This document shows positions 1-64,000 of a stretch of DNA of 64,000 nucleotides, piece after piece. The stretch comes from Bacilli bacterium. Lineage in GTDB: Bacteria > Bacillota_I > Bacilli_A > RFN20 > CAG-826. Location of the stretch: positions 17,685 through 81,684 of the forward strand of contig JAGBLL010000041.1 of the NCBI GenBank assembly GCA_017635465.1, written 5' to 3'. Both the position numbers and the translations under genes were made by a program. Below the pieces are notes generated by a model. It saw only the letters and a list, made by a program, of their open reading frames with translations, ran no database searches and was not told the DNA's origin. Positions within the stretch are counted from its first letter, which is position 1. Every line of letters begins with the position of its first letter.

Positions 1-108
1 CCGTGAATAAAATTGGTGAAAGTTTTACTGGAGATCATTTCCGTCCCTCTTATTAGACAATTAAACTATTACAAAAGTGCTAAAGTTTTTATAAAAATAT
101 TTTTACAC

Positions 109-142
109 AAAAAAACCATCTATTAAAGATGGTTAATTTTTT
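109..142 (-). terminator. Bidirectional rho-independent terminator just downstream of tRNA-Lys
   Basis: 8-bp stem AACCATCT/AGATGGTT (114-121 / 127-134) with a 5-nt loop. It is flanked by A7 (109-115) and T6 (137-142), so it reads as stem plus U-run on either strand. Confidence 0.6.
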
Positions 143-146
143 AATT

Positions 147-222
147 TGGTACACTCTCAGGGATTCGAACCCTGGACCCCGAGATTAAGAGTCACGTGCT
201 CTGCCAGCTGAGCTAAGAGTGC
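147..222 (-). tRNA. tRNA-Lys, anticodon CUU
   Basis: The minus strand reads GCACTCTTAGCTCAGCTGGCAGAGCACGTGACTCTTAATCTCGGGGTCCAGGGTTCGAATCCCTGAGAGTGTACCA (76 nt). It folds by hand into a cloverleaf: D stem GCTC/GAGC, T stem CAGGG/CCCTG, GTTCGAATC T-loop, anticodon loop CTCTTAA and encoded CCA. There is a G1-U72 pair and a U29-U41 mismatch. Confidence 0.9.
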
Positions 223-235
223 ATCGCTAGATAAT

Positions 236-263
236 CATATAACAAAGTGACAAATTTACGCAA
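236..263 (-). promoter_or_regulatory. Candidate sigma-A promoter for tRNA-Lys
   Basis: Minus strand TTGCGT-16 nt-TATATG, with TGT immediately upstream of the -10 (extended -10 like). The -10 ends 13 nt before the tRNA 5' end. Confidence 0.4.
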
Positions 264-295
264 GTAAATATTCTTTATATTTAATATAAGGATAT

Positions 296-329
296 AGAAA
301 AAGCCCCTCATATGAGGTATGAGAGGCTT
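296..329 (-). terminator. Rho-independent terminator of the 828-aa lipoprotein gene
   Basis: On the minus strand, AAGCCTCTCATA/TATGAGGGGCTT forms a hairpin with one mismatch, followed by TTTTTCT. It begins about 27 nt after the TAG stop at 356-358. Confidence 0.65.
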
Positions 330-355
330 GGTTTTAGTATTTTAAAGCTTTAAAA

Positions 356-2842
356 CTATTTAGCGATAAGGCTAGCACCAGCGACATAGGTTGAATAACC
401 AGAACCAACGTATTCAATTTTGATGACGTTTTCTTGGTTAGCAACTAAATCAAATTCGAATAATGCGACTGTGATTGGGTTAGCTAATTTGCCACCATCA
501 TCAGCTTCTGATTCGATAACTTTATCAGCACCACCAGCAAAGTCTTGGAAGCTTGGATTGCTTTCTGCTGGAGCATCAATCTTTGTACCATTGACGTAAA
601 CGTTGTGTTTAACGCTGCTTGTCACAGCGGCATCTTGATGCCAGAAGAATGTTTTTGTAGCATTACCGGCTTTGGTTGTGAATGTGTAGTTGAAGACGAC
701 TTTCTTAGCTTCAGTTGGTGTGAATTTGAATTCAACATAATCATTCTTTGTACCAAGTTTATAAACTGTAAATTGAACATCACCAGTTTCATCTTTAACT
801 TCTTTAGCAGAAGCATTGCTTAAGCCTGCTTTTGTAGCAGCAGCATCCCAAACTTTTAATGGGGCGACTGGAGTTGCACCACCATCAGCATAAGTAATCT
901 TAATCTCTTTAATGAAGATTCTGTTTTTGGCATCAATTGTGACTGTCTTGCTAGCGGAAGCTAATTCGAATGTTAATGCTCCGAATGTGCCTTCTTCATT
1001 GTATGGCGCTAATTGATCAGCGGAACCATTAACTGCAACATTGTTGGAGTTTGTTGGGTGATCAGTGGTTTTCTTGTACCAGTCGTGGCATGAGATTTCA
1101 ACTTTACTAGCATCAACGTCTAAGGTGAAGACGATTTGACCAGCAGCGCTACCTGTACCTGTCTTTAATAAACCGGCTGTATTGGCATAAGCACCACCTG
1201 TACCATTGCCATCATAAATCTTGGTAGCTGTAACAGCTTTAACGTGAGCGTCACCTTGACCAATTTTTGCTAAGGCTTCTTCGGCTTTGATTTCAGAACC
1301 TGTGGCTGTTAAAGCAGAATAATTGAGAGTAATAACTTTGTCTTCGACTGGTTTAGCAATTTCAGTAGCAGCGATTGTGATTGTTAAATCAGAATCGATC
1401 TTTGTCATGTTGTATGTGCCATCTTCATTAGCTTTGAATTTGTTATAACCAATTTTGCCTTCAGCTGCAGCGAAAGTGATGAAGTTAACTTTGCCTTCTG
1501 CATCGATTTCTGGCTTGAATTCATAACCATCATTACAAACGACTTCGAAGTTTAATTGTGGTGAAGAGAATGTGAAATCGTATGGTGAATCTTTAGAACG
1601 AGCATAATAGACACCTTCCTCAGCGGTATCAAGGTTAGTACCTTCAGCGTTCTTTGGACCAATGTAGACTTTAACTGAGCAGTTTGTGGCGGCAAAGGTC
1701 ATTTTGTAACCTTTAGCTTGTTCGCCTTGAACTGGGGTAATAACGACTGCTAAATCTTCTTGAACCTTTGTGATTCTGAAATGTTCAGCATCTGGAAGAC
1801 CATCAGCTTCGGCTGGTCCTTGTTTTAACTTATTGCATTTACCTGTGATTTTGAAGTTAGAAGCATTGAGAGAATAGCCTTCATCACAGACGACTTTGAA
1901 GTTGACTTGTGGTTGAAGTTGTTCATCTTCTGGATCGTAAGCAACGATGTTACCTTCTTCGTCTTTAGCGACGCATGTATTTGTTTCTTTTGGTGTCTTT
2001 GTGTAGTCTTTTGTGTCATAGACATAGACTTTGCAGTGTTCACCAGAGAATGTGACTTTATAGCCTTCAAAAGCTGGAGTGCCAGCGACTGGGACTGCAT
2101 CACCTGTGTACATAATTCTGACTTCACCACCGTATAATAAACGGTAGCCAGCGTTGTTTTGTCTTAAGGTGATTTTGTTTTCACCAGCGACTAAGTTAGC
2201 GGTAACGTATTCAACATATCCACGAGCGGTTTGAGATAAACCTAAATCATCATATGTTTTTTCACCAATATCCCAATCAACGAAATCGTTTGCGTTAATT
2301 TGAACGGAATATTTAACTGTGCCACCATCAGCGGCGCCTTGTGTACCATGGTCACTACCGGTATAGACAACACCAAATGCGATTTTAGCATTGGAGATAG
2401 CTTTATCAATGTTGATCTTCCATGTCACTGTGCTATTTTTAGCAAGTAAACGAGATTCGTTTCTGAGTTCTTCTGGAACATTGTTGTAACCAGATGTACT
2501 ACCGAAATCAGCACTCTTTTCAGAATAATCATCGAATGCGATACCGATGTATTTGCTGTCTTTAGCAGTGCATTCTTTTAAGAAAACGTCTTTACCATCT
2601 GCGTTCTTAACAGCGGAACCAACTGCTTGATAGCTGTGTTCGTGCGCTGGCGCTTGACTACTTGAAGTTGGCGCACTACTTTGTGGATTGCTCGCTGGTG
2701 TTGAGGCTGGTGTGCTTGCAGGTTGTGAAGCAGCACCACTAGTACTAGTTGGTTTAGCTTCTGAAGAAGCGGCTGGTTTATTACAACCAGTAACCAAAAG
2801 GCCAAAACAAGCAAGAGCAACTAAAAACTTACTTTTTTTCAT
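356..2842 (-). CDS. Large surface lipoprotein (828 aa) with a low-complexity stalk, beta-rich carbohydrate-binding-like end modules and two internal ~115-aa tandem repeats
   Basis: AGGAG Shine-Dalgarno (SD) before the ATG. Signal peptide plus lipobox LLVTG-C, followed by NKPA and an S/T/P/A/Q stalk. Internal repeats of the form GYK(V/M)TF...NF(K/E)VVC(D/N)(E/D)GY. The N-terminal module ends GYRLLYGG, as in paralogs in this window. Confidence 0.85.
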   Translation of the reverse strand: MKKSKFLVALACFGLLVTGCNKPAASSEAKPTSTSGAASQPASTPASTPASNPQSSAPTSSSQAPAHEHSYQAVGSAVKNADGKDVFLKECTAKDSKYIGIAFDDYSEKSADFGSTSGYNNVPEELRNESRLLAKNSTVTWKINIDKAISNAKIAFGVVYTGSDHGTQGAADGGTVKYSVQINANDFVDWDIGEKTYDDLGLSQTARGYVEYVTANLVAGENKITLRQNNAGYRLLYGGEVRIMYTGDAVPVAGTPAFEGYKVTFSGEHCKVYVYDTKDYTKTPKETNTCVAKDEEGNIVAYDPEDEQLQPQVNFKVVCDEGYSLNASNFKITGKCNKLKQGPAEADGLPDAEHFRITKVQEDLAVVITPVQGEQAKGYKMTFAATNCSVKVYIGPKNAEGTNLDTAEEGVYYARSKDSPYDFTFSSPQLNFEVVCNDGYEFKPEIDAEGKVNFITFAAAEGKIGYNKFKANEDGTYNMTKIDSDLTITIAATEIAKPVEDKVITLNYSALTATGSEIKAEEALAKIGQGDAHVKAVTATKIYDGNGTGGAYANTAGLLKTGTGSAAGQIVFTLDVDASKVEISCHDWYKKTTDHPTNSNNVAVNGSADQLAPYNEEGTFGALTFELASASKTVTIDAKNRIFIKEIKITYADGGATPVAPLKVWDAAATKAGLSNASAKEVKDETGDVQFTVYKLGTKNDYVEFKFTPTEAKKVVFNYTFTTKAGNATKTFFWHQDAAVTSSVKHNVYVNGTKIDAPAESNPSFQDFAGGADKVIESEADDGGKLANPITVALFEFDLVANQENVIKIEYVGSGYSTYVAGASLIAK

Positions 2843-2873
2843 TGTAAAAAACTCCTTTTGTTTTATTGATTCT

Positions 2874-2902
2874 ATTGTAAACTAATATTTTTGCTAACGC
2901 AA
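2874..2902 (-). promoter_or_regulatory. Candidate sigma-A promoter of the 828-aa lipoprotein gene
   Basis: Minus strand TTGCGT-17 nt-TACAAT, about 30 nt upstream of the ATG and downstream of the preceding terminator. Confidence 0.5.
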
Positions 2903-2940
2903 TGCATAGTAAAATATTTAATTTTCGTTTAAGTTTTCAA

Positions 2941-2968
2941 CAAAAAGGAGCGTGATTAACACGCCCCT
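2941..2968 (-). terminator. Rho-independent terminator ending the long surface/transport gene array
   Basis: Minus strand GGGGCGTG-TTAA-TCACGCTCC hairpin (one G-U pair) followed by TTTTTG. It lies 22 nt after the TAA at 2990-2992. Confidence 0.65.
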
Positions 2969-2989
2969 AATTGAGTATTTCGTTAGAAA

Positions 2990-5968
2990 TTATAATTCAA
3001 CGATGACAAGGTTGCCACCATATGTTAAACGGTAACCGCCACCACCTTGACTGAGTGTGAAGACGTTTTCGCCTTCAGCAAATGTTGCTTCAGGAACGAG
3101 AACGAATTCTGCGACAGCGGATGTACCAACGCCTAATTGAGAGAATGTGCCTGTTGAAACGGCGACATTTGTTTCGCCTACTTTACAAGTAACTGGGGAT
3201 TCGCTTAAATTATGGCCCACGTTGACAGCATCAATCTTAGCAGAAACACGGATTTCGTATTTGCCAGCCTTTGGAGCAATGATTTTCCAAGTGTTGTTGC
3301 TATTCTTTTTGAATTTTAAGCCAGTATCGATATCAGCGGATGAATAGTCGGCCATTGCCATTTTGGCGCCAACTTTACCGCAAGAGCATGATAATGGAGT
3401 AACGTTCTTGCCATCAGTGTTTTGAGCAACTGTACCTTCAACCCAAGCGTGAGCGTGTGGAAGTTCTTGACCATTGATTTTGCTTAATTTACCAGCGGCG
3501 AATTCTAATGTACCTTCGTATGTTTTGCCATCAGCACCAGGAATTTTGAGAGTTAAGACGCCAGTGTTATAAGCGGCATTAAGGACAATATAAACTCTAC
3601 AAACTTTGCTAGCAGCGATGTCATCAGAAACGATTACTTCGTTGATAGTTGCGGCTGGTTCAGAAACGTAAGTAGCAACGATGTTGGCTTTTGCAGCGTT
3701 GAAAGCGGCAAAATCAGCATATCCCATTGCACCATAGTTAACCCATGTCCAAATACCAGCACCTTCGAAGTGAATAGCTTGATTATCTGCACCTTCTGTG
3801 TACCAAGGTAAAACTTCGTTTGCTACTGCAGGAGTTCCACTTTCAGCAAAGAATTCCATATCTTGGAGGACGATACCAAAGTTAGCGTTAGAATTGGTAT
3901 TGCCACATTCGATGGTAATTTCTTTTGTGGCATCGAATTCGAATTCCAATTTACCAGCATTTGTTAATTTGCCATCAGCGATAACATCTTTGGAAATAAC
4001 ATTGTCTTTGAAAGCTTCGCTAATTGTTACACCATTGATGGTTAAGGTTGATGTCTTTGTCCAAGAATCACCAGAGATAGCGATTTTGCTAACGTCTTTT
4101 GTAACTTTGAAGACTAATTTACCAGCGGTTTTGGATTTACCAATCTTTAAAATGTTGAAGAGTGTCCAAGCTGTTTCACCACTACCACCGTTAGCACCTT
4201 CATAAATGCTTGTAGCTTCACTGACTGTGTCAAGAATTTCTTCGCCTGTTGCTTTTGTGAAGACGTTTTTAACGACATCGGTACCGATAGAACGTGTATT
4301 GCCTTCTGTTTGTGTTGTGAATGTATATTTAGCAACGGAAGCGTATTCTTTTTGTGTTTCGCCACCTTCGCCGCCTTCACCACCTTCGCCGCCACCGACT
4401 TTGGTAATGATACCAGAGCCTTGGACTGTACCGTTATAGTCAGCACGAATCATCTTTAATGTGATTTTATCACCGACTTTGAGGTCTTTTGTGGTTTCGT
4501 TTGTTAAGAAGTCTCGTGGGTTTGAGAAGGAATAAGCACCTGCTCCATCCCAAGCAAGAGCTGTAGCTGTAGCGGAAACGCCATACATCACTAAGTCAGT
4601 TGTGCCATCAGTGACTGTCATATTACCGAATTGATCAGCAGCTTCGCCTTTCCAAGCTTTTATTGTAGCTTCGACTTCATAGGCTTTAGTCTTTGTGTTT
4701 TCTAAAGCAACGAATTCTGTAACTGTCTTTTTAGCAACTGCTGGTTCTGGAACTGACCATTTTGTACCAGCTTCAATAACTGTGACATCAGCGTCTTTTA
4801 AGTCAAAGCCGTTTTCAACTGTACCATGATAGTTCTTAACAACCATTGTAACTTCGACTTTAGCGTTTTCTAATAATTTAGCGGCAAGAGCTTCAACTTT
4901 ACCAGCACCATATAATTCAATAGCGTTAGTACCTTTAATATCTCTTTCGCCGTGGTCTTTATCAGATTTACCAGCGACTAATGCTTCACCCTTTGCAGCG
5001 GTTAAGAAATAATCGTTACCGGATTTAGCAGAAACATAGCCTTGGAATTTGTAATAGTCATAGGAATCAGCGCCATCAGCAAGGGCATTACCAATTGCTA
5101 AGACTTCAGCAAATGTCTTGCCTTCAATTGTCTTTCTTGGTTGTGGTTTGTTGCCTTCACATTTAACGAAAATCGCAGATGTGGTTTCGGCTTGGGTATT
5201 ATTGTAAACGGTGAATTGACCGTGTGCAGTAACAGTACCACCAACCCAAATGTCATCGTCGGTTAAAGGTTGTTTTTGTTCTTTATCTTTATAACATTTG
5301 AATACTTCGAATTTTTCTGTTTTGCCTTCAGCAGGTGTTAAATAGAATGCGACACTACCGTCGGTTCTGCTGCCTGGAGCGTAATAGAATGAGGAAACAA
5401 CGCCTTTGACATAGAAGTCTTCGTTGTTGTATTTTTCACTCTTTGCGACTTTACAAGCATCTTCGTTATCGAATGGATCTTCTGCGGTACCTTCGTGAGC
5501 GACACCGTATTTTTCTTTGACTGTTTGTTTAGCTTGTAAAGTAACTTTGACTGAGTCAGTTGAATTACCACATTTAATGGTAACTGTCACTTCACCAGCA
5601 GCAACTGGGGAAGCCATTTGACCAGTAATGGTTAACTTTGTTGTGTCACTTGATGTAATTGTAATTTTGCCTTCATTAACTAATTGGGTGACGTTGGCTT
5701 TTGGATCAACTTCGATGTTGACCTTTCTTGATGCATCACCAACAAACCATTCAGCTTGAAGATCTGTTTTGTTGCTAATTGTTACTTTGTAATTGACTGG
5801 TGCTTCTGAAGATGTGCCTGGAACAGCTGAAGATTCGCCTGGTTGAGCGGATTGTTCAGATGTGCCTGGTTGAGATTGTGGCTGACTTGTAGTAGCTGGT
5901 TTATTACAAGCAGGAGCAACCAATGCAAGGCCTAACAATAAGGCAACGAGTTTTGTTCCTTTTTTCAT
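2990..5968 (-). CDS. Giant surface lipoprotein (~992 aa) with an Ig-like (Big_2-like) domain, three OB-fold-like modules, a (GGE)4 linker and a C-terminal beta-rich module
   Basis: I place the start at the ATG at 5966-5968 (AGGAG 8 nt upstream) rather than the GTG at 5986. Lipobox LVAPA-C, followed by NKPA and a Q/S/P stalk. Three segments fit the OB pattern, e.g. DFYVKGVVSS...IWVGGTVTAHGQFTVYNNTQAE. The C-terminal module ends GYRLTYGG. Confidence 0.85.
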   Translation of the reverse strand: MKKGTKLVALLLGLALVAPACNKPATTSQPQSQPGTSEQSAQPGESSAVPGTSSEAPVNYKVTISNKTDLQAEWFVGDASRKVNIEVDPKANVTQLVNEGKITITSSDTTKLTITGQMASPVAAGEVTVTIKCGNSTDSVKVTLQAKQTVKEKYGVAHEGTAEDPFDNEDACKVAKSEKYNNEDFYVKGVVSSFYYAPGSRTDGSVAFYLTPAEGKTEKFEVFKCYKDKEQKQPLTDDDIWVGGTVTAHGQFTVYNNTQAETTSAIFVKCEGNKPQPRKTIEGKTFAEVLAIGNALADGADSYDYYKFQGYVSAKSGNDYFLTAAKGEALVAGKSDKDHGERDIKGTNAIELYGAGKVEALAAKLLENAKVEVTMVVKNYHGTVENGFDLKDADVTVIEAGTKWSVPEPAVAKKTVTEFVALENTKTKAYEVEATIKAWKGEAADQFGNMTVTDGTTDLVMYGVSATATALAWDGAGAYSFSNPRDFLTNETTKDLKVGDKITLKMIRADYNGTVQGSGIITKVGGGEGGEGGEGGETQKEYASVAKYTFTTQTEGNTRSIGTDVVKNVFTKATGEEILDTVSEATSIYEGANGGSGETAWTLFNILKIGKSKTAGKLVFKVTKDVSKIAISGDSWTKTSTLTINGVTISEAFKDNVISKDVIADGKLTNAGKLEFEFDATKEITIECGNTNSNANFGIVLQDMEFFAESGTPAVANEVLPWYTEGADNQAIHFEGAGIWTWVNYGAMGYADFAAFNAAKANIVATYVSEPAATINEVIVSDDIAASKVCRVYIVLNAAYNTGVLTLKIPGADGKTYEGTLEFAAGKLSKINGQELPHAHAWVEGTVAQNTDGKNVTPLSCSCGKVGAKMAMADYSSADIDTGLKFKKNSNNTWKIIAPKAGKYEIRVSAKIDAVNVGHNLSESPVTCKVGETNVAVSTGTFSQLGVGTSAVAEFVLVPEATFAEGENVFTLSQGGGGYRLTYGGNLVIVEL

Positions 5969-6003
5969 GTTAATTTCTCCTTTCACAAAAAATGGAAACT
6001 GTG

Positions 6004-6477
6004 CTACTGCACAAAAGTTTTATTATTTATATCCTTTAAGAGGCTTGTGTAGGTGGTTTTGCGTTTTAATCCGAAGATTGTGAAAACCACTCCAAGTGTT
6101 AAAAGTATAACCGAGATAATAGCGAGCACTAGGAAAACCCAGAACTCAGGAGAAGAGACGGTAATCTTAAATTGATTATCGGCTTTTCTAGATAAAAGTA
6201 AGAAAACGATAGAAGCCACTAAAAGGATGACACCGATGGAGATATTACTCATACCTTTAGCGAAATCATTTCTTCCACGTTGAAGTTCAGCGTGGCAAGC
6301 TCTAGCTAATGATTTAACATCTTCTTCTGAGGCGTTACCATGAACTAAATGACCACATCTTGGACAGACATAGTTAATTTGTGTATCAGCATCTAAGCCT
6401 TCAATTTTTTGATATGTCGATTGTTTGCTTTCGATTTTATCTTCATCGAGCTTATAACCACAGTGATAACAATACAT
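6004..6477 (-). CDS. Zinc-ribbon membrane protein (157 aa)
   Basis: N-terminal CxxC (YHCGY) and CPRCG pair, then two hydrophobic helices. GGAGG SD. Function unknown. Confidence 0.75.
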   Translation of the reverse strand: MYCYHCGYKLDEDKIESKQSTYQKIEGLDADTQINYVCPRCGHLVHGNASEEDVKSLARACHAELQRGRNDFAKGMSNISIGVILLVASIVFLLLSRKADNQFKITVSSPEFWVFLVLAIISVILLTLGVVFTIFGLKRKTTYTSLLKDINNKTFVQ

Positions 6478-6499
6478 GATTAATGCCTCCTAAAATACA

Positions 6500-7984
6500 C
6501 TATTCTTTGACCCATTCTAAACCAGTAGCATCGTTAAAGATGATTTGGTAACTGGTTCTGTCATTATAAGTGTGATAAGTGTAAATACCACTTAATAAGA
6601 ATTTCTTACCGACGAATTGTTGTTCGGTATTCCAATATTCAAATTTCTTTTCTGGATCACCAGCATAAGAGAAGGTGAGGAAAGCTTCGAAATCGCAATC
6701 TTTGAAACCTAAAGTAATTTCATCACCTTTTGTGTTGATACGGAACTTATTGCATTCAACAGCTTCAGTAACTTTAACAGCGCAGTTTAAGCATTCAAAA
6801 CTACCATCTTTAGCAATTTTGCTTAATTCAGCGGCTTTATATTCAATCATATGTAAGCTTTGTTCGCCAACGTTTTCTTCGGCTTTGATGAGAATCTTGC
6901 AGTCTTCATCAGTCGCTTCGCTTTCGACGATTGGGAAGTGGCCTTCAGCACCTGTTAATTGGAAACCAAAGTTTTCACTATATTTAGCAAAGACACATAA
7001 TTGGATGAATGTGTTAATCTTACGATATTTGCTTGGGACAGAAGACATACCACAGAAGACGTTAATAGCAGCGTATTCCCCACCTTTAACGCCTTTACCT
7101 TCACCACGGATATCTTCACTATCGCTTTCTTCAAAATAGCTTTGTAAGTACATTGTGCCATTTGAATAACCCGCGACTGTACCACGGATTCTGACTTTAG
7201 TGCCATCTAATGGTGATTGGTAAGTCTTATCCTTAATATAATTCTCAGTAGCGACTTTTAAGTCTAATAAGCTTGTATTGACATAGTCACCAGTTGGGAA
7301 TGTATCTTCTGGGACACCAGAGAATAAATTGAGTTTATAATTCTTAGCTTGTGTTTCAGCAGCATAGAATGTATCAGCGTAATTAGGCATATCTTGAACG
7401 TTTTTAACCCAAGAATAGCCTTCTTGAACAATGGCGAGATTTAATAAATACAATTCGTTAAATGGCGCATCTTTCTTTGTTTCATTAATCCAAATTAAAG
7501 AGACAAATCTTTCACCGGTGGAGTCATATTGTGGACTACCATAGTCTTCTTGCGCTGTTGAAACAACGATTGTACCGTTTTCATTAGCGAGTTTTAATTT
7601 GCTCTTATTGAAATCACTAGCAGGTTGGCCCCATGGTTGAATACGTCCAGTTGATTCTGGAGTATCGATACCATAATAACGTGATTTGATGTTTAAACGG
7701 CTGGTAGTTGTTACTAGCGGAGTAAAGTGAGCGGTATCACCATCGATTGATTGATAAAGTTTGACTTGGCCAATGCCGTCTTTATAGAAGTCTCTACCTT
7801 TATAATCTAAAGATAATCTGACTGCCGAAGAAGCAGTATAGTCAACCCAGTTTTTATCACCACGTGATGGAGTGTTATCACCACTTGCACCACCAGAAGG
7901 ATTGCTTGTATTATTACAACCCGCTAATAAAGCAACAGTTAAGAAGGTGGCAACAGTTAATGTAATCTTTTTAAGTTTATTCAT
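6500..7984 (-). CDS. Surface lipoprotein nuclease, staphylococcal (thermo)nuclease-like, with a C-terminal OB-like extension
   Basis: Lipobox LLAG-C. The motif YYGIDTPES...PWG resembles the SNase catalytic core (DTPE). AGGAGG SD. Sits directly after the ABC importer genes, as in the mycoplasma SNase-lipoprotein/ABC loci I recall. Confidence 0.75.
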   Translation of the reverse strand: MNKLKKITLTVATFLTVALLAGCNNTSNPSGGASGDNTPSRGDKNWVDYTASSAVRLSLDYKGRDFYKDGIGQVKLYQSIDGDTAHFTPLVTTTSRLNIKSRYYGIDTPESTGRIQPWGQPASDFNKSKLKLANENGTIVVSTAQEDYGSPQYDSTGERFVSLIWINETKKDAPFNELYLLNLAIVQEGYSWVKNVQDMPNYADTFYAAETQAKNYKLNLFSGVPEDTFPTGDYVNTSLLDLKVATENYIKDKTYQSPLDGTKVRIRGTVAGYSNGTMYLQSYFEESDSEDIRGEGKGVKGGEYAAINVFCGMSSVPSKYRKINTFIQLCVFAKYSENFGFQLTGAEGHFPIVESEATDEDCKILIKAEENVGEQSLHMIEYKAAELSKIAKDGSFECLNCAVKVTEAVECNKFRINTKGDEITLGFKDCDFEAFLTFSYAGDPEKKFEYWNTEQQFVGKKFLLSGIYTYHTYNDRTSYQIIFNDATGLEWVKE

Positions 7985-7997
7985 ATTGCCTCCTTAA

Positions 7998-9449
7998 TTA
8001 TTTGATGTCTTTCTTAGCGTTATTAATCGCTGTAGCAAATGCATCATCAAGAGTGGATTTGCCATTTAAGACGTTAGTCACTAAAGAACCAACTTCTTTT
8101 CTTAATGTAGCACTGCCTGGGAAGACAGCAGAGTTGTAGTAGCGGCCATTAATGTCGTTTTGTATCACTAAGGCTGCTTCAGCGTAACCTTCACCATATT
8201 CAATGAAGTCACTGTATGTTTCAGTTGTGTAGCAAGAGTTTCTGACTGGAGAATAGCCTTCAGAACCATTGACACATAATGAAACGTTAACTTGTTTACT
8301 TGTTAAATATTTGATTAATTTCCAGCCATATTTAATCGCAGCAGCGTTTTGTGCTTCTGGTAATGATGGGTTATTGAGCATACAGACGGATGGACCTTGA
8401 GAGATGTAAGCGACTTGTTCACCCATGGTTGGAACTTTTGCGAATGCGACTTCAAATTGACCAGCATCAGGAATGGTATAACCTGTACCACCAGTAGAAC
8501 CGATAGAGAAGAGTGTTTTAACTTCTTTAAAGGAGTTACTAGCATATGTACCTTCCACGCCTTGCGTGGTTAATAAATGTTTATCGTGAGCATCTTTTAA
8601 AGCGGAAACGATATCTTTTGCTTTTTTTAAGTTAGCGCTTTCTTCGAAATCGACTTTACCTTTACCATCACTACCGATAGAAGAATAACCGATTTTGTTT
8701 TGATAAAGTTCAGTGATGAATAAGTTAGAATCACTATCATAATAGATTGGATATTCTAAGTTACTAGAAACTTGATCTTTATGTGCATAAGCTGCTTCCG
8801 CAATCTTGAGAAGTTGTTCCCAAGTGATGGTCTTCATATATTCAGCGACACGATCAACTGGAACTTCTGGATAAGCATAACTCATCGCCACTTTCACAGC
8901 GCTTAAGTTATAAGTCATGATTTCGGTTGATTTCATTAGTGGGATTAAGTATGTACCTTCTCTTTGTAATGAACGACCTTCATCTAAGTATGATTTAATC
9001 ATGTCACTTTCTGGCATGTTATCACCATAATCGGCTTCGGTACCGAATGTGGTAGCGCTGTCTTTTAAGAATTTATCAAAATTGACAACGTATTTGCCTT
9101 TTTCGTTACCTTCTAAAGCGAGATAGTCAGCGACATGGTCAGCATAAGCAATAGCGATTGTTGGGCTATCACCAGTAGCAATACCTGTTGTGACTTTACT
9201 TGGCATATCTTTATAGCCACCTTGATAAGAGAGATTGACTTCTAAATCAACGCCTTCTTTTTCTTTAACTAATTTAATAAAGGCATCGACTTTGCTCTTT
9301 AAAGCGGCTTCTGGTTTTTGACCAAATGTGTGCCAGAAAGTAACAGTAACTTTGCTAGAATCGGCACCAGATGAACCAGTGTTATTATTACCGCATCCCG
9401 CTAAGGAGGCGATTAATAATGGGAACATTAATATTGATATCTTTTTCAT
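7998..9449 (-). CDS. ABC transporter solute-binding lipoprotein (family 1, sugar/glycerol-phosphate-like), copy 2
   Basis: Lipobox SLAG-C. Size (483 aa) and sequence pattern are typical of extracellular solute-binding proteins. Paralogous to 9478-10968 (shared FITL/FSIGST.G/ISQGPS segments). Confidence 0.8.
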   Translation of the reverse strand: MKKISILMFPLLIASLAGCGNNNTGSSGADSSKVTVTFWHTFGQKPEAALKSKVDAFIKLVKEKEGVDLEVNLSYQGGYKDMPSKVTTGIATGDSPTIAIAYADHVADYLALEGNEKGKYVVNFDKFLKDSATTFGTEADYGDNMPESDMIKSYLDEGRSLQREGTYLIPLMKSTEIMTYNLSAVKVAMSYAYPEVPVDRVAEYMKTITWEQLLKIAEAAYAHKDQVSSNLEYPIYYDSDSNLFITELYQNKIGYSSIGSDGKGKVDFEESANLKKAKDIVSALKDAHDKHLLTTQGVEGTYASNSFKEVKTLFSIGSTGGTGYTIPDAGQFEVAFAKVPTMGEQVAYISQGPSVCMLNNPSLPEAQNAAAIKYGWKLIKYLTSKQVNVSLCVNGSEGYSPVRNSCYTTETYSDFIEYGEGYAEAALVIQNDINGRYYNSAVFPGSATLRKEVGSLVTNVLNGKSTLDDAFATAINNAKKDIK

Positions 9450-9477
9450 AAATTTTCTCCTTTCAATGAAGAAACGA

Positions 9478-10968
9478 TTACATATCTTTGAGTGTGTTAT
9501 TGACTGCTAAATCGAATTTTTCTTTTAAATATGTGTCATCAATGGTTTTGCCATCAGCAGCATCTTTTAAGACGTTAACCATTAAGGAGTTAACTTCTGT
9601 ACGGGCAGTTGAGGAACCTTTGAATGGAGGAGTTGTAAAGACTTTGTCAACAGTTGAGGAACTATAAACAGCGTTGAGAGCGGTTAATAATTCTGTACTA
9701 CGAGCATCTTTACCTTCTGTGGAGCAGTAATCACTATAAGCTTCACTTGTATAAGCAGAAGCACGAACTGGTAAATAACCAACTTCGATCGCCCAGGAAG
9801 CTGTGTTCTTGGTACTAACCATGTGCTTATAGAATAACCAAGCGGCTAATTGTCTATCTTTGTCACCATTGTGATCTAAGATACAAATGGATGGACCTTG
9901 AGAGATGATTTTAGCGGCTTTATCTTTTGCTTGTGGAATACGGGTAACACCGACATCGAATGTGTCAGCAACTTGGTTTTTAACGCCAGCGGTACTACCG
10001 ATGGAGAATAAGACGTTATTTTCTTTGAAATAGTTAGATGAATAGCTCTTACCAATGACACCTGGTGATCTTAAATAACCATTTTTAGAAGCATCGGCAA
10101 ATGTCTTCATTAAGCCTTTCATGTTGTCGTTATTGTAATCAAGGTGCGCTTCACCATATTCGTCAACACTGGTATAGCCATAACCATATTGTTGAGAAAG
10201 AGTAATGAATAAGTTAGCGTCACTATCGTAACCAACATAGGAATTCATGCTACCTTCTTTTTCAGTAATTAATGGTGAAGATGGATGAGCGGCATCATAT
10301 TCTTTGAAAGCTGGACATAATTTACCGAATAATTCTTCCCATGTTAAGGATTCAATATAAGCCTTATTCATGGTAATGCCTTTTGTGCTTAAGAATTGCA
10401 CGAGTTCACTATCGAATAAACGTGTTTCGTTATAGAACATCGCTTCTGTGGATTTGGAGAATGGTAAACAATATGTACCTTCAAGTGGGAATTCTTGACC
10501 TTCTTTAATATAAGCTTGGACTAAATCCGCTCTTTCTTGCTCTGTCCAACCATATTCAGCGTTGGTCATAAAGTCATCTAATTTGACGGCTTTGCCAAAG
10601 TCGAGATAGTCAACGACGTGGTCTGGATAAGCGATAACTAAATCGCCATATTCACCTGTTTGAATATCAGAAATTGTTTGAGAATGGATGGTATCGTAGT
10701 TACCACTGATCCAGCCATCTTCAAGTTTAATTTCGACATTTGGTTCAATTTCTTTAAATGAATCAACGAATGCTTGTAATTTCGCTTGATAGCCTTGAGC
10801 GTAAGCTTGTGTGAATTTAATGGTGACTTTGTGGTCGAAATGGCCAACTTTTTCACCTGGTTTTGATTCAGTAGATTGGTCACCACTATTACCACCGCCA
10901 TTGCTACATCCTGCTAAGGCAAGAATGGAAGTGAGAACCATTACTGGAACAAGAATTTTCTTTTTCAT
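9478..10968 (-). CDS. ABC transporter solute-binding lipoprotein, copy 1
   Basis: Lipobox ALAG-C, 496 aa, AGGAG SD. Paralog of the adjacent binding protein. Confidence 0.8.
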   Translation of the reverse strand: MKKKILVPVMVLTSILALAGCSNGGGNSGDQSTESKPGEKVGHFDHKVTIKFTQAYAQGYQAKLQAFVDSFKEIEPNVEIKLEDGWISGNYDTIHSQTISDIQTGEYGDLVIAYPDHVVDYLDFGKAVKLDDFMTNAEYGWTEQERADLVQAYIKEGQEFPLEGTYCLPFSKSTEAMFYNETRLFDSELVQFLSTKGITMNKAYIESLTWEELFGKLCPAFKEYDAAHPSSPLITEKEGSMNSYVGYDSDANLFITLSQQYGYGYTSVDEYGEAHLDYNNDNMKGLMKTFADASKNGYLRSPGVIGKSYSSNYFKENNVLFSIGSTAGVKNQVADTFDVGVTRIPQAKDKAAKIISQGPSICILDHNGDKDRQLAAWLFYKHMVSTKNTASWAIEVGYLPVRASAYTSEAYSDYCSTEGKDARSTELLTALNAVYSSSTVDKVFTTPPFKGSSTARTEVNSLMVNVLKDAADGKTIDDTYLKEKFDLAVNNTLKDM

Positions 10969-11021
10969 AAAAATTTCTCCTTTGAAATATTAAATTGTCA
11001 ACGACAATATTAATCAATTTA

Positions 11022-12005
11022 TTAGCCTTTGATACCCGCTCTTCCAACACCTTTCATGATGTATTTACGGAAGAAGACGAATAATAAGAATAACGGGACA
11101 GTGACGCAGAAGGAAGCGGCCATTTGATAACCGTATTCCACCATGCCTGTATCAATGTCTTGGAAGGCACTACCACGTAATCCGTTAGAGATTAAGCGGA
11201 ATTCTTCGTTTTTAGTAACTAAGTTTGGCCAGACATAGGAATTCCATGTGCCCATGAATTTAAGAATGGTAATGGAAATCAGTGTTGGAGCGGCAAGTGG
11301 GACCATGACTTTCCATAAGAAGTCCCAGTCGCTCTTACCATCCACTTTCGCGGCTAAATATAGTTCGTTAGGAATTTGTTTGAAGTTTTGTCTTAATAAA
11401 TAAATATGGAAGACAGAAACCACAAACGGCACAATCATCGCTAGATAAGCATCCATTCTAGTTTGATCTTTAATCCAACCAAAGGCGTTAACTGTTAAGT
11501 AGTTAGAAATAACCATCATTTCACCAGGAATCATCATCGTCATTAAGAAGATCATGAATAATGGTTCACGTCCTTTGAATTCGAGTCTAGCGAAAGCAAA
11601 AGCAGCGAAGATGGTAGTTAATAATGTGCCAGCGGTTGAGAAGATGGCAACGATAATTGTATTGAACATATAACCAGTGAAGTTAAATGTTTCAAAGACG
11701 TAAGAATAGTTACTCCACATAACAATATTTGGGAAGAATGTTTGTTGTGTGGCCATGATTTCATCGTTTTGTTTTAAGGAAGTAATGATCATCCAATAGA
11801 ATGGGAACATGACGGTTAAAGCCAAAGCGAGAATAAAGATGTAAGTCAAAACGGTGGTAATGATACGCACCACTTTTTCACGACGTTTAATTGATTCAAC
11901 GGTCTTACCACTTTCTACGATTGATAAAGTGATATTAGGATTGACGCGGACTTTCTTGAAATCAACGTATGTCATTTGTTCATTTGTCACGACTTGTTCT
12001 GCCAT
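11022..12005 (-). CDS. ABC transporter permease (MalG/UgpE-like)
   Basis: Six predicted TM segments. EAA-like loop AAKVDGKSDWDFLWKVMVPLAAP. GGAGG SD. Confidence 0.85.
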   Translation of the reverse strand: MAEQVVTNEQMTYVDFKKVRVNPNITLSIVESGKTVESIKRREKVVRIITTVLTYIFILALALTVMFPFYWMIITSLKQNDEIMATQQTFFPNIVMWSNYSYVFETFNFTGYMFNTIIVAIFSTAGTLLTTIFAAFAFARLEFKGREPLFMIFLMTMMIPGEMMVISNYLTVNAFGWIKDQTRMDAYLAMIVPFVVSVFHIYLLRQNFKQIPNELYLAAKVDGKSDWDFLWKVMVPLAAPTLISITILKFMGTWNSYVWPNLVTKNEEFRLISNGLRGSAFQDIDTGMVEYGYQMAASFCVTVPLFLLFVFFRKYIMKGVGRAGIKG

Positions 12006-12017
12006 AGCGTCATCCTC

Positions 12018-13118
12018 CTAGTAATGCACTCTCTTCTTACTAACGCCAAATTGGACGAAAGTGAAGATGAGAATAATGATAAATAGGAACACACCTGCTG
12101 CCGCAGCACGTGATGTATTACCTTTTTCAACGTTATCGTAAACGTAATAAACAATTGTTTCCATGTCTGGAATATTGGAGTTCTTACCCATTGTACCAGG
12201 ACCATTAAAGATAGCGACAACGGATGTATATTCTTTAAATGAACCGATGAATGATGTAATCATCAAATAAAGAATTTGTGGTGATAATAATGGAACTGTA
12301 ATCTTCCATAATGTTTTAGCTTTTGGACAACTATCGATTTGGGCGGCTTGATAGTATTGTTTATCAATACCTTGTAAACCAGATAATAAGATTAAAATCT
12401 TAAATGGAATGCTGTTCCAAACGATGTATAAGCATAATGGAATCATCGCAACCCATCTATCCGCACCATAAACCCAAACGGTGTTGGTATTAAAGATGAA
12501 GTTAATAACACCGGACTTATCAAAGATAACCGAGAAAACTAAACCAATAGCCACTGCGTTAGTGACATATGGTAAGAAGAAGACGGTTTGTAAGAATTTT
12601 TGGAACCACTTAATAGAATTAAGGGCGACAGAAATAATTAACGCTAAAAGAATAGATACAGGAACGGTAACAAACGTAATAATTAACGTATTAGGAATAG
12701 CGTACGTCGTAAAATACGTTTCTAGACCACCCTGACCAGTTTTCACCCAGCCAAAGATAACACCGAAGTTTTCTAAAGTGAAACCAGAGAAACGACCGGT
12801 AGCGTATTGATAATCTTTAGCAAATGAAATAAAGATGGTGTTGATTAATGGATAGAGCAAGAAGATGGAAATCAAAACCACTACTGGACCTAAATATAAC
12901 CAGGCTTTCCAGTTGTTTTTACTAGCGACATCTTCAATGCCTGTCACTTTATAAGGTTTTTTAATTTTCTTATTCGAAACTAAACGAATGACTTTATTCT
13001 CTTCCTCGTTTAAGCCTTCCTCGTATTCTGGAACTTTTTCAGGTTCGGCTTTGGGCAAGTGTTGATTGTTATGAGTCTTCTTTGGTTTCGATAGGAAATT
13101 GAGGAATTCAATACCCAT
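12018..13118 (-). CDS. ABC transporter permease (MalF/UgpA-like)
   Basis: Polytopic. EAA-like loop AAQIDSCPKAKTLWKITVPLLSP. AGGAG SD. Confidence 0.85.
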   Translation of the reverse strand: MGIEFLNFLSKPKKTHNNQHLPKAEPEKVPEYEEGLNEEENKVIRLVSNKKIKKPYKVTGIEDVASKNNWKAWLYLGPVVVLISIFLLYPLINTIFISFAKDYQYATGRFSGFTLENFGVIFGWVKTGQGGLETYFTTYAIPNTLIITFVTVPVSILLALIISVALNSIKWFQKFLQTVFFLPYVTNAVAIGLVFSVIFDKSGVINFIFNTNTVWVYGADRWVAMIPLCLYIVWNSIPFKILILLSGLQGIDKQYYQAAQIDSCPKAKTLWKITVPLLSPQILYLMITSFIGSFKEYTSVVAIFNGPGTMGKNSNIPDMETIVYYVYDNVEKGNTSRAAAAGVFLFIIILIFTFVQFGVSKKRVHY

Positions 13119-13132
13119 AGACGCTCCTTTCG

Positions 13133-15040
13133 TTATTTGATATAGATTCTTTCATCTGTTTCAGAATCGAAGATGAATATTTTGTGAGGTTTAACTTTTA
13201 AAGCAACCTTTCCTGGATTGACTTTATCATCAGCGGAAATAATCGCTTTGAATGTTGGTTTGGTGCAGAATTCGTTTTTGGCCACAACAGAAATATCACG
13301 ACCCATAACTTGGATCATTTCACATTCAGCGTGTAAAACGTCTTTATCTTTTTCGTTAGCAAGGACAAATCCTTCTGGTCTAATAGCGACAGAGACTTTT
13401 TGGTCTTTAATGCCTTTAGCATCACCAACACAGTCTTCACCAACATAAATCTTTTCGCCTTTCACTTCACCAGCAAAGACATTGATTGGTGGAGTGCCTA
13501 AGAATTGAGCAACGAATAAGTTAGCTGGGCTATTATAAACTTCTTGTGGTGCGCCCATTTGTTGCATTTCGCCTAATTTCATAACAACGATCTTATCGGA
13601 AATAGACATAGCTTCTTCTTGGTCGTGTGTAACGAAGACGGAAGTAATACCTGTTTCTTGTTGGATACGTCTAATTTCTTCACGAGTTTGTAATCTTAAA
13701 CGCGCATCTAAGTTAGATAATGGTTCATCTAAAAGGAGAACGCGTGGGTGTTTAACAAGGGCACGAGCAATAGCAACACGTTGTTGTTGACCACCGGATA
13801 ATTGATTTGGTTTTCTTTGTAAATATTCATCAACTTGGACGAGTTTAGCGGTATCGTAAACGATATCTCTTCTCTCTTCTTTTGTTAATTTACGATGGGC
13901 AATTGCTTGCGCTGTATCTAAAACGACATCACTTAAATTCAATTCTTTGGCAAGTTCATCCATCACTTGTTTAGCAGCGTCTGTGGATGTTCTATGGAGT
14001 TTGAAATAAATCTTTGTGTGTTCGTTATCGTAATAAAGTTTAAGGTCTGTAATCTTTAAATGATGTTTCTTAAAATAATCTCTCACGAATCTTTCGTTTT
14101 CTCTATTAACGACATTACTAACGAAATAATGAGGATTTTCCATATTCGCACTACCGATGATCGCGTTATAGCAATCTTGTAAGCGAGAATGTAATAAGCC
14201 TTTAACACGAGCGACTAAATCAAAGCCACGTTTACCACGGGAGATGACGATTTCACCTGGATTACCAATTGGTTTAATCGCTTCTCTAATGGCCTTAATT
14301 GTGTCGTCCATTTTTGATAAGTTAAAGTCTTTATCTAATCTTGATTTGAATGTTAAATCAATTGTTTCTATTTCGCCAATCTTATTGACGGTTGCTCTCA
14401 CGGTAGAATCAAACAAAGCTTCAGATGTTTGTTTTTCTTCAACGTTGGTTAATTCCGCTTCAATGATTTTTGGGAAATTGTCAACGAATAAGTTCTTATA
14501 TTTAGGAGCAACATTCTTGAGAAGAACCACTAATGTTAAGTTATTTTCTTCTAAGGAAGAATTGATTTGGAATTGTTTTTTGTTTAAACCGACACGTTTG
14601 CAAAGAGAATCAACGGATTTGAGGATGCCATCTAAAACATCTCTCTTTTTCATTACGTATTTGTAAGTGAGGGTAAAATCAAAGAATGTGACGAGTGGAA
14701 TTTCCACTTGGAGATTAGTTAATGGGAACTCAATGTTCTTGTAGATGGTCATATGAGGATAAAGAGCGTAGTTTTGGAAAACTAAACCAATACCTCTTTT
14801 TTCTGGAGATAAATTAGTGACTTCTTGATCACCGAACCACACTTCACCAGAAGTTGGTGTTTGTAAACCAGAAATCATATAAAGGGTGGTTGATTTACCA
14901 CATCCTGAAGGGCCTAACAAACCAACAAGAGTGCCATCATCAACGTTAAAGTTTAAATCTTTAACCGCAATAGTGTCACGAATGTTTTTGTGTGCATCAC
15001 CAGGGAAAATCTTAGTTAAATCTTTAATTCTAATTTCCAT
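13133..15040 (-). CDS. ABC transporter ATP-binding protein (MalK/UgpC/MsmX type) carrying a ~270-aa insertion
   Basis: Walker A GPSGCGKST, Q-loop region VFQNYALYPHMT, signature LSGGQQQR, Walker B LLLDEPLS and H-loop VTHD. About 270 residues (aa ~111-381) lie between the Q-loop region and the signature motif. C-terminal regulatory domain present. Confidence 0.9.
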   Translation of the reverse strand: MEIRIKDLTKIFPGDAHKNIRDTIAVKDLNFNVDDGTLVGLLGPSGCGKSTTLYMISGLQTPTSGEVWFGDQEVTNLSPEKRGIGLVFQNYALYPHMTIYKNIEFPLTNLQVEIPLVTFFDFTLTYKYVMKKRDVLDGILKSVDSLCKRVGLNKKQFQINSSLEENNLTLVVLLKNVAPKYKNLFVDNFPKIIEAELTNVEEKQTSEALFDSTVRATVNKIGEIETIDLTFKSRLDKDFNLSKMDDTIKAIREAIKPIGNPGEIVISRGKRGFDLVARVKGLLHSRLQDCYNAIIGSANMENPHYFVSNVVNRENERFVRDYFKKHHLKITDLKLYYDNEHTKIYFKLHRTSTDAAKQVMDELAKELNLSDVVLDTAQAIAHRKLTKEERRDIVYDTAKLVQVDEYLQRKPNQLSGGQQQRVAIARALVKHPRVLLLDEPLSNLDARLRLQTREEIRRIQQETGITSVFVTHDQEEAMSISDKIVVMKLGEMQQMGAPQEVYNSPANLFVAQFLGTPPINVFAGEVKGEKIYVGEDCVGDAKGIKDQKVSVAIRPEGFVLANEKDKDVLHAECEMIQVMGRDISVVAKNEFCTKPTFKAIISADDKVNPGKVALKVKPHKIFIFDSETDERIYIK

Positions 15041-15051
15041 AATATATCTCC

Positions 15052-17058
15052 TTAATTTGTGCCGTCGTCTAGGACGTCTTCATTTAATTTGAGTTTAATG
15101 ATTCTTCTTCTTTCTCTATTTGTCTTAACTACACCAACCATGAATTTGATGAAGTAACCGATAATGACAACAGATAAGACAGAAAGAATAATGATGTAAG
15201 CATCAGCTGGGTTATAAACAACAATCGCGTTATTTAAAGCAGTAGCTCTTAAAACGATGAACACGATATCGAACAAGACTACTAAACTACCGACTAGGAA
15301 GATAGCGGCCTTAACAAAGAATGATTTGCTTTTCATTCTTCTAAATTCATCGTTTTTATATTTGTTCTTCAAGTAGAAGTAGAGACCTAAAGTAGCACCT
15401 ACAAACGCTACAGTATAAGCGATAAGTAAGATGATTAAGAAAGCGTTAACATTAAATAAGTTAGCGGATTCTGAATATGGCATGATGGAATGATAACCAA
15501 ATCTAGTAATGACATTACTACGAGCGATTGGTCCTTTAGCCGCCATTAAATCTAAGGTAACAAATAAGCCAACAAATGAGACTTCTCTAATCTTCTCAGC
15601 GGAGAAATTAGGAGCAATGTCACTGTTTTTGAAAAGGAATGATACTTTATTACCTTTTGTTTTTTCTAATTTGAATTGAGCGATAGGTGTGACGATTTTG
15701 ACATCTTTTTGTAATTCATTACCACCATCGACATAGGTGATTCTAAAACTACAAAGTGTTAAAGATGTTAATCTATAACGGATTTTGAGTTTACCACTAT
15801 TGATGTCGTTTAAATTGGTGTTGTAGTAATTGGCTTTTAAATGTTCATAAACATTGGCTTCAGAAATATCAATATTCAAATCGATTGCGGAATAGCCTGA
15901 GAATGTTGATAAGCCAGTGAATGAACATTCAATGAAGTCTTTAATGTCATACAATCTTGTGAAACCTTGTTTTGGTTCGATGTTATAAGCTTGTGATAAA
16001 TCTGGTTCAGTAATCGCGACATCATTAACTGATCTAGCGCGGTAGATGTTATGTAAAACTGCTGAACTAAAATCAATTACTTCGCCATCTTTTAATGGGA
16101 TATCACAATATAAAGATTTGGTGTAGTCGTTAACTTGACGACCAACGCATTCAAATAATGAACTAGCGGATGTTGGCGCGAATTCGAAATAACGTGTTTC
16201 AGCAGCACCACCATCTTTAGACACTTGATATTCGAGCACTAATGGTTTTTGTTCTCCTTCTTTTGGATACCAACCAATGATGAAGTTTTGTTTTTCGTCA
16301 CCGTATTTAGAAGCACCAGCTTTGGAGAATGGTTCGGCTTTAGCCACTGGATAAGCATAACCATAGTTAACTTTAGCACCATGGTTCCAATCAGCTGCCC
16401 AACCATCTAAATTAGCATCAGGTTCAACGTTGAAGATCATACCTTCTGGAACGTTTTGGAATGAATCGGAATAAATTTCAGTAACATCTTTTGGAATGTT
16501 GATAGATGTAATGCCTGTCCAATCAGGAACAACATCAACGCCTAGACGAGTAACATCTAAGTTAAAAATATGGTTTCTTGTTAAGGAACGAGGAATGTAG
16601 ATATCTTTGACATTTGTTGTCGCAGCTAAGCTATAAACATAGGAGTTGAAATGAACCGGTTCATATTCACCCTTTTCATATGCTTCAGTAATCTTTTCTC
16701 TTTCTTCAGCGGTTTTAGAATTGAAATCCTTTAAATATTCATCAAAGTCAGCATCATCTGGCGCTAACAAGAACGAAGTGGTTGCATCGCACCATCCTTG
16801 ACCACCAGTTGAGAACATAAAAGTAAAAGACTGCCCCATTGATGTTTTAGTGGAGGAAGTAGCAGATACGACAAGATTGCCATCTGGAATTCCCACTTCA
16901 CTTGAATAATCAGGAGCAGCTTCTCTTCTTGTTAGATAACGTGGTTCGGATAAGGATGTTGGTTTGGACATGGTCTTTGAAATTGTTGCACTAAAAGGTA
17001 ACAAGCAAAAAAGACTCATTAAGCCCAGCATGCATGGAAGGACATGTTTTTTAACCAT
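15052..17058 (-). CDS. Membrane-anchored surface protein of unknown function (668 aa)
   Basis: I place the start at ATG 17056-17058 (GGAGG 8 nt upstream). N-terminal signal/anchor, an ectodomain of ~520 aa, three C-terminal TM helices and a basic tail. One BspA-like segment (IPKDVTEIYSDSFQNVP). Confidence 0.75.
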   Translation of the reverse strand: MVKKHVLPCMLGLMSLFCLLPFSATISKTMSKPTSLSEPRYLTRREAAPDYSSEVGIPDGNLVVSATSSTKTSMGQSFTFMFSTGGQGWCDATTSFLLAPDDADFDEYLKDFNSKTAEEREKITEAYEKGEYEPVHFNSYVYSLAATTNVKDIYIPRSLTRNHIFNLDVTRLGVDVVPDWTGITSINIPKDVTEIYSDSFQNVPEGMIFNVEPDANLDGWAADWNHGAKVNYGYAYPVAKAEPFSKAGASKYGDEKQNFIIGWYPKEGEQKPLVLEYQVSKDGGAAETRYFEFAPTSASSLFECVGRQVNDYTKSLYCDIPLKDGEVIDFSSAVLHNIYRARSVNDVAITEPDLSQAYNIEPKQGFTRLYDIKDFIECSFTGLSTFSGYSAIDLNIDISEANVYEHLKANYYNTNLNDINSGKLKIRYRLTSLTLCSFRITYVDGGNELQKDVKIVTPIAQFKLEKTKGNKVSFLFKNSDIAPNFSAEKIREVSFVGLFVTLDLMAAKGPIARSNVITRFGYHSIMPYSESANLFNVNAFLIILLIAYTVAFVGATLGLYFYLKNKYKNDEFRRMKSKSFFVKAAIFLVGSLVVLFDIVFIVLRATALNNAIVVYNPADAYIIILSVLSVVIIGYFIKFMVGVVKTNRERRRIIKLKLNEDVLDDGTN

Positions 17059-17095
17059 ATTATTGGCCTCCAACGATTCCGTTTTAATCAATTAC

Positions 17096-17125
17096 ATTAT
17101 ACATGTATATGCCTGCGCTACGCAA
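17096..17125 (-). promoter_or_regulatory. Candidate internal sigma-A promoter ahead of the 668-aa gene and the ABC genes
   Basis: Minus strand TTGCGT-18 nt-TATAAT, within the 76-nt gap between 17135 and 17058. Confidence 0.5.
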
Positions 17126-17134
17126 TATCTTTTC

Positions 17135-18202
17135 TTAATCGTAATTCCTTGTTTTAAAATCCACTGGTTTTTTGTATGGAGTGGTCTTTTCTAGTTCCAC
17201 TTCTTGAAAAGAAAGATAAATCTTTGTTCTTCTTGAATCAACTTCCGTTAAGCGGAGCATATAATCAGGGAATCCTTGTTTATTTTTGGAGAAAACCATG
17301 AGTGAAAATGAAATGATAATTGGTAGTCCAAAAGTGAATAAAGAAAGGATCAAAATTGCAAAATAGAAAATAGCAAATCTCGCTAAGGAGCGTGGTAAAG
17401 ATGGCGATAAGCAGTTTGCGTCCACTAAACCAATGCCGTATATTGCTTTACCAACTGTCATTCTGCCACGTCTAAGGATAAGTGTTGGTAAAAGATAAAC
17501 AATTAAACCAGTAAAGCAATAGACTGCAAAAATATTGACCCATAAAAGCATATTAGTTTGATAGGTAATAATTGATTTGTAATTAGGCACAGCCACTACT
17601 AGATAAGCTTGAAGGTGATTATCGATATATGGTTGATAGGCTTTTTTATAATATTCTGTATAGATTTGTGAGCTGACACTTTCCACTGATTCAAATAAGT
17701 CAGGATTCTCTATTACTTCGTTATTTTCATCGATGACAAACATCTTTATATTGTTATGAACCATGTCATCTTTTAAACGATATTCGCGGTAATCTTTGAC
17801 TATTTCTTCATAGTTTTCATTAGTGGCTACGCTTTTAGCGTAACTAACAAAGGTATCAATCGCTTTTTTAGATCTAGTCATCCTAGATTTAGCGGTTTGT
17901 CCTTTATCGTAATTTAATACAGAAACGATATCTCTTAAGACATTATCGTCATCATATTCATATAGGCCGGAATCTAATCGCATTTGTGTTAATTGGTTAG
18001 CTTTGTTTTTATATGTTGGAGCGTTTCTAATTATTTCTCTAACACCTAAAAAGCAAGATAAAAAGACAAAAACAAAAATCAATATGTCAACGAGATTAGC
18101 AAATATGCGATGCGTTAGTTTAGGGCGATAATATAGGACATTAATGTTTTGACTATTTGTCGCTACTTCGCCAGAGACTATTTCATTAATATTTTCTTCC
18201 AT
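17135..18202 (-). CDS. Polytopic membrane protein, RDD-family-like (tentative), paralog B
   Basis: Short N-terminal cytoplasmic segment, a TM helix (RIFANLVDILIFVFVF), a soluble loop of ~190 aa and three C-terminal TM helices. Same architecture as the upstream gene. Confidence 0.7.
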   Translation of the reverse strand: MEENINEIVSGEVATNSQNINVLYYRPKLTHRIFANLVDILIFVFVFLSCFLGVREIIRNAPTYKNKANQLTQMRLDSGLYEYDDDNVLRDIVSVLNYDKGQTAKSRMTRSKKAIDTFVSYAKSVATNENYEEIVKDYREYRLKDDMVHNNIKMFVIDENNEVIENPDLFESVESVSSQIYTEYYKKAYQPYIDNHLQAYLVVAVPNYKSIITYQTNMLLWVNIFAVYCFTGLIVYLLPTLILRRGRMTVGKAIYGIGLVDANCLSPSLPRSLARFAIFYFAILILSLFTFGLPIIISFSLMVFSKNKQGFPDYMLRLTEVDSRRTKIYLSFQEVELEKTTPYKKPVDFKTRNYD

Positions 18203-18205
18203 ATC

Positions 18206-19363
18206 TTAAATCTTATACCCTCTAGCGCGATATATTTCATCCATTTCTTCACTTGTTAAATAAAGCGAATTAGAAAGATAGTCGATAAGTGAACGATTGT
18301 ATTGATTAAATAATATGAAGAACATACTACCTAAAAGTAAAACAATTGAGAAAACACTTCCATACATTAAGAAATGCAAAGCGAATAAATTATTAAATGG
18401 CACAAGTAATGAAGGGACGAACATAATGCCTAGCATAGTAGCGAATAAATAATAAATGGAAGTTAAGACCACCATCGCTCTACTTGTATGGTTCAAAGTA
18501 TAGAAATTAACTTTTTCAATTTTCATAAGAATCATCGCTAATGTCTTTCTATCTTTACGCACTATTGGAAGAATTAGGAATAACACTAACCAAATAACAA
18601 CATGAGAAATAATTGCGGAAATGGTCATGAGGTTTTCATGATATGTTTCTAATTGTTTAATGCGGTTTTTGCAATCTAAGAAAGAGCGTTTTTCACCTGC
18701 AAAATGCAAATCGTTCTTTTCGATATCTTTCATAACTTCTGCGAGAAGTGGATTAAAAACATTTTTAGAAATAGCGGAATAATATTTATTTCCGATATCC
18801 CCCATTGCGTCTTTTGGATCATAGAAAGAATATATCTCGTTTTTAACCTCTTTTTTTAAATTAAACTCTTTGGTTGTTTCATCATAAACGAAATAATTAT
18901 CTTTAGCGTTATAGTATTTAAAACTATCGATATATGTTTGTTCATCGTTTCTAATATCTTTATAAAAATGATAAATGACATCATTTTCTTTTTTGCGACC
19001 ATACTGTGGATGCTTACTATCAATGCTTTCTTCATTATCTAAAACGAAATAGCTTAAGAAGCAGCGATAAGAATATTCCACTCCTGCAGTCACATCTGTA
19101 CGGTCAAAACTATCATCTTTTAATAACACTTTAGCGTTGTAATAATGATCATACATATCAAGCGTTAAAAGAATGTGCTCGTCGTTTTTAGCTTCATAAT
19201 TAGTGATGACTTTACCAATTGGGGCCACCATGATGTTAAAAATTAAAAAAGATAAGATGAAATGAATAAAGAAATCTGCAAGAAAAACTAATATCCTTTT
19301 CCCTTTCGTTAAAGGATGGATATCAACATATTTCTCACTAGATGCTGTTACTTCTTCATTCAT
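18206..19363 (-). CDS. Polytopic membrane protein, RDD-family-like (tentative), paralog A
   Basis: Same architecture (KRILVFLADFFIHFILSFLIF, a large loop, C-terminal TM helices). There is a 3-nt gap to the next gene. Confidence 0.7.
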   Translation of the reverse strand: MNEEVTASSEKYVDIHPLTKGKRILVFLADFFIHFILSFLIFNIMVAPIGKVITNYEAKNDEHILLTLDMYDHYYNAKVLLKDDSFDRTDVTAGVEYSYRCFLSYFVLDNEESIDSKHPQYGRKKENDVIYHFYKDIRNDEQTYIDSFKYYNAKDNYFVYDETTKEFNLKKEVKNEIYSFYDPKDAMGDIGNKYYSAISKNVFNPLLAEVMKDIEKNDLHFAGEKRSFLDCKNRIKQLETYHENLMTISAIISHVVIWLVLFLILPIVRKDRKTLAMILMKIEKVNFYTLNHTSRAMVVLTSIYYLFATMLGIMFVPSLLVPFNNLFALHFLMYGSVFSIVLLLGSMFFILFNQYNRSLIDYLSNSLYLTSEEMDEIYRARGYKI

Positions 19364-19369
19364 AACCTA

Positions 19370-20497
19370 CTATTTATCAATTAAGATACTTTTAATTGTG
19401 TCTAATTTTTCCTTAGAAACACCGATGACGTTATTTAAATAGTTATATGTCTTTTCTTGTAAGGTTTCGCCTTCATAACCTTTAATTGTCTTACCATATC
19501 TATCATCGATATCTTTAGTTTCACAAATACCACTTATCTTAGAGAAATTTGAGAATAAATAATCACGATAAATATCTTCTTCGTTCATCCCACATAACGC
19601 TTCAATTAAATAGGCCATGCAGCCTGTTCTATCTTTACCAATCGCGCAGTGGAAATCTAAAGGATAATTGTTTTTATCCGCCAAAGCTTCAAAGAAAATC
19701 TTTATCTGCGCGGGATTATCATATAGATAAGCACTATGTTCACCAACATAAGTTAAAACATTTTCGCCACCATAATACATTGGTAAATGCATATAGTTTA
19801 CTTTGTCTCCGATTGGAGAAGCTTTGATATTACCGTTTTCTCCTGGTCTTCTTAAATCGATCTCTGTTTTAACTTTTAAAACATTTGTTAATGTATTAAT
19901 AGAATTGCTATCCAAGATAGAATCACCAGTTTCCGCTTCGTTAAAGCGACCACTGCGGTAGATTAAACCTTGTTTAATGCCATGACCGCCTAAATCACGC
20001 ATGTTCATGACGTTATTGACCAAAAGGTTACGTGGACCCTTGTTCGTCGTTTTAAAGGCACCTTTTTCGCTTTTAAACTGTACACTATCACTATAATAAG
20101 CAGTAACTTGGTAATAATATTTTGTATTTAATTTAAAATTGTATACTTCAATGCCATCAGGGTTAGTGATTTCACTTTGTGTATACCAAGGTGTTTCTTC
20201 ATTTTCTTCATATATATCAATAATGTAATATTTAGGATCTTTATTATTGTTAGATTTAGAACCTTCCCATTTAATAAAAACTGGTTGAGGTAATTCTTTA
20301 GATGAACTACCCGCAGCAATACCCGCGGTTGTTTTATAATCTTCCGCATTAATATATTTGTTTTGTAGTTCTGTATGGAAATCAAAACTAAATTCATCAT
20401 AATTAATTTTAAAATTAAAAGATGTGGGATTGCTTTGACACGCTAATAAAGAAGTAAGGAATATTAACAATGATATTGTGGAGATTATTTTTTTCAT
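19370..20497 (-). CDS. Surface lipoprotein with a protein-tyrosine-phosphatase-like (Y_phosphatase3-type) catalytic domain
   Basis: Lipobox SLLA-C. NMRDLGG...GLIYRSG...EIDLRR segments and the P-loop HCAIGKDRTG (CX5R) followed by DYLFSN. The N-terminal ~130 aa is a beta-rich domain. Confidence 0.8.
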   Translation of the reverse strand: MKKIISTISLLIFLTSLLACQSNPTSFNFKINYDEFSFDFHTELQNKYINAEDYKTTAGIAAGSSSKELPQPVFIKWEGSKSNNNKDPKYYIIDIYEENEETPWYTQSEITNPDGIEVYNFKLNTKYYYQVTAYYSDSVQFKSEKGAFKTTNKGPRNLLVNNVMNMRDLGGHGIKQGLIYRSGRFNEAETGDSILDSNSINTLTNVLKVKTEIDLRRPGENGNIKASPIGDKVNYMHLPMYYGGENVLTYVGEHSAYLYDNPAQIKIFFEALADKNNYPLDFHCAIGKDRTGCMAYLIEALCGMNEEDIYRDYLFSNFSKISGICETKDIDDRYGKTIKGYEGETLQEKTYNYLNNVIGVSKEKLDTIKSILIDK

Positions 20498-20517
20498 AAA
20501 TTTTTTCCTATTAGAAG

Positions 20518-20545
20518 ATTATAGCAATTAATTACTACTTTGTAA
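20518..20545 (-). promoter_or_regulatory. Candidate promoter of the long surface/transport array
   Basis: Minus strand TTACAA-16 nt-TGCTATAAT (extended -10). It lies between the tuf terminator and the ATG at 20497. Confidence 0.5.
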
Positions 20546-20549
20546 TCAC

Positions 20550-20577
20550 AAAAAAACTCACCTCGATTGAGATGAGT
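20550..20577 (-). terminator. Rho-independent terminator of tuf
   Basis: Minus strand ACTCATCTC-AATC-GAGGTGAGT hairpin (one mismatch) followed by T7. It lies ~25 nt after the tuf stop. Confidence 0.7.
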
Positions 20578-20601
20578 TTTGTTTGTTTTGTTTTAGTGAA
20601 A

Positions 20602-21786
20602 TTATTTGAGAATTTCAGAAACTGTACCAGCACCAACGGTTCTGCCACCTTCACGGATGGAGAATTTGGTACCTTTTTCCATGGCGATTGGGTGAATGAG
20701 TTCGACTGTTAATTCGACGTTATCACCAGGCATAACCATGTCGACACCAGCAGGAAGTGTAATAACACCTGTGACGTCGGTTGTACGGAAGTAGAATTGT
20801 GGACGATAGTTGCTTAAGAAAGCTGTATGACGGCCACCTTCTTCTTTTGTTAAAACGTAGACTTGACCTTTGAACTTGCTGTGTGGGGTAACTGTACCTG
20901 GTTTAGCAAGGACTTGACCACGTTCGACTTGGTCACGGTTGATACCTCTTAATAAGACACCAACGTTGTCACCGGCTTCGGCGTAATCAAGAATCTTACG
21001 GAAGGATTCAAGACCTGTAATAACAGAAGTTTGTGTTGGTTTGATACCAACGATTTCGACGTTGTCGCCTAATTTGGCTGTACCACGTTCGACACGGCCT
21101 GTAACGACGGTACCACGACCAGAGATGGTCATGACGTCTTCAATGGCTAATAAGAATGGTTTGTCGTTTTCACGAGCTGGAGCTGGGATATAGGAATCGC
21201 AAGCTGCCATTAATTCGATGATAGCTTTTTCAGCTTCTGGATCACCATCAAGAGCTTTTCTTGCGGAACCACGGATAACTGGAACTTCATCGCCTGGGAA
21301 GCCGTAGGAATTTAATAATTCACGGACATCCATTTCGACTAAGTCTAATAATTCTGGATCATCGACTAAGTCTGTTTTATTGATGAACACAACGATATAT
21401 GGGACACCGACTTGGCGGGCTAATAAGATGTGTTCACGAGTTTGTGGCATAACACCATCAGTACCGGCAACAACGAGGATAGCACCATCCATTTGAGCAG
21501 CACCAGTAATCATGTTCTTGACGTAGTCAGCGTGTCCTGGGCAGTCAACGTGGGCATAGTGTCTTGTCGCTGTTTGATATTCGATGTGAGCGGTGTTGAT
21601 TGTAATACCACGAGCTTTTTCTTCAGGAGCGGAGTCGATTTGAGCATAGTCAGTTTTGACTGCGCCACCTTGCTTTGCTAAGACAGATGTAATAGCGGCT
21701 GTTAATGTTGTTTTGCCGTGGTCAACGTGACCGATGGTACCAATATTGACGTGTTGTTTACTTCTGTCAAAATGTTGTTTTGCCAT
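20602..21786 (-). CDS. tuf: Elongation factor Tu
   Basis: 394 aa. [18 protein letters not shown] and NKTD GTPase motifs, full-length EF-Tu pattern, AGGAG SD. Confidence 0.98.
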
Positions 21787-21835
21787 AAAATTGAAATCTC
21801 CTTTCTTTCGTTAATAACAAGTTTGCAACGAAATC

Positions 21836-21864
21836 ATAATATAGCAATATTTTGTTTCGTGCAA
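21836..21864 (-). promoter_or_regulatory. Candidate internal promoter for tuf
   Basis: Minus strand TTGCAC-17 nt-TATTAT in the 106-nt fusA-tuf spacer. Confidence 0.4.
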
Positions 21865-21892
21865 TATCATTTGATATTACACAGTTTTATTT

Positions 21893-23968
21893 TTAGCGAG
21901 CGACACCCGCTTTTTTCAAAATTTCTTCTTGAACGTATCTTGGAGTTTCACCGTAATGGTCAAATTGCATGACGTAGTTTCCTCTACCTTGAGTCATACT
22001 ACGTAAGTCGGTGACGTAACCAAACATTTCGCTCAATGGTACTTCCGCTTCGATAATCTTAGCGTTAGCTCTTTGTGATTCACCAGTCATTTGTCCTCTA
22101 CGTCTACTGATATCACCAATGACATCACCATAGTATTGTTCTGGGACAGTAACTTCAATCTTCATGATTGGTTCTAAGATAACTGGTTGACACTTTTTAG
22201 CGGCTTCTTTTAAGGCCATAGAAGCAGCGATCTTATATGCGGCTTCACTAGAGTCGACATCGTGGTAACTACCATCATAGAGAGTAGCTTTGATATCGAT
22301 TACTGGGAAACCAGCGATCATACCTTTATTTAAGGCATCTCTTAAGCCGTCTTCAGTTGGTTTGATATATTCTTTAGGAACTGTACCCCCAACGATAGCA
22401 TCGACGAATTCAAAGCCTTTGCCTTCATTTGGTTCGAAACGGATCCAAACGTGACCGTATTGACCACGACCACCACTTTGACGGATGTATTTACCTTCGC
22501 ATTCGCCTGTAGCTTTAATTGTTTCACGGTATTCAACTTGTGGAGCACCGACGTTGACTTGAACGTTGAATTCACGTTTCATTCTGTCAACGATGATGTC
22601 TAAGTGTAATTCACCGACACCAGCAATTAATGTTTGACCTGTTTCTGGGTTTGTTCTCACGCGGAAGGTTGGATCTTCTTCAGCGAGTTTTTCAAGGGCG
22701 ATAGCCATCTTTTCTTGGTCAGCTTTGGTTTTTGGTTCAACAGCTTCTTCAATAACTGGAGCTGGGAATTCCATCTTTTCGAGAATGATGGTTTTACCAA
22801 CTTCACAGAGTGTATCACCAGTGATTGTATTCTTTAAGCCGACAACCGCACCGATGTCACCAGCGTGAAGTTCTGGAACTTCTTGACGGTGATTAGAGTG
22901 CATTAAGACGACACGGCCAATTCTTTCTTTCACACCTTTAGTGGAGTTATAGACATAGCTACCTGATTTTAATGTACCACTATAGACACGGACATAGGCT
23001 AAACGGCCGATGAATGGGTCTGTAGCAATCTTGAATGCTAAGCAAGCAAGTGGAGCGTTATCATCTGGTTCGCATGTGATTTCATTACCGCGATCATCAG
23101 TACCTTTCGCATGAGGGATGTCTAATGGGCTTGGTAAGTAATCAATAACACCATCTAATAAAGGTTGAATGTTTTTGTTTTTATAAGCGGAACCGCAGAA
23201 GACTGGGTGGAATTCACCAGTTAAAACTGCTTTACGGATTGCCGCTTTGGTTTGATCGACGTCTGGTTCTTTACCTTCTAAGACCATCATGAGAATTTCT
23301 TCATCGAAGTTAGATAAAGCTTCGAATAATTTCATTCTGAGTTCGAGAAGTTTTTCTTGATATTCTTCTGGAACTGGAACTTCATGTGGTTCTTCGTTGA
23401 GATCAGAAGCATAAACGTATGCTTTTTGTGTAATGACATCAATCCAACCTTTTAAGGATGATTCAATGCCAATTGGGTATTGCACTGCTTCCGCGTTAGC
23501 GCCTAAACGTTCTCTTAAGGAACGAACAGACATTTCATAGTCCGCACCGATAGCGTCAAGTTTGTTAACGAAGACGATACGTGGGACGTCGTATTTAGAA
23601 CCTTGTCTCCAAACTGTTTCAGTTTGTGGTTCGACACCGTTTTTACCATCTAAGACGGTAACGGCACCATCTAATACACGGAGGGATCTTTCAACTTCAA
23701 CGGTGAAGTCGACGTGTCCGGGAGTGTCAATAATGTTGATACGATTACCTTTCCATGTGGCGGTTGTAGCCGCAGATGTAATGGTAATACCTCTTTCTTG
23801 TTCTTGTTACATCCAGTCCATTGTTGAGCTACCTTCGTGGGTTTCGCCAATTTTGTGGATTTTACCTGTGAAGTAGAGAATACGTTCAGTGGTAGTAGTT
23901 TTACCAGCATCGATGTGCGCCATGATGCCGATGTTACGTGTATGTGCTAGATCATATTCGCGTGCCAT
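21893..23968 (-). pseudogene. fusA: Elongation factor G, otherwise full length (691 codons) but interrupted by an in-frame TAA at codon 54
   Basis: The minus strand from ATG 23966-23968 reads [71 protein letters not shown]...DTPGHVDFT, continuing in the same frame into the 546-aa ORF. The TAA is at 23807-23809 (23807 minus 21893 = 1914, divisible by 3). Confidence 0.9.
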
Positions 23969-23986
23969 AGTTCTACTCCTAACTGA

Positions 23987-24454
23987 TTACCAACGATAAT
24001 GTGAGTAAGCTTTGTTGGCTTCTGCCATTTTGTGGGTGTCTTCTCTTTTCTTAACTGACGCACCAGTGCCATTAGCGGCATCGATGATTTCGTTAGCTAA
24101 GCGGTCTTGCATGGTTTTTTCATTTCTTAAACGTGAATAGTTGACTAACCATCTTAAACCTAATGTAACTTTTCTTTCAGCTGAGACTTCGGTTGGGACT
24201 GGGAAGTTCGCACCACCGACTCTTCTCATCTTAAGTTCGACTTCTGGCATGATGTTGTTAATGGCGGTCGCGAAGACGTCCATTGCTGGTTTGCCAGTTT
24301 TTTCCTCGATTTTCTTAAAAGCACTGTAGAGAATGTTTTGTGCGGTGCCTTTTTTGCCATCGAGCATTAATTTGTTGATTAAACGTGTGACTAACTTTGA
24401 GTTATAGATTGGATCTGGTAAGACATCACGTTTTGTTGGATTTCCTTTACGCAT
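23987..24454 (-). CDS. rpsG: 30S ribosomal protein S7
   Basis: 155 aa, [27 protein letters not shown]... ending HYRW. Canonical S7 between rpsL and fusA. Confidence 0.97.
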
Positions 24455-24470
24455 AGTTGTTTCTTACCTC

Positions 24471-24890
24471 CTATTCTTCACTCTTTGGTTTCTTTGTACC
24501 GTATAAGCTACGACCTTGACGACGAGCTTCGATACCCGCACAGTCTAATGTACCTCTAACGATGTGATAACGCACACCTGGGAGGTCTTTAACACGGCCA
24601 CCTCTGATGATGACGGTACTGTGTTCTTGTAAATTGTGGCCTTCACCACCGATGTAAGCGGTGACTTCATAGCCGTTACTTAATCTAACACGAGCGTATT
24701 TTCTTAAAGCTGAGTTAGGTTTCTTTGGTGTCATTGTACCAACACGGGTGCAAACGCCACGTTTTTGCGCTGCAGGTTGTGCTGTTTCTTTTTTCTTCAA
24801 AGAATTCCATCTTTGACCAAGGGCAGGGGCTTTGGACTTGAATGTCTTATTTTGTCTGCCTTGACGCACTAATTGGTTAATTGTTGGCAT
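24471..24890 (-). CDS. rpsL: 30S ribosomal protein S12
   Basis: True start [12 protein letters not shown] at ATG 24888-24890, with AGGAG 7 nt upstream. The upstream 38 codons of the tracked ORF are a spurious extension. [10 protein letters not shown] motif. Confidence 0.95.
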
Positions 24891-25006
24891 AATTGCTCCT
24901 TTCAATAACTGTTTCATGTTGTGCTTACCACAATACCTGGTGTATCGGTACTTTCCCATTAAAAACGACCGAAATTGGTCTGGGTGTGATTTGCACACGC
25001 TCATAT

Positions 25007-25035
25007 ATATTATATAAGGATTAAAATACGCGCAA
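25007..25035 (-). promoter_or_regulatory. Candidate promoter of the rpsL-rpsG-fusA-tuf operon
   Basis: Minus strand TTGCGC followed by TATAAT (15-nt spacer) or TAATAT (17-nt spacer). This would give a leader of ~115 nt. The spacing is ambiguous. Confidence 0.3.
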
Positions 25036-25102
25036 TAAAAAGATATATAAAGTACACACTAGTCCTGGTGTGTCAATACCCACTATTGCTTCCAAAAAGC
25101 AA

Positions 25103-25132
25103 CAAAAAAGCCACTAAAACTAGTTAGTGGCT
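25103..25132 (-). terminator. Rho-independent terminator of the 233-aa lipoprotein gene
   Basis: Minus strand AGCCACTA-ACTAGTTT-TAGTGGCT followed by TTTTTTG. Confidence 0.7.
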
Positions 25133-25153
25133 AAATGTACAATAGTTTAACTA

Positions 25154-25855
25154 TTAAAGTTCAGCGAAAATTACATCGGCTGTGAGATCAAAAACGATAC
25201 GGTAATTTGGATTGAATAATTTGATTGTATCTTCATTACCTGTTAAAGCAACTGGTTGAGCAACCACAAATTGAGCATAGGTATCGTTATTTAAGCCACA
25301 ATCAGTATAAAGTCTATCACCATATACTTCGCAATCATCGCCATCGTTAACAACTACTCTTAATCCTCTATCAGCAATTGTGTAATCGTTTCCTGATTGA
25401 GATGTTTTAGCGGACATAACCATTTGATAGTTGCCAGCTTTTGGAGCTTTAACCTTAAATGTTACATAGGCTGTAGAATCATTGACTGGTCCGATTTTAC
25501 CACCGTCAAAAGTGAAACCTTCACCTGGTACTGCATCGTTAGCAGCGATTTTAACGCCAACTTTATTAGCAGCAGAATCAGTTAATGGTGTGTAGTTTTT
25601 GCCATCAGCATTAGCGGCAGGTGTGCCTTCAGTCCATGTGTGAGCGATTGGCATTGGGAACGCTACTGGTGCAGTGCTTGAGGTTGCAGGAGCAGCTGAG
25701 GAAGATGATGGTTTGCTGGATGGTGTTTTGCTGGATGATGGTTGTGCTGAAGCTGGTGCACTACTAGGTTTAGCGGATTCCTTATTACCATTACAGCCAA
25801 CGAGTGTAAGTGCTAATAAAATAGCGACAGCACTAATTCCTTTCTTAAAATTCAT
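25154..25855 (-). CDS. Small surface lipoprotein (233 aa): stalk plus a single copy of the shared beta-rich module
   Basis: Lipobox LTLVG-C and an S/P/A/K stalk, then IAHTWTEGTPAANADGKNYTPL...APKAGNYQMVMSAK. This aligns by eye with the C-terminus of the 992-aa protein (HAHAWVEGTVAQNTDGKNVTPL...APKAGKYEIRVSAK). The gene has its own promoter and terminator. Confidence 0.85.
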   Translation of the reverse strand: MNFKKGISAVAILLALTLVGCNGNKESAKPSSAPASAQPSSSKTPSSKPSSSSAAPATSSTAPVAFPMPIAHTWTEGTPAANADGKNYTPLTDSAANKVGVKIAANDAVPGEGFTFDGGKIGPVNDSTAYVTFKVKAPKAGNYQMVMSAKTSQSGNDYTIADRGLRVVVNDGDDCEVYGDRLYTDCGLNNDTYAQFVVAQPVALTGNEDTIKLFNPNYRIVFDLTADVIFAEL

Positions 25856-25926
25856 AAAAATTCCTTTCTTTGATGCATATCATATGTATTGCATCTAAAT
25901 CATTCAAAAATGACTTATTTGTATGT

Positions 25927-25956
25927 ATTATAGTGAGTTTACAAAATGTATTGCAA
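25927..25956 (-). promoter_or_regulatory. Candidate sigma-A promoter of the 233-aa lipoprotein gene
   Basis: Minus strand TTGCAA-18 nt-TATAAT. Confidence 0.5.
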
Positions 25957-25985
25957 TAAAAAATGTTGTGTGAACATGCTCATTA

Positions 25986-26013
25986 AATGAAAAGACCGCC
26001 TTTTAAAGCGGTC
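25986..26013 (-). terminator. Rho-independent terminator after acpP
   Basis: Minus strand GACCGC-loop-GCGGTC followed by TTTTCATTT. Confidence 0.5.
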
Positions 26014-26035
26014 AATTCATTATTTAGATTTAGCC

Positions 26036-26260
26036 TTATTTTTTATTAGCTTCGATATAATCGACGACATCTTTAACGGTGACGAAATTCATTGGTTCAT
26101 CGAATTGCACACCGAATTCATCTTCGATGGCCATTGCAAACATCATGATACCTAATGAGTCAAAATGTAAGTCATCGATTAATTTTGTGTCTAATGTGAC
26201 ATTATCTAAGTCGGCGTCTGGATCGACACCTTTCATTAATTCTTTTAATTTTTCTAACAT
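26036..26260 (-). CDS. acpP: Acyl carrier protein
   Basis: 74 aa and acidic, with the phosphopantetheine-attachment context LHFDSLGIMM. Confidence 0.85.
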   Translation of the reverse strand: MLEKLKELMKGVDPDADLDNVTLDTKLIDDLHFDSLGIMMFAMAIEDEFGVQFDEPMNFVTVKDVVDYIEANKK

Positions 26261-26310
26261 AATTAATTCCCTTTTGAACTTTGATATTATATCAACTTAT
26301 CCGTTTTCTA

Positions 26311-27312
26311 TCAACGGAGAGCGTCTTCTCTTTCTTTTTTAGTTAAGACTGCTTCACCACTAGCGTGGTTAATAATCATTCTAGAAAGATTAACAATCGC
26401 TCTTTCATCTGAGTTACCACGCGCTTTAATAACGAGTTTTCTTGTACCTAAGACAATACCACCACCTAAAGCGGAAATATCATATGATTTCATTAAATAT
26501 TGAGCGACTTCCATGAATTCTGGTCTATTTCTCTTTTTAGAAAGAACAACGATATCAGTGATGATACGTTTAGCCATACCTTCAACATTCTTTAAAACTT
26601 GGTTACCAGCAAAACCATCACAAACGATGACATCAACATCACCAGTTAATGTATTGTTGCCTTCAATGTTACCAACGAAATTGATTTCCTTATCTTCTTG
26701 TAAAATTGGGAATGTTTCTTTAACTAAGTGGTTACCTTTTGTTGGTTCCGCACCATTAGATAATAAACCAACACGAGGTTTTTCAATTTGATACATTCTT
26801 CTCATTAAGTCGCTACCTAACTTCGCAAAAGAATGTAATTGACCAGATGAACAGTCAATGGTTGCACCTGTATCCACTAAAGCGGTATAACTGCCCTTAC
26901 CATTTGGTAAGATAGCGGCCATACATGGTCTAGTCTTATTTTCATCCGCTAAGAATCTAAAAGAACCCATGAGAATGGCGCCACTACTACCAGCGGTAAT
27001 CATGCCAGCGTAGTCTTCATCATCTTTACCGGCTTCTTTCATCGCTTGGACTAATGAAGCTTGTGGCTTATTCATGATGCCAGTATATGGGTTTTCATAG
27101 TTTGTAATTGTTTCTTCAGCAGGAATAATCTTTAAACGTGATTGATCGATGCCAAGTTCTTTGATTTTTTCATTAATTAAGCCTTCTGGGCCCACTAAAG
27201 TGATTGATAAGTTAGGAAATTCTTTTAAAGCCATAGAAACGCCTAAAATAATCGTTTCTGGTCCTTTATCGCTTCCTAAAGCATCAATGACGATTTTGTA
27301 TTGTTTTTCCAT
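26311..27312 (-). CDS. plsX: Phosphate acyltransferase PlsX
   Basis: 333 aa. N-terminus KIVIDALGSDKGPE, a typical PlsX pattern, followed by acpP. Confidence 0.9.
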   Translation of the reverse strand: MEKQYKIVIDALGSDKGPETIILGVSMALKEFPNLSITLVGPEGLINEKIKELGIDQSRLKIIPAEETITNYENPYTGIMNKPQASLVQAMKEAGKDDEDYAGMITAGSSGAILMGSFRFLADENKTRPCMAAILPNGKGSYTALVDTGATIDCSSGQLHSFAKLGSDLMRRMYQIEKPRVGLLSNGAEPTKGNHLVKETFPILQEDKEINFVGNIEGNNTLTGDVDVIVCDGFAGNQVLKNVEGMAKRIITDIVVLSKKRNRPEFMEVAQYLMKSYDISALGGGIVLGTRKLVIKARGNSDERAIVNLSRMIINHASGEAVLTKKEREDALR

Positions 27313-27341
27313 AATGCTATATGTCCCTTTTCACAAAGGTT

Positions 27342-27350
27342 ATTATAGCA
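27342..27350 (-). promoter_or_regulatory. Candidate extended -10 element ahead of plsX
   Basis: Minus strand TGCTATAAT, ~30 nt upstream of the plsX ATG. No convincing -35. Confidence 0.3.
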
Positions 27351-27372
27351 TATTTATGTTATATAAATAAAT

Positions 27373-27981
27373 CTATTGTCTACCGTAGAGATAATAGTAG
27401 TTATCGTTTGTAAATCTTAAAGCCACTAATTCTTCGTATGGGGCATACATAAGTGTGAATATACCAGCGTCGATAGAACGGTCAACGCCAATATCATCTT
27501 TTGCGGTTAAAACGATAACATCAAGTTTGTAATTGATAGATTGTTCACTAACATAATTATCACCATTTACGGTTTCATAATTAACGCCTTGATAAGTGAA
27601 GGCTGGGAATTTTTTATAAACTGGTAAACCTTTCCAACCTGTTTCACCTTTTTCTCCTGGAGTCACCTGACTTGGTTGAGCAGGTGCATAACTACTTGTT
27701 GCTGGGCTCTTACTTCCTTGAGCGGAACCTGGATTAGACGATGCTACTGGGCTTTGACTTGTATCTGTTTGTCTACCTTTTGGAGAGAACATATCAATTG
27801 AGAATGAGCTAACGACCACTGCAAAGAGAGCTGTAGTTAAAACAGCGGTTGGAATAACGACCTTTGGCCATAGAGGAATACGTTCGAACCAAGATTTTTT
27901 CTTAACCTTGTACGGATTCTTTGCAAATTTATCGAGCTTCGCCATCCCCCTTTTGCGAAGCTTCTTTTCGATATCGTTCAT
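27373..27981 (-). CDS. Single-pass membrane protein, candidate anti-sigma factor
   Basis: Its start overlaps the sigma gene stop (ATGA, 27978-27981). Basic N-terminus, one TM helix (VVIPTAVLTTALFAVVV), an S/P/Q linker and an extracytoplasmic domain of ~95 aa. Confidence 0.6.
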   Translation of the reverse strand: MNDIEKKLRKRGMAKLDKFAKNPYKVKKKSWFERIPLWPKVVIPTAVLTTALFAVVVSSFSIDMFSPKGRQTDTSQSPVASSNPGSAQGSKSPATSSYAPAQPSQVTPGEKGETGWKGLPVYKKFPAFTYQGVNYETVNGDNYVSEQSINYKLDVIVLTAKDDIGVDRSIDAGIFTLMYAPYEELVALRFTNDNYYYLYGRQ

Positions 27982-28475
27982 CGTAGCTCCTTTCTCAGTT
28001 TCTCTAGAGCTTCAGCGTAGATTTTTCTCGCTGTAGACTCCGCAATACCTGTTAGTTCCACTATTTCTGGCCAGGTATATTGGAAAACTGCCTTGTAATA
28101 AGTAACAATCGTCTCTTTGTTGGTAAGTAGAGGTTCTAATAAATTGAGCATGACATTATAACTGTCTGTTTCCCCATACATCTCATCGATTAAATCGCTA
28201 TTCGCGGTTTCTTTTTTCTTTCTTAAAAAGTCCAAAGCGGTGTTTCTTGAAATAGTTGTTAAGAAAGACTTAATTTTCGATGGATCTTTTAAGTCAGTAC
28301 GATGTTCCATGGCCTTAATAAAAGCGTCATTCAAAACATCTTCACAATCTTCTGGTTGTGAGATGTAGGAAGCGATGACGAAGTACATGAGATTTTTATA
28401 TTCTTCATAGACTTCACCCATGGCTTCTTGATTACCTTGAATGAACGCATGGATCGTTTTTGGGGAAATGCTCAT
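27978..28475 (-). CDS. ECF-type sigma-70 family RNA polymerase sigma factor
   Basis: 165 aa. Region-2-like segment (YKNLMYFVIASYI...EDVLNDAFIKA) and a region-4 HTH (WPEIVELTGIAESTARKIY). Confidence 0.65.
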   Translation of the reverse strand: MSISPKTIHAFIQGNQEAMGEVYEEYKNLMYFVIASYISQPEDCEDVLNDAFIKAMEHRTDLKDPSKIKSFLTTISRNTALDFLRKKKETANSDLIDEMYGETDSYNVMLNLLEPLLTNKETIVTYYKAVFQYTWPEIVELTGIAESTARKIYAEALEKLRKELR

Positions 28476-28591
28476 TTGGCACCTCTACTACTTAAGACGA
28501 ATTGCAGAAAGGAATCTGCTAGAAAAAATTGTATATTTTTTAACTATAGAATACTAGTTTTTTAAATTATTTTGATTAATTCAAGATAAAG

Positions 28592-28620
28592 AAAAAAGAG
28601 CCACTCTTTCGAATGACTCT
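28592..28620 (-). terminator. Possible rho-independent terminator after rpoC
   Basis: Minus strand AGAGTCA-10 nt loop-TGGCTCT (one G-U pair) followed by T6. The stem is weak. Confidence 0.4.
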
Positions 28621-28638
28621 TATTGATTTAGGTAGAAA

Positions 28639-31600
28639 CTACTTCTTTTCTTCGTCTAAGACACGAATCTTTTCGTTAATTTCTTTAACTTTTCTTTCGT
28701 GTTCTTCAACGTATCTATCACTCACTTCTCTCATGGTTTCTAAGACATCAAAGTTATTGGAGATATCATCGGCTTTGTCTTCGGCCATTAAGCCACGACC
28801 CGCTGGGATAAGGTGACCAGTAATGACGTTTTCTTTTAAGCCGTGTAAGTAGTCTGTTTTGCCCTTAATAGCAGCATCTGTTAAGACACGTGTTGTTTCT
28901 TGGAAGGAAGCCGCGGATAAGAATGATTCTGTTTCCAAAGCGGACTTTGTAATACCAAGGATTAATGGTGAGAAGACAGCAGGATGCTTACCATTGATGA
29001 GAGCATCGTTGTTCTTCGCTGTGAATGTATTCACGTTCACACGTGTGCCACTTAACATATCGGTATCGCCAGCTTCAATGACTAAGACTTTTCTTAACAT
29101 TTGTCTAACGATAACTTCGATGTGCTTATCGGAAATACCGATGGATTGAGCACTATAGACTTTTTGAACTTCTTTTAAGATGTAGTTTTCAACAGCGGTA
29201 ACATCGGCCACTTCAAGTAATTTCTTAGGAGAAATAGCACCTTCTGTGATCTTACCACCATTTTTGACGAAGTCGCCTTTCTTGACTCTAAGTCTAGCAC
29301 CGAAGTTTGTGGTGTATTCTTTTTCATCAAGATCGTTCTTAACGGTGACTAAATAGCAACCATTCTTTTCTTCAATCTTAGTAACAGTACCAGAGATTTC
29401 AGAGATTAAGGCTTCGCCCTTAGGTGTACGCGCTTCAAATAATTCTTGAACACGAGGTAAACCTTGAGTAATGTCAGATCCCGCAACACCACCGGTGTGG
29501 AATGTTCTCATGGTTAATTGTGTACCTGGTTCACCAATTGATTGAGCCGCCATAATACCAACAGCTTCACCAACTTGGACTCTTCTACCAGTTGCTAAGT
29601 TACGACCATAGCAGTGGACACAAACGCCATCTTTTGTTTCACAACCGAATAAGTTACGAATGACGACAGATTTGATACCGGCATCAACGATTTCTTTGGC
29701 TTCTTTTTCGTGAATCATGGTGTTACCTGGAACAATGATTTCACCTGTTTGAGGATTGACGACATCGTTAAGGGTGAAACGACCGACTAAACGATCTTCT
29801 AATTTAACGATGACAGCATCTCTAGCGGAGTCTCTGATTTCAAAGACTTCGAAGCCATGGTCAGTGCCGCAGTCTTCTTCTCTAACGATAACGTCTTGAG
29901 AAACGTCGACTAATCTTCTAGTTAAGTAACCAGAGTCAGCGGTCTTTAACGCGGTATCAGCACCACCCTTACGAGCACCGTGGGTAGCAATGAAGAATTC
30001 TGACACGTTCATACCTTCACGGAAACATGATTTAACTGGGAGTTCGATAGTAGAACCAGAGGTACTACCCATCAAGCCTCTCATACCGGCTAATTGGAGA
30101 ATATTGGAGATATTACCACGAGCACCGGAATCGGACATCATGAAGATTGGGTTACGTGTATCTTGTTTGAATTGAACTTCAAGTTTCTTTTGAACTTGGT
30201 CTTTGACCTTTTCCCAGACTTCAACGACTTGTTTATGTCTTTCTTCATTGGTCAACATACCCATTTCGTATAATTCTTTTAAGTTCGCGACTTTGTCATC
30301 GCCTTCTTTTAAGATTTCTTCTTTGCCTTTAACAGCGTGGATATCACTTAAGGAGACGGTTAAGCCAGCGACTGTGGAATAATGGAAGCCTTGGTCTTTA
30401 ATCTTATCCAAGACCGCACTGGTCTTTGGATTACCTTGTCTATCATAACGTTGGAAAATTTCGTTAATGATTAAGCCGAGGTGTTTCTTATTGAATGGCT
30501 TTAAGATTGGACGAGCAGCGATGAATTCTGGAATATTTGTACCACGTGGGGCAAAATATGTCTTCACCACTTCTTGATCGCCTCTTAATGAAGCCTCACT
30601 TACTTCGTTTAAATATGGGAAGTCACTTGGGAAGATAAGGTTGAAGATAACTTTACCAACAGAAGTAATTAAGTAGCTCTTATTTTGTTCTTCAGTGAAA
30701 TCCTTCTTCATCATTGCACTACCTAATAAGGCAATACGGTTATGTAAGTGAATTTGTTTTGTTTGATACGCTCTAATGACATCATCGACATCTTTAAAGA
30801 CTTTACCTTCACTAGCGGCATAGAGTTCATATCTTTCCGCTTCTTCAACGTCTTTACGTGCACGTAATTCCTTAGCAATTCTTAAGAAATCTTCTTTTGT
30901 GCTTTCAAGAGTTAAATAGTAGTTACCAATAACCATGTCTTGGGATGGTGTAACGATTGGTTTACCATCTTTAGGACCAAGAATGTTATTAGAGGCTAAC
31001 ATTAAGTGTAAAGCTTCTTCTTGAGCGGCTTTAGATAATGGGACGTGAACGGCCATTTGGTCACCATCGAAGTCAGCGTTGAAACCGGTACAAACGAGTG
31101 GGTGTAAACGGATGGCACGACCATCAACTAAGATTGGTTGGAAGGCTTGGATACCAAGTCTATGTAATGTAGGAGCACGGTTTAATAAAACTGGGTGCTT
31201 AGAAATGATTTCTTCAACAATATCAAAGACGACATCATCATATCTATCGATAATCTTATCGGCTTGTTTATGAGCGTTAGCAACGCCTCTTTTTAAGAGT
31301 TCACAAGCGATGAATGGTCTTAATAATTGAATAGCCATTTCTCTTGGTAAACCACATTGATACATCTTTAAGAATGGACCAACGGCGATAACGGAACGAC
31401 CAGAGTAGTCGACACGTTTACCAAGTAAGTTTTGTCTGAAACGACCTTGTTTACCTTTAAGTGCACTACTTAAGGACTTAAGGGCACGGCCACCAGGACC
31501 TTGAACTGGTTTATTTCTTCTGCCGTTATCAATGAGAGCGTCAACAGCTTCTTGAAGCATACGTTTTTCGTTCATCAAGATAACTTGAGGAGAGTTCATA

Positions 31601-32565
31601 TCGATTAATTTCTTTAAACGGTTATTACGGGAGATAACTCTACGATATAAATCGTTTAAGTCGGAGGTAGCAAATCTACCACCATCGAGTTGTAACATAG
31701 GTCTTAAATCTGGTGGAATGACTGGAATGACATCCAAAATCATCCATTCAGGTTTATTGTCGGAAGCACGGAAAGCTTCAATGACTTCGAGTCTCTTTGT
31801 TAATTTTTGACGGGAAGTAGATTTTGTTTCCTTCATCTTACGGTTGATTTCTGCCGCTTCTTTATCAAGATCGACTTCTTGTAAAAGTCTCTTAATAGCC
31901 GCAGCACCTTCAGAGAATTCTGCACCTGTGTATTTGTTAATGAATCTAGCGACGGTTTGGAAATCGAAGACTTCACCATGGTTTTCCATTCTGGCGATTA
32001 ATTCTTCACTTCTCGCGTAATCGTCACTACCTTCTTGTAAACCCCATTCAGCGGCGTTTTCTTGAATTTCTTTAACCGCTGGGATAAAGACTTCACGACC
32101 GTTTCTTTCGTTAATGAATTCACGATATTGGAGTTTTGTGGATTTACCTGGATTTAAGCAGATATGGGCAGCGTAATATGTGACTTCTTCTAAGTGTTTT
32201 GGAGAAACATCTAAGATTAAGCCAATACGGCTTGGGATACCTTTTAAATACCAAATATGTGAACATGGGCTAGCAAGTTCAATGTGACCCATTCTTTCTC
32301 TTCTAACTTCCTTAGAAGTGACTTCAACGCCACACTTTTCACAAACGACACCGGCAAATCTAATCTTCTTATATTTACCACAGTGACATTCATAATCTTT
32401 GCTAGGTCCAAAGATCTTTTCGCAGTATAAACCTTGCATTTCTGGTTTTTGGCTACGATAGTTAATTGTTTCTGGTTTTAAGACTTCACCATGGGACCAA
32501 CTACGGATTGTTTCTGGGGAGGCTAAACCGACTTTAATCGCTGCTAATCTTTTAACATCAAACAT
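28639..32565 (-). CDS. rpoC: DNA-directed RNA polymerase subunit beta'
   Basis: 1308 aa. Zinc-binding [20 protein letters not shown] and the catalytic NADFDGD motif. Confidence 0.98.
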
Positions 32566-32580
32566 AATCTTTTATCCTCC

Positions 32581-35500
32581 TTATTCTCCGAAGACGTCAT
32601 CCGCTGAGCGGCTTGACATACCCACGGCTTCTTCATCAACAATTGAATCAGAACTACTACCATCACCGATTAAGTTACGGATGTTGGAGTTAATTCTTCT
32701 TTCTTCCTTCTCGGCTTCTTTAGCAAGAGCGTCCATATCGATGGCGTTACCTTCTTGGTCAAGAAGTGTGACGTTCATGGATAAGGCTTGTAATTCTTTA
32801 ACTAAAACCTTGAAGGCTTCTGGGATACCTGGTTTTGGTAATGGTTGATCCTTAATGATAGCTTCATAAGTCTTTCTTCTACCGACTCTATCATCGGACT
32901 TAATGGTGATGATTTCTTGTAAGACATGGGCGGCGCCATAAGCTTCAAGAGCCCAGACTTCCATTTCACCAAATCTTTGACCACCATTTTGCGCTTTACC
33001 ACCAAGTGGTTGTTGTGTAACTAAGCTATATGGACCAGTTGCACGAGCGTGTAATTTATCATCGACCATGTGGACAAGTTTAATCATGTACATACAGCCA
33101 ACGGTAATTCTTTCGTCAAATCTTTCACCGGTTGTACCATCATAAAGAATTGTTTTGCCGGATGGATCCATTTTGGCTTTTTGCATCATATCTAAGATTT
33201 CTTCATTGGTAATACCATCGAAAACTGGGGTAGCAATCTTATAGCCTAATTGTTTTAAGGCATAGCCTAAGTGGACTTCAAGAATTTGACCGATATTCAT
33301 ACGAGATGGAACGCCTAATGGGTTGAGCATGATGTCAACTGGTGTACCATCTGGAAGGAATGGCATATCGCATTCTGGTAAGATACGGGAAATAACACCC
33401 TTGTTACCATGACGACCAGACATCTTATCACCTTCGGAGATCTTTCTCTTTTGGACGATGTAGACTCTGACGACTTCGTTAACTCCTGGTGGGAGTTCGA
33501 CGTCTTTGGATTTGCCTTCACGTTTGAAAATCTTCACGTCTAAGACGATACCAGCACCACCGTGTGGGACACGTAAGGAGGCATCTTTACCTTCATTGGT
33601 CTTTTCACCAAAGATGGCCATTAATAATTTGCCTTCTGGAGTTGGTTCGCTTTGGCCACGAGGAGTGACTTTACCGACTAAGATGTCGCCTTCTTTCACT
33701 TCTGCGCCTGGAACGATAATACCACGTTCGTCTAAGTTAGCTTTAGCAGCTTCGCTGACGTTTGGAATATCGCGGGTGATTTCTTCATCACCTAATTTTG
33801 GAATGCTTCTGCATTCGAGTTCATATTTTTCAATGTGAATTGATGTATAAACGTCATCTTTCACTAATCTTTCTGACATGATGACAGCGTCTTCATAGTT
33901 ATAACCATTCCATGTCATGAAGGCGATTGTGACGTTTTGACCTAAGGCTAAGTCACCGTTATCCATGGCTGGACCATCAGCGATGATTTGACCTTTTTTA
34001 ACTTTTTGACCAACTTTGACAATGCTTTGTTGGTTAATGCATGTGCCTTGGTTGCTTCTTTCGAATTTTTGAAGTTGATAAACACGTGGTTCAACATTGC
34101 CGTTTTCCACGACTTCAATTGTGCGGGAATCGGTATAAGTGACGGTACCATCTTCCACGGCGACAACTGCAAGACCAGAGTCACGGGCAATTTGATGTTC
34201 AAGACCAGTGCCAACGAGTGGAGCGTGTGGTCTTAATAATGGTAAGGCTTGACGTTGCATGTTAGAACCCATAAGGGCACGCATTGTATCGTCGTTTTCT
34301 AAGAATGGAATACATCCAGCGGCGATAGAAACGATTTGTTTTGGAGAAACGTCGACGTAGTCAACATCTTCTCTATTAGCCATAACGTTTTCGCCTTTAT
34401 AACGAGCGATGACGTGTTCATCAAGGATTCTACCATCGGCATCAAGGTTGATGTTTGCTTCAGCGATGACATAATCCCATTCTTCATCAGCGGATAAATA
34501 AACGGAATCTTCAGCTTCGCTTAAAACTCTACATGTGGCCTTATCCACGCGTCTATATGGTGTTTCAATAAATCCATATTTATTTATTTTCGCGTATGAG
34601 GCGAGGTTGTTAATCAAACCAATGTTTTGACCTTCAGGTGTTTCAATTGGACAAATACGACCATAGTGAGAGACGTGAACGTCACGCACTTCAGTAGAAG
34701 CTCTATCTCTTGTTAAACCACCAGGACCTAAAGCGGATAATCTACGTTTATTTGTTAATTCCGCGAGTGGGTTTGTTTGATCCATGAATTGTGATAATTG
34801 AGAAGACGCGAAGAATTCTCTGATTGATGCACTTAATGGACGTGGGTTGATTAAGGCTTTTGGTTTGACATTGCCTAAATCAGAGATGGACATCTTTTGT
34901 TGGACGGTTTTGACCATTTTGGCTAAACCTAAACGGAATTGGTTTTGAATTAATTCGCCAACACAACGGATACGTCTATTACCTAAGTGGTCGATATCAT
35001 CGGTATCACCGAATCCATCCATCACATTTAAGAAATAGGAGAAACAGGCGAGGATGTCACTTATTGTGACGTAAGAAGCGGTACCATTTAAGTCTGTACC
35101 AACGATGTTACAAACTTTCTTTTCACGGTCGTTATTATAAACTTTAACGACGTTGACGATACCATGGTCATCGAGTTTATCATTGACTTTAAGCTTCTTC
35201 ATGTGAGCGCCTTTTTCAAAGAAGTCTTCATCTCTTAACGCGTCGACATCAGCGGCGGTTAATGTGTAGCCTTTTTTGAAGCGGAGTTCACCATCAGCAT
35301 CAACGAGGTTTTCCGCGAGGGTACGACCTGTTAATCTGTTATAAACGCCTAATTTCTTGATGTATTTAAAGCGGCCCGCTCTACCGAGGTCATAATGTTT
35401 ACCATCGAAGAATTTTTGCACTAAGAAATTGATAGTGCCTTCTTCAGTAACTGGTTCACCTGGTTTCATCTTCTTAAAGATTTCCACTAAAGCAGCTTTA

Positions 35501-36201
35501 GCGGTTTTGATTTTTTGATCATCATCTTTATCTAATGTGGCTTTTAAGGCGACTGATTCACCAAAGAGTTTTAAAATATCACTACTTTCTTCTAAACCTA
35601 AGGCTCTTAAGAATGTTGTAGCGTTAAGTTTTCTTTGACGGTCAATACGAAGGCTTAATAAATCTTTTGTGCCACTTTCGAATTGTAACCATGTACCACG
35701 ACCAGGAATGAGGTCTGCTTCGTAAGTAACTTTACCTGTCTTAATATCTTTTGTTAAAGACATGTATGCGCCTGGGGAACGAACTAATTGGGAAACGATA
35801 ACACGTTCCGCACCATTGACGATGAATGTACCAGACTTGGTCATTAATGGGAATTCACCCATATAGACTTCAGATTCTTGGATTTCACCGGTGTCATGGT
35901 GAGTTAAACGTAACATGACATAGATTGGCGCACTATAGGTGAGATCTTGAGCTTTACATTGTAAGAATGTATGCTTTGGTTCACCAAAACGGATTGAGAC
36001 ATAGTCAATTGATAATGTATTTGTGTAGTTAACAATTGGGAATGATTCTCTAAAGACTTCATCTAATCCTTTTTCTTTAAACTCTTCGTATGATTTTGTT
36101 TGAATTTCAACAAGGTTTGGTAAAGGTAATTTGCCAGAAATCTTGCTGTAATCATAACGATTATTGTTGAGTTTATTTAAGTTCTCAATATTTCTAATCA
36201 T
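32581..36201 (-). CDS. rpoB: DNA-directed RNA polymerase subunit beta
   Basis: 1206 aa. Conserved blocks such as [24 protein letters not shown] and [14 protein letters not shown]. Confidence 0.98.
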
Positions 36202-36218
36202 ATAATGGCTCCTTTTAA

Positions 36219-36824
36219 TTATTGTTTGCTCTTGGTAGCTCGATAGATGTAATAGCCTTTGTCACGCTTAAGCAAGGTGATGTTACCGAATATAGATTCG
36301 ATATATTTACTCGCACTAGGCGCGCCTTGTGCTTTTCTTATGACGATATACAAAGAGCCGCCATCAATTAAGTATTGCTTTGCCTCCTCATACATGCGGT
36401 AGGTCACTGCCTTACCAGCACGAATTGGGGGGTTCACAACAATTGAATCATATGGTCCTTCAATCTTTTCGTAGATGTCACTTTGAAGGATAGTGACTCG
36501 TGGGCTTAATTTTAGTAGTTCCGCGTTACGCTTGCATAACGCAACTGCGCGCGGATTAACATCAGCAAGGGTAATCCTTGCTTGTTCGTGGGCTTTGGCA
36601 AGAGTTAAGCCAATCGTGCCATAGCCACAACCTAAATCGAGAATCGTATTTCCTAAGTCGAGGGGTAGTAAGACCTTAAGGAAGGCATAACTACCCTCAT
36701 CGACATTACTTTTAGAAAATACACCATTATCAGTGAGTAATTTCATAGTGATGCCATTAATTTCAAAGCTGATCTCTTTAATATTTGAAGCAAGATTGGG
36801 ATCGTCTTGAAAATAGTGACTCAT
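36219..36824 (-). CDS. Class I SAM-dependent methyltransferase, RsmC/YbxB-like (rRNA m2G type)
   Basis: [11 protein letters not shown] motif and NPPIRAGK motif. It occupies the rplL-rpoB position, as ybxB does in Bacillus (from memory). Confidence 0.7.
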
Positions 36825-36860
36825 TAGGCGAAATTACCCCCTAGAAAATGAAATTGGAAC

Positions 36861-37238
36861 TTACTTAACTTCGACTTCTGCACCAGCGGCTTCAAGAGCT
36901 TTCTTGTGTTCTTCAGCTTCGACTGGGGAGATGTGTTCTTTAACTGGTGCTGGAGCAGCATCAACTAATTTCTTGGCATCCATTAAGCCTAAGCCTGTGA
37001 TAGCTTGGACAGCTTTGATGACTTGGACTTTGGAAGCACCAGCAGCTTTTAAGATTAAGGAAACTTCGGCTGGACCTTTGTTTTCTTCTTCTTCAGCTGG
37101 AGCGGCAGCGGCAACACCGACTGGGGCGGCTGCTGTGACGCCGAATTCTTCTTCGACGGCTTTGACTAATTCATTTAATTCCACTACTGTCATTTCTTTT
37201 AATGCAGCAATGATTTCTTCATTTGTTAATTTTGCCAT
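36861..37238 (-). CDS. rplL: 50S ribosomal protein L7/L12
   Basis: 125 aa. Ala-rich hinge and a conserved C-terminal domain. Confidence 0.97.
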
Positions 37239-37262
37239 TGTGATAATCCTCCTAAATTGGCA

Positions 37263-37748
37263 TTATTTGTCCGCTACTGCCTTGACAGCGCAAGCGAAGG
37301 AGCGGATAGGTGCTTGTAAGCACGATAAGAACATGGAAATAAGACCTTCTCTGCCTGGAAGTTTTGCAACTTCGAGCATGCCGTTAGCGTCAACGAACTT
37401 TCCTTCGACGACACCACCTTTGACAACAAGAACGTCTTTGTGTCTTTTAGCATATTTGGCAATGACTTTTGCACCGCCGATAACATCTTTAGAGAAAACG
37501 ATAGCGTTTGGACCTTTTAAGATGTCGTTCATTTCGTTGTAACCTAATTCATCAACTGCACGTTCGACAAGAGAATTCTTATAAACGTTCATTTCAGCGT
37601 TTTCTTTGTGAAGAGCACGTCTGACTTCTTGAATTTGGGCAACTGTTAAACCACGATATTCACAAACGATAATGGTTTGGCTCTCTTTAGCTTTTTCGGT
37701 GATAGTTTTCACTGTCTCTGTTTTAGCTGCTAAGACTGCTTGATTCAT
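37263..37748 (-). CDS. rplJ: 50S ribosomal protein L10
   Basis: 161 aa, L10 pattern, directly upstream of rplL. Confidence 0.95.
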   Translation of the reverse strand: MNQAVLAAKTETVKTITEKAKESQTIIVCEYRGLTVAQIQEVRRALHKENAEMNVYKNSLVERAVDELGYNEMNDILKGPNAIVFSKDVIGGAKVIAKYAKRHKDVLVVKGGVVEGKFVDANGMLEVAKLPGREGLISMFLSCLQAPIRSFACAVKAVADK

Positions 37749-37879
37749 ATTCTTGACCTCCTTTTTCTAAAATTGTTTTGAAGGCTCCAATATACGGTGG
37801 GCTTTATAGATACGCCTCGGTAACATTATTAAGACTATTTCGTCCGTTACTGTCTTAGGTATATTGTGCTTTGTTTTAA
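37749..37879 (-). promoter_or_regulatory. Possible L10 (rplJ) autoregulatory leader
   Basis: A 131-nt untranslated spacer between rplA and rplJ, relatively G/C-containing. Firmicute rplJ genes commonly carry an L10-leader RNA here. I did not verify the fold. Confidence 0.3.
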
Positions 37880-38563
37880 TTAACGACCAGCAAATGTGAA
37901 TTGAATGGCTGGACCCATGGTCGTATGGATGACAGCTTTCTTGAAGTAGACGCCTTTAACTGAGGCTGGTTGAGCTTTTTTAACGGCTTCAACTAAGGCT
38001 GTTAAGTTTTCGGCGATCTTGTTGGCATCGAATGATACTTTAGCAATGCAAACGTGCATATTTGCTTCTTTATCAACACGATATTCAACTTTACCGGCTT
38101 TAATTTCTTTGATAGCTTTGGCGATATCTGGAGAAACTGTACCAGTCTTTGGGTTTGGCATTAAGCCTTTAGGACCTAACACTCTACCTAATTTACCGAT
38201 GTTACCCATCATGTTTGGAGTAGCGACGATGACATCGAAGTCAAACCAGTTTTCTTTTTGGATCTTTTCGAGCATTTCGTTACCACCAGCGAAATCGGCA
38301 CCAGCGGCTAAGGCATCATCAACTTTGTCGGTAATGGCTAAGACTTTTTTGGTTTTACCATTGCCATGTGGGAGGATGAGAGTTCCTCTGACTTGTTGAT
38401 CAGCTTGTTTTGGATCGACATTGAGTCTGAAACTAACATCGACAGTAGCATTGAACTTAACAGTGGAGGTTTCCTTCACTAAAGCGGCTGCTTCTTCGAT
38501 TGTATAGAGTTTGTTTGCGTCAACTTTTTCAGCGGCGGCTTTGTAAGATTTACTTCTGAACAT
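37880..38563 (-). CDS. rplA: 50S ribosomal protein L1
   Basis: 227 aa, L1 pattern ([21 protein letters not shown]...). Confidence 0.95.
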
Positions 38564-38574
38564 GCCTATTCACC

Positions 38575-38985
38575 TTAGTCAACGACTTCAACGCCCATAT
38601 TGTTGGCGCTGCCTTCAACGATCTTCATAGCTGCCTCAATGTCTTCGCAGTTGAGATCTGGGAGCTTGTACTCAGCAATTTGTTTGAGTTGAGCTCTGGT
38701 AATTTTACCAACATTGCCTTTACGGCCAGTGGCACTACCTTTTTGGATTCCAGCGGCTTTTAAGATTAAACCCGCTACTGGAGAGGTTTTGATGACGAAG
38801 TCACAGGACTTGTCTTCATAAGCTGTGATGATAACAGGAACGATTTCACCTTTTCTGTCGGCGGTCTTGGCGTTAAAGTCTGTACAGAATTTACCCATGT
38901 TGACACCAGCAGAAGCGAGTTTTGGACCTGGCTTTGCTTCACCGCCAGGAAGTTCCATCTTCACGACTTTTGCGATTTTCTTCAC
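38575..38985 (-). CDS. rplK: 50S ribosomal protein L11, GTG start
   Basis: AGGAGG lies 7 nt upstream of GTG 38983-38985, giving (M)KKIAKVVKMELPGGEAKPGPKLASAGVNMGKFCTDFNAKT... The 54 upstream codons of the tracked ORF are a spurious extension through the leader. Confidence 0.85.
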   Translation of the reverse strand: MKKIAKVVKMELPGGEAKPGPKLASAGVNMGKFCTDFNAKTADRKGEIVPVIITAYEDKSCDFVIKTSPVAGLILKAAGIQKGSATGRKGNVGKITRAQLKQIAEYKLPDLNCEDIEAAMKIVEGSANNMGVEVVD

Positions 38986-39105
38986 TTGACTTTCCTCCTT
39001 TTGTAGATTTGTCAGTGCCGTGGTATTTTTGAGTGATCGCCACTCTTCCACGGAACGTACTGTTTCACACGTGCGCTTGCGCTCTCTCATGGCGCAAGAC
39101 AACAT
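38986..39105 (-). promoter_or_regulatory. Structured, locally GC-rich 5' leader of rplK-rplA (possible L1 autoregulatory site)
   Basis: Minus-strand hairpins CTTGCGC-CATGAGAGA-GCGCAAG and CCGTGG...(GAGTG-GCGA-TCACTC)...CCACGG, between the candidate promoter and the SD. The function is inferred only. Confidence 0.3.
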
Positions 39106-39113
39106 GCTCATAT

Positions 39114-39143
39114 ATACTATCAAAATACGTATGTACGTTGCAA
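39114..39143 (-). promoter_or_regulatory. Candidate promoter of rplK-rplA
   Basis: Minus strand TTGCAA-18 nt-TAGTAT, with TGA immediately upstream of the -10 (extended -10). Confidence 0.4.
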
Positions 39144-39189
39144 GCACTTTTTAAAAAATAAGTTTTAGTGTGCGAAAAAATTATACTTG

Positions 39190-39207
39190 CAAATCATTAA
39201 TGATTTG
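39190..39207. promoter_or_regulatory. Perfect 18-bp palindrome between divergent promoters (candidate operator)
   Basis: CAAATCATTAATGATTTG is its own reverse complement. It ends 7 nt upstream of the ktrB -35 element. Confidence 0.35.
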
Positions 39208-39214
39208 TTTTTGT

Positions 39215-39243
39215 TTGACTTTTATAGACACAAAGTGTATTAT
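39215..39243 (+). promoter_or_regulatory. Candidate sigma-A promoter of ktrB-ktrA
   Basis: TTGACT-17 nt-TATTAT, 23 nt upstream of the ATG at 39267. Confidence 0.5.
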
Positions 39244-39266
39244 ATCGGCAGCAAGAAAGCAGAAAT

Positions 39267-40703
39267 ATGATTCGTAAAAATAGAAAATTAAACCCATATT
39301 TAATGCTCATTATCTCATTCATGGGAATTGTGCTCGTCGGATCTTTTATCCTTTCGATGCCTTTTGTTTTTAGAGACAATCCAAAAAACGAATGGTGTCA
39401 TGTTGGCACATATCTTGATGCGTTTTTTACTTCTCTTTCGGCGATGAGCTTAACTGGTCTAACCACTTATCCTGAAGGCTTAGTCAACACGCTTAATGGC
39501 GTTGGTCAAACAGTGGTCATTATCTTAGTACAAATTGGTGGTTTAGGCATCGTTACAATATTAACCTTCTTATTTAGTATTTTTAAAAGAAAAATTCAAT
39601 TCCGTGATCGTCTTTTAATCTCGCAAGCTATTGCCTTTAATAACATTGGTGAAATCGTGAGATTCGTGAGACGCTTAATTATTATTACCGCTGTTTGTGA
39701 AGTCTTAGGTTTTGGTCTTGGAATACCAGTGTTTTTACAGCTCTTCCCTAACGATTTACCAAAAGCATTTGCTTATTCGTTATTCCATTCAATCTCATCT
39801 TTTAATAACGCTGGCTTTGATTTATTCAGTTCAACGAATTCTTTAATTGGTGGATTATTCACCAATAATGGTGGCGCGATTTTAGCGGATAATTGGTTAT
39901 ACTACTATTTCAATATTTATAACGCTGTTTTATCACTTCTTGGTGGTATCTCTTTCTTAGTTATTATTGACGCTGTTTTTGAACGTAAATCACCACGTAG
40001 GTGGACATCATTTTCTAAGATGGTTTTAACAATGGCGGGTGTATTAATTATCACTATGTCCGCTGCATTATTTTTAACTGATGGATTAAAGAAAGATAAC
40101 CCAATGAATCTCTTCCAAGTGGTGATGACAGTCATTAACTGTCGTACCGCTGGTTATAGTGTTTATCCGCAAGCAGAGATTTCTTTACCAGGAAGAATTA
40201 TTTGTGGTGTCATGATGTTCATTGGTGGTTCACCACTTTCCACAGCGGGTGGTATTAAGGTCACCACTATTTTCATTATTATCATGTCTATTCTTTCTTA
40301 CTTTAGGGGCAAGCGTATCGCTGTGTTTAAGCGTAACTTCTCTGATGATATTATCGCTAAGAGTATGAGTTTGGTCTTTATCGTTGTGACCATCATTATC
40401 TTATCGTTTGTTTTAATTACTCTATTTGGCGTGACTGAACTTAAAGGTTACACAATGAATCCAGAATTAGATAATCAATTAGCGAGTATTTATTTATTCT
40501 CTGCCTTCTCGTTCTTCGCTAATGTTGGTTTCTATACTGGTGTCGAGCCATTCCTATCTATTGGGGCAAAAATAGTTTTATGTTTCTTAATGTTACTAGG
40601 TCATTTAGGACCAATGACATTTTTCCAATTATTCCAAAATAATTTAGACAAAAAAGCCAATGTGCATTATAGTTTTGTTGAGGAAGATATTTTAATCGGT
40701 TAA
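39267..40703 (+). CDS. ktrB: Potassium uptake protein, TrkH/KtrB-family membrane subunit
   Basis: 478 aa and polytopic, with repeated selectivity-filter-like segments (LTGLTT, NAGFD, TAGYS, TAGGIKV). Confidence 0.85.
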   Translation: MIRKNRKLNPYLMLIISFMGIVLVGSFILSMPFVFRDNPKNEWCHVGTYLDAFFTSLSAMSLTGLTTYPEGLVNTLNGVGQTVVIILVQIGGLGIVTILTFLFSIFKRKIQFRDRLLISQAIAFNNIGEIVRFVRRLIIITAVCEVLGFGLGIPVFLQLFPNDLPKAFAYSLFHSISSFNNAGFDLFSSTNSLIGGLFTNNGGAILADNWLYYYFNIYNAVLSLLGGISFLVIIDAVFERKSPRRWTSFSKMVLTMAGVLIITMSAALFLTDGLKKDNPMNLFQVVMTVINCRTAGYSVYPQAEISLPGRIICGVMMFIGGSPLSTAGGIKVTTIFIIIMSILSYFRGKRIAVFKRNFSDDIIAKSMSLVFIVVTIIILSFVLITLFGVTELKGYTMNPELDNQLASIYLFSAFSFFANVGFYTGVEPFLSIGAKIVLCFLMLLGHLGPMTFFQLFQNNLDKKANVHYSFVEEDILIG

Positions 40704-40717
40704 AGGAGAATTCTTTT

Positions 40718-41401
40718 ATGGCTAAAAAATCATTCGCAGTTATCGGTTTAGGCCAATTCGGTATTAGTGTCGTTGAAGAATTAGTAGAAAACGGCATGGA
40801 CGTTATCGCTATTGATAGTGATGAAGAAGCGGTCAAAAAGGTTAGTGTTTTACTTCCTACTGTTGCCGTTGCTAATAGTACAGATGAAGAAGCGTTAAAA
40901 GAGCTTGGTGTTAAAGATGTTGACGCCGCTATTGTCGCTTTCGGTTCACATATAGAAGCAAGTATTTTAACTACAGTTATTCTTAAAGAATTTGGTGTTA
41001 AATCAATCATCGTTCGTGTTGATGATGCTTACTACATGCCAATTATGAAAAAGTTAGGCGCTACTGAAGTCATCATGCCTCAAAAGGCAGCGGGTGTTGC
41101 CCTTGCTAATAGATTAGGTAACGAAGACTTTAAAGACTTCTATAAACTTAATGATAAGTTCTCAGTTGTTTCTATCGTCGTTAATAGTGCTTATGTCCCT
41201 GAACAATTGAAAGATTTATCATCTAAGGATAAATATGGCGTTAACGTCGTCTTAATCGTTCGTAACGGCCGTTCTTTCGTTCCTGGTGGTAACGACTCAT
41301 TATTGCCAGATGACACCATCTTCGTTGTCGGTGGCACTAAAGAAATTAGAAACTTCCGTGAAGCCATCAACGGCTTAAAGAAGAAAAGAAAAGCTGCATA
41401 G
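40718..41401 (+). CDS. ktrA: Potassium uptake protein, TrkA/KtrA RCK-domain subunit
   Basis: 227 aa. Rossmann motif VIGLGQFG and an RCK_N plus RCK_C pattern. Confidence 0.85.
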   Translation: MAKKSFAVIGLGQFGISVVEELVENGMDVIAIDSDEEAVKKVSVLLPTVAVANSTDEEALKELGVKDVDAAIVAFGSHIEASILTTVILKEFGVKSIIVRVDDAYYMPIMKKLGATEVIMPQKAAGVALANRLGNEDFKDFYKLNDKFSVVSIVVNSAYVPEQLKDLSSKDKYGVNVVLIVRNGRSFVPGGNDSLLPDDTIFVVGGTKEIRNFREAINGLKKKRKAA

Positions 41402-41414
41402 TTTAGACAAAAGT

Positions 41415-41446
41415 AAAACCAACTCGGTCAGCGAGTTGGTTTTTTG
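41415..41446. terminator. Convergent rho-independent terminator shared by ktrA and nusG
   Basis: 10-bp stem AACCAACTCG/CGAGTTGGTT, 5-nt loop, followed by TTTTTG on the plus strand and preceded by an A-rich tract. Confidence 0.7.
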
Positions 41447-41465
41447 TTGCTTGTTATTAACAAAC

Positions 41466-42077
41466 TTAGATTTTATCAATTTCAGAGAAGTCGACTTCCA
41501 CTTTAGTTGATCTACCAAAGAAGATTGTTTCAAGTTCAACGACTTTGGTATCACGATTGATGGAAAGAATACGACCTTCGGTGCCTTCTAATGGACCATG
41601 GATAACTCTGACGTAATCATCAACACTGTAACGATCGAACATATCAGCGTCGATTTCACCCATTCTCTTAAGAACTGGTTCAATTTGTTCACGAGGAACT
41701 GGGAATGGTTTTGTACCTTTACCAGAGGAACCGACGAAGCCGGTAACACCTGGAGTATTACGTACGACATACCATGCGTAGTCAGTCATGATCATTTCAA
41801 CGAAGACATAACCAGGATAGAGATTTTTCATTCTGGTTTTTTCTGTTGGAACACCATCTTTCATCACTGGGACTTCTTGTTCCGCGACAATGATACGGAA
41901 GATTAAGTCTTGTAATCCCATTGATTCAACACGACGTTTTAAGTTTTCTTTGACTTTGTTTTCGTGTGTGGAATAAGTATTAACAACGTACCAAGCTTTT
42001 TCACCTAATGTGACATTAGAGGATTCGCCTTCACTTAAATCGGTAGTACTATCTGTAAATTTAATTTCGTCTGCCAT
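41466..42077 (-). CDS. nusG: Transcription termination/antitermination factor NusG
   Basis: 203 aa. WYVVNTYSTHENKV NGN domain and a C-terminal KOW domain. N-terminal acidic extension of ~25 aa. Confidence 0.93.
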   Translation of the reverse strand: MADEIKFTDSTTDLSEGESSNVTLGEKAWYVVNTYSTHENKVKENLKRRVESMGLQDLIFRIIVAEQEVPVMKDGVPTEKTRMKNLYPGYVFVEMIMTDYAWYVVRNTPGVTGFVGSSGKGTKPFPVPREQIEPVLKRMGEIDADMFDRYSVDDYVRVIHGPLEGTEGRILSINRDTKVVELETIFFGRSTKVEVDFSEIDKI

Positions 42078-42088
42078 AGTAACCCTCC

Positions 42089-42280
42089 TTATTTGTTGAA
42101 TGTGTTCTTAAGAACATCAATCAAGCTCTTACCTAAAGCATCTTCTCCCATTAAGAGTAAGCCAGTAATAGCCGCGATAATAACAACGACAATAATTGCA
42201 GGCACTAAAACATCTCTCTTAGGCCAACGAACACGTTTGCCTTCTTTGATAACGTCTTGAGTAAATTTCTTCACACCCAT
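42089..42280 (-). CDS. secE: Preprotein translocase subunit SecE
   Basis: 63 aa, a single TM helix, position between rpmG and nusG, GGAGG SD. Confidence 0.85.
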   Translation of the reverse strand: MGVKKFTQDVIKEGKRVRWPKRDVLVPAIIVVVIIAAITGLLLMGEDALGKSLIDVLKNTFNK

Positions 42281-42292
42281 GAGAAGACCTCC

Positions 42293-42439
42293 TTATTTAC
42301 TAATCTTATGAAGCGTCATCTTATTACAACGCTTACAGAATTTTTTGATTTGAAGGTTTTTTGCACCTTCCTTTTTAATTGTGGTTGTGTAGTTACGTGA
42401 GAGGCACTCTTCGCAAATCAAAAGAACTTTTTCTCTCAT
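42293..42439 (-). CDS. rpmG: 50S ribosomal protein L33 (not in the ORF track because it is under 60 aa)
   Basis: The minus strand reads [48 protein letters not shown]. It has the CxxC...CxxC pattern typical of L33 and sits upstream of secE. Confidence 0.85.
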
Positions 42440-42540
42440 CTTTAACCCCCCTATCACAATTAACTTTTAATACCTTATCACTCCTGTATTTTTTTGTAAA
42501 GAAATTTTAATTATCTTTACATGAAAATAATCGCTCATCA

Positions 42541-42705
42541 TCAGTGCTCCAACACTTTGATAATGATGAAACAAACGATGATAAGCACCATTAAAACACC
42601 CATGATAATCGCTATCGCCCAAGGAAAATGAATTGTTTCTCTTTTGTTATCGATAGGATAGGATTCGGTTGGTTCTAATTCTTCATCTTTTCTTTCTTCG
42701 CTCAT
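42541..42705 (-). CDS. Small membrane protein (54 aa), unannotated in the ORF track
   Basis: Its ATG overlaps the TGA of the upstream gene (ATGA at 42702-42705). It reads MSEERKDEELEPTESYPIDNKRETIHFPWAIAIIMGVLMVLIIVCFIIIKVLEH: an acidic N-terminus plus one TM helix. Confidence 0.5.
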   Translation of the reverse strand: MSEERKDEELEPTESYPIDNKRETIHFPWAIAIIMGVLMVLIIVCFIIIKVLEH

Positions 42706-43463
42706 AAATTTCCTCTCACAAAATCGTTCTTGGTGAATCTTTGGAATGTTGAAATAAACATCGTATCAAGCATGACATTGAAAAACATCGTGACCGCTTG
42801 AATGAGAATAATTGCTGGGAATGAGGCAAAGCCAAATGCCCACGCTTTCATCACTGAACCAAATAACAAAATCACAAAGAAATCACATAAGAAAGAAGCA
42901 AAGCAAATATGCAAAGGACTAATTAATGGGTTTTCATCTTTCCCTTTGTAGAAAATAGAAAAGAGAATTAGTCCAATAAATATCAATCCAGAAACAACTG
43001 GTATAAGGATTTTTGCAAATAGAGGTGTGTCGTAAATGTTAGAAAAAAGAATGAATAAGACAACAGCGACCCAAATCAAAGAGAAAGAAGCAATCTCGAT
43101 TCCAAGAATTAATTTCTTACTTTTCAGCGAGAACACAAACGAGAAAACAAAATAGGAAACAAATCCTAGCAAAGTGTAAATCGCTGTGATTTGTAAGAAA
43201 GGTGGATAAGTACGAGGATCAAAAATTAGATAACCAAGTAAGTCACTACCCATGCCCACAAGCGCACCATAGATTGGACCAAGTAAAACTGAGGCAAACA
43301 TGATGAGTGCTGGGCCACCAAAAGAAAGACGAGCAAAAGGGGCAAAGGCCAAATAATTAACCGCCACAACTTTTTGTAAAATGACAGTTAACGCCATGAA
43401 TAAACCCGCAAGGCAAATCTTTTTAATTGGGGAGATATTTGTCTTAATTAATGTAAATTTCAT
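42702..43463 (-). CDS. folT: ECF-transporter S component, folate-family-like
   Basis: Start at ATG 43461-43463 (MKFTLIKTNISPIKKICLAGLFMALTVIL), after the folC stop. Six or more TM helices. RLSFGGP...LLGPIYGALVGMGSDLLGY pattern. Adjacent to folC. Confidence 0.55.
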   Translation of the reverse strand: MKFTLIKTNISPIKKICLAGLFMALTVILQKVVAVNYLAFAPFARLSFGGPALIMFASVLLGPIYGALVGMGSDLLGYLIFDPRTYPPFLQITAIYTLLGFVSYFVFSFVFSLKSKKLILGIEIASFSLIWVAVVLFILFSNIYDTPLFAKILIPVVSGLIFIGLILFSIFYKGKDENPLISPLHICFASFLCDFFVILLFGSVMKAWAFGFASFPAIILIQAVTMFFNVMLDTMFISTFQRFTKNDFVRGNL

Positions 43464-43471
43464 ATTAACCT

Positions 43472-44692
43472 CTATTGTAGGTTTTGTTTGATGTAAGCAG
43501 CGAATGCTAAAGAGCCAGTAACTAAAATGCAATCATCAGGATATTTTTCCATCAATTCTTTAAGCGCCGCAATGGCGTCTTCTTTGAATGCATAGTCTTC
43601 CATATATAAGAAGAATTCCTCTTCTTTTCTTGCTCTTTCATGTGGGAATGTTGTTAAAGTAATGTCTTTACTATATTCACCTAAATAGGCAATCATTCTT
43701 TCAATATTTTTATCTCTAAAACAGGCGAATAAAATATGTATTTCACGATTTTGAGCGACGTTTTGCAAAGATTTTACAAGGTTATTGACACCTTCTGGGT
43801 TATGAGAACCATCTACAATAAGAAGTGGCTTTTCTTTTAATATTTCCATTCTTACTGGCATATATGTATTAGCCAATCCTTCTTTAATAGATTGTTCACT
43901 AACATTGAAGCAATCATTAAGTTTATTAACAACTTCTAAAGCGATACAAGCATCTTTTAAAGAATATGTGGCAGCGGAATTAATTCTTAAATTATCAAGC
44001 GTACCATATGCAAAATTAAAGCCTTTATTTTCATACACTACTTTTGCAGGTTCAACCGCTACTGAAAGTTGTGAGTTATTTTCCTTTGAAACTTCCACGA
44101 TTGTGTTAATAGCTTCTTCATCTAAGATACCAGTAATGACAGGAACTTCTCTTTTAATAATGCCAGCTTTTTGGTAAGCAATTTCACAAATAGAGCGACC
44201 TAAGAAAGCAGTGTGCTCTAGGCTAATTGAAGTGATGACAGAAGCGATTGGAGTAAAGATATTTGTAGCGTCGATTTCACCACCCATACCACATTCAATA
44301 ATCGCAATATCACACTTCTGTTTTTCAAAATAAGTTAAAGCAATAAATGTTTGAATCTCAAATGGAGATAAAGAGTATTTATCTATGAGCTTAGCGTTAT
44401 GTTCAATGATTTCCACCATTTCTTCATCGCTAATATTTTGTCCATTAACATTAATCATTTCATTAACGATTTCTAAATATGGAGAAGTAAATAAACCAAC
44501 TTTATAGCCTTGAGCACGATAGATATTAGCTAAATAATTAGCGGTACTACCTTTACCATTACTACCAGCAATATGAATAGAAGGAATCTTATAAGAAAAA
44601 TTGACTTTGTTAAGGAAAGAGTCAAAGTTTTCACGTTGGTATTCGCCATGACCAACTTTATCGAAATATGTTTTTAAATCAATTTTGCTCAT
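43472..44692 (-). CDS. folC: Folylpolyglutamate synthase / dihydrofolate synthase
   Basis: Mur-ligase P-loop HIAGSNGKGST. I prefer the ATG at 44690-44692 (GGAG 9 nt upstream, just after the smpB stop) over the ATG at 44707. Confidence 0.85.
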   Translation of the reverse strand: MSKIDLKTYFDKVGHGEYQRENFDSFLNKVNFSYKIPSIHIAGSNGKGSTANYLANIYRAQGYKVGLFTSPYLEIVNEMINVNGQNISDEEMVEIIEHNAKLIDKYSLSPFEIQTFIALTYFEKQKCDIAIIECGMGGEIDATNIFTPIASVITSISLEHTAFLGRSICEIAYQKAGIIKREVPVITGILDEEAINTIVEVSKENNSQLSVAVEPAKVVYENKGFNFAYGTLDNLRINSAATYSLKDACIALEVVNKLNDCFNVSEQSIKEGLANTYMPVRMEILKEKPLLIVDGSHNPEGVNNLVKSLQNVAQNREIHILFACFRDKNIERMIAYLGEYSKDITLTTFPHERARKEEEFFLYMEDYAFKEDAIAALKELMEKYPDDCILVTGSLAFAAYIKQNLQ

Positions 44693-44693
44693 A

Positions 44694-45152
44694 CTAGTCT
44701 TCTCCATTCCTAATGCTGCGTTTAATGTCTCTTTGTTTAATCGTTTCTCTCTTGTCGTAAAGTTTTTTACCTTTAGCTAAGGCGATTTCGATTTTAGCTT
44801 TGCCTTTTTTAAGATAGACACGAGTAGGAACAATTGTGTAACCATCACGTTTAATCTTTTCTTCAAACCATTTAATTTCCTTTTTGTGAAGCAATAACTT
44901 TCTAGTTCTTAAAGGATCGTGATTAAAGATGTTGCCTTTATCGTATGGATTGATGTGCATGTTAAGAACTTCCATCTCTCCACTTCTAATAACGATATAA
45001 GAATCATTTAAAGAGCAACCATGGGTTCTGAGTGATTTAATTTCAGTGCCTTTTAAAACAAGGCCACATTCAGTGAATTCACTAAGAAAATAATTGAAGT
45101 GGGCCTTCTTATTACTCGTAATGATTTTAATGCCTGTTTCTTCCTTGCTCAT
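44694..45152 (-). CDS. smpB: SsrA-binding protein SmpB
   Basis: 152 aa. NKKAHFNYFL...GTEIKSLR...LLLHKKEI pattern. Confidence 0.93.
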   Translation of the reverse strand: MSKEETGIKIITSNKKAHFNYFLSEFTECGLVLKGTEIKSLRTHGCSLNDSYIVIRSGEMEVLNMHINPYDKGNIFNHDPLRTRKLLLHKKEIKWFEEKIKRDGYTIVPTRVYLKKGKAKIEIALAKGKKLYDKRETIKQRDIKRSIRNGED

Positions 45153-47008
45153 CGTTGAACCTCATCGTCATTATTTCTTATCAATTTACTAAACTTACTA
45201 TTAAAGAACGAGAATAACAAGTAATTGTTTTTCTCATTCAACAAATGTAACCCAAAAATATACAAAACGAAAACAAATATTGTGAATAATAACGTGGAGA
45301 ATAAATCAAACGTGAATATGAAGTGTGAAATAGCACCAGTGAGCATACCAATGGCTAGTGTTAGTAATAAAACAAATAGATGCTCATTAGTGGGCATAAT
45401 GTTTATCGATTTATTACCATGAACAGAAATAACAACTGGAACAATGAATAACGCGATTAAAAGAACACCAATGACAATAAAATAAGCGAGAAGTACACCA
45501 CTATTCGTTAAAATATAAGATGTAGTAAATGTGCAAATAAAGGCTACGATTAAGCCCATAATCATCGCGCTAATAAACTGACAAATCATTTCTTTATTCG
45601 CTACCATGTCGCTTATTTGCTGTTTATTTAGATCTTCCTCTAATTCATTGAAATACTTTTCTTTTGTGTATCTCGTGACAGGTAAATAGAAAACAATTGT
45701 TAAATACATTCCCTGGATATTTGGAGTGAAAAACAGTGTTGATTCTGAGATACTGTGACCGAATATCGCAAAAAGGCATAAAGAATGAATAAAGGCGATA
45801 CGGTATTGTTTTTGCTTCACTAATTTAACAACGCCAATAGCAAACGGGATAAAAGCTGAAGCATAGAATAACAAACCGACAATGCCATGCCTTAATACTA
45901 TTTCGAATAAACCATTGTGCGCGCTTCTGATTGTTGTACCTAGCTGCATTATTTCGTAATACTTAGCAAAAATAGCGTTTCCTGTTTTATATCCACAGCC
46001 AAACATAAAGTCAACTGGATCATTAATTAATAGATGGTAAATAGCTGACCATATCCATCTTCTTTCAGTTAATGTGCCATAATCCTTATGCAAAACATTG
46101 GTGTCGAAATAGGAAACAATACTTAGTCCTACAGACGTTTTCAGAGCAATAGCTATTGCTAACAAGCTCATTGTGAGAACAATTATGCCTACAAAAGTTG
46201 ATAACAAAAAAACGCCCTTTCTTTTATTATTACGAAGCGCTGAAACAATTTCATAAAGCGTATAAATAACAATGATGAGAAATCCAATGAAAGTCGATGT
46301 TGCTGAATACGTAAATACAATCATAATGAAAAAGAAAAGCATCAATATGTAGTAAAACAAGTTGAACCTTTTTATGCTTAACACAATACATGAGAGAATG
46401 CTGATTAAAAGAAGCATCGCCCAAACATTACTGTTGTATAGAAGAAACATCATACCGCCTTTAACATATTCAGTCGGGTTGGTCAAAATCATTACAATAT
46501 CTTCAAATTCAATAAATATATCTATAACTGCGCAAATAGCAGTTCCAATTACATAAACAAATGGAGCCCATCTCAATAACTTCTTTGAGACAGAATAGCG
46601 ATTAAACATAAACAGGAGAACATACAAAACAACGCACCAAATCACTACTTGTAAGGAATAGGATAGTTTGTCAGAAACGGAAAAAGAGATTGATTCCACA
46701 TAAAAAATGCTCGGATTATCAAACACTCTCGTTCCTTGCCACCAAATTGTTGTAATAGAAATTAATCCGAACACAGCTATCACTGAAAGCAATAACTTGT
46801 CAAAAGTGACCTTGTTCTTTTTATGCTCAAGGTAAAAATAAAATGCTAAAACAAAGATCACAAATAACGAAAGCATAATTAAAGAATCGTTATTCATACC
46901 TCCCATATGATCGCTAGAGAAGAAAGCAAAGTTCTCCGCTAGCATACAAGAGAAAATAATAGCGAACCAAAAGAGTATATATGTCAATGTGTATTTTAAT
47001 TTGCCCAT
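45149..47008 (-). CDS. Polytopic membrane protein of the O-antigen ligase/polymerase (Wzy_C-like) family
   Basis: 619 aa with more than 12 TM helices. RSAHNGLFEIVLRHGIVGLLFY matches the Wzy_C loop pattern. Its stop overlaps the smpB start (ATGA). Confidence 0.55.
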   Translation of the reverse strand: MGKLKYTLTYILFWFAIIFSCMLAENFAFFSSDHMGGMNNDSLIMLSLFVIFVLAFYFYLEHKKNKVTFDKLLLSVIAVFGLISITTIWWQGTRVFDNPSIFYVESISFSVSDKLSYSLQVVIWCVVLYVLLFMFNRYSVSKKLLRWAPFVYVIGTAICAVIDIFIEFEDIVMILTNPTEYVKGGMMFLLYNSNVWAMLLLISILSCIVLSIKRFNLFYYILMLFFFIMIVFTYSATSTFIGFLIIVIYTLYEIVSALRNNKRKGVFLLSTFVGIIVLTMSLLAIAIALKTSVGLSIVSYFDTNVLHKDYGTLTERRWIWSAIYHLLINDPVDFMFGCGYKTGNAIFAKYYEIMQLGTTIRSAHNGLFEIVLRHGIVGLLFYASAFIPFAIGVVKLVKQKQYRIAFIHSLCLFAIFGHSISESTLFFTPNIQGMYLTIVFYLPVTRYTKEKYFNELEEDLNKQQISDMVANKEMICQFISAMIMGLIVAFICTFTTSYILTNSGVLLAYFIVIGVLLIALFIVPVVISVHGNKSINIMPTNEHLFVLLLTLAIGMLTGAISHFIFTFDLFSTLLFTIFVFVLYIFGLHLLNEKNNYLLFSFFNSKFSKLIRNNDDEVQR

Positions 47009-47145
47009 ATGTTGTTAAATATACTTCAGTGACTGTCTCATGGGTATTATACACATAAGACAGTATTTTTCCCACATTTCTTTTGATGTAGAGATAATTA
47101 ATGTTAGGTATGCACAAATTTCATCTTTCTTGCTATCATAATGGC

Positions 47146-47874
47146 ATGGAAAATAAATACGAAGCATTACAAAAAATAATTCAAGAAGCACGTCAGATTG
47201 TTGTCTTTACAGGAGCGGGTATCTCTGTACCAAGCGGTATTCCTGATTTTAGAAGCGCTGATGGCATTTACAATCAAAAAACAAAATTCCAAGCATCGCC
47301 AGAAGAGATTATTTCTCATTCATTCTTCAAACAATACACTGAAGAGTTTTATGAATTTTACAAAGACAAAATGTGCTATCCAAAAGCGCAGCCAAACGCC
47401 GCTCATAAATACTTTGCGGATTTAGAAAAGAAGGGTAAAAATGTTATTGTAATTACTCAAAACATTGATGGGCTTCACCAAAAAGCTGGTTCAAAAATGG
47501 TCTATGAATTACATGGCACTATTCACCAAAACTTCTGCACTAAATGCGGACGCTTATTTGGTTTAGATTATATCTTAAATTCTAATGGTGTTCCACACTG
47601 TGATAAATGCGGTGGCATCGTTAAACCTAATGTTGTTTTATATGAAGAATCTTTAGATGAAGATATCATCAGTAGATCAATCAATGCAATTATGACTTGT
47701 GATGTCATGATAGTGATTGGAACATCTTTAAAAGTATATCCTGCAGCAGGTTTTATTCGTTACTTCAAAGGCCGCTATTTAGTGGTTATTAATAAAGAGT
47801 CCACACAATACGATAATATGTGTGATTTGGTCTTTAACGAAGATGTAATTAACGTTATAAATCATATTAAATAA
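47146..47874 (+). CDS. cobB: NAD-dependent protein deacylase (sirtuin, CobB type)
   Basis: GAGISVPSGIPDFRS, QNIDGLH, the zinc ribbon CTKCG...CDKCGG and GTSL motifs. The start at 47146 is chosen by homology-like N-terminal length. 47101 remains possible. Confidence 0.8.
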   Translation: MENKYEALQKIIQEARQIVVFTGAGISVPSGIPDFRSADGIYNQKTKFQASPEEIISHSFFKQYTEEFYEFYKDKMCYPKAQPNAAHKYFADLEKKGKNVIVITQNIDGLHQKAGSKMVYELHGTIHQNFCTKCGRLFGLDYILNSNGVPHCDKCGGIVKPNVVLYEESLDEDIISRSINAIMTCDVMIVIGTSLKVYPAAGFIRYFKGRYLVVINKESTQYDNMCDLVFNEDVINVINHIK

Positions 47875-48533
47875 TGAAAACTGTTATTTTTGACCTTGAT
47901 GGCACATTGCTCGATACATTAGTGGATCTCAAAAACGCTGTAAATCACGCGTTAAATTATTTTAATTTGCCAGAAAAGGACCTAGAATTCGTCAGAAAAG
48001 CTATTGGGAACGGCACAACCGTCTTAATTAAAAGATGCACACCGTCCTCGCTAAATGATGATGAAAGAAAGAAAGTCTTTGACGTTTTTAAGAAATATTA
48101 TTTAGAACATTATGATGACTATACTCATCCTTATGAAGGCATGAAAGAAATGTTAGAAAATAAGCTAAAAGGAAAAGTCTCTTTAGGAGTTGTTTCTAAT
48201 AAAGATAATGATTTAGTAAATAAGATTATTAATAAAGAATTTCCAGGATGTTTTGATATCATTCAAGGTTCATATTTAGATCATCCAAAAAAGCCAGATC
48301 CATATCTTATTAATAAAATAATTAAAGAAAATAATCTTAATAGAGAAGAATGCTTATATGTTGGTGATACTGACGTTGATAAAGACAGTGCCACTAACGC
48401 TGGACTTCCTTATTTATTAGTTAATTATGGCTATCGCACTAAAGAAGAAATGAAAAAATTGTGTCCAAATGACACAACTATTGCTGATATAGATTCACTT
48501 TATAATGAAATAATTAAGTGGGTTAAATTATAA
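47874..48533 (+). CDS. HAD-superfamily hydrolase (phosphoglycolate phosphatase-like)
   Basis: IFDLDGTLLDT motif I, VSNK motif II and VGDTDVD motif IV. Its start overlaps the cobB stop (TAATG). Confidence 0.8.
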   Translation: MKTVIFDLDGTLLDTLVDLKNAVNHALNYFNLPEKDLEFVRKAIGNGTTVLIKRCTPSSLNDDERKKVFDVFKKYYLEHYDDYTHPYEGMKEMLENKLKGKVSLGVVSNKDNDLVNKIINKEFPGCFDIIQGSYLDHPKKPDPYLINKIIKENNLNREECLYVGDTDVDKDSATNAGLPYLLVNYGYRTKEEMKKLCPNDTTIADIDSLYNEIIKWVKL

Positions 48534-49031
48534 TTGCTCAATTCTTTGTTCAACGAAGTGGGCAATTTTTTCTCTTGGCTGTTTATAAGAGATTGTTAAT
48601 TCATCAAGCAACATATTAGAAGCATAGTTAAGCATATCTAGATCAACTGGTCCTAGTTTGATTTCGTCATTATTCTCGCCACCAATAGAATGATAAAAAT
48701 ACAATTGACGATATAGATAAGCGATATCTTTTACATCACCAGAGGAAAGTCTCTTTTTATAAGCATCTCTTCTTTGCTTTGTGTTTGTATTAAAATCTTT
48801 ATCAATTGTCTTAATGAAACGTAATAATTTATCGGCTTCTTTTTCATCCATTATTTCACGGATGATACTATTAGCGGAATCGACAGGAACATAGCAAGTT
48901 TCACCACTCGCGCGATTAGCGTGCACCAAAAAATAGCTTTTGCCGTTCATTTCTTTGCTCCCAATAATGGTCGCTAATCCTTCACGACAATGGATAACTT
49001 CATCATTTACATTAAAACCTGACATATACAT
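48528..49031 (-). CDS. CarD/CdnL/TRCF-domain transcriptional regulator
   Basis: 167 aa. N-terminal Tudor-like FNVNDEVIHCREGLATIIG...YFLV...VPV pattern. Confidence 0.6.
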   Translation of the reverse strand: MYMSGFNVNDEVIHCREGLATIIGSKEMNGKSYFLVHANRASGETCYVPVDSANSIIREIMDEKEADKLLRFIKTIDKDFNTNTKQRRDAYKKRLSSGDVKDIAYLYRQLYFYHSIGGENNDEIKLGPVDLDMLNYASNMLLDELTISYKQPREKIAHFVEQRIEQL

Positions 49032-49081
49032 ATATATTATGTCATTTTTTTAATTTTAATGTAAGTGAAGGACCAAAAATT

Positions 49082-50725
49082 TTAATTAAAAGAGGACTTT
49101 AAAGGACATGTTCTATTGAACACTAAATGATCTTTTGTGGACTCTTTATCAGTGCAATAATAGCCAGTTCTAATGAATTGGAAATGGTCTAATGGTTGTG
49201 TATCTTTTAATGATGCTTCAACGTAACCTTCTAACTTAATCCAAGAGTTTGGATTTAATCTTTCGATGAAGGATTGACCTTTTGTTTCTTCTGTTTCATC
49301 GAACACTAATGGTTCATATAAATTAAATGTGGCTTTTAAAGCTGTAGTGGCTTCAACGTAATGAATTGTGCCATTTGGTTTACGACCTTCAAAACCACTA
49401 CCAGATTTTGTTTCTGGATCATATGTGCAGTGGATTTCAGTGATATTACCATTTTCATCTTTCACTACACTATTACATTTAATGAAATAAGCGTGCATTA
49501 AGCGGACTTCATCACCAACCGATAATCTCTTCCATTTGCGGTTTGGTTTTTCTTCGATGAAGTCTTCTTTTTCGATATAGAGATATTTACCAAAAGCGAT
49601 TTGACGATGGCCGAGTTCTTCATTTTCCATATTGTTAACTGCGTCGCAATATTCAATCTTTCCTTCTGGATAGTTATCAATAACGACTTTTAATGGATTT
49701 AGTACCGCCATTGGACGAGTAGCTTTAAGTTTTAATTCTTCTCTAAGGAAATTATCAAGGTTCTCCGCGTTTGTGGTGCTGTTGATTCTTGATAAGCCAG
49801 TATAAAGAATGAAGTTTCTAATAGCTTCTGGAGTTAAACCTTTTCTCTTTAAACCAACGAGTGTTGGCATACGTGGGTCATCATAACCAGTGACATAACC
49901 ACCATCGACTAATTGACGGAGATATCTTTTAGACATCACTGTATTTGTAATATTTAATCTGCCCCATTCATATTGATGTGGGACGTGTGGCATTTCACAT
50001 TTTTCAACAAACCAATCATATAAAGGACGATGGTTATCAAATTCTAATGAACATAATGAGTGGGTGACACCTTCAATAGCGTCTTGTAAAGGATGAGCGA
50101 AGTCATACATTGGATAAATGCACCACTTATTACCTTGTCTATGGTGTGGGACATGTAAGATACGATACATGATTGGGTCACGCATATTAATATTTGGTGA
50201 AGCCATATCGATTTTAGCTCTTAATGTTTTTTCACCATTACCGTATTTACCTTCTCTCATTTCTTGGAATAATTTTAAGTTTTCTTCGATTGATCTATTT
50301 CTATATGGAGAATCTTTACCAGGTTCAGTTAATGTACCACGGTATTCAGTAATTTGATCAGCGTTTAAATCATCAACGTACGCTAAACCTTTTTTGATTA
50401 GAAGAACGGCTCTATTGTATTGCTCTTCAAAATAGTCACTACCAAAGAAGATGTTTTTTGGTTCATAACCTAACCATTTAATATCGTTAATAATAGCTTG
50501 GACATATTCCGCGCCTTCGTTAACTGGGTTAGTGTCATCAAATCTTAAATTTGTGTAGCCACCGAATGCTTTAGCGAGTTCAAAGTCATTGATAACTGCT
50601 CTAGCGTGACCAATGTGTAAATAAGCGTTTGGTTCAGGAGGGAATCTTGTCACGATGTGATCAACGCGACCTTCTTCCAAATCCTTTTCCATGATTGTTT
50701 TAATGAAATTACTGATTTCTTCCAT
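49082..50725 (-). CDS. glnS: Glutaminyl-tRNA synthetase
   Basis: 547 aa. [16 protein letters not shown] (HIGH), RFDDTNP and VMSKR (KMSKS-like) motifs. Confidence 0.85.
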
Positions 50726-50796
50726 AACTAAATCCTCGCCAATATTTTACTCTTGTTAGATTGGCAATCAATAATAATTGTTATTTAAGCAATTAT

Positions 50797-51654
50797 TTAT
50801 CCTTGTTTTTTCTTATTAAAGACAGGCCAGAAAGCATCCGCACCATAATCGATACGATTGAGTTTCATTAATTCAATCATATCTTCTTCTTTGATTTCAA
50901 AATCAAGTTTCATATTATCTTCAATATGTTCTTTACTTGATGCCTTTGGAATTGAAATTGTATCTAATTGTAATGTGTATTTAATGCATAATTGTGGCAC
51001 GGAAACATTGTATTTCTTCGCCATTGCTTGAATCTTCTTATCGTTAATCGCACGGCCGTGGGCAATTGGGGAATAAGCTTCCACGACAATGTCGTTTTCT
51101 TGACAGAATTTGATAACGTCAATAGGGGTTTCTCCAATGTGCAAAAGAATTTGATTCGCCATTGGTTTAATTTCACAGTTATTCATGATGTTTTGTAGAT
51201 CCTTAATTAAGAAATTGGAAACACCAATTGCTCTTAATTTGCCTTCTTTATAGGCTTCTTCCATTGCCTTCCAAACTTGAATGTTTTGTTTGTAATATTT
51301 AAATGGTCCTCTATATAAGGCCCAAGGTTGTGGGCAGTGAATAAGCATTAAATCGATATAATCAACGCCTAATTTTCTTAAAGATTCATCAATTGAAGCC
51401 TTGGCTTTTTTATATGATTTAATTTCCGCTTTTACTTTGGAAGTAATAAAGACTTCTTCTCTTTTTAATCCAGATTGTCTAATCCCTTCTCCAACGCCTT
51501 CTTCGTTTCCATATGCTTGAGCAGTATCGATATGACGATAACCAGCCTCTAATGCCATCTTAACGCAGTTGGCGGCATTCTCATTTTTAATTAACCAAGT
51601 ACCATAAGCTAAAGATGGCGCTTCAACACCATTGTGTAATTTAAAATTTTTCAT
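50797..51654 (-). CDS. Aldo/keto reductase
   Basis: 285 aa. HIDTAQAYGNEE, ITSKV and LMLIHCP motifs. Confidence 0.85.
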   Translation of the reverse strand: MKNFKLHNGVEAPSLAYGTWLIKNENAANCVKMALEAGYRHIDTAQAYGNEEGVGEGIRQSGLKREEVFITSKVKAEIKSYKKAKASIDESLRKLGVDYIDLMLIHCPQPWALYRGPFKYYKQNIQVWKAMEEAYKEGKLRAIGVSNFLIKDLQNIMNNCEIKPMANQILLHIGETPIDVIKFCQENDIVVEAYSPIAHGRAINDKKIQAMAKKYNVSVPQLCIKYTLQLDTISIPKASSKEHIEDNMKLDFEIKEEDMIELMKLNRIDYGADAFWPVFNKKKQG

Positions 51655-51714
51655 ATTTGAAACCTCTATGGTTTTATTTTGTCACAATAATTAAATTAAG
51701 CAAAAGAAAAAGCA

Positions 51715-51746
51715 AGAAAAAAGGATCTGGGCAAACCCAAATCCTT
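51715..51746 (-). terminator. Rho-independent terminator after the frameshifted lipoprotein gene
   Basis: Minus strand AAGGATTTGGG-TTTG-CCCAGATCCTT (one mismatch) followed by TTTTTTC. Confidence 0.7.
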
Positions 51747-51775
51747 AGGGGGAGAGTAATGACTACTCGGAAGAG

Positions 51776-53364
51776 CTAATTAACTTCTGATAATTTGAAG
51801 ACGTCTAAGCTTGGATATGTTTCAGAAAGTGTAATCACTAATGTGTTTTCACCTTTAATGACGTTAACAACGGCTATATCAGCTTCAGACATTTCGCCAC
51901 CGAAACCTTGAGGGGCTTCAAGAATTGCTTCATCAGAGGCTGTAACATCAGCGCCGTTTAATTTGATACCCATAGAATCTTTAATGACGTATGGAGCGGC
52001 TTCGCCACCCATGCTCATTGGAGCATTACCAACAACTGATAATGCCATATGTCCTGCTTTTTCAGCATTGAATTTATATGTGAGTGTAATTTCACCTTCA
52101 GCGCCGTAGATTGAGATGTAAGCACTGCCACTATGGACTGTATTACCACCAGACATACCACCATCTTGGCTAACGTTGACGCCAGCTGGTTTTTCTTCGC
52201 CTTGTAATTCTTCAGCGGATTCGGCTTCAACTAAGATTTGACCGGCAACTGGTGCTGGTTTAACGGTAATTTTAACTCTCACAGAGTACATACCATCTTT
52301 CTTAACTGTAATATTTGTGATGCCTTTAGCAACACCTGTAACAACACCTTTATCACTAACTGTAGCGGTTGCTTCATTGAGGGAAACATATGAGACACCA
52401 GCAAGGTTGTTCTTAACTTGGATGTTAACTGTTTGACCTTCAATAACTTCTAATTCAGCTTCAACGACTTCAATTTGTTCTTTAGCGGCTGGTTTTGTTA
52501 TTTCGACTTTTGCATCACCAGCGTAAACAACTAATTCATTTAAGAAGATATTTGTATCTGCTAAGAATTCAAATTCTAATGTGTTAGAAGCTGCGATATC
52601 TAATTGACCTAAAGAGACTTCACCAAATTCAAGAGTGCTACCCCAGTCACCTGGATGATCTTCAAGTTCGATAGCGTCAATATTGACTGCTTTACCATTG
52701 AGTTTAACGCTCATGACTTCTTTTAATGTCACAGCGTTGCTGTTACCCATATTTAAGACTAATTCGCCTTTAACGGCTTTACTTGATGTAAATTTAACTG
52801 TTTCTTTATCACCTTGACCGAAGCCACCGATAAATGTTTCAGCTGGTTCTTCTGTTTGTTGGCCCAAGAAGATTGTTGAGCGATTGGGTTCCAACCATTG
52901 ATGGTTTGCATTGCGAACATACCACCACCGAGTTCCCACCAGCCATCTGCTGAATAGTGATCAGCGTCTGTTGTTAAATCGAATGTAGCATTAGGTGCTG
53001 GTCTAGTAACTGTAATACCAATTGTACCTTTGGCATAGCCTTCTTTTGTTGCAGAGATGGTAACTTCACCAAATGCGACAGCGGTAACTAAACCTTTGTC
53101 ATCGACTGAGGCGATCTTGGCATCAGATGATTCCCATTTCACGCCTTCGATGTCTGCGCTTAATTGGACTGTTTCGCCGATAAGAAGTTGTTTCTTATCT
53201 CCTGCAGCGGAGACTTTAATTCTTTGTTGTTGTGCACTGCTTGGTTGTGCTTGAGATGTTGGTTGACTTCCACTTTGTCCAGCTGGTTTATTACAAGCTG
53301 TTAAACCCATGCCTAAAACTAGACCGACGGTTAACAAAGGTAGAAAAATCTTTGTCTTTTTCAT
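51776..53364 (-). pseudogene. Big_2-domain surface lipoprotein gene split by a frame break (total length 3n+2)
   Basis: The N-terminal part starts at ATG 53362-53364: lipobox GLTA-C, NKPA stalk, Big_2-like domain. It runs into a TAG at 52759. The remainder (two beta-rich modules and a second Big_2 domain) continues in the -1 frame to 51776. The two frames overlap between 52762 and 52960. Confidence 0.8.
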
Positions 53365-53527
53365 TTTAAAAATTTCCTTTCTGTAGAAACGACAAATATG
53401 AATTGAGGGCAGATAGTTGAACGAAATATTCAACTTTTTGCTATCTTTCGTAAATCATTATAAACCTTTTTATTACTAAAAAGTAGAATATTTATATTAT
53501 TTATACGATTGTGAAAAAATGAACGCA

Positions 53528-53554
53528 ATAAAAAAGGTGACAAAATGTCACCTT
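53528..53554 (-). terminator. Rho-independent terminator after the 562-aa phosphatase lipoprotein gene
   Basis: Minus strand AAGGTGACA-TTT-TGTCACCTT followed by TTTTTAT. Confidence 0.7.
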
Positions 53555-53573
53555 TATTTACTATTGCTTTTTA

Positions 53574-55262
53574 TTAAGCAGCATGATCCGCAACAGTGAT
53601 GGTTGCGATATTGAATGTGCCAGACTTAACGCCAATTTCCACAGTGTGTTCGCCAGCTGTGAAATCGTAATTGCCTAAAACGTTAAACATGTAACCGATT
53701 CTGCTGTCTTGTTGTGTAGAACCAAATCCGGCTTGCCATAAACTCTTGGTGTTGCTAATTGTTTGTTCTGTGCCATCAATTTTTAAAGTAAGAGAACTTG
53801 CTAACTTTGTGGATGTATTTGTGCTAACACTACCTGTATAGCCCATGTAAACGATAACGTCTTTATTACCAGCAGTTAAATTAGCTTTGTAACTAACTGT
53901 ACCATTAGCGGAAACGCCATAATAGGAAGCAGGAGTTTTGTAATCTGTAGCATTCTTAATTGCAACTGAGGAAATTAAATCGCTACCTTCACCGACTTTG
54001 AAATAATCTGGGATGTTAGCTTTTGTGCCTTCAGTCATTAAATTGATAATGGTATCTAATTTAGCGGCAGGAATACCCATTAAGCGAAGAGCAAGATATG
54101 TCTTTTCTTGGAATGTTTCGCCTGGTAAAGCGATTATTTCATCGATGTATTTTTTAATATCATCACCATTGCTATCTGGAGTTTTGCCAGGATATCTTTG
54201 GTTATCAATTGGAGCGAAATTTGAGAAACCATAATCTTGGATGATTTCATTGAATTTAATACCAAGTAAACCGCCAATCATGACACCGGTGATACCGGTT
54301 CTATCTGTGCCAATACGGCAGTGATAGAAGACAGGGTATTTAGTTTCATCGGCTAAGATGTCCATGATTTGTCTAATTCTCACGGAGTTTCTAGCTAAGT
54401 TGGAATATGGAACAGAGCCATAAGCCATATAAGCGTTTTCAACTTTAACGCCGCTTAAATTAAGGTTATTACCAGTACTATTTGCAACGTTAATTTCTGT
54501 TTTAACTTTTAATTGATTTAATAAAACTTCTTTTGCATCATTATCTGGAGCGGTACCTTTCATGTCGAAGTTATTACCCGCGCCACGGTAGATTAAACCT
54601 TGTTTGACTTTACCACCGGCATATGTTGTTCTACCACCCATATCACGGAAGTTTGGTAAGTTACCAACATTTAAGTTTCTTGGAGCGTTTTCAGTAACTT
54701 TGAATGTTTTAATGTCAGATGCTTTTTCTGAATTATCAGAATACTTAGCAACGACTTTGAAATAGTTAGTACCTAAGAATGAGTTATAGATATCAAGTGA
54801 CTTAGATGTGGTTGAAAGTTCATAGCCATCACTCAAATCAGATTTTTGACCAAAGATGAAAGCGTATTTGGAAACTGTCTTACCTGTTTCAGGTGTGAAG
54901 TTCCAACTGACTTTAACTGGCAATGGGGTTGAAACATTTTTATTACCCATCGCATCACAGCTATCAAGATCAGATTTACCCATGCTGTAATACTCTTTGT
55001 TCATGTTTAAGTATTTTAATTGGTTAGCAGTATGGATTTCTTGAACGGTGTTGAGTTGTGCATCATCAAACGCAAATTGACCACCAGCAGGAGCAGGAAT
55101 GTCACTTGGTTGTGAAGATTCACCTGGTTGTTGAGATTCACCACTTGGTTGGCTTGTTGGTTGTTCATCAGACGATTGAACATTGCTTTCTGCAGGTTTT
55201 TGGCAACCAGCCATAGTTAAAGCGAGCACAAGTAATGAACCGAAAAATAATTTTTTCTTCAT
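53574..55262 (-). CDS. Surface lipoprotein with a Y_phosphatase3-type phosphatase domain plus a C-terminal beta-rich module (paralog of 19370-20497)
   Basis: Start at ATG 55260-55262 (AGAGG SD). Lipobox TMAG-C, followed by QKPA and a stalk. NFRDMGG...GLIYRG...P-loop HCRIGTDRTG...DYGFSN. The last ~150 aa resemble the shared lipoprotein module. Confidence 0.85.
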   Translation of the reverse strand: MKKKLFFGSLLVLALTMAGCQKPAESNVQSSDEQPTSQPSGESQQPGESSQPSDIPAPAGGQFAFDDAQLNTVQEIHTANQLKYLNMNKEYYSMGKSDLDSCDAMGNKNVSTPLPVKVSWNFTPETGKTVSKYAFIFGQKSDLSDGYELSTTSKSLDIYNSFLGTNYFKVVAKYSDNSEKASDIKTFKVTENAPRNLNVGNLPNFRDMGGRTTYAGGKVKQGLIYRGAGNNFDMKGTAPDNDAKEVLLNQLKVKTEINVANSTGNNLNLSGVKVENAYMAYGSVPYSNLARNSVRIRQIMDILADETKYPVFYHCRIGTDRTGITGVMIGGLLGIKFNEIIQDYGFSNFAPIDNQRYPGKTPDSNGDDIKKYIDEIIALPGETFQEKTYLALRLMGIPAAKLDTIINLMTEGTKANIPDYFKVGEGSDLISSVAIKNATDYKTPASYYGVSANGTVSYKANLTAGNKDVIVYMGYTGSVSTNTSTKLASSLTLKIDGTEQTISNTKSLWQAGFGSTQQDSRIGYMFNVLGNYDFTAGEHTVEIGVKSGTFNIATITVADHAA

Positions 55263-55305
55263 AAAACGATTACCTCTAGTTTTGTATTCTATACTATTTC
55301 TATGC

Positions 55306-55338
55306 AAATAAAAAGTGACCTTCTTTAGAAAAGGCCAC
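55306..55338 (-). terminator. Rho-independent terminator after the 55360 membrane-protein gene
   Basis: Minus strand GTGGCCTT-8 nt-AAGGTCAC (one G-U pair) followed by TTTTTATTT. Confidence 0.6.
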
Positions 55339-55359
55339 GTATAAGTTGAACAATTTATA

Positions 55360-55971
55360 TTAGTCTTGCTTTTTATTTGGCAAACCCATGAAGTAAATAT
55401 AACCGAAGCAAATGATGATTGGTAAGATCATATACTGAATTAGGAATTGAATACCACTTGGCCAGAAAGCATTATTCATGCCAGATAAAATAACTAAGAA
55501 TAAACCAGCAAAGAAGCCAACAATGATGACGCCTAAGAACACTAAGAAGCTAACAAAGCGTAAAGCTGGTTTCTTTAAGATTAATTCTAAAACGGTTAAT
55601 ACTAATACGGCGACAACACCTAAGCCAGCGATGAAGGAGAAAAGACCTGCTACGATAGCAAGACCATCGTTAGATTCTACTAATCCAGCAGAGGTACTAA
55701 GCCAATTTTGGATTGTTGTTAAAACCCAGTATCCTAATAAGAACAAGAACACCATCTTCCCAGCATTATCTTTTTTTAATAAAACTAATAAAGGTGCTGC
55801 GACGAGTAAAGCTGTACCAATAGTCATAATAACCAATGACACAATCACTGAGATAAAACTGTTACCAAAGCCAGTAGCGGTCATAATAGCAAATCAAGTG
55901 GCATAGAAGAAGCCACCAATGACGAAGATCCATTTTGCGGGTTTACTTAATGCATTTAAAAATTTTTCCAT
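55360..55971 (-). CDS. Polytopic membrane protein of unknown function, with an in-frame TGA at 55894-55896 (the alternative is a shorter CDS starting at ATG 55884)
   Basis: The tracked ORF (174 aa) has no SD. The same frame continues upstream through one TGA to ATG 55969-55971, which has AGAGGA 11 nt upstream. The extension reads MEKFLNALSKPAKWIFVIGGFFYAT-TGA-FAIMTATGFG. Confidence 0.6.
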
Positions 55972-56029
55972 AATTAATTAAATCCTCTTTTATACCTTAT
56001 TAATATACAGCATTTTTATAAATGCGATA

Positions 56030-56062
56030 CAAAAAACGGAACCACCGAATGATGATTCCGTT
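56030..56062 (-). terminator. Rho-independent terminator after the 273-aa lipoprotein gene
   Basis: Minus strand ACGGAA-14 nt-TTCCGT followed by TTTTTG. The loop is large. Confidence 0.45.
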
Positions 56063-56080
56063 TATGTTAATTAGTTTGAA

Positions 56081-56902
56081 TTAAGCAGCGAAGACAACTG
56101 TGAAGTATTTAACTGCTAAGTTATAGCTATCAACACGTGTGAATTTGATGGTGTTGAGGCCAGCTTTTAATGAAACTGCACCAACTTCGGCATCTCCGAT
56201 TTTGGAATATGTAACAGAGCCAACTGTTTCACCAGCTTCTTTTGGGAAAATGTCACCAAATGCAACATTTAAGTTAGCACTCATATCGATTTCAGCTTCG
56301 TTGACTTCAAGCTTGAAGTTAGCGGAGTTTTCAGAATTCTTGACTGATGCAAATGATCTTGTTTCATTGTTATTGTTGCCATCATACCAATAGTCCATAG
56401 CGCCGGTGAGATAGATTTTACCTGTCTTAGCTTCTGGGATATTGATAGCAACTGTCATTGAATTACCATTGCTGCTAAGTTTGATACAGCCTTCTGGTGC
56501 ACCACCTTTATCAGTGCCATCGAGTGTGGCTTTAGCAGCGGCAACTCTTAAGCCCTTAACATGGCAAACTGAACATTCGATATTTTCATAATCGACGCCT
56601 TCGCCTGAAGCAGCAACAGCTGTTGCAGTCCATGTGTGTTGTTTGAGCTTTGGAATGCTTCTTTCTTCTTTGCCACCTTGGTCATTTGTGCGTTCTTCTT
56701 TACCTTCGGCTGCACATGTAGCAGGTGTAACTACTTTCCAATCGCTCCAAACAGGACCTTTTGAAGAGGGAGCTCTGGAAGTTGTTTGTGATGTTGGTTT
56801 AGCACTGGTACCAGCAGGTGCACTAGAAGTTTTAGCACCATTACAAGCAGTTAATGCCATTGCAGCAAAAACAGCTAATACTGAGAATAATTTTGTTTTC
56901 AT
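56081..56902 (-). CDS. Surface lipoprotein (273 aa) with a Cys-containing cap (C..EG...HTW...CSVC) and the shared beta-rich module
   Basis: Start at ATG 56900-56902 (GGAGG 8 nt upstream). Lipobox ALTA-C and an S/T/A/P stalk. KQHTWTATAV...ECSVCHVKG followed by a ~160-aa beta-rich region. Confidence 0.85.
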   Translation of the reverse strand: MKTKLFSVLAVFAAMALTACNGAKTSSAPAGTSAKPTSQTTSRAPSSKGPVWSDWKVVTPATCAAEGKEERTNDQGGKEERSIPKLKQHTWTATAVAASGEGVDYENIECSVCHVKGLRVAAAKATLDGTDKGGAPEGCIKLSSNGNSMTVAINIPEAKTGKIYLTGAMDYWYDGNNNNETRSFASVKNSENSANFKLEVNEAEIDMSANLNVAFGDIFPKEAGETVGSVTYSKIGDAEVGAVSLKAGLNTIKFTRVDSYNLAVKYFTVVFAA

Positions 56903-56964
56903 TATTTTTTCCTCCGTGAAAAACATTTTATCTAACAACTTATGTGTTTAGAAAACTTATTATA

Positions 56965-57741
56965 TTATAACAAGAAATTTTCAATGCGGTTACAAATAAT
57001 ATAACCTTCGCGGTTGTGTACATCCACACGGTTGTACATAATACGTTCTTTATTTGGTTTAAGATAGATGCCACCAGCTTGCTCAACAATGACTTGTGAA
57101 GCAGCAGTATCCCATTCTTTTGTGCCATCGCTTAGACGATAAGATAATTCACCTAATCCTTGAGCGATACGGCATGGCTTTAAAGCAGAACCCCATTTTT
57201 CGATTCTACCAATTCTATCTTTATGTTTTTCGAACATTTTTTCTTCTTCTGGTTTGGAGTGGAAGACACTCTTATAAACGGTTAAATCATTCAATTTATC
57301 GTTGACGTGTATGCGTTTGGTCACTCCATCCTTGCGATAGAAGGCACCTAATCCTTTAGCGGCGAAATAGACTTCACCAGTTAATGGAACAACAACAACT
57401 CCAACGACCGCTTCATGTTTATAAGCAAGCGCAATGTTTGTGGTAAAGCCACCATCTCTAGCGACAAAGTCTTTTGTGCCATCGACTGGATCAACAATCC
57501 AAACAAAGTCATTTTCTAATCTCTTTGGATTGTCTTCACTTTCTTCAGTAAGGAAAGCATATTCAGGATACTTCTCGTGTAAATATTCTCTAATTACTTT
57601 ATCAGCGTTTTTATCAGCGAGTGTGACTGGTGAATTATCATCTTTAATTTCCACTGAGAAATCACTGTTATAAATCTTAAGAATACCATCAATAGCTTTG
57701 ACACCTGCTTCAATAGCAGCGTTTAGTTGTTCTTCCCACAT
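56965..57741 (-). CDS. Inositol-monophosphatase-family protein (CysQ / 3'(2'),5'-bisphosphate nucleotidase-like)
   Basis: FLTEES, WIVDPVDGT and WDTAA metal-binding motifs. I place the start at MWEEQL (ATG 57739-57741), one nt after the nrnA stop. Confidence 0.75.
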   Translation of the reverse strand: MWEEQLNAAIEAGVKAIDGILKIYNSDFSVEIKDDNSPVTLADKNADKVIREYLHEKYPEYAFLTEESEDNPKRLENDFVWIVDPVDGTKDFVARDGGFTTNIALAYKHEAVVGVVVVPLTGEVYFAAKGLGAFYRKDGVTKRIHVNDKLNDLTVYKSVFHSKPEEEKMFEKHKDRIGRIEKWGSALKPCRIAQGLGELSYRLSDGTKEWDTAASQVIVEQAGGIYLKPNKERIMYNRVDVHNREGYIICNRIENFLL

Positions 57742-57742
57742 A

Positions 57743-58693
57743 TTAGATTCCGCCTTTCCTAATTGTTTTAGCACATAGTTCAATTAGTTCTTCAAGGATT
57801 CCTTCCTTAAATTGTTTGACTGTAAAACCAGCAGCAAATGTGTGTCCACCTCCACCGAAATGGGTAGCGATTTTTTGGACATCAAACATACTGCTACGTA
57901 ATTCGCATTGCATACCACCGTTATCAGTTTCAGAAGCAACAAACCAAATTGGATGGTTAATTACATAACTGATTAAAGAGGTATTAGCGCATATTTGAGC
58001 GGATGTTACGCCTAATTCTTCTCTATCTTTTTTAGAGGCAAAGGCATAGACGATACCATCGTTTCTAATGGTTGTATGGTTGTAAACAAATCTCTTAATA
58101 CTGAGTGTCTTTTCAGGCACAGTGTTATTTGTTTTGTTAATTAAAATTGGATCGACGCCTAATTTACAAAGGTCACTGACGATATCAAACATTTGCACGA
58201 AATTGTTGGCAAATTGGAATCTACCAGTATCAGTCATCATGCCGAGATAAAGCGCACTTGCGGAAATAAAATCAATTTCGAATTTATTCTCTTTAGCGAA
58301 TTTATAAACTAATTCGCATGTTGAAGTAGCCTTATCATCAATTACTTCAGGGCCTTCTTTGAAAGTAAAGTTATCGATATGGTGGTCAATCTTTGCAAAG
58401 TCTAGGGCGCTGTGCGCTCTTTGATCTTCTAATCTTCCTAAGTCATTACTGTCTACAACAATCGCTAAAGACTTAGTAATGATTTCATCGGAAACAGAGT
58501 CCATTTCACCGAGAATATCAAAAAACTTTTTTAACCCACTACCAACAGCATAGACACTTTTTGTTGGGTACTTTGCTTTTAAAATATTTCTTAGAGCAAT
58601 TTGACTGCCATAACAATCACCATCTGGGTTGAGATGACCGAATATCACAATCGAATCATATTGCTCAATCTTGGAGATGATCGCTTCAAACAT
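57743..58693 (-). CDS. nrnA: DHH/DHHA1 phosphoesterase (NrnA-type oligoribonuclease / pAp phosphatase)
   Basis: GHLNPDGDCYGS, VVDSND, DHH and GGGGH motifs. 316 aa. Confidence 0.8.
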   Translation of the reverse strand: MFEAIISKIEQYDSIVIFGHLNPDGDCYGSQIALRNILKAKYPTKSVYAVGSGLKKFFDILGEMDSVSDEIITKSLAIVVDSNDLGRLEDQRAHSALDFAKIDHHIDNFTFKEGPEVIDDKATSTCELVYKFAKENKFEIDFISASALYLGMMTDTGRFQFANNFVQMFDIVSDLCKLGVDPILINKTNNTVPEKTLSIKRFVYNHTTIRNDGIVYAFASKKDREELGVTSAQICANTSLISYVINHPIWFVASETDNGGMQCELRSSMFDVQKIATHFGGGGHTFAAGFTVKQFKEGILEELIELCAKTIRKGGI

Positions 58694-59106
58694 TAGAATT
58701 CGTTATCCTCTTTTAGTTCTTCTTCGGACTCTTCATTTTCTTCATCAGAATCGAAGTCTTCTTCTTTTTCAGGTGTCTCTTCTTCGAATGGTTTATTGTA
58801 TTCTGCTTCTTCCTCTTCTTCTTCACTATCGTCATCAGAAGTTTCGACATCGGAATACACTTCGCTCATATCGATGTGGACCTTTTCAAATTTTTGACGT
58901 GTTCTGAGGTCCCATTCATTTTCGCCTAAGGTGACGAAACGACCATCAAGCATTAAGTTTGTGTAGAATCTTGAAACTTTAGCAGTTGCTTCTTCTTCAC
59001 TTAAACCTGCTTCTTTAATGCAGTAGGCCCAAATGTCCGCAAACTTGCTTGGTTGGGTTTGTTGGCTTACGTATTCGTAAGCGTACTCTAATAATGATTT
59101 TGGCAT
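58693..59106 (-). CDS. rpoE: RNA polymerase delta subunit
   Basis: N-terminal HARE-HTH-like domain (FYTNLMLDGRFVTLGENEWDLR) followed by a long D/E-rich tail. GGGAGG SD. Confidence 0.8.
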   Translation of the reverse strand: MPKSLLEYAYEYVSQQTQPSKFADIWAYCIKEAGLSEEEATAKVSRFYTNLMLDGRFVTLGENEWDLRTRQKFEKVHIDMSEVYSDVETSDDDSEEEEEEAEYNKPFEEETPEKEEDFDSDEENEESEEELKEDNEF

Positions 59107-59120
59107 AGAAAATGTCCTCC

Positions 59121-60740
59121 CTACATATGTATTGGAGCGCTGACACCGACAAGGGCAAGCGCATTCTTTAACACTATTTTACTTGCTTTAACTAAAGCAA
59201 GACGTGAACCACTGAGTTCTTTATTGTTTTGATCAATAACACGGCATTCATTATAGAAAGCGTGAACTAGTTCCGCTAAGGTGTGAACATAGTTAGTGAT
59301 CTTATATGGGGCTTTATCTTTAGCGGCATCATTAACAACATTTGCAAAATCCGCTAGATGTTTTAATAAAGCCATTTCTGATGGTTGATTTAATAATTTA
59401 GCACTTTCATCAAGAGGAATGTCCTTACCTTGTTCAAGAATGGAACATAATCTTGCATGAGCATATTGAGCATAATAAACAGGGTTATTTGAGCTTTGTT
59501 CTTTAGCTAAATCCATATCGAAATCTAAGTGAGATGATGGCGCACGCATCGCAAAAAAGTAACGCATTGCGTCAACGCCAACTTCTTCACAAACATCTCT
59601 TAATGTGATAGCGTCCCCTCTTCTTTTGCTAGCTTTATATTCTTGACCATCTTTCAAGAATCTCACCATTTGGATTAATTCAACATGAAGAATATCTTCC
59701 TTATAACCATGCATCATTAATGCAGATTTCATTCTGTTGATATAGCCGTGATGGTCAGCGCCTAAGACATCGATAAGAGCGTCGAAACCACGAGACAATT
59801 TATTAACGTGATAGCAAATATCAGGTAAGAAATATGTGTAGTCACCATTGCTCTTTTGAACGACACGGTCTTTATCATCGATAAAATCAGATGTCTTTAG
59901 ATATAAAGCATCATCTTGTTTGTAAGTATATTTGCTAAGGAAATCGAGTTCCTTTTCGATAGCGTTATCACTTCTAATAGCTTTCTCTGAAGAGAAAACA
60001 TCGAATTTCACTCTGAATAAATCTAAGTCTTTGATAATTCTATCGAGTTCAATCTTAACGCCTTTTTCTTTGAAGAAAGGAATAGCATCTTTCATCTTTA
60101 AAGCTTCATCGCCAATTTCATTTTTAATTGATTCAGCGATTTCATAAATATCATGACCAGCATAACCATCCGCTGGGATTTCTTCTTCGATACCGAATAA
60201 GCCTTTATATCTTGCTTGAATAGATAAGGCAAGGTTAGTAATTTGACTACCAGCGTCGTTAATATAGTATTCTTTGGTCACATCATAACCAGTAAAATCT
60301 AAAATACGAGAAATGCTATCACCAATCGCTGCGCCTCTAGCGGTACCAACATGTAATAAACCAGTTGGATTAGCACTGACAAATTCAACGTTAACTTTGA
60401 AGTTTTTCTTTGGTGAACGACCATAATTATCTTCTTCGCTAATGATCTTACTAACGAATGCTTGTAAGGAATCATGTTTCATGAAGAAGTTGATAAAACC
60501 TGGACCGGCAATTTCGACTTTATCGATACCGTCCATGTTAATTTGACCAATAATCATATTTGCAACATCACGTGGAGCTTTAGCAAATAATCTAGAAAAT
60601 TTCATGGCGGCATTAGTCGCATAATCACCATGAGCTTCATCTTTGCTCTTCTCAATAATGATGTCGTTTAAGCTAACTTCTTGACCAAGGGCTAAAACGG
60701 CAGCTTGTATTTTGAGTTTAAGATTTTCAATAATGTCCAT
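59121..60740 (-). CDS. argS: Arginyl-tRNA synthetase
   Basis: Start at ATG 60738-60740 (MDIIENLKLKI), one nt after the ispF stop. SANPTGLLHVGTARG (HIGH-class) and a C-terminal anticodon-binding domain. The 35 upstream codons of the tracked ORF are a spurious extension. Confidence 0.9.
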   Translation of the reverse strand: MDIIENLKLKIQAAVLALGQEVSLNDIIIEKSKDEAHGDYATNAAMKFSRLFAKAPRDVANMIIGQINMDGIDKVEIAGPGFINFFMKHDSLQAFVSKIISEEDNYGRSPKKNFKVNVEFVSANPTGLLHVGTARGAAIGDSISRILDFTGYDVTKEYYINDAGSQITNLALSIQARYKGLFGIEEEIPADGYAGHDIYEIAESIKNEIGDEALKMKDAIPFFKEKGVKIELDRIIKDLDLFRVKFDVFSSEKAIRSDNAIEKELDFLSKYTYKQDDALYLKTSDFIDDKDRVVQKSNGDYTYFLPDICYHVNKLSRGFDALIDVLGADHHGYINRMKSALMMHGYKEDILHVELIQMVRFLKDGQEYKASKRRGDAITLRDVCEEVGVDAMRYFFAMRAPSSHLDFDMDLAKEQSSNNPVYYAQYAHARLCSILEQGKDIPLDESAKLLNQPSEMALLKHLADFANVVNDAAKDKAPYKITNYVHTLAELVHAFYNECRVIDQNNKELSGSRLALVKASKIVLKNALALVGVSAPIHM

Positions 60741-60741
60741 T

Positions 60742-61218
60742 TTATTCCCCTTTCTTTTTAAGCATGACAATGGCGTCCGCTTTAACGGCGAGACCCGCAC
60801 CAATATCATCAATGCCTTCGTTTGTTCCTGCTTTAACGGAAACATTTTCTATTGAAGTATTTAATAATAACGCTAAGTTTTGACGCATTTCCATAATAAA
60901 TGGAGCAAGCTTTGGTTTTTCTAATGTTATTGAGATGTCGATGTTGTTTATTTCATAATCTTTTTCATTCATCATTTCGACAACTCTTTTAACAATGATT
61001 GATGAATCAATGTCTTTAAATTCAGGTGTTCCTGGGAAATGCTTTCCTAAATCACCTAACGCTAAAGCGCCTAAGATTGCTTCACTAGCGGCGTGATAAA
61101 CAACATCCCCATCACTATGCGCAAGCTCGCCCAATTCATATGGCACATGCACACCAGAGAGCATGAGCCGACGACCATTAACTAGTCTATGTATATCACT
61201 AGAAAAGCCCACTCTCAT
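60742..61218 (-). CDS. ispF: 2-C-methyl-D-erythritol 2,4-cyclodiphosphate synthase
   Basis: 158 aa. DIHRL...HSDGDVVYHA...LGDLGKHFP pattern. Confidence 0.9.
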   Translation of the reverse strand: MRVGFSSDIHRLVNGRRLMLSGVHVPYELGELAHSDGDVVYHAASEAILGALALGDLGKHFPGTPEFKDIDSSIIVKRVVEMMNEKDYEINNIDISITLEKPKLAPFIMEMRQNLALLLNTSIENVSVKAGTNEGIDDIGAGLAVKADAIVMLKKKGE

Positions 61219-61219
61219 A

Positions 61220-62332
61220 TTACTTTTTCACATTAAAACGGAAGAACATGATATCGCCATCTTTTGGATAATATCCTTTACCTTCTGTTCTAATCTTTCC
61301 CGCTTCTTTAACAGCGTGTTCACTTCCAAGTTCATGAATGGCTTCATATGGATATACTTCCGCACAAATGAAACCTTTTTGGAAATCAGTATGAATTACA
61401 CCAGCACATTCAGGCGCTGACATGTTGTTTTTAAAAGTCCAAGCACGGCATTCATCCGCACCGACTGTAAAGAATGTTGATAAGTTGAGCAACTTATATG
61501 TGGCTTTGATAACTTTTTCTAAGCCAGATTCTTTAACATTAAGTTCTGCTAAATATTCTTTTCTTTCTTCTTCGCTTAATTCGGATAAATCACTTTCGAT
61601 TTGAGCGGAAACTGGAATGACTTGATTGCCTTCCGCGAGAGCATATTTCAAAACGTCTTGATAATATTTGCAGTTGTCTAAATCCATTAAATCGTTCTCA
61701 CCAACGTTAGCGACATAGATAATTGGTTTATCTGTGAGAAGATGATAATTGACTTTGCAGTACGCTACTTGATCTTCGGTTAGTTTTGCTTTTCTAGCAG
61801 GTAAACCTTGTTCAAGTGTTTCTTTGAGTGGATTTAAAAGACCCATTTCGTAAATGGCTTCTTTATCTTTAGCAATCCTTGCTTTTAATTCACTCTTTTC
61901 AATACGTTTCATGACGGTATCCAAGTCCGCCATAACGAGTTCTAAATTAATAATTTCGATGTCTCTGATTGGATCAACCGATTCCTCAACGTGAACAATA
62001 TCAGCATTATCAAAGCAGCGAACCACTTCGACAATAGCGTCGCATTCACGAATGTTAGCCAAAAATTTATTTCCTAAGCCTTCACCATTTGATGCGCCTT
62101 TGACTAAACCAGCGATATCAGTAAATTCCACAGTAGCTGGAATCTTCCTTTCTGGCTTAAAAATATTTGTTAAGAAATCTAATCTTTCATCAGGAACGTT
62201 AACAACGCCAGTATTTGGGTTGATTGTGGCAAATGGATAGTTGGCAGCTTCAACGTGTGAGTTAGTAATTGCGTTAAATAACGTAGACTTTCCCACATTT
62301 GGTAAACCAACAATGCCTGCTTTTAATCCCAT
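61220..62332 (-). CDS. ychF: Ribosome-binding ATPase YchF
   Basis: 370 aa. GLPNVGKSTLFNA P-loop and a C-terminal TGS-like domain. Confidence 0.93.
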   Translation of the reverse strand: MGLKAGIVGLPNVGKSTLFNAITNSHVEAANYPFATINPNTGVVNVPDERLDFLTNIFKPERKIPATVEFTDIAGLVKGASNGEGLGNKFLANIRECDAIVEVVRCFDNADIVHVEESVDPIRDIEIINLELVMADLDTVMKRIEKSELKARIAKDKEAIYEMGLLNPLKETLEQGLPARKAKLTEDQVAYCKVNYHLLTDKPIIYVANVGENDLMDLDNCKYYQDVLKYALAEGNQVIPVSAQIESDLSELSEEERKEYLAELNVKESGLEKVIKATYKLLNLSTFFTVGADECRAWTFKNNMSAPECAGVIHTDFQKGFICAEVYPYEAIHELGSEHAVKEAGKIRTEGKGYYPKDGDIMFFRFNVKK

Positions 62333-62363
62333 AATAATGTTTTCCTCTTTTAGTGCGCTACCT

Positions 62364-62391
62364 ATTATAAGGGAAAAAAGAAAAATTACAA
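62364..62391 (-). promoter_or_regulatory. Candidate sigma-A promoter of the ychF-ispF-argS-rpoE-nrnA operon
   Basis: Minus strand TTGTAA-16 nt-TATAAT, ~30 nt upstream of the ychF ATG. Confidence 0.5.
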
Positions 62392-62409
62392 AACAAAATA
62401 TTATTTGTT

Positions 62410-64000
62410 TTATTGTTTAAGAGCGTCAATCGGATTAATTTTATTAATTCTTCTGCTCATTACAAAGCTAGAAATCATCGCCACTGATACCGCTAAAATA
62501 AACATTGGTACAAAAGCAATCGGATTAAAGGAAAAATGGAATCCAGCATTAAGTGCGGTACCTATTTCCATATTGGCCACGACAGTTATAAAAAGTAGTT
62601 CAACACTAGCTACTGCAAATGATAGAAGGCACTGAATAATTGAATGATAATATAGAAACTTTTTGCTTTCCTTTTTATTAACACCAATACACCTTGCTAA
62701 CGCTATTTCTTTTTTACCTTCAAGGATGTAGAGATAGTTACAAATTGTTAATAATAAGACAGAGATTAATGTGGCAATGAAAGAGAAAACAATGAGCACA
62801 ATTGTGATATAAAAGCAAACAGTATTAACACTCTCATTTACATCAGAAAGAGGGTTAACAACATTGTAATCTGGAAAAGCTTTTTTGAATAAAGAAATAC
62901 TATTATTAACATCCTTTGAATTTTTAAGAGAAAACGCTAATGTTGTGGTTTGTAATTCATAAGCACTGATACCGATTTTGCATTGGTAAAATAGCTTAGT
63001 CCAATTCTTGTGATGATAGATGATGTTTTTATAAGAATCCACTACACCGGTAATCTTTAAAGAGACAACTTCATAATCGCTAATCATTCCACCAGTATTG
63101 GTGATTAATTCCTTTTTTGGAGTGGTAATAAAGATAGTTTCATCAATATCGTTAACATGGCATTTTTCCATAAAACCACGTGAAACAACAATTTCATCTA
63201 ATCCAACTGGTTCAGTGCCTTTTTGCAGAGTTTTTTCATCAAATACTTCAAACTTAACGCCGTTTTGCAGACTTTTTGCGTAATTACCACTTAAAACGCC
63301 ATCTGGTAAGTCTTCCTCATAAAATCCGTCTTTATTTTTAGAAGTATGCTTATCAACAATCTCATATATTAGATCTTCATCTTTAGAAAAATACATCGTT
63401 TTGCTAAAGCCCATCATTAGTGTCTCTGGATAGATTAAATAACCAGAATCATTACCAATAACAGGTGTTAATAAATTGCTGTCGTTTGAAAGAATATAAG
63501 GAATATGCCAATTAGGTATATGGGCAATTGTGTTCATAAACACTAAGATACGATTTCTATCATCCATTTTCTTTTGATAATATAGCCATGGATAATATGT
63601 CTCGTTAGCGATTTCAAATAAGTAATTATCAAATTCTTTTTCTTCATTTAATAGGTTAAGCAAATCATATGTCTTTCCTTTGGCTTTTAAATAATAAATT
63701 TTCTTCATTACCCAAGGCTCTTTATCTTTCACACTTAACGCATCATTGCTTGGAAAACTCATCCTTTCTTCAAACATGTATTCATTCCAAGAATGATTGC
63801 TATGATAAATTTTTAAATCACTTTCTACAGTAAAGCCAACGATGCGTAAAAGCTGTTGATCGCTATACTGCCATTCATAATTATTGAAATTGAAATAGAC
63901 TTTTAATTCGTTGTCCATTAAATAGTTACTTAATGAATTAATGTTTCTTTCAATTTGTAATTCAAAGCAAATATCTCTTAATGTCGAATAATTTAAAGAA
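62410..64000 (-). CDS. ABC transporter permease with a C-terminal FtsX/MacB-type domain, 5'-partial (runs off the window)
   Basis: The frame stays open from the tracked ATG (63918) to the window edge (...SLNYSTLRDICFELQIERNINSLSNYLMDNEL...), so the true start probably lies beyond 64000. The C-terminus has three or four TM helices typical of FtsX-like permeases. Confidence 0.7.
   Translation of the reverse strand, partial: SLNYSTLRDICFELQIERNINSLSNYLMDNELKVYFNFNNYEWQYSDQQLLRIVGFTVESDLKIYHSNHSWNEYMFEERMSFPSNDALSVKDKEPWVMKKIYYLKAKGKTYDLLNLLNEEKEFDNYLFEIANETYYPWLYYQKKMDDRNRILVFMNTIAHIPNWHIPYILSNDSNLLTPVIGNDSGYLIYPETLMMGFSKTMYFSKDEDLIYEIVDKHTSKNKDGFYEEDLPDGVLSGNYAKSLQNGVKFEVFDEKTLQKGTEPVGLDEIVVSRGFMEKCHVNDIDETIFITTPKKELITNTGGMISDYEVVSLKITGVVDSYKNIIYHHKNWTKLFYQCKIGISAYELQTTTLAFSLKNSKDVNNSISLFKKAFPDYNVVNPLSDVNESVNTVCFYITIVLIVFSFIATLISVLLLTICNYLYILEGKKEIALARCIGVNKKESKKFLYYHSIIQCLLSFAVASVELLFITVVANMEIGTALNAGFHFSFNPIAFVPMFILAVSVAMISSFVMSRRINKINPIDALKQ

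Follow-up and report, generated by a model that had tools for sequence, protein, structure and literature searches.

A candidate surface operon for nucleic-acid scavenging and import in uncultured rumen and gut Bacilli

Within the stretch of DNA analysed here (64,000 nucleotides in full, hereafter the window), an array of 12 large minus-strand open reading frames occupies positions 2990–20497. We consider it probable, on balance, that this array is an operon of uncultured rumen and gut Bacilli for scavenging and importing nucleic acids at the cell surface, with phosphorylated fragments rather than nucleosides as its cargo. The overall nucleic-acid theme of a preliminary description of this DNA holds, and its gene identities were mostly confirmed by Pfam, NCBIfam and BLASTP; its count of 13 genes gives way to 12, the number in the open reading frame list and in its own enumeration. 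The features are, in the direction of transcription:

20553–20580, minus strand: intrinsic terminator after tuf, upstream array boundary; 12-bp stem and T run (−18.6 kcal/mol, z −5.6)
20518–20546, minus strand: outer promoter candidate, ATTACA-17-TATAAT with an upstream TG; 10 of 12 matches
19370–20497, minus strand: Y_phosphatase3 lipoprotein phosphatase, an accessory (PF13350, E 4e-28), with an HCAIGKDRTG (CX5R) motif
18206–19363, minus strand: RDD-family membrane protein 1, RDD1 (PF06271, 27.5 bits; cutoff 24.1)
17135–18202, minus strand: RDD-family membrane protein 2, RDD2 (PF06271, E 4e-12)
17096–17125, minus strand: internal promoter candidate, TTGCGT-18-TATAAT
15052–17058, minus strand: 668-aa membrane-anchored ectoprotein with a beta-sandwich-rich ectodomain and three C-terminal helices
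13133–15040, minus strand: UgpC/MalK-type ABC ATPase of 635 aa, regulatory domain at the C-terminus; PF00005 in two pieces
13919–14719, minus strand: ATPase insert of ~270 aa, lying in the helical subdomain (residues ~108–374; boundaries from BLASTP with UgpC)
12018–13118, minus strand: CUT1 permease, UgpA/MalF-like (PF00528; best NCBIfam match UgpA)
11022–12005, minus strand: CUT1 permease, UgpE/MalG-like (PF00528; best NCBIfam match UgpE)
9478–10968, minus strand: solute-binding lipoprotein 1, SBP1, UgpB clade (SBP_bac_8 and SBP_bac_1; PDB matches UgpB and 7C0F)
7998–9449, minus strand: solute-binding lipoprotein 2, SBP2, a paralogue of SBP1 (SBP_bac_8; best PDB match in the 7C0x series)
6500–7984, minus strand: SNase-family lipoprotein nuclease (PF00565; SNase domain at ~75–227 and a C-terminal region of ~265 aa)
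6004–6477, minus strand: zinc-ribbon membrane protein, CxxC...CxxC and two helices; zinc-ribbon matches sub-threshold
2990–5968, minus strand: 992-aa lipoprotein with a Big_2-like domain, three OB folds, two jelly-roll domains and a variable tail
4394–5509, minus strand: tandem OB-fold region of this lipoprotein (residues ~160–531 in 998-aa numbering; pLDDT mostly >88)
2946–2968, minus strand: intrinsic terminator, downstream array boundary; 9-bp stem with six GC pairs and T run (−17.9 kcal/mol, z −5.5)

The intergenic gaps of the array measure 6, 3, 76, 11, 14, 12, 53, 28, 13, 22 and 35 nt, and a GGAGG-type ribosome-binding site precedes every gene. The outer promoter candidate, already pointed out in the preliminary description, is the best-scoring site in our scan. 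The internal promoter candidate it named is also present, in the 76-nt gap that exceeds all others of the array; comparison of near relatives (L004–L012) shows both hexamers kept and the spacer diverged, and most distant loci have a TATAAT-like box. This conserved internal promoter suggests that the array is transcribed as two units, (phosphatase)-RDD-RDD and ectoprotein-to-lipoprotein. Strong internal terminators, which had been named as a sign of unrelated units, were not found inside the array by a hairpin scan and folding z-scores; its sole intergenic hairpin, at the zinc-ribbon/lipoprotein junction, is weak (z −1.6).

A survey of the gene neighbourhood, as the preliminary description had proposed, revealed synteny in 39 other genomes: these species-level MAGs retain the order RDD-RDD-ectoprotein-ATPase-permease-permease-SBP-SBP-SNase-zinc-ribbon-lipoprotein, at identities as low as 26%. 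The block from the ectoprotein to the zinc-ribbon gene is contiguous in 28 of them, and all adjacent pairs from RDD1 to the lipoprotein are kept where a locus carries both genes (24–38 loci per pair). RDD1 adjoins RDD2 in 29/29 loci, RDD2 lies upstream of the ectoprotein gene in all 30 loci with both, and the zinc-ribbon gene follows the SNase gene in 28/28. The array might instead be two or three independent units downstream of tuf, namely the phosphatase with the RDD pair, the transporter with the nuclease, and the large lipoprotein. The conserved promoter before the ectoprotein gene would agree with such a division, as would the highly variable C-terminal half of the lipoprotein and the RDD pair not being detected upstream of the ectoprotein in four loci (L021, L023, L026 and L028). 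However, that pair does precede the ectoprotein in 29 loci, the lipoprotein gene follows the zinc-ribbon gene in 24 of 24, strong internal terminators are lacking, and the linkage persists at 26–30% protein identity, where chance linkage would have decayed. We therefore regard independent units as very unlikely.

The phosphatase behaves differently. Its identity as a Y_phosphatase3 lipoprotein, proposed earlier, is upheld by Pfam, and its CX5R motif aligns with 8dhi, but conserved membership in the array is not: it adjoins the array in the closest relatives only, upstream of RDD1 in 8 of the 39 loci and downstream of the nuclease in one. The phosphatase position is held by Endonuclease_1 in L016 and L032, by Metallophos and 5_nucleotid_C lipoproteins in L015 and L029 (best match 2',3'-cyclic-nucleotide phosphodiesterase/3'-nucleotidase/5'-nucleotidase), and in L035 by a lipoprotein whose tRNA_anti-codon OB domain is significant in Pfam. 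Because the phosphatase is restricted to the closest relatives, a system that 39 genomes conserve cannot depend on it. Phosphatases and extra nucleases may rather be interchangeable accessories that would trim or diversify substrates: in this genome the PTP-like enzyme, elsewhere Endonuclease I or enzymes of the 3'/5'-nucleotidase type.

This distribution bears on the model of the preliminary description, in which cleavage of the polymer is followed by complete dephosphorylation at the surface, and nucleosides are what the binding proteins and ABC core import. An extracytoplasmic PTP-type phosphatase does open the array in this genome, and the nucleotidase-type lipoproteins of L015 and L029 would suit the same scheme. 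Against it stand the restricted phosphatase and, in particular, the binding proteins. The two solute-binding lipoproteins, identified as such from the start, both carry SBP_bac_8 and share 33% identity (BLASTP E 2e-62), with weak model matches to the mycoplasma P68 family and MG185 lipoprotein. When the profile of this family was compared with the PDB, the best 19 matches were all UgpB-clade proteins with phosphate-containing ligands, among them 7C0F (E 1.3e-27), E. coli UgpB (6.5e-26, full length) and, also near the top, the marine and M. tuberculosis UgpB proteins. Residues aligned with Y42, S121, S247, R374 and the GY tyrosine of E. coli UgpB are invariant in 14/14 SBP1/SBP2 sequences. Judged by their sequences, the binding proteins appear suited to fragments that contain phosphate. 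Dephosphorylation followed by import is thus doubtful, since the characterized ligands of the UgpB clade carry phosphate and the phosphate-coordinating Tyr/Ser/Arg set is retained; moreover, P48, a nucleoside-binding lipoprotein characterized in mycoplasmas, is a separate protein. Nucleoside import appears quite unlikely.

The match to 7C0F covers ~230 of 470 positions in three blocks, a modest similarity that nearly ties with G3P-binding UgpB, so the clade cannot separate nucleotides from glycerophosphodiesters. One must also weigh a Ugp-like importer whose cargo would be glycerol phosphate or glycerophosphodiesters freed from lipids or teichoic acids of hosts or microbes, with the SNase-like protein acting as a general phosphodiesterase or being functionally unrelated. 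In NCBIfam the transporter genes match UgpC, UgpA and UgpE best, UgpB proteins are among the top PDB matches, and the phosphate-site residues are conserved. In addition, growth on glycerol is described as poor in M. pneumoniae when MPN133, the homologous nuclease lipoprotein, is mutated (Grosshennig 2013, cited in PMC4766277). However, all 14 binding proteins have A, D or S in place of Trp169 of the UgpB glycerol clamp and Pro or Ala in place of E66, and Trp172 gives way to Phe or Tyr; the NCBIfam Ugp scores all fall far below equivalog cutoffs; the array contains no glycerophosphodiesterase gene; and the variable accessory genes encode nucleases, nucleotidases and OB-fold lipoproteins. We consider this system unlikely.

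Sugars are the usual cargo of CUT1 transporters, and the array could be an ordinary oligosaccharide importer among surface proteins, its jelly rolls binding glycans and its nuclease serving, for example, in the degradation of biofilms or extracellular traps. The generic SBP_bac_8/1 assignments from Pfam, the CBM36/CBM22/CBM6-like domains of the large lipoprotein and a sugar-transport name given to the ATPase by one source are in line with this. Yet sugar binders match the binding-protein profile at E 5e-14 or weaker, trailing the phosphate-ligand clade by 13 or more orders of magnitude, no glycoside hydrolase was found in or beside the array in the 39 loci inspected, and the nuclease gene adjoins the binding-protein genes in 30 of 31 loci with both. 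Sugar import thus seems very improbable indeed.

Import of phosphorylated nucleic-acid fragments, the reading we prefer, draws further on the nuclease and the large lipoprotein. The former, recognized as SNase-like in the preliminary description, has a profile matching staphylococcal nuclease (E 1e-10), and in 14 orthologues D81, D83, R102, D107, T108, E110 and R159 are invariant, covering the aligned DGDT and DTPE catalytic motifs and conserved arginines. Its C-terminal region gave weak Ten1 and RPA3 OB matches in single members. The AlphaFold2 model of the lipoprotein is confident at residues 63–530, 546–716 and 723–843 and bears out the suspected OB folds: the top Foldseek match is RPA70 (4gop_C, E 2e-6, probability 1.0), tandem OB folds bound to ssDNA, followed by CBM36/CBM22/CBM6 and LigA/LigB Ig domains. 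The concern that the OB modules might be carbohydrate-binding domains applies to the two domains after them, which resemble CBM jelly rolls, and not to the modules themselves. The N-terminal ~530 aa are conserved. No Pfam model matches the OB modules of the lipoprotein in the window, and S1, tRNA_anti-codon and S17 matches of the region are weak and occur in single homologues. The OB region (net charge −13) and the SNase domain are both acidic (pI ~5), which is unusual for nucleic-acid binders.

The transporter core also agrees with the earlier assignments. Both permeases contain BPD_transp_1, and in the ATPase the ABC_tran domain is split by the predicted large insert: residues 3–107 and 375–632 align with E. 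coli UgpC in BLASTP, and UgpC is the best NCBIfam match (346 bits against a cutoff of 432). One source names this protein 'multiple sugar transport system ATP-binding protein'. All 38 ATPase orthologues are 631–655 aa long. Among 1.84 billion proteins searched, the insert matched 15 representative proteins and had no detectable relatives outside this lineage; its profile matched none of the PDB sequences.

The ectoprotein matches nothing in Pfam or NCBIfam, and none of the 59 clusters of its family bears an annotation; its AlphaFold2 model (pLDDT 79) gives only generic Ig/arrestin-like Foldseek matches. Its best-conserved parts are cytoplasmic, with the near-invariant motif KNKYKNDEFRR and the tail KLKLNED..DDGT, and we therefore suspect that it docks on the transporter. 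The two polytopic membrane proteins had been called paralogous: they share the RDD family and architecture (in RDD1, by hydropathy, a single N-terminal helix, a ~200-aa loop, then C-terminal helices), but no similarity between them is detectable by BLASTP (E 2.2). Four membrane proteins, namely the ectoprotein, the zinc-ribbon protein and the RDD pair, thus belong with the ATPase insert to what the lineage conserves.

Taken in order, the OB-fold lipoprotein, as modelled, would tether DNA or RNA from outside the cell to the membrane, and the SNase-family lipoprotein, with its invariant motif residues, would cut the polymer. Staphylococcal nuclease yields 3'-phosphorylated mono- and dinucleotides, and from this established behaviour we take the products here to be the same. 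The fragments captured by the UgpB-clade proteins would contain phosphate and would most likely be nucleotides or dinucleotides, and the UgpA/E-like permeases with the UgpC-like ATPase would bring them in.

Several known systems resemble parts of the array. The solved structure that the SBP1/SBP2 profile matches best, 7C0F, is a CUT1/UgpB-clade protein of Thermus thermophilus, for which we know of no linked nuclease; its aligned Tyr/Ser phosphate-site positions are conserved here. Its ligand is a phosphodiester-linked dinucleotide, uridylyl-3'-5'-phosphoguanosine (UpG), according to Table S5 of PMC12718374, where Chandravanshi et al. 2021 is cited. E. coli UgpBAEC, an sn-glycerol-3-phosphate/glycerophosphodiester importer, shares the transporter architecture and four binding residues, and differs at Trp169 of the clamp and at Trp172, in the absence here of a UgpQ-type phosphodiesterase and in the 270-aa ATPase insert. 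Bacillus subtilis YhcR, a nuclease, is wall-anchored and displays nucleic-acid-binding OB-fold, SNase and 5'-nucleotidase/3'-nucleotidase-type domains at the cell surface in one polypeptide that is not known to be linked to an importer, whereas the array and its variants spread the same set over separate lipoproteins beside an ABC transporter. Mycoplasma P48, a nucleoside-binding surface lipoprotein with an ABC importer, has been shown experimentally to supply nucleic-acid precursors to a bacterium with a reduced genome; unlike the array, it takes unphosphorylated nucleosides and is not known to have a linked nuclease, and its binding protein is presumably of the BMP/PnrA type, another family than SBP1 and SBP2.

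By analogy, we see in the array a larger relative of the CUT1 ABC transporter cluster that accompanies a nuclease in mycoplasmas (M. agalactiae MAG_5030-5070, where the genes are co-transcribed; M. pneumoniae MPN133-136; the M. hyopneumoniae mhp379 locus; M. genitalium MG185-189). The preliminary description had drawn this likeness, and the literature confirms the pairing of an SNase with a UgpACE-like transporter; import of nucleotide precursors by that cluster stands there as a hypothesis. In both, the gene for an SNase surface lipoprotein neighbours those for one ATPase, a pair of sugar-type (CUT1) permeases and solute binding by a lipoprotein. The order here is ATPase-permeases-SBP-SBP-nuclease, with two binding proteins, as against SBP-nuclease-ATPase-permeases, with one, in mycoplasmas. 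The MG187 and MPN134 ATPases carry a large insert as well; the insert here has no detectable relatives beyond its lineage. Unlike the mycoplasma cluster, the array includes five more conserved genes (two RDD, ectoprotein, zinc-ribbon and OB-fold lipoprotein), and its hosts are uncultured rumen and gut Bacilli that use the standard genetic code.

The array comprises 12 large open reading frames on the minus strand (2990-20497), given below in order of transcription with the Pfam and NCBIfam assignments of their products. The preliminary description counted thirteen genes; its own list likewise names 12.

19370-20497, minus strand: phosphatase lipoprotein, Y_phosphatase3, with the CX5R motif HCAIGKDRTG
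18206-19363, minus strand: RDD1, RDD family (PF06271)
17135-18202, minus strand: RDD2, RDD family (PF06271)
15052-17058, minus strand: membrane-anchored ectoprotein, 668 aa, no family match
13133-15040, minus strand: ATPase, UgpC/MalK-type
12018-13118, minus strand: permease A, BPD_transp_1, best match UgpA
11022-12005, minus strand: permease E, BPD_transp_1, best match UgpE
9478-10968, minus strand: SBP1, solute-binding lipoprotein, SBP_bac_8
7998-9449, minus strand: SBP2, solute-binding lipoprotein, SBP_bac_8, 33% identity with SBP1
6500-7984, minus strand: nuclease, SNase lipoprotein
6004-6477, minus strand: Zn-ribbon membrane protein, zinc ribbon plus two helices
2990-5968, minus strand: large lipoprotein, 992 aa, no family match

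Both RDD proteins pass the PF06271 gathering cutoff of 24.1 bits, the pair scoring 27.5 and 47.1 bits. They are not close paralogues: BLASTP between them is not significant, and only the Pfam family and architecture are common to both. Computed from start codons preceded by a GGAGG-type ribosome-binding site, the intergenic gaps are 6, 3, 76, 11, 14, 12, 53, 28, 13, 22 and 35 nt. The following signals bear on transcription:

20553-20580, minus strand: terminator after tuf (hairpin and T run), fold -18.6 kcal/mol, z -5.6
20518-20546, minus strand: outer promoter candidate, top match of a consensus scan
17096-17125, minus strand: internal promoter candidate TTGCGT-18-TATAAT, in the longest gap of the array
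2946-2968, minus strand: terminator at the downstream end of the array (hairpin and T run), fold -17.9 kcal/mol, z -5.5

As proposed earlier, no strong terminator interrupts the array; its sole internal intergenic hairpin, at the junction of the Zn-ribbon and large lipoprotein genes, is weak (z -1.6). The outer and internal promoter elements are also where the preliminary description placed them, and the array probably has two promoters. The longest gap lies upstream of the ectoprotein gene in every locus (69-222 nt). Both hexamers, TTGCGT and TATAAT, are conserved across the near relatives L004-L012 while the spacer has diverged, and a TATAAT-like box also precedes the ectoprotein gene in most of the distant loci, a pattern from which an internal promoter would be expected. 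The array may thus form two units, (phosphatase)-RDD-RDD and ectoprotein-to-lipoprotein, possibly with read-through between them. In four loci (L021, L023, L026 and L028) the RDD pair was not detected upstream of the ectoprotein, which is compatible with the ectoprotein-to-lipoprotein unit as the core. A riboswitch search of positions 1-24000 of the window and of seven related loci returned only tRNAs, and so offers no regulatory clue to the ligand.

Immediately upstream of the array is the rpsL-rpsG-fusA-tuf operon (20602-24454), an arrangement shared by 20 of 39 related loci; such a position beside very highly expressed genes might permit read-through past the tuf terminator. The genetic code is standard. 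The window, a metagenome contig, is nearly identical to ENA ERZ27256935 k141_755638 (8 differences in 21.9 kb). Compared with the near-identical contig L001, it has 8 differing positions in 21.9 kb, four of them T in the window and G in L001. An in-frame TAA in fusA (21893-23974, minus strand) at 23807-23809 replaces a conserved Glu of EF-G where L001 reads GAA; an error in sequencing or assembly is a more probable cause than pseudogene status.

The neighbourhood survey called for in the preliminary description bears out the array as a conserved entity. Scanning one genome per GTDB species with the ectoprotein alignment gave 39 loci, all from rumen or gut MAGs (uncultured Erysipelotrichaceae, Bacilli, Bacillales, Candidatus Scatoplasma merdavium and similar names), in which gene order was read by searching their six-frame ORFs with the window proteins (BLASTP). 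The common order is RDD1, RDD2, ectoprotein, ATPase, permease, permease, SBP1, SBP2, SNase, Zn-ribbon protein, lipoprotein, and it persists down to 26-30% ectoprotein identity. Adjacent pairs are kept wherever a locus carries both genes (24-38 loci per pair; the one exception is L035), and the stretch from ectoprotein to Zn-ribbon protein is contiguous in 28 loci. The Bacilli-type operon also turns up in bins named Roseburia hominis, Bacteroides uniformis or Faecalibacillus sp. (L025, L036 and L019), names that probably reflect mistakes of binning or labelling in the source assemblies.

The phosphatase, earlier assigned a step in the pathway, is instead an optional accessory: it precedes RDD1 in 8 loci only, all close relatives, and once follows the nuclease (L035). 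In other genomes its place, or a place inside the array, is occupied by other genes:

L016 and L032: membrane-anchored Endonuclease_1 protein carrying Big_2
L015 and L029: lipoproteins with Metallophos and 5_nucleotid_C, best NCBIfam match multifunctional 2',3'-cyclic-nucleotide phosphodiesterase/3'-nucleotidase/5'-nucleotidase
L035: lipoprotein with a Pfam-significant tRNA_anti-codon OB domain
L041: lipoprotein with OB-like repeats by sequence, no Pfam match
L019: third RDD paralogue

Unrelated genes (SIR2-like, PncA/PncB, Fic) also occur as neighbours. The recurring accessory functions all target nucleic acids or nucleotides, and to us they are the strongest contextual evidence for a nucleic-acid theme. 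In several distant genomes (L030, L034 and L036-L042) a SIR2_2 protein of about 433 aa (PF13289, E 1e-12) is encoded between tuf and the array, immediately upstream of RDD1. Proteins of this type occur often in anti-phage systems; here the gene looks like an unrelated insertion into the same hotspot. We also considered the array as a defence system and set that reading aside, as PADLOC found nothing specific: it returned a single generic SNase-domain match (PDLC01096, E 7e-7) and none for the other seven proteins searched.

The nuclease scores 40.9 bits against PF00565 (cutoff 21), carries the lipobox LLAGC and is encoded on the same strand as the ABC genes; in 30 of 31 loci its gene lies next to those of the SBPs. 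When 14 orthologues are combined into a profile, two blocks align with staphylococcal nuclease (E 1e-10). D81, D83, R102, D107, T108, E110 and R159 are invariant in all 14 and align with the DGDT and DTPE motifs and conserved arginines of that enzyme, so that the array nuclease is likely to be active. The products of staphylococcal nuclease are 3'-phosphorylated mono- and dinucleotides. For the C-terminal ~265 residues a sequence search of the PDB gave no match, and weak isolated OB-type matches (Ten1, RPA3) appear with single orthologues only. A profile-profile comparison of the SNase and large-lipoprotein families was non-significant (39% probability) and gives no support for shared OB modules. 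The orthologue in L032 is 710 aa long, with extra C-terminal repeats resembling further OB-type modules, and L039 has over-long SBP and SNase orthologues (589-616 aa), its SNase bearing a long acidic Ser/Glu-rich linker after the lipobox.

In single-query PDB searches SBP1 finds UgpB proteins and SBP2 the 7C0x series; a joint profile of 14 SBP1 and SBP2 sequences, searched against the PDB, matches the following:

7C0F/7C0X series: Thermus U3G (dinucleotide) binder, E 1e-27
4AQ4: E. coli UgpB, E 6.5e-26
9LFF: marine UgpB, E 2e-22
4MFI and 6R1B: M. tuberculosis UgpB, E 1e-19 to 1e-16
various sugar binders: E 5e-14 and weaker

The first of these, 7C0F, is the uridylyl-3'-5'-phosphoguanosine binding protein of Thermus thermophilus (PMC12718374 Table S5). 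According to the same work, two Tyr and two Ser coordinate the phosphate in the UgpB clade, and the two Trp that clamp glycerol are found only in glycerol-3-phosphate (G3P) binders (PMC12718374; Trp188/191 in its own numbering, which is not mapped to W169/W172 of E. coli). When E. coli UgpB from MG1655 was aligned with the 14 SBP1 and SBP2 sequences, the residues at Y42, S121, S247, R374 and the GY tyrosine proved invariant in all 14, and the phosphate site of the UgpB clade, with its two Tyr and two Ser, is accordingly predicted in the SBPs; E66 is replaced by Pro or Ala. At W169, part of what we take to be the glycerol clamp of E. coli UgpB together with W172, all 14 carry A, D or S, and at W172 they carry F or Y.

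Loss of the Trp clamp led us to reject a G3P-specific Ugp system. The NCBIfam scores all lie below their cutoffs (UgpC 346 bits against 432, UgpA 71 against 335, UgpE 96 against 297, UgpB 29 against 411). With the phosphate-site residues kept and the clamp Trp replaced, the SBPs look like binders of a phosphate ester other than glycerol-3-phosphate, for which nucleotides or dinucleotides are the obvious candidates given the neighbouring SNase. Glycerophosphodiester uptake would also involve a phosphate ester, and a lipid-headgroup reading is kept alive by the glycerol-growth defect of an M. pneumoniae MPN133 mutant, as related in the passage of PMC4766277 that cites Grosshennig 2013; set beside the altered clamp and the nucleic-acid accessory genes, we regard such uptake as unlikely.

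We therefore lean, with moderate confidence, towards scavenging and import of nucleic acid as the function of the array. This retains the nucleic-acid theme of the preliminary description and drops two of its elements, the obligatory phosphatase step and the nucleoside cargo. Uptake of nucleosides after full dephosphorylation could draw on the surface phosphatase of the window and on the nucleotidase-type lipoproteins of L015 and L029; with the phosphate site predicted in both SBPs and the phosphatase dispensable, we consider it quite improbable. A nucleoside is a less likely cargo than a phosphorylated compound, be it a nucleotide or a dinucleotide.

The transporter is built like a CUT1 system (TC 3.A.1.1): its ATPase is of the MalK/UgpC type and has a C-terminal regulatory domain, its two permeases are BPD_transp_1 proteins, and its binding proteins are of the SBP_bac_1/8 type. 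BLASTP against E. coli UgpC aligns ATPase residues 3-107 and 375-632, which places an insert of ~270 residues directly behind the Q-loop region, within the helical subdomain. Among 1.84 billion representatives the insert alone matches only 15 proteins, all in-lineage, and its profile has no match in the PDB. The orthologous ATPases are all 631-655 aa long, and thus the insert always accompanies the ectoprotein. The matches listed for the full ATPase query are rumen variants of ~91% identity; more than 100 distinct variants of this kind occur in public metagenomes, which suggests, for ruminant samples at least, an abundant and microdiverse lineage.

The ectoprotein family comprises 59 clusters, none annotated. 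Its model (pLDDT 79) has a beta-sandwich-rich ectodomain and three long C-terminal helices, and Foldseek returned only generic beta-sandwich matches with TM-scores below 0.26. The most conserved segments lie outside the ectodomain, in a predicted cytoplasmic loop (KNKYKNDEFRR) and the tail (KLKLNED..DDGT), which suggests a conserved cytoplasmic partner; as speculation, the ATPase insert is a candidate. A bolder proposal joins the CUT1 core, ectoprotein, Zn-ribbon protein, RDD pair and 270-aa insert into one larger-than-canonical ABC importer that directly takes up the di- and oligonucleotides generated by the SNase. We hold this to be doubtful; if it holds, ABC import of oligonucleotides would be seen here for the first time, and the mycoplasma transporter would be a reduced form of this machine.

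The large lipoprotein has 246 relatives, all unnamed or 'hypothetical' and all from Bacilli MAGs. Its N-terminal ~530 residues are conserved at 50-75% identity and its C-terminal half is variable. Three stretches of an AlphaFold2 model from 40 sequences (residues 63-530, 546-716 and 723-843) are predicted with confidence, pLDDT being ~90 across residues 160-530 (998-aa numbering in the OB region). The top Foldseek match in the PDB is the tandem OB folds of RPA70 on ssDNA (4gop_C, E 1.9e-6, probability 1.0), with RPA from a repair complex next; the CBM6, CBM36 and CBM22 jelly rolls and Ig-like domains of LigA/LigB are also matched. In our reading the protein has a Big_2-like domain, three OB folds and two jelly rolls, with a tail that the model resolves poorly; the three OB-fold-like modules recognized earlier are thus upheld as a predicted fold. 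We infer from this fold that the OB region may bind DNA or RNA. Its acidity (net charge -13) counts against such binding, an argument weakened by the fact that the ectodomains of the source organism are all acidic, the SNase domain included. The window protein matches no Pfam OB model, and single homologues give weak S1, tRNA_anti-codon or S17 matches. Just past the array terminator, an 828-aa lipoprotein (356-2842, minus strand) has its own promoter-like site, no Pfam match and no OB region; residues 840-996 of the large lipoprotein match its residues 63-244 (E 6e-7), and residues 591-647 match 539-593.

The supply of nucleotides from extracellular nucleic acid in wall-less and genome-reduced Bacillota is only partly understood; nucleases and a nucleoside transporter are known. 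The array gives more clues to cargo than the mycoplasma loci do: (i) two UgpB-clade SBPs near a solved dinucleotide binder, (ii) accessory enzymes that vary from genome to genome yet all target nucleic acids or nucleotides, and (iii) a dedicated OB-fold lipoprotein. The question of cargo is thereby reduced to a simple binding assay with two soluble proteins. The operon further defines three unannotated protein families and a new ATPase insert, in organisms abundant in rumen metagenomes.

M. agalactiae co-transcribes the genes for the SNase MAG_5040, the P80 binding lipoprotein, an ATPase and two permeases. The SBP-SNase-ABC arrangement is conserved in many mycoplasmas, and import of nucleotide precursors is the function proposed for it; the literature thus confirms both the pairing and the proposal given in the preliminary description. 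Hypotheses on the cargo of this nuclease-linked transporter date from 2007-2013, and we found no later paper identifying it. In contrast, mycoplasma nucleoside uptake has been assigned experimentally to the P48 transporter. The array resembles the mycoplasma cluster (MAG_5030-5070 and MG185-189 type) in having an SNase surface lipoprotein beside ABC genes for one ATPase and two sugar-type permeases. It differs in gene order, which is ATPase-permease-permease-SBP-SBP-nuclease here and SBP-nuclease-ATPase-permease-permease in mycoplasmas (PMC3585158), and has a second binding protein as well as five additional conserved genes. Against the P68-family model NF045826 (lipo_P68) the SBPs score 54 and 53 bits (cutoff 200) and are not members by curated thresholds; against PF03305 they reach 18 bits (cutoff 25), related yet below the curated threshold. 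Since these thresholds are not reached, and since the mycoplasma side was compared from the literature and curated models, we call the array a variant of the mycoplasma nuclease-ABC cluster, not a member of it.

Follow-up and report, generated by a model that had tools for sequence, protein, structure and literature searches.

We suggest that the in-frame TAA found at codon 54 of fusA (23807..23809, minus strand) is very probably a local sequencing or assembly error of this one assembly, absent from the organism itself. This view is built on comparing sequences, and by the same comparison the organism's housekeeping fusA has GAA (Glu) as its codon 54. In the window, by which we mean the whole 64,000-nucleotide stretch of DNA that was analysed, the plus-strand base at 23809 is A; in all other assemblies it is C, which gives GAA or GAG (Glu). 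fusA is an essential gene, and a stop at codon 54 would remove everything after the P-loop. Were the stop real, the cutting of an essential translation factor by the main terminator would imply an unknown form of recoding or suppression. The first-pass annotation had offered three options for the stop, namely a base-call or assembly error, a recent nonsense mutation that is tolerated, and site-specific readthrough; the presence of C at 23809 in all the public evidence supports the first of these and neither of the two biological ones.

The interrupted gene is the canonical elongation factor G (21893..23968, minus strand). Its frame opens with the ATG at 23966-23968 and closes with a TAA at 21893-21895; these 2076 nt hold 691 sense positions and the terminator, and translation bears out the earlier reading of TAA as minus-strand codon 54 of an otherwise full 691-codon EF-G. 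The codons before the internal stop encode a typical EF-G N-terminus. After the stop, the frame continues uninterrupted through DTPGHVDFT and all five EF-G domains. The genes for S12, S7, EF-G and EF-Tu follow one another on the minus strand as an rpsL-rpsG-fusA-tuf (str) operon: rpsL (24471..25004; PF00164), rpsG (23987..24454; PF00177), which lies directly upstream of fusA, and tuf (20602..21786), which adjoins fusA downstream and completes the operon. The longest ORF for rpsL is 177 aa, and other assemblies call it at 139 aa. An intact sister allele of fusA scores 1115.9 bits on the NCBIfam TIGR00484 EF-G equivalog model (cut-off 659.4), and residues 55-691 of the window's own product score 1002.1 bits by themselves. 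The sister allele falls below the cut-offs of the EF-G2 model (530 bits vs 890) and the tet_protect model (386 bits vs 775), as well as those of the RF3, LepA, TypA and Tet(M)-type models, and its top match among solved structures is the EF-G of 7pao (E = 5e-299). In the sister contigs, fusA carries the complete Pfam domain set of EF-G. A single unbroken frame holding the P-loop, switch I, DTPGH and NKxD is lacking in the window's fusA and present in six sister contigs (L081-L083 and L085-L087), where the gene is called intact with products of 691-692 aa (691 aa in L081).

The host is a member of the Bacilli from the rumen or gut, uncultured and related to Mollicutes and Erysipelotrichia. The runs that contain the window sequence are gut metagenomes of bovine, ovine and other origin. 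The nearest species-level genomes in GTDB are rumen 'Bacilli bacterium' metagenome-assembled genomes (MAGs), with 86% protein identity; next come Erysipelotrichaceae and Mycoplasmatales-like MAGs, at about 63-66%. With its closest GTDB species genomes only 86% identical in protein, the window's own species is not represented there.

An exact look-up of the S7 protein matched 23 public contigs, and 10 of these 23 (L081-L090), all from the same strain or sister strains, were compared with the window. A parallel look-up with EF-Tu yielded no fusA-bearing public contigs beyond those already found with S7. Codon 54 is GAA or GAG in all ten. One of them is scaffold_41 of ERZ28654521 (L081, 198 kb), which aligns without gaps to window positions 19987-28454 and shows two differences in 8,468 nt, at 23809 and 23827. 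Another part of this scaffold (L096) shows 100.000% identity with window positions 40797-61654 (20,858 nt), and we therefore take scaffold_41 and the window to come from the same strain. In scaffold_41 codon 54 is GAA, one G-to-T change away from the stop, as stated earlier. The variant is missing from independent assemblies, and also from read sets, of the same strain.

The second of these private substitutions, at 23827 on the minus strand, was overlooked in the first-pass annotation. It lies 18 nt from the first and replaces GCA (Ala48) with TCA (Ser48), so that E54* (GAA to TAA) and A48S (GCA to TCA) are both coding-strand G>T changes. Had two differences been placed independently over the 29,326 compared nt, the chance of their lying no more than 18 nt apart would be about 1e-3, and it is very likely from this clustering that both changes have one origin. 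When these two bases are set aside, the window's fusA is identical to those of L081 and L083. Against more distant members of the population, the differing codons are 22 synonymous and 7 non-synonymous (L085) or 26 synonymous and 3 non-synonymous (L087), and this mostly synonymous pattern indicates a gene under purifying selection and not a decaying copy.

Among 85 EF-G homologues, 61 have E at codon 54, 15 have A, 9 have V and none has a stop, so the description of this glutamate as invariant was overstated. The claim that restarting translation would cost the G-domain motifs stands: the first ATG, GTG or TTG past the internal stop is the ATG at 23533, which opens a 546-aa ORF, and a protein begun there would be without the P-loop, switch I and DTPGH. 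Neither this 546-aa C-terminal product nor the 53-aa N-terminal peptide with Ser48 occurs among 153 billion indexed gene positions.

Read sets tell the same story as the assemblies. The evidence here consists of Logan contigs, from which rare variants are dropped and which demonstrate presence rather than absence. When Logan contigs of runs X1-X4 were compared over window positions 23300-24300, 23809 was C in every contig that spans it, and one X1 contig (23598-23824) is identical to the window except for this C. In X5, X6, X7 and X9, each contig spanning 23809 mismatches the window and none matches its A; the contigs that do match perfectly end at 23807-23808. Position 23827 is likewise C in contigs of X3, X4, X5, X6 and X9. 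It had been proposed that reads supporting C at 23809 would mean an assembly error, and C is what all the public evidence gives: the ten contigs and the spanning contigs of X1-X4 have it, and no spanning contig of X5-X7 or X9 has the window's A.

We also searched public runs with a 61-mer centred on the TAA base, which covers every 31-mer containing that base. The 31-mers of the A variant were found only in a few unrelated amplicon-like runs, and we rejected them as support for the stop, given that A occurs there as about 0.1% noise beside C; in X31, for example, the C contig has a depth of 4,986 and the A contig 7.3. X30 and X31 are small data sets from unrelated organisms in which 23772-23824 is covered at a depth of roughly 3,000-12,600, while its flanks have hardly any coverage. 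This segment has the look of a target for primers or amplicons, and such amplicon-like depth explains the spurious k-mer matches.

How the error arose can be sketched from the depth of coverage around the two bases. In X1 and X2, the strain is present at a depth of only about 5-9x, and the contigs break at about 23801-23824 and 23885-23909, leaving 23844-23877 uncovered. The flanking ultra-conserved motifs in these runs have depths of 160-780, contributed by other species. Taken together, the contig breaks and the high-depth conserved flanks place both odd bases in a thin stretch between tangles of the assembly graph. Both G>T changes sit in some 100 nt (roughly 23825-23885) that separate two ultra-conserved EF-G motifs, one of them the P-loop; the k-mers of these motifs are common to many co-occurring species at depths of hundreds, against the strain's own 5-9x. 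One erroneous or damaged template, or its PCR duplicates, may have carried both changes, and the assembler may then have taken that molecule as the consensus path through a thin and tangled region of the graph. As to what precisely started it, a read error, damage to a template, the assembler's choice of path and a later corruption of the record are all candidates.

G>T changes are a classic signature of oxidative (8-oxoG) damage and of G/T miscalls in four-colour Illumina chemistry. The fusA pair resembles such artefacts in that both are G>T changes of one strand, no more than a read length apart, as would be expected from a single molecule. Unlike these artefacts, which normally stay at a low allele fraction, the fusA pair would have had to win the consensus, through either very low coverage or duplicates. 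Local assembly errors in metagenome-assembled genomes are known to corrupt protein-coding sequences (Chen et al. 2020, Genome Res, PMC7111523). The fusA stop is like the errors described there, being a short consensus stretch that no other assembly supports, corrupting a coding gene in a low-coverage and graph-tangled region. It differs in that descriptions of such errors usually stress indels and misjoins, whereas here we have paired substitutions, and in that we infer the absence of read support in the source sample.

Two observations count against the stop being an error. First, the window holds six more private differences, at 4661, 5576, 5584, 7373, 15089 and 38713. To judge from their sequences, these look like ordinary strain polymorphism, synonymous or conservative, and they mean that the window cannot be just the scaffold_41 reads assembled anew. 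Second, a related strain that is 98% identical to the window (L084, ERZ28634765 scaffold_932, sample SAMN15871371) has TAA for GAA at codon 588 of its own fusA, a coincidence that would be strange were such errors rare. That TAA, at nt 2811 of the contig (window 22205-22207), is again a G>T change and is the only difference from the sister contig L085 over 4,768 nt. The corresponding C>A at 22207 is absent from contigs of X3 and X10-X12, runs that are not known to include the source of L084. All three assembly-private fusA changes are therefore coding-strand G>T, and two of the three turn GAA into TAA. We estimate that about 1 in 6 coding-strand G>T changes in the Glu-rich fusA would make a stop; with this G>T bias, and with detection itself biased towards stops, the L084 coincidence is compatible with an error process. 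If the window's TAA were instead real and decoded, codon 588 of L084 would be a hint that an essential gene repeatedly acquires nonsense alleles which are tolerated.

The same observations provide what support there is for a genuine but non-functional allele, in which some of the sampled population truly carried a recent nonsense mutation, linked to A48S, that then entered the assembly. Its source could be dead or dying cells, a transient merodiploid, or cells rescued by a second EF-G-like gene. The other natural-looking private differences would then reflect a source population slightly distinct from that of the other assemblies; natural differences also cluster at times, as do 5576 and 5584, which are 8 nt apart; and L084 would provide a second fusA GAA>TAA in a public assembly. 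We consider this explanation unlikely, as it has to contend with the gene being the canonical str-operon fusA, essential by established knowledge, with the allele being seen in no other assembly or run examined, and with the rest of fusA showing no relaxed constraint.

Far less probable is programmed recoding, by which UAA would be read as sense, through site-specific readthrough or a suppressor tRNA with a UUA anticodon, and full-length EF-G would still be made. In common with known cases of bacterial stop readthrough or suppressor-tRNA decoding, the fusA stop is in frame and a conserved protein continues beyond it; indeed the frame after the stop is perfect and the downstream protein fully conserved. 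A site of this kind should be kept in relatives, however, and the position is a sense codon in 85 of 85 homologues and GAA or GAG in the ten nearest contigs. Moreover, UAA is the least leaky stop codon in bacteria, and in the window TAA is the main terminator, ending 31 of the 47 long ORFs (TAG ends 13 and TGA 3). The earlier observation that TAA genuinely terminates neighbouring genes, at 2990-2992 and 57743-57745, is confirmed, and no in-frame TAA other than codon 54 was found at a conserved position of the window, so a reassignment of TAA finds no support. The DNA flanking the stop is identical to that of the GAA alleles, which argues that there is no dedicated recoding signal, and the sole tRNA in the 64-kb window is Lys-CTT. 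Thus, unlike programmed readthrough, the fusA stop is kept in no relative, consists of the major terminator UAA, and has no distinguishing context. A search of the literature on fusA premature stops or readthrough returned nothing relevant to a natural in-frame stop in a bacterial fusA. We regard it as similarly improbable that TAA and A48S are both genuine and fixed in the sampled strain, with full-length EF-G produced through decoding of UAA by a suppressor tRNA or through high-level readthrough.

There is also very little chance that the gene is a decaying fusA paralog, a pseudogene copy with an intact fusA elsewhere in the genome, as had been envisaged should conservation in this copy prove relaxed: nothing but the stop itself speaks for it, while the gene occupies the canonical rpsL-rpsG-fusA-tuf position, belongs with the EF-G equivalog (1115.9 vs 659.4) and not with EF-G2 (530 vs 890), carries no other lesion, has the same nucleotides as the intact alleles save for two bases, and differs within the population mostly at synonymous sites.

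With an assembly-private error as our preferred reading, the practical value of the case is as a curation flag: positions 23809 and 23827 of the fusA call need either correction or a mark that they lack support. More generally, when a highly conserved gene in a low-coverage metagenome bin shows a private nonsense change, the reads should be consulted before that change is given a biological reading.

Two other disrupted frames in the window had been proposed to share a cause with the fusA stop. This is not upheld, since both lesions are reproduced base for base elsewhere and are of different kinds, one a TGG>TGA change and the other a frameshift. The first is an in-frame TGA at a conserved Trp (55894-55896, minus strand) in a gene for a small multi-pass membrane protein (about 55360-55969; context MEKFLNALSKPAKWIFVIGGFFYAT*FAIM...). 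The lesion recurs with zero differences in scaffold_41, an SRR12529157 Logan contig (L097) and an X1 contig, whereas 12 homologous loci, among them a locus of 98% identity, have TGG (Trp) there. Its presence in three independent assemblies or contig sets indicates a genuine TGG>TGA transition and a nonsense allele of the strain. UGA is the leakiest stop codon, and decoding by the near-cognate tRNA-Trp would restore the wild-type residue. TGA otherwise serves as a terminator in the window. A code in which TGA encodes Trp (code 4) was considered for the window and rejected: three genes terminate in TGA, in two cases with an ATGA overlap, and in-frame TGA codons are absent from all the long conserved ORFs.

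The second lesion is a frameshift in a gene for a surface lipoprotein with a Big_2 domain (minus strand; at about 52860-52880, within an ORF overlap at 52762-52960), near CAATCTTCTTGGGCC at about 52865-52880, and there is no homopolymer tract at the site. It splits the gene into two ORFs, 52759-53433 and 51776-52939, of 224 aa and 324 aa, both of which are called as genes in independent assemblies. The region is identical in scaffold_41, the SRR12529157 Logan contig and an X1 contig, from which we conclude that the frameshift is real in the strain.

A few further features of the window were recorded. Within rpsL, at 24600-24675, there are nine differences common to L082 and an X1 contig, all at coordinates divisible by 3 and hence in one and the same position of the codon; the population thus has a second rpsL haplotype, which looks like a short recombination tract. 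One contig from another sample (L094, ERZ28655215 scaffold_6906) has a 16-nt length difference from window positions 43472-44707, inside a Mur-ligase/FolC-like gene, which is called at 328 aa there as against 406-411 aa and is broken in that one assembly only. The argS ORF in the window is 574 aa long, and its true start codon lies downstream of the ORF start. The tRNA-Lys(CTT) gene (147-222, minus strand) is ordinary, as is the ribosomal protein L10 leader (RF00557, 45.9 bits; 37759-37877, minus strand) upstream of rplJ.
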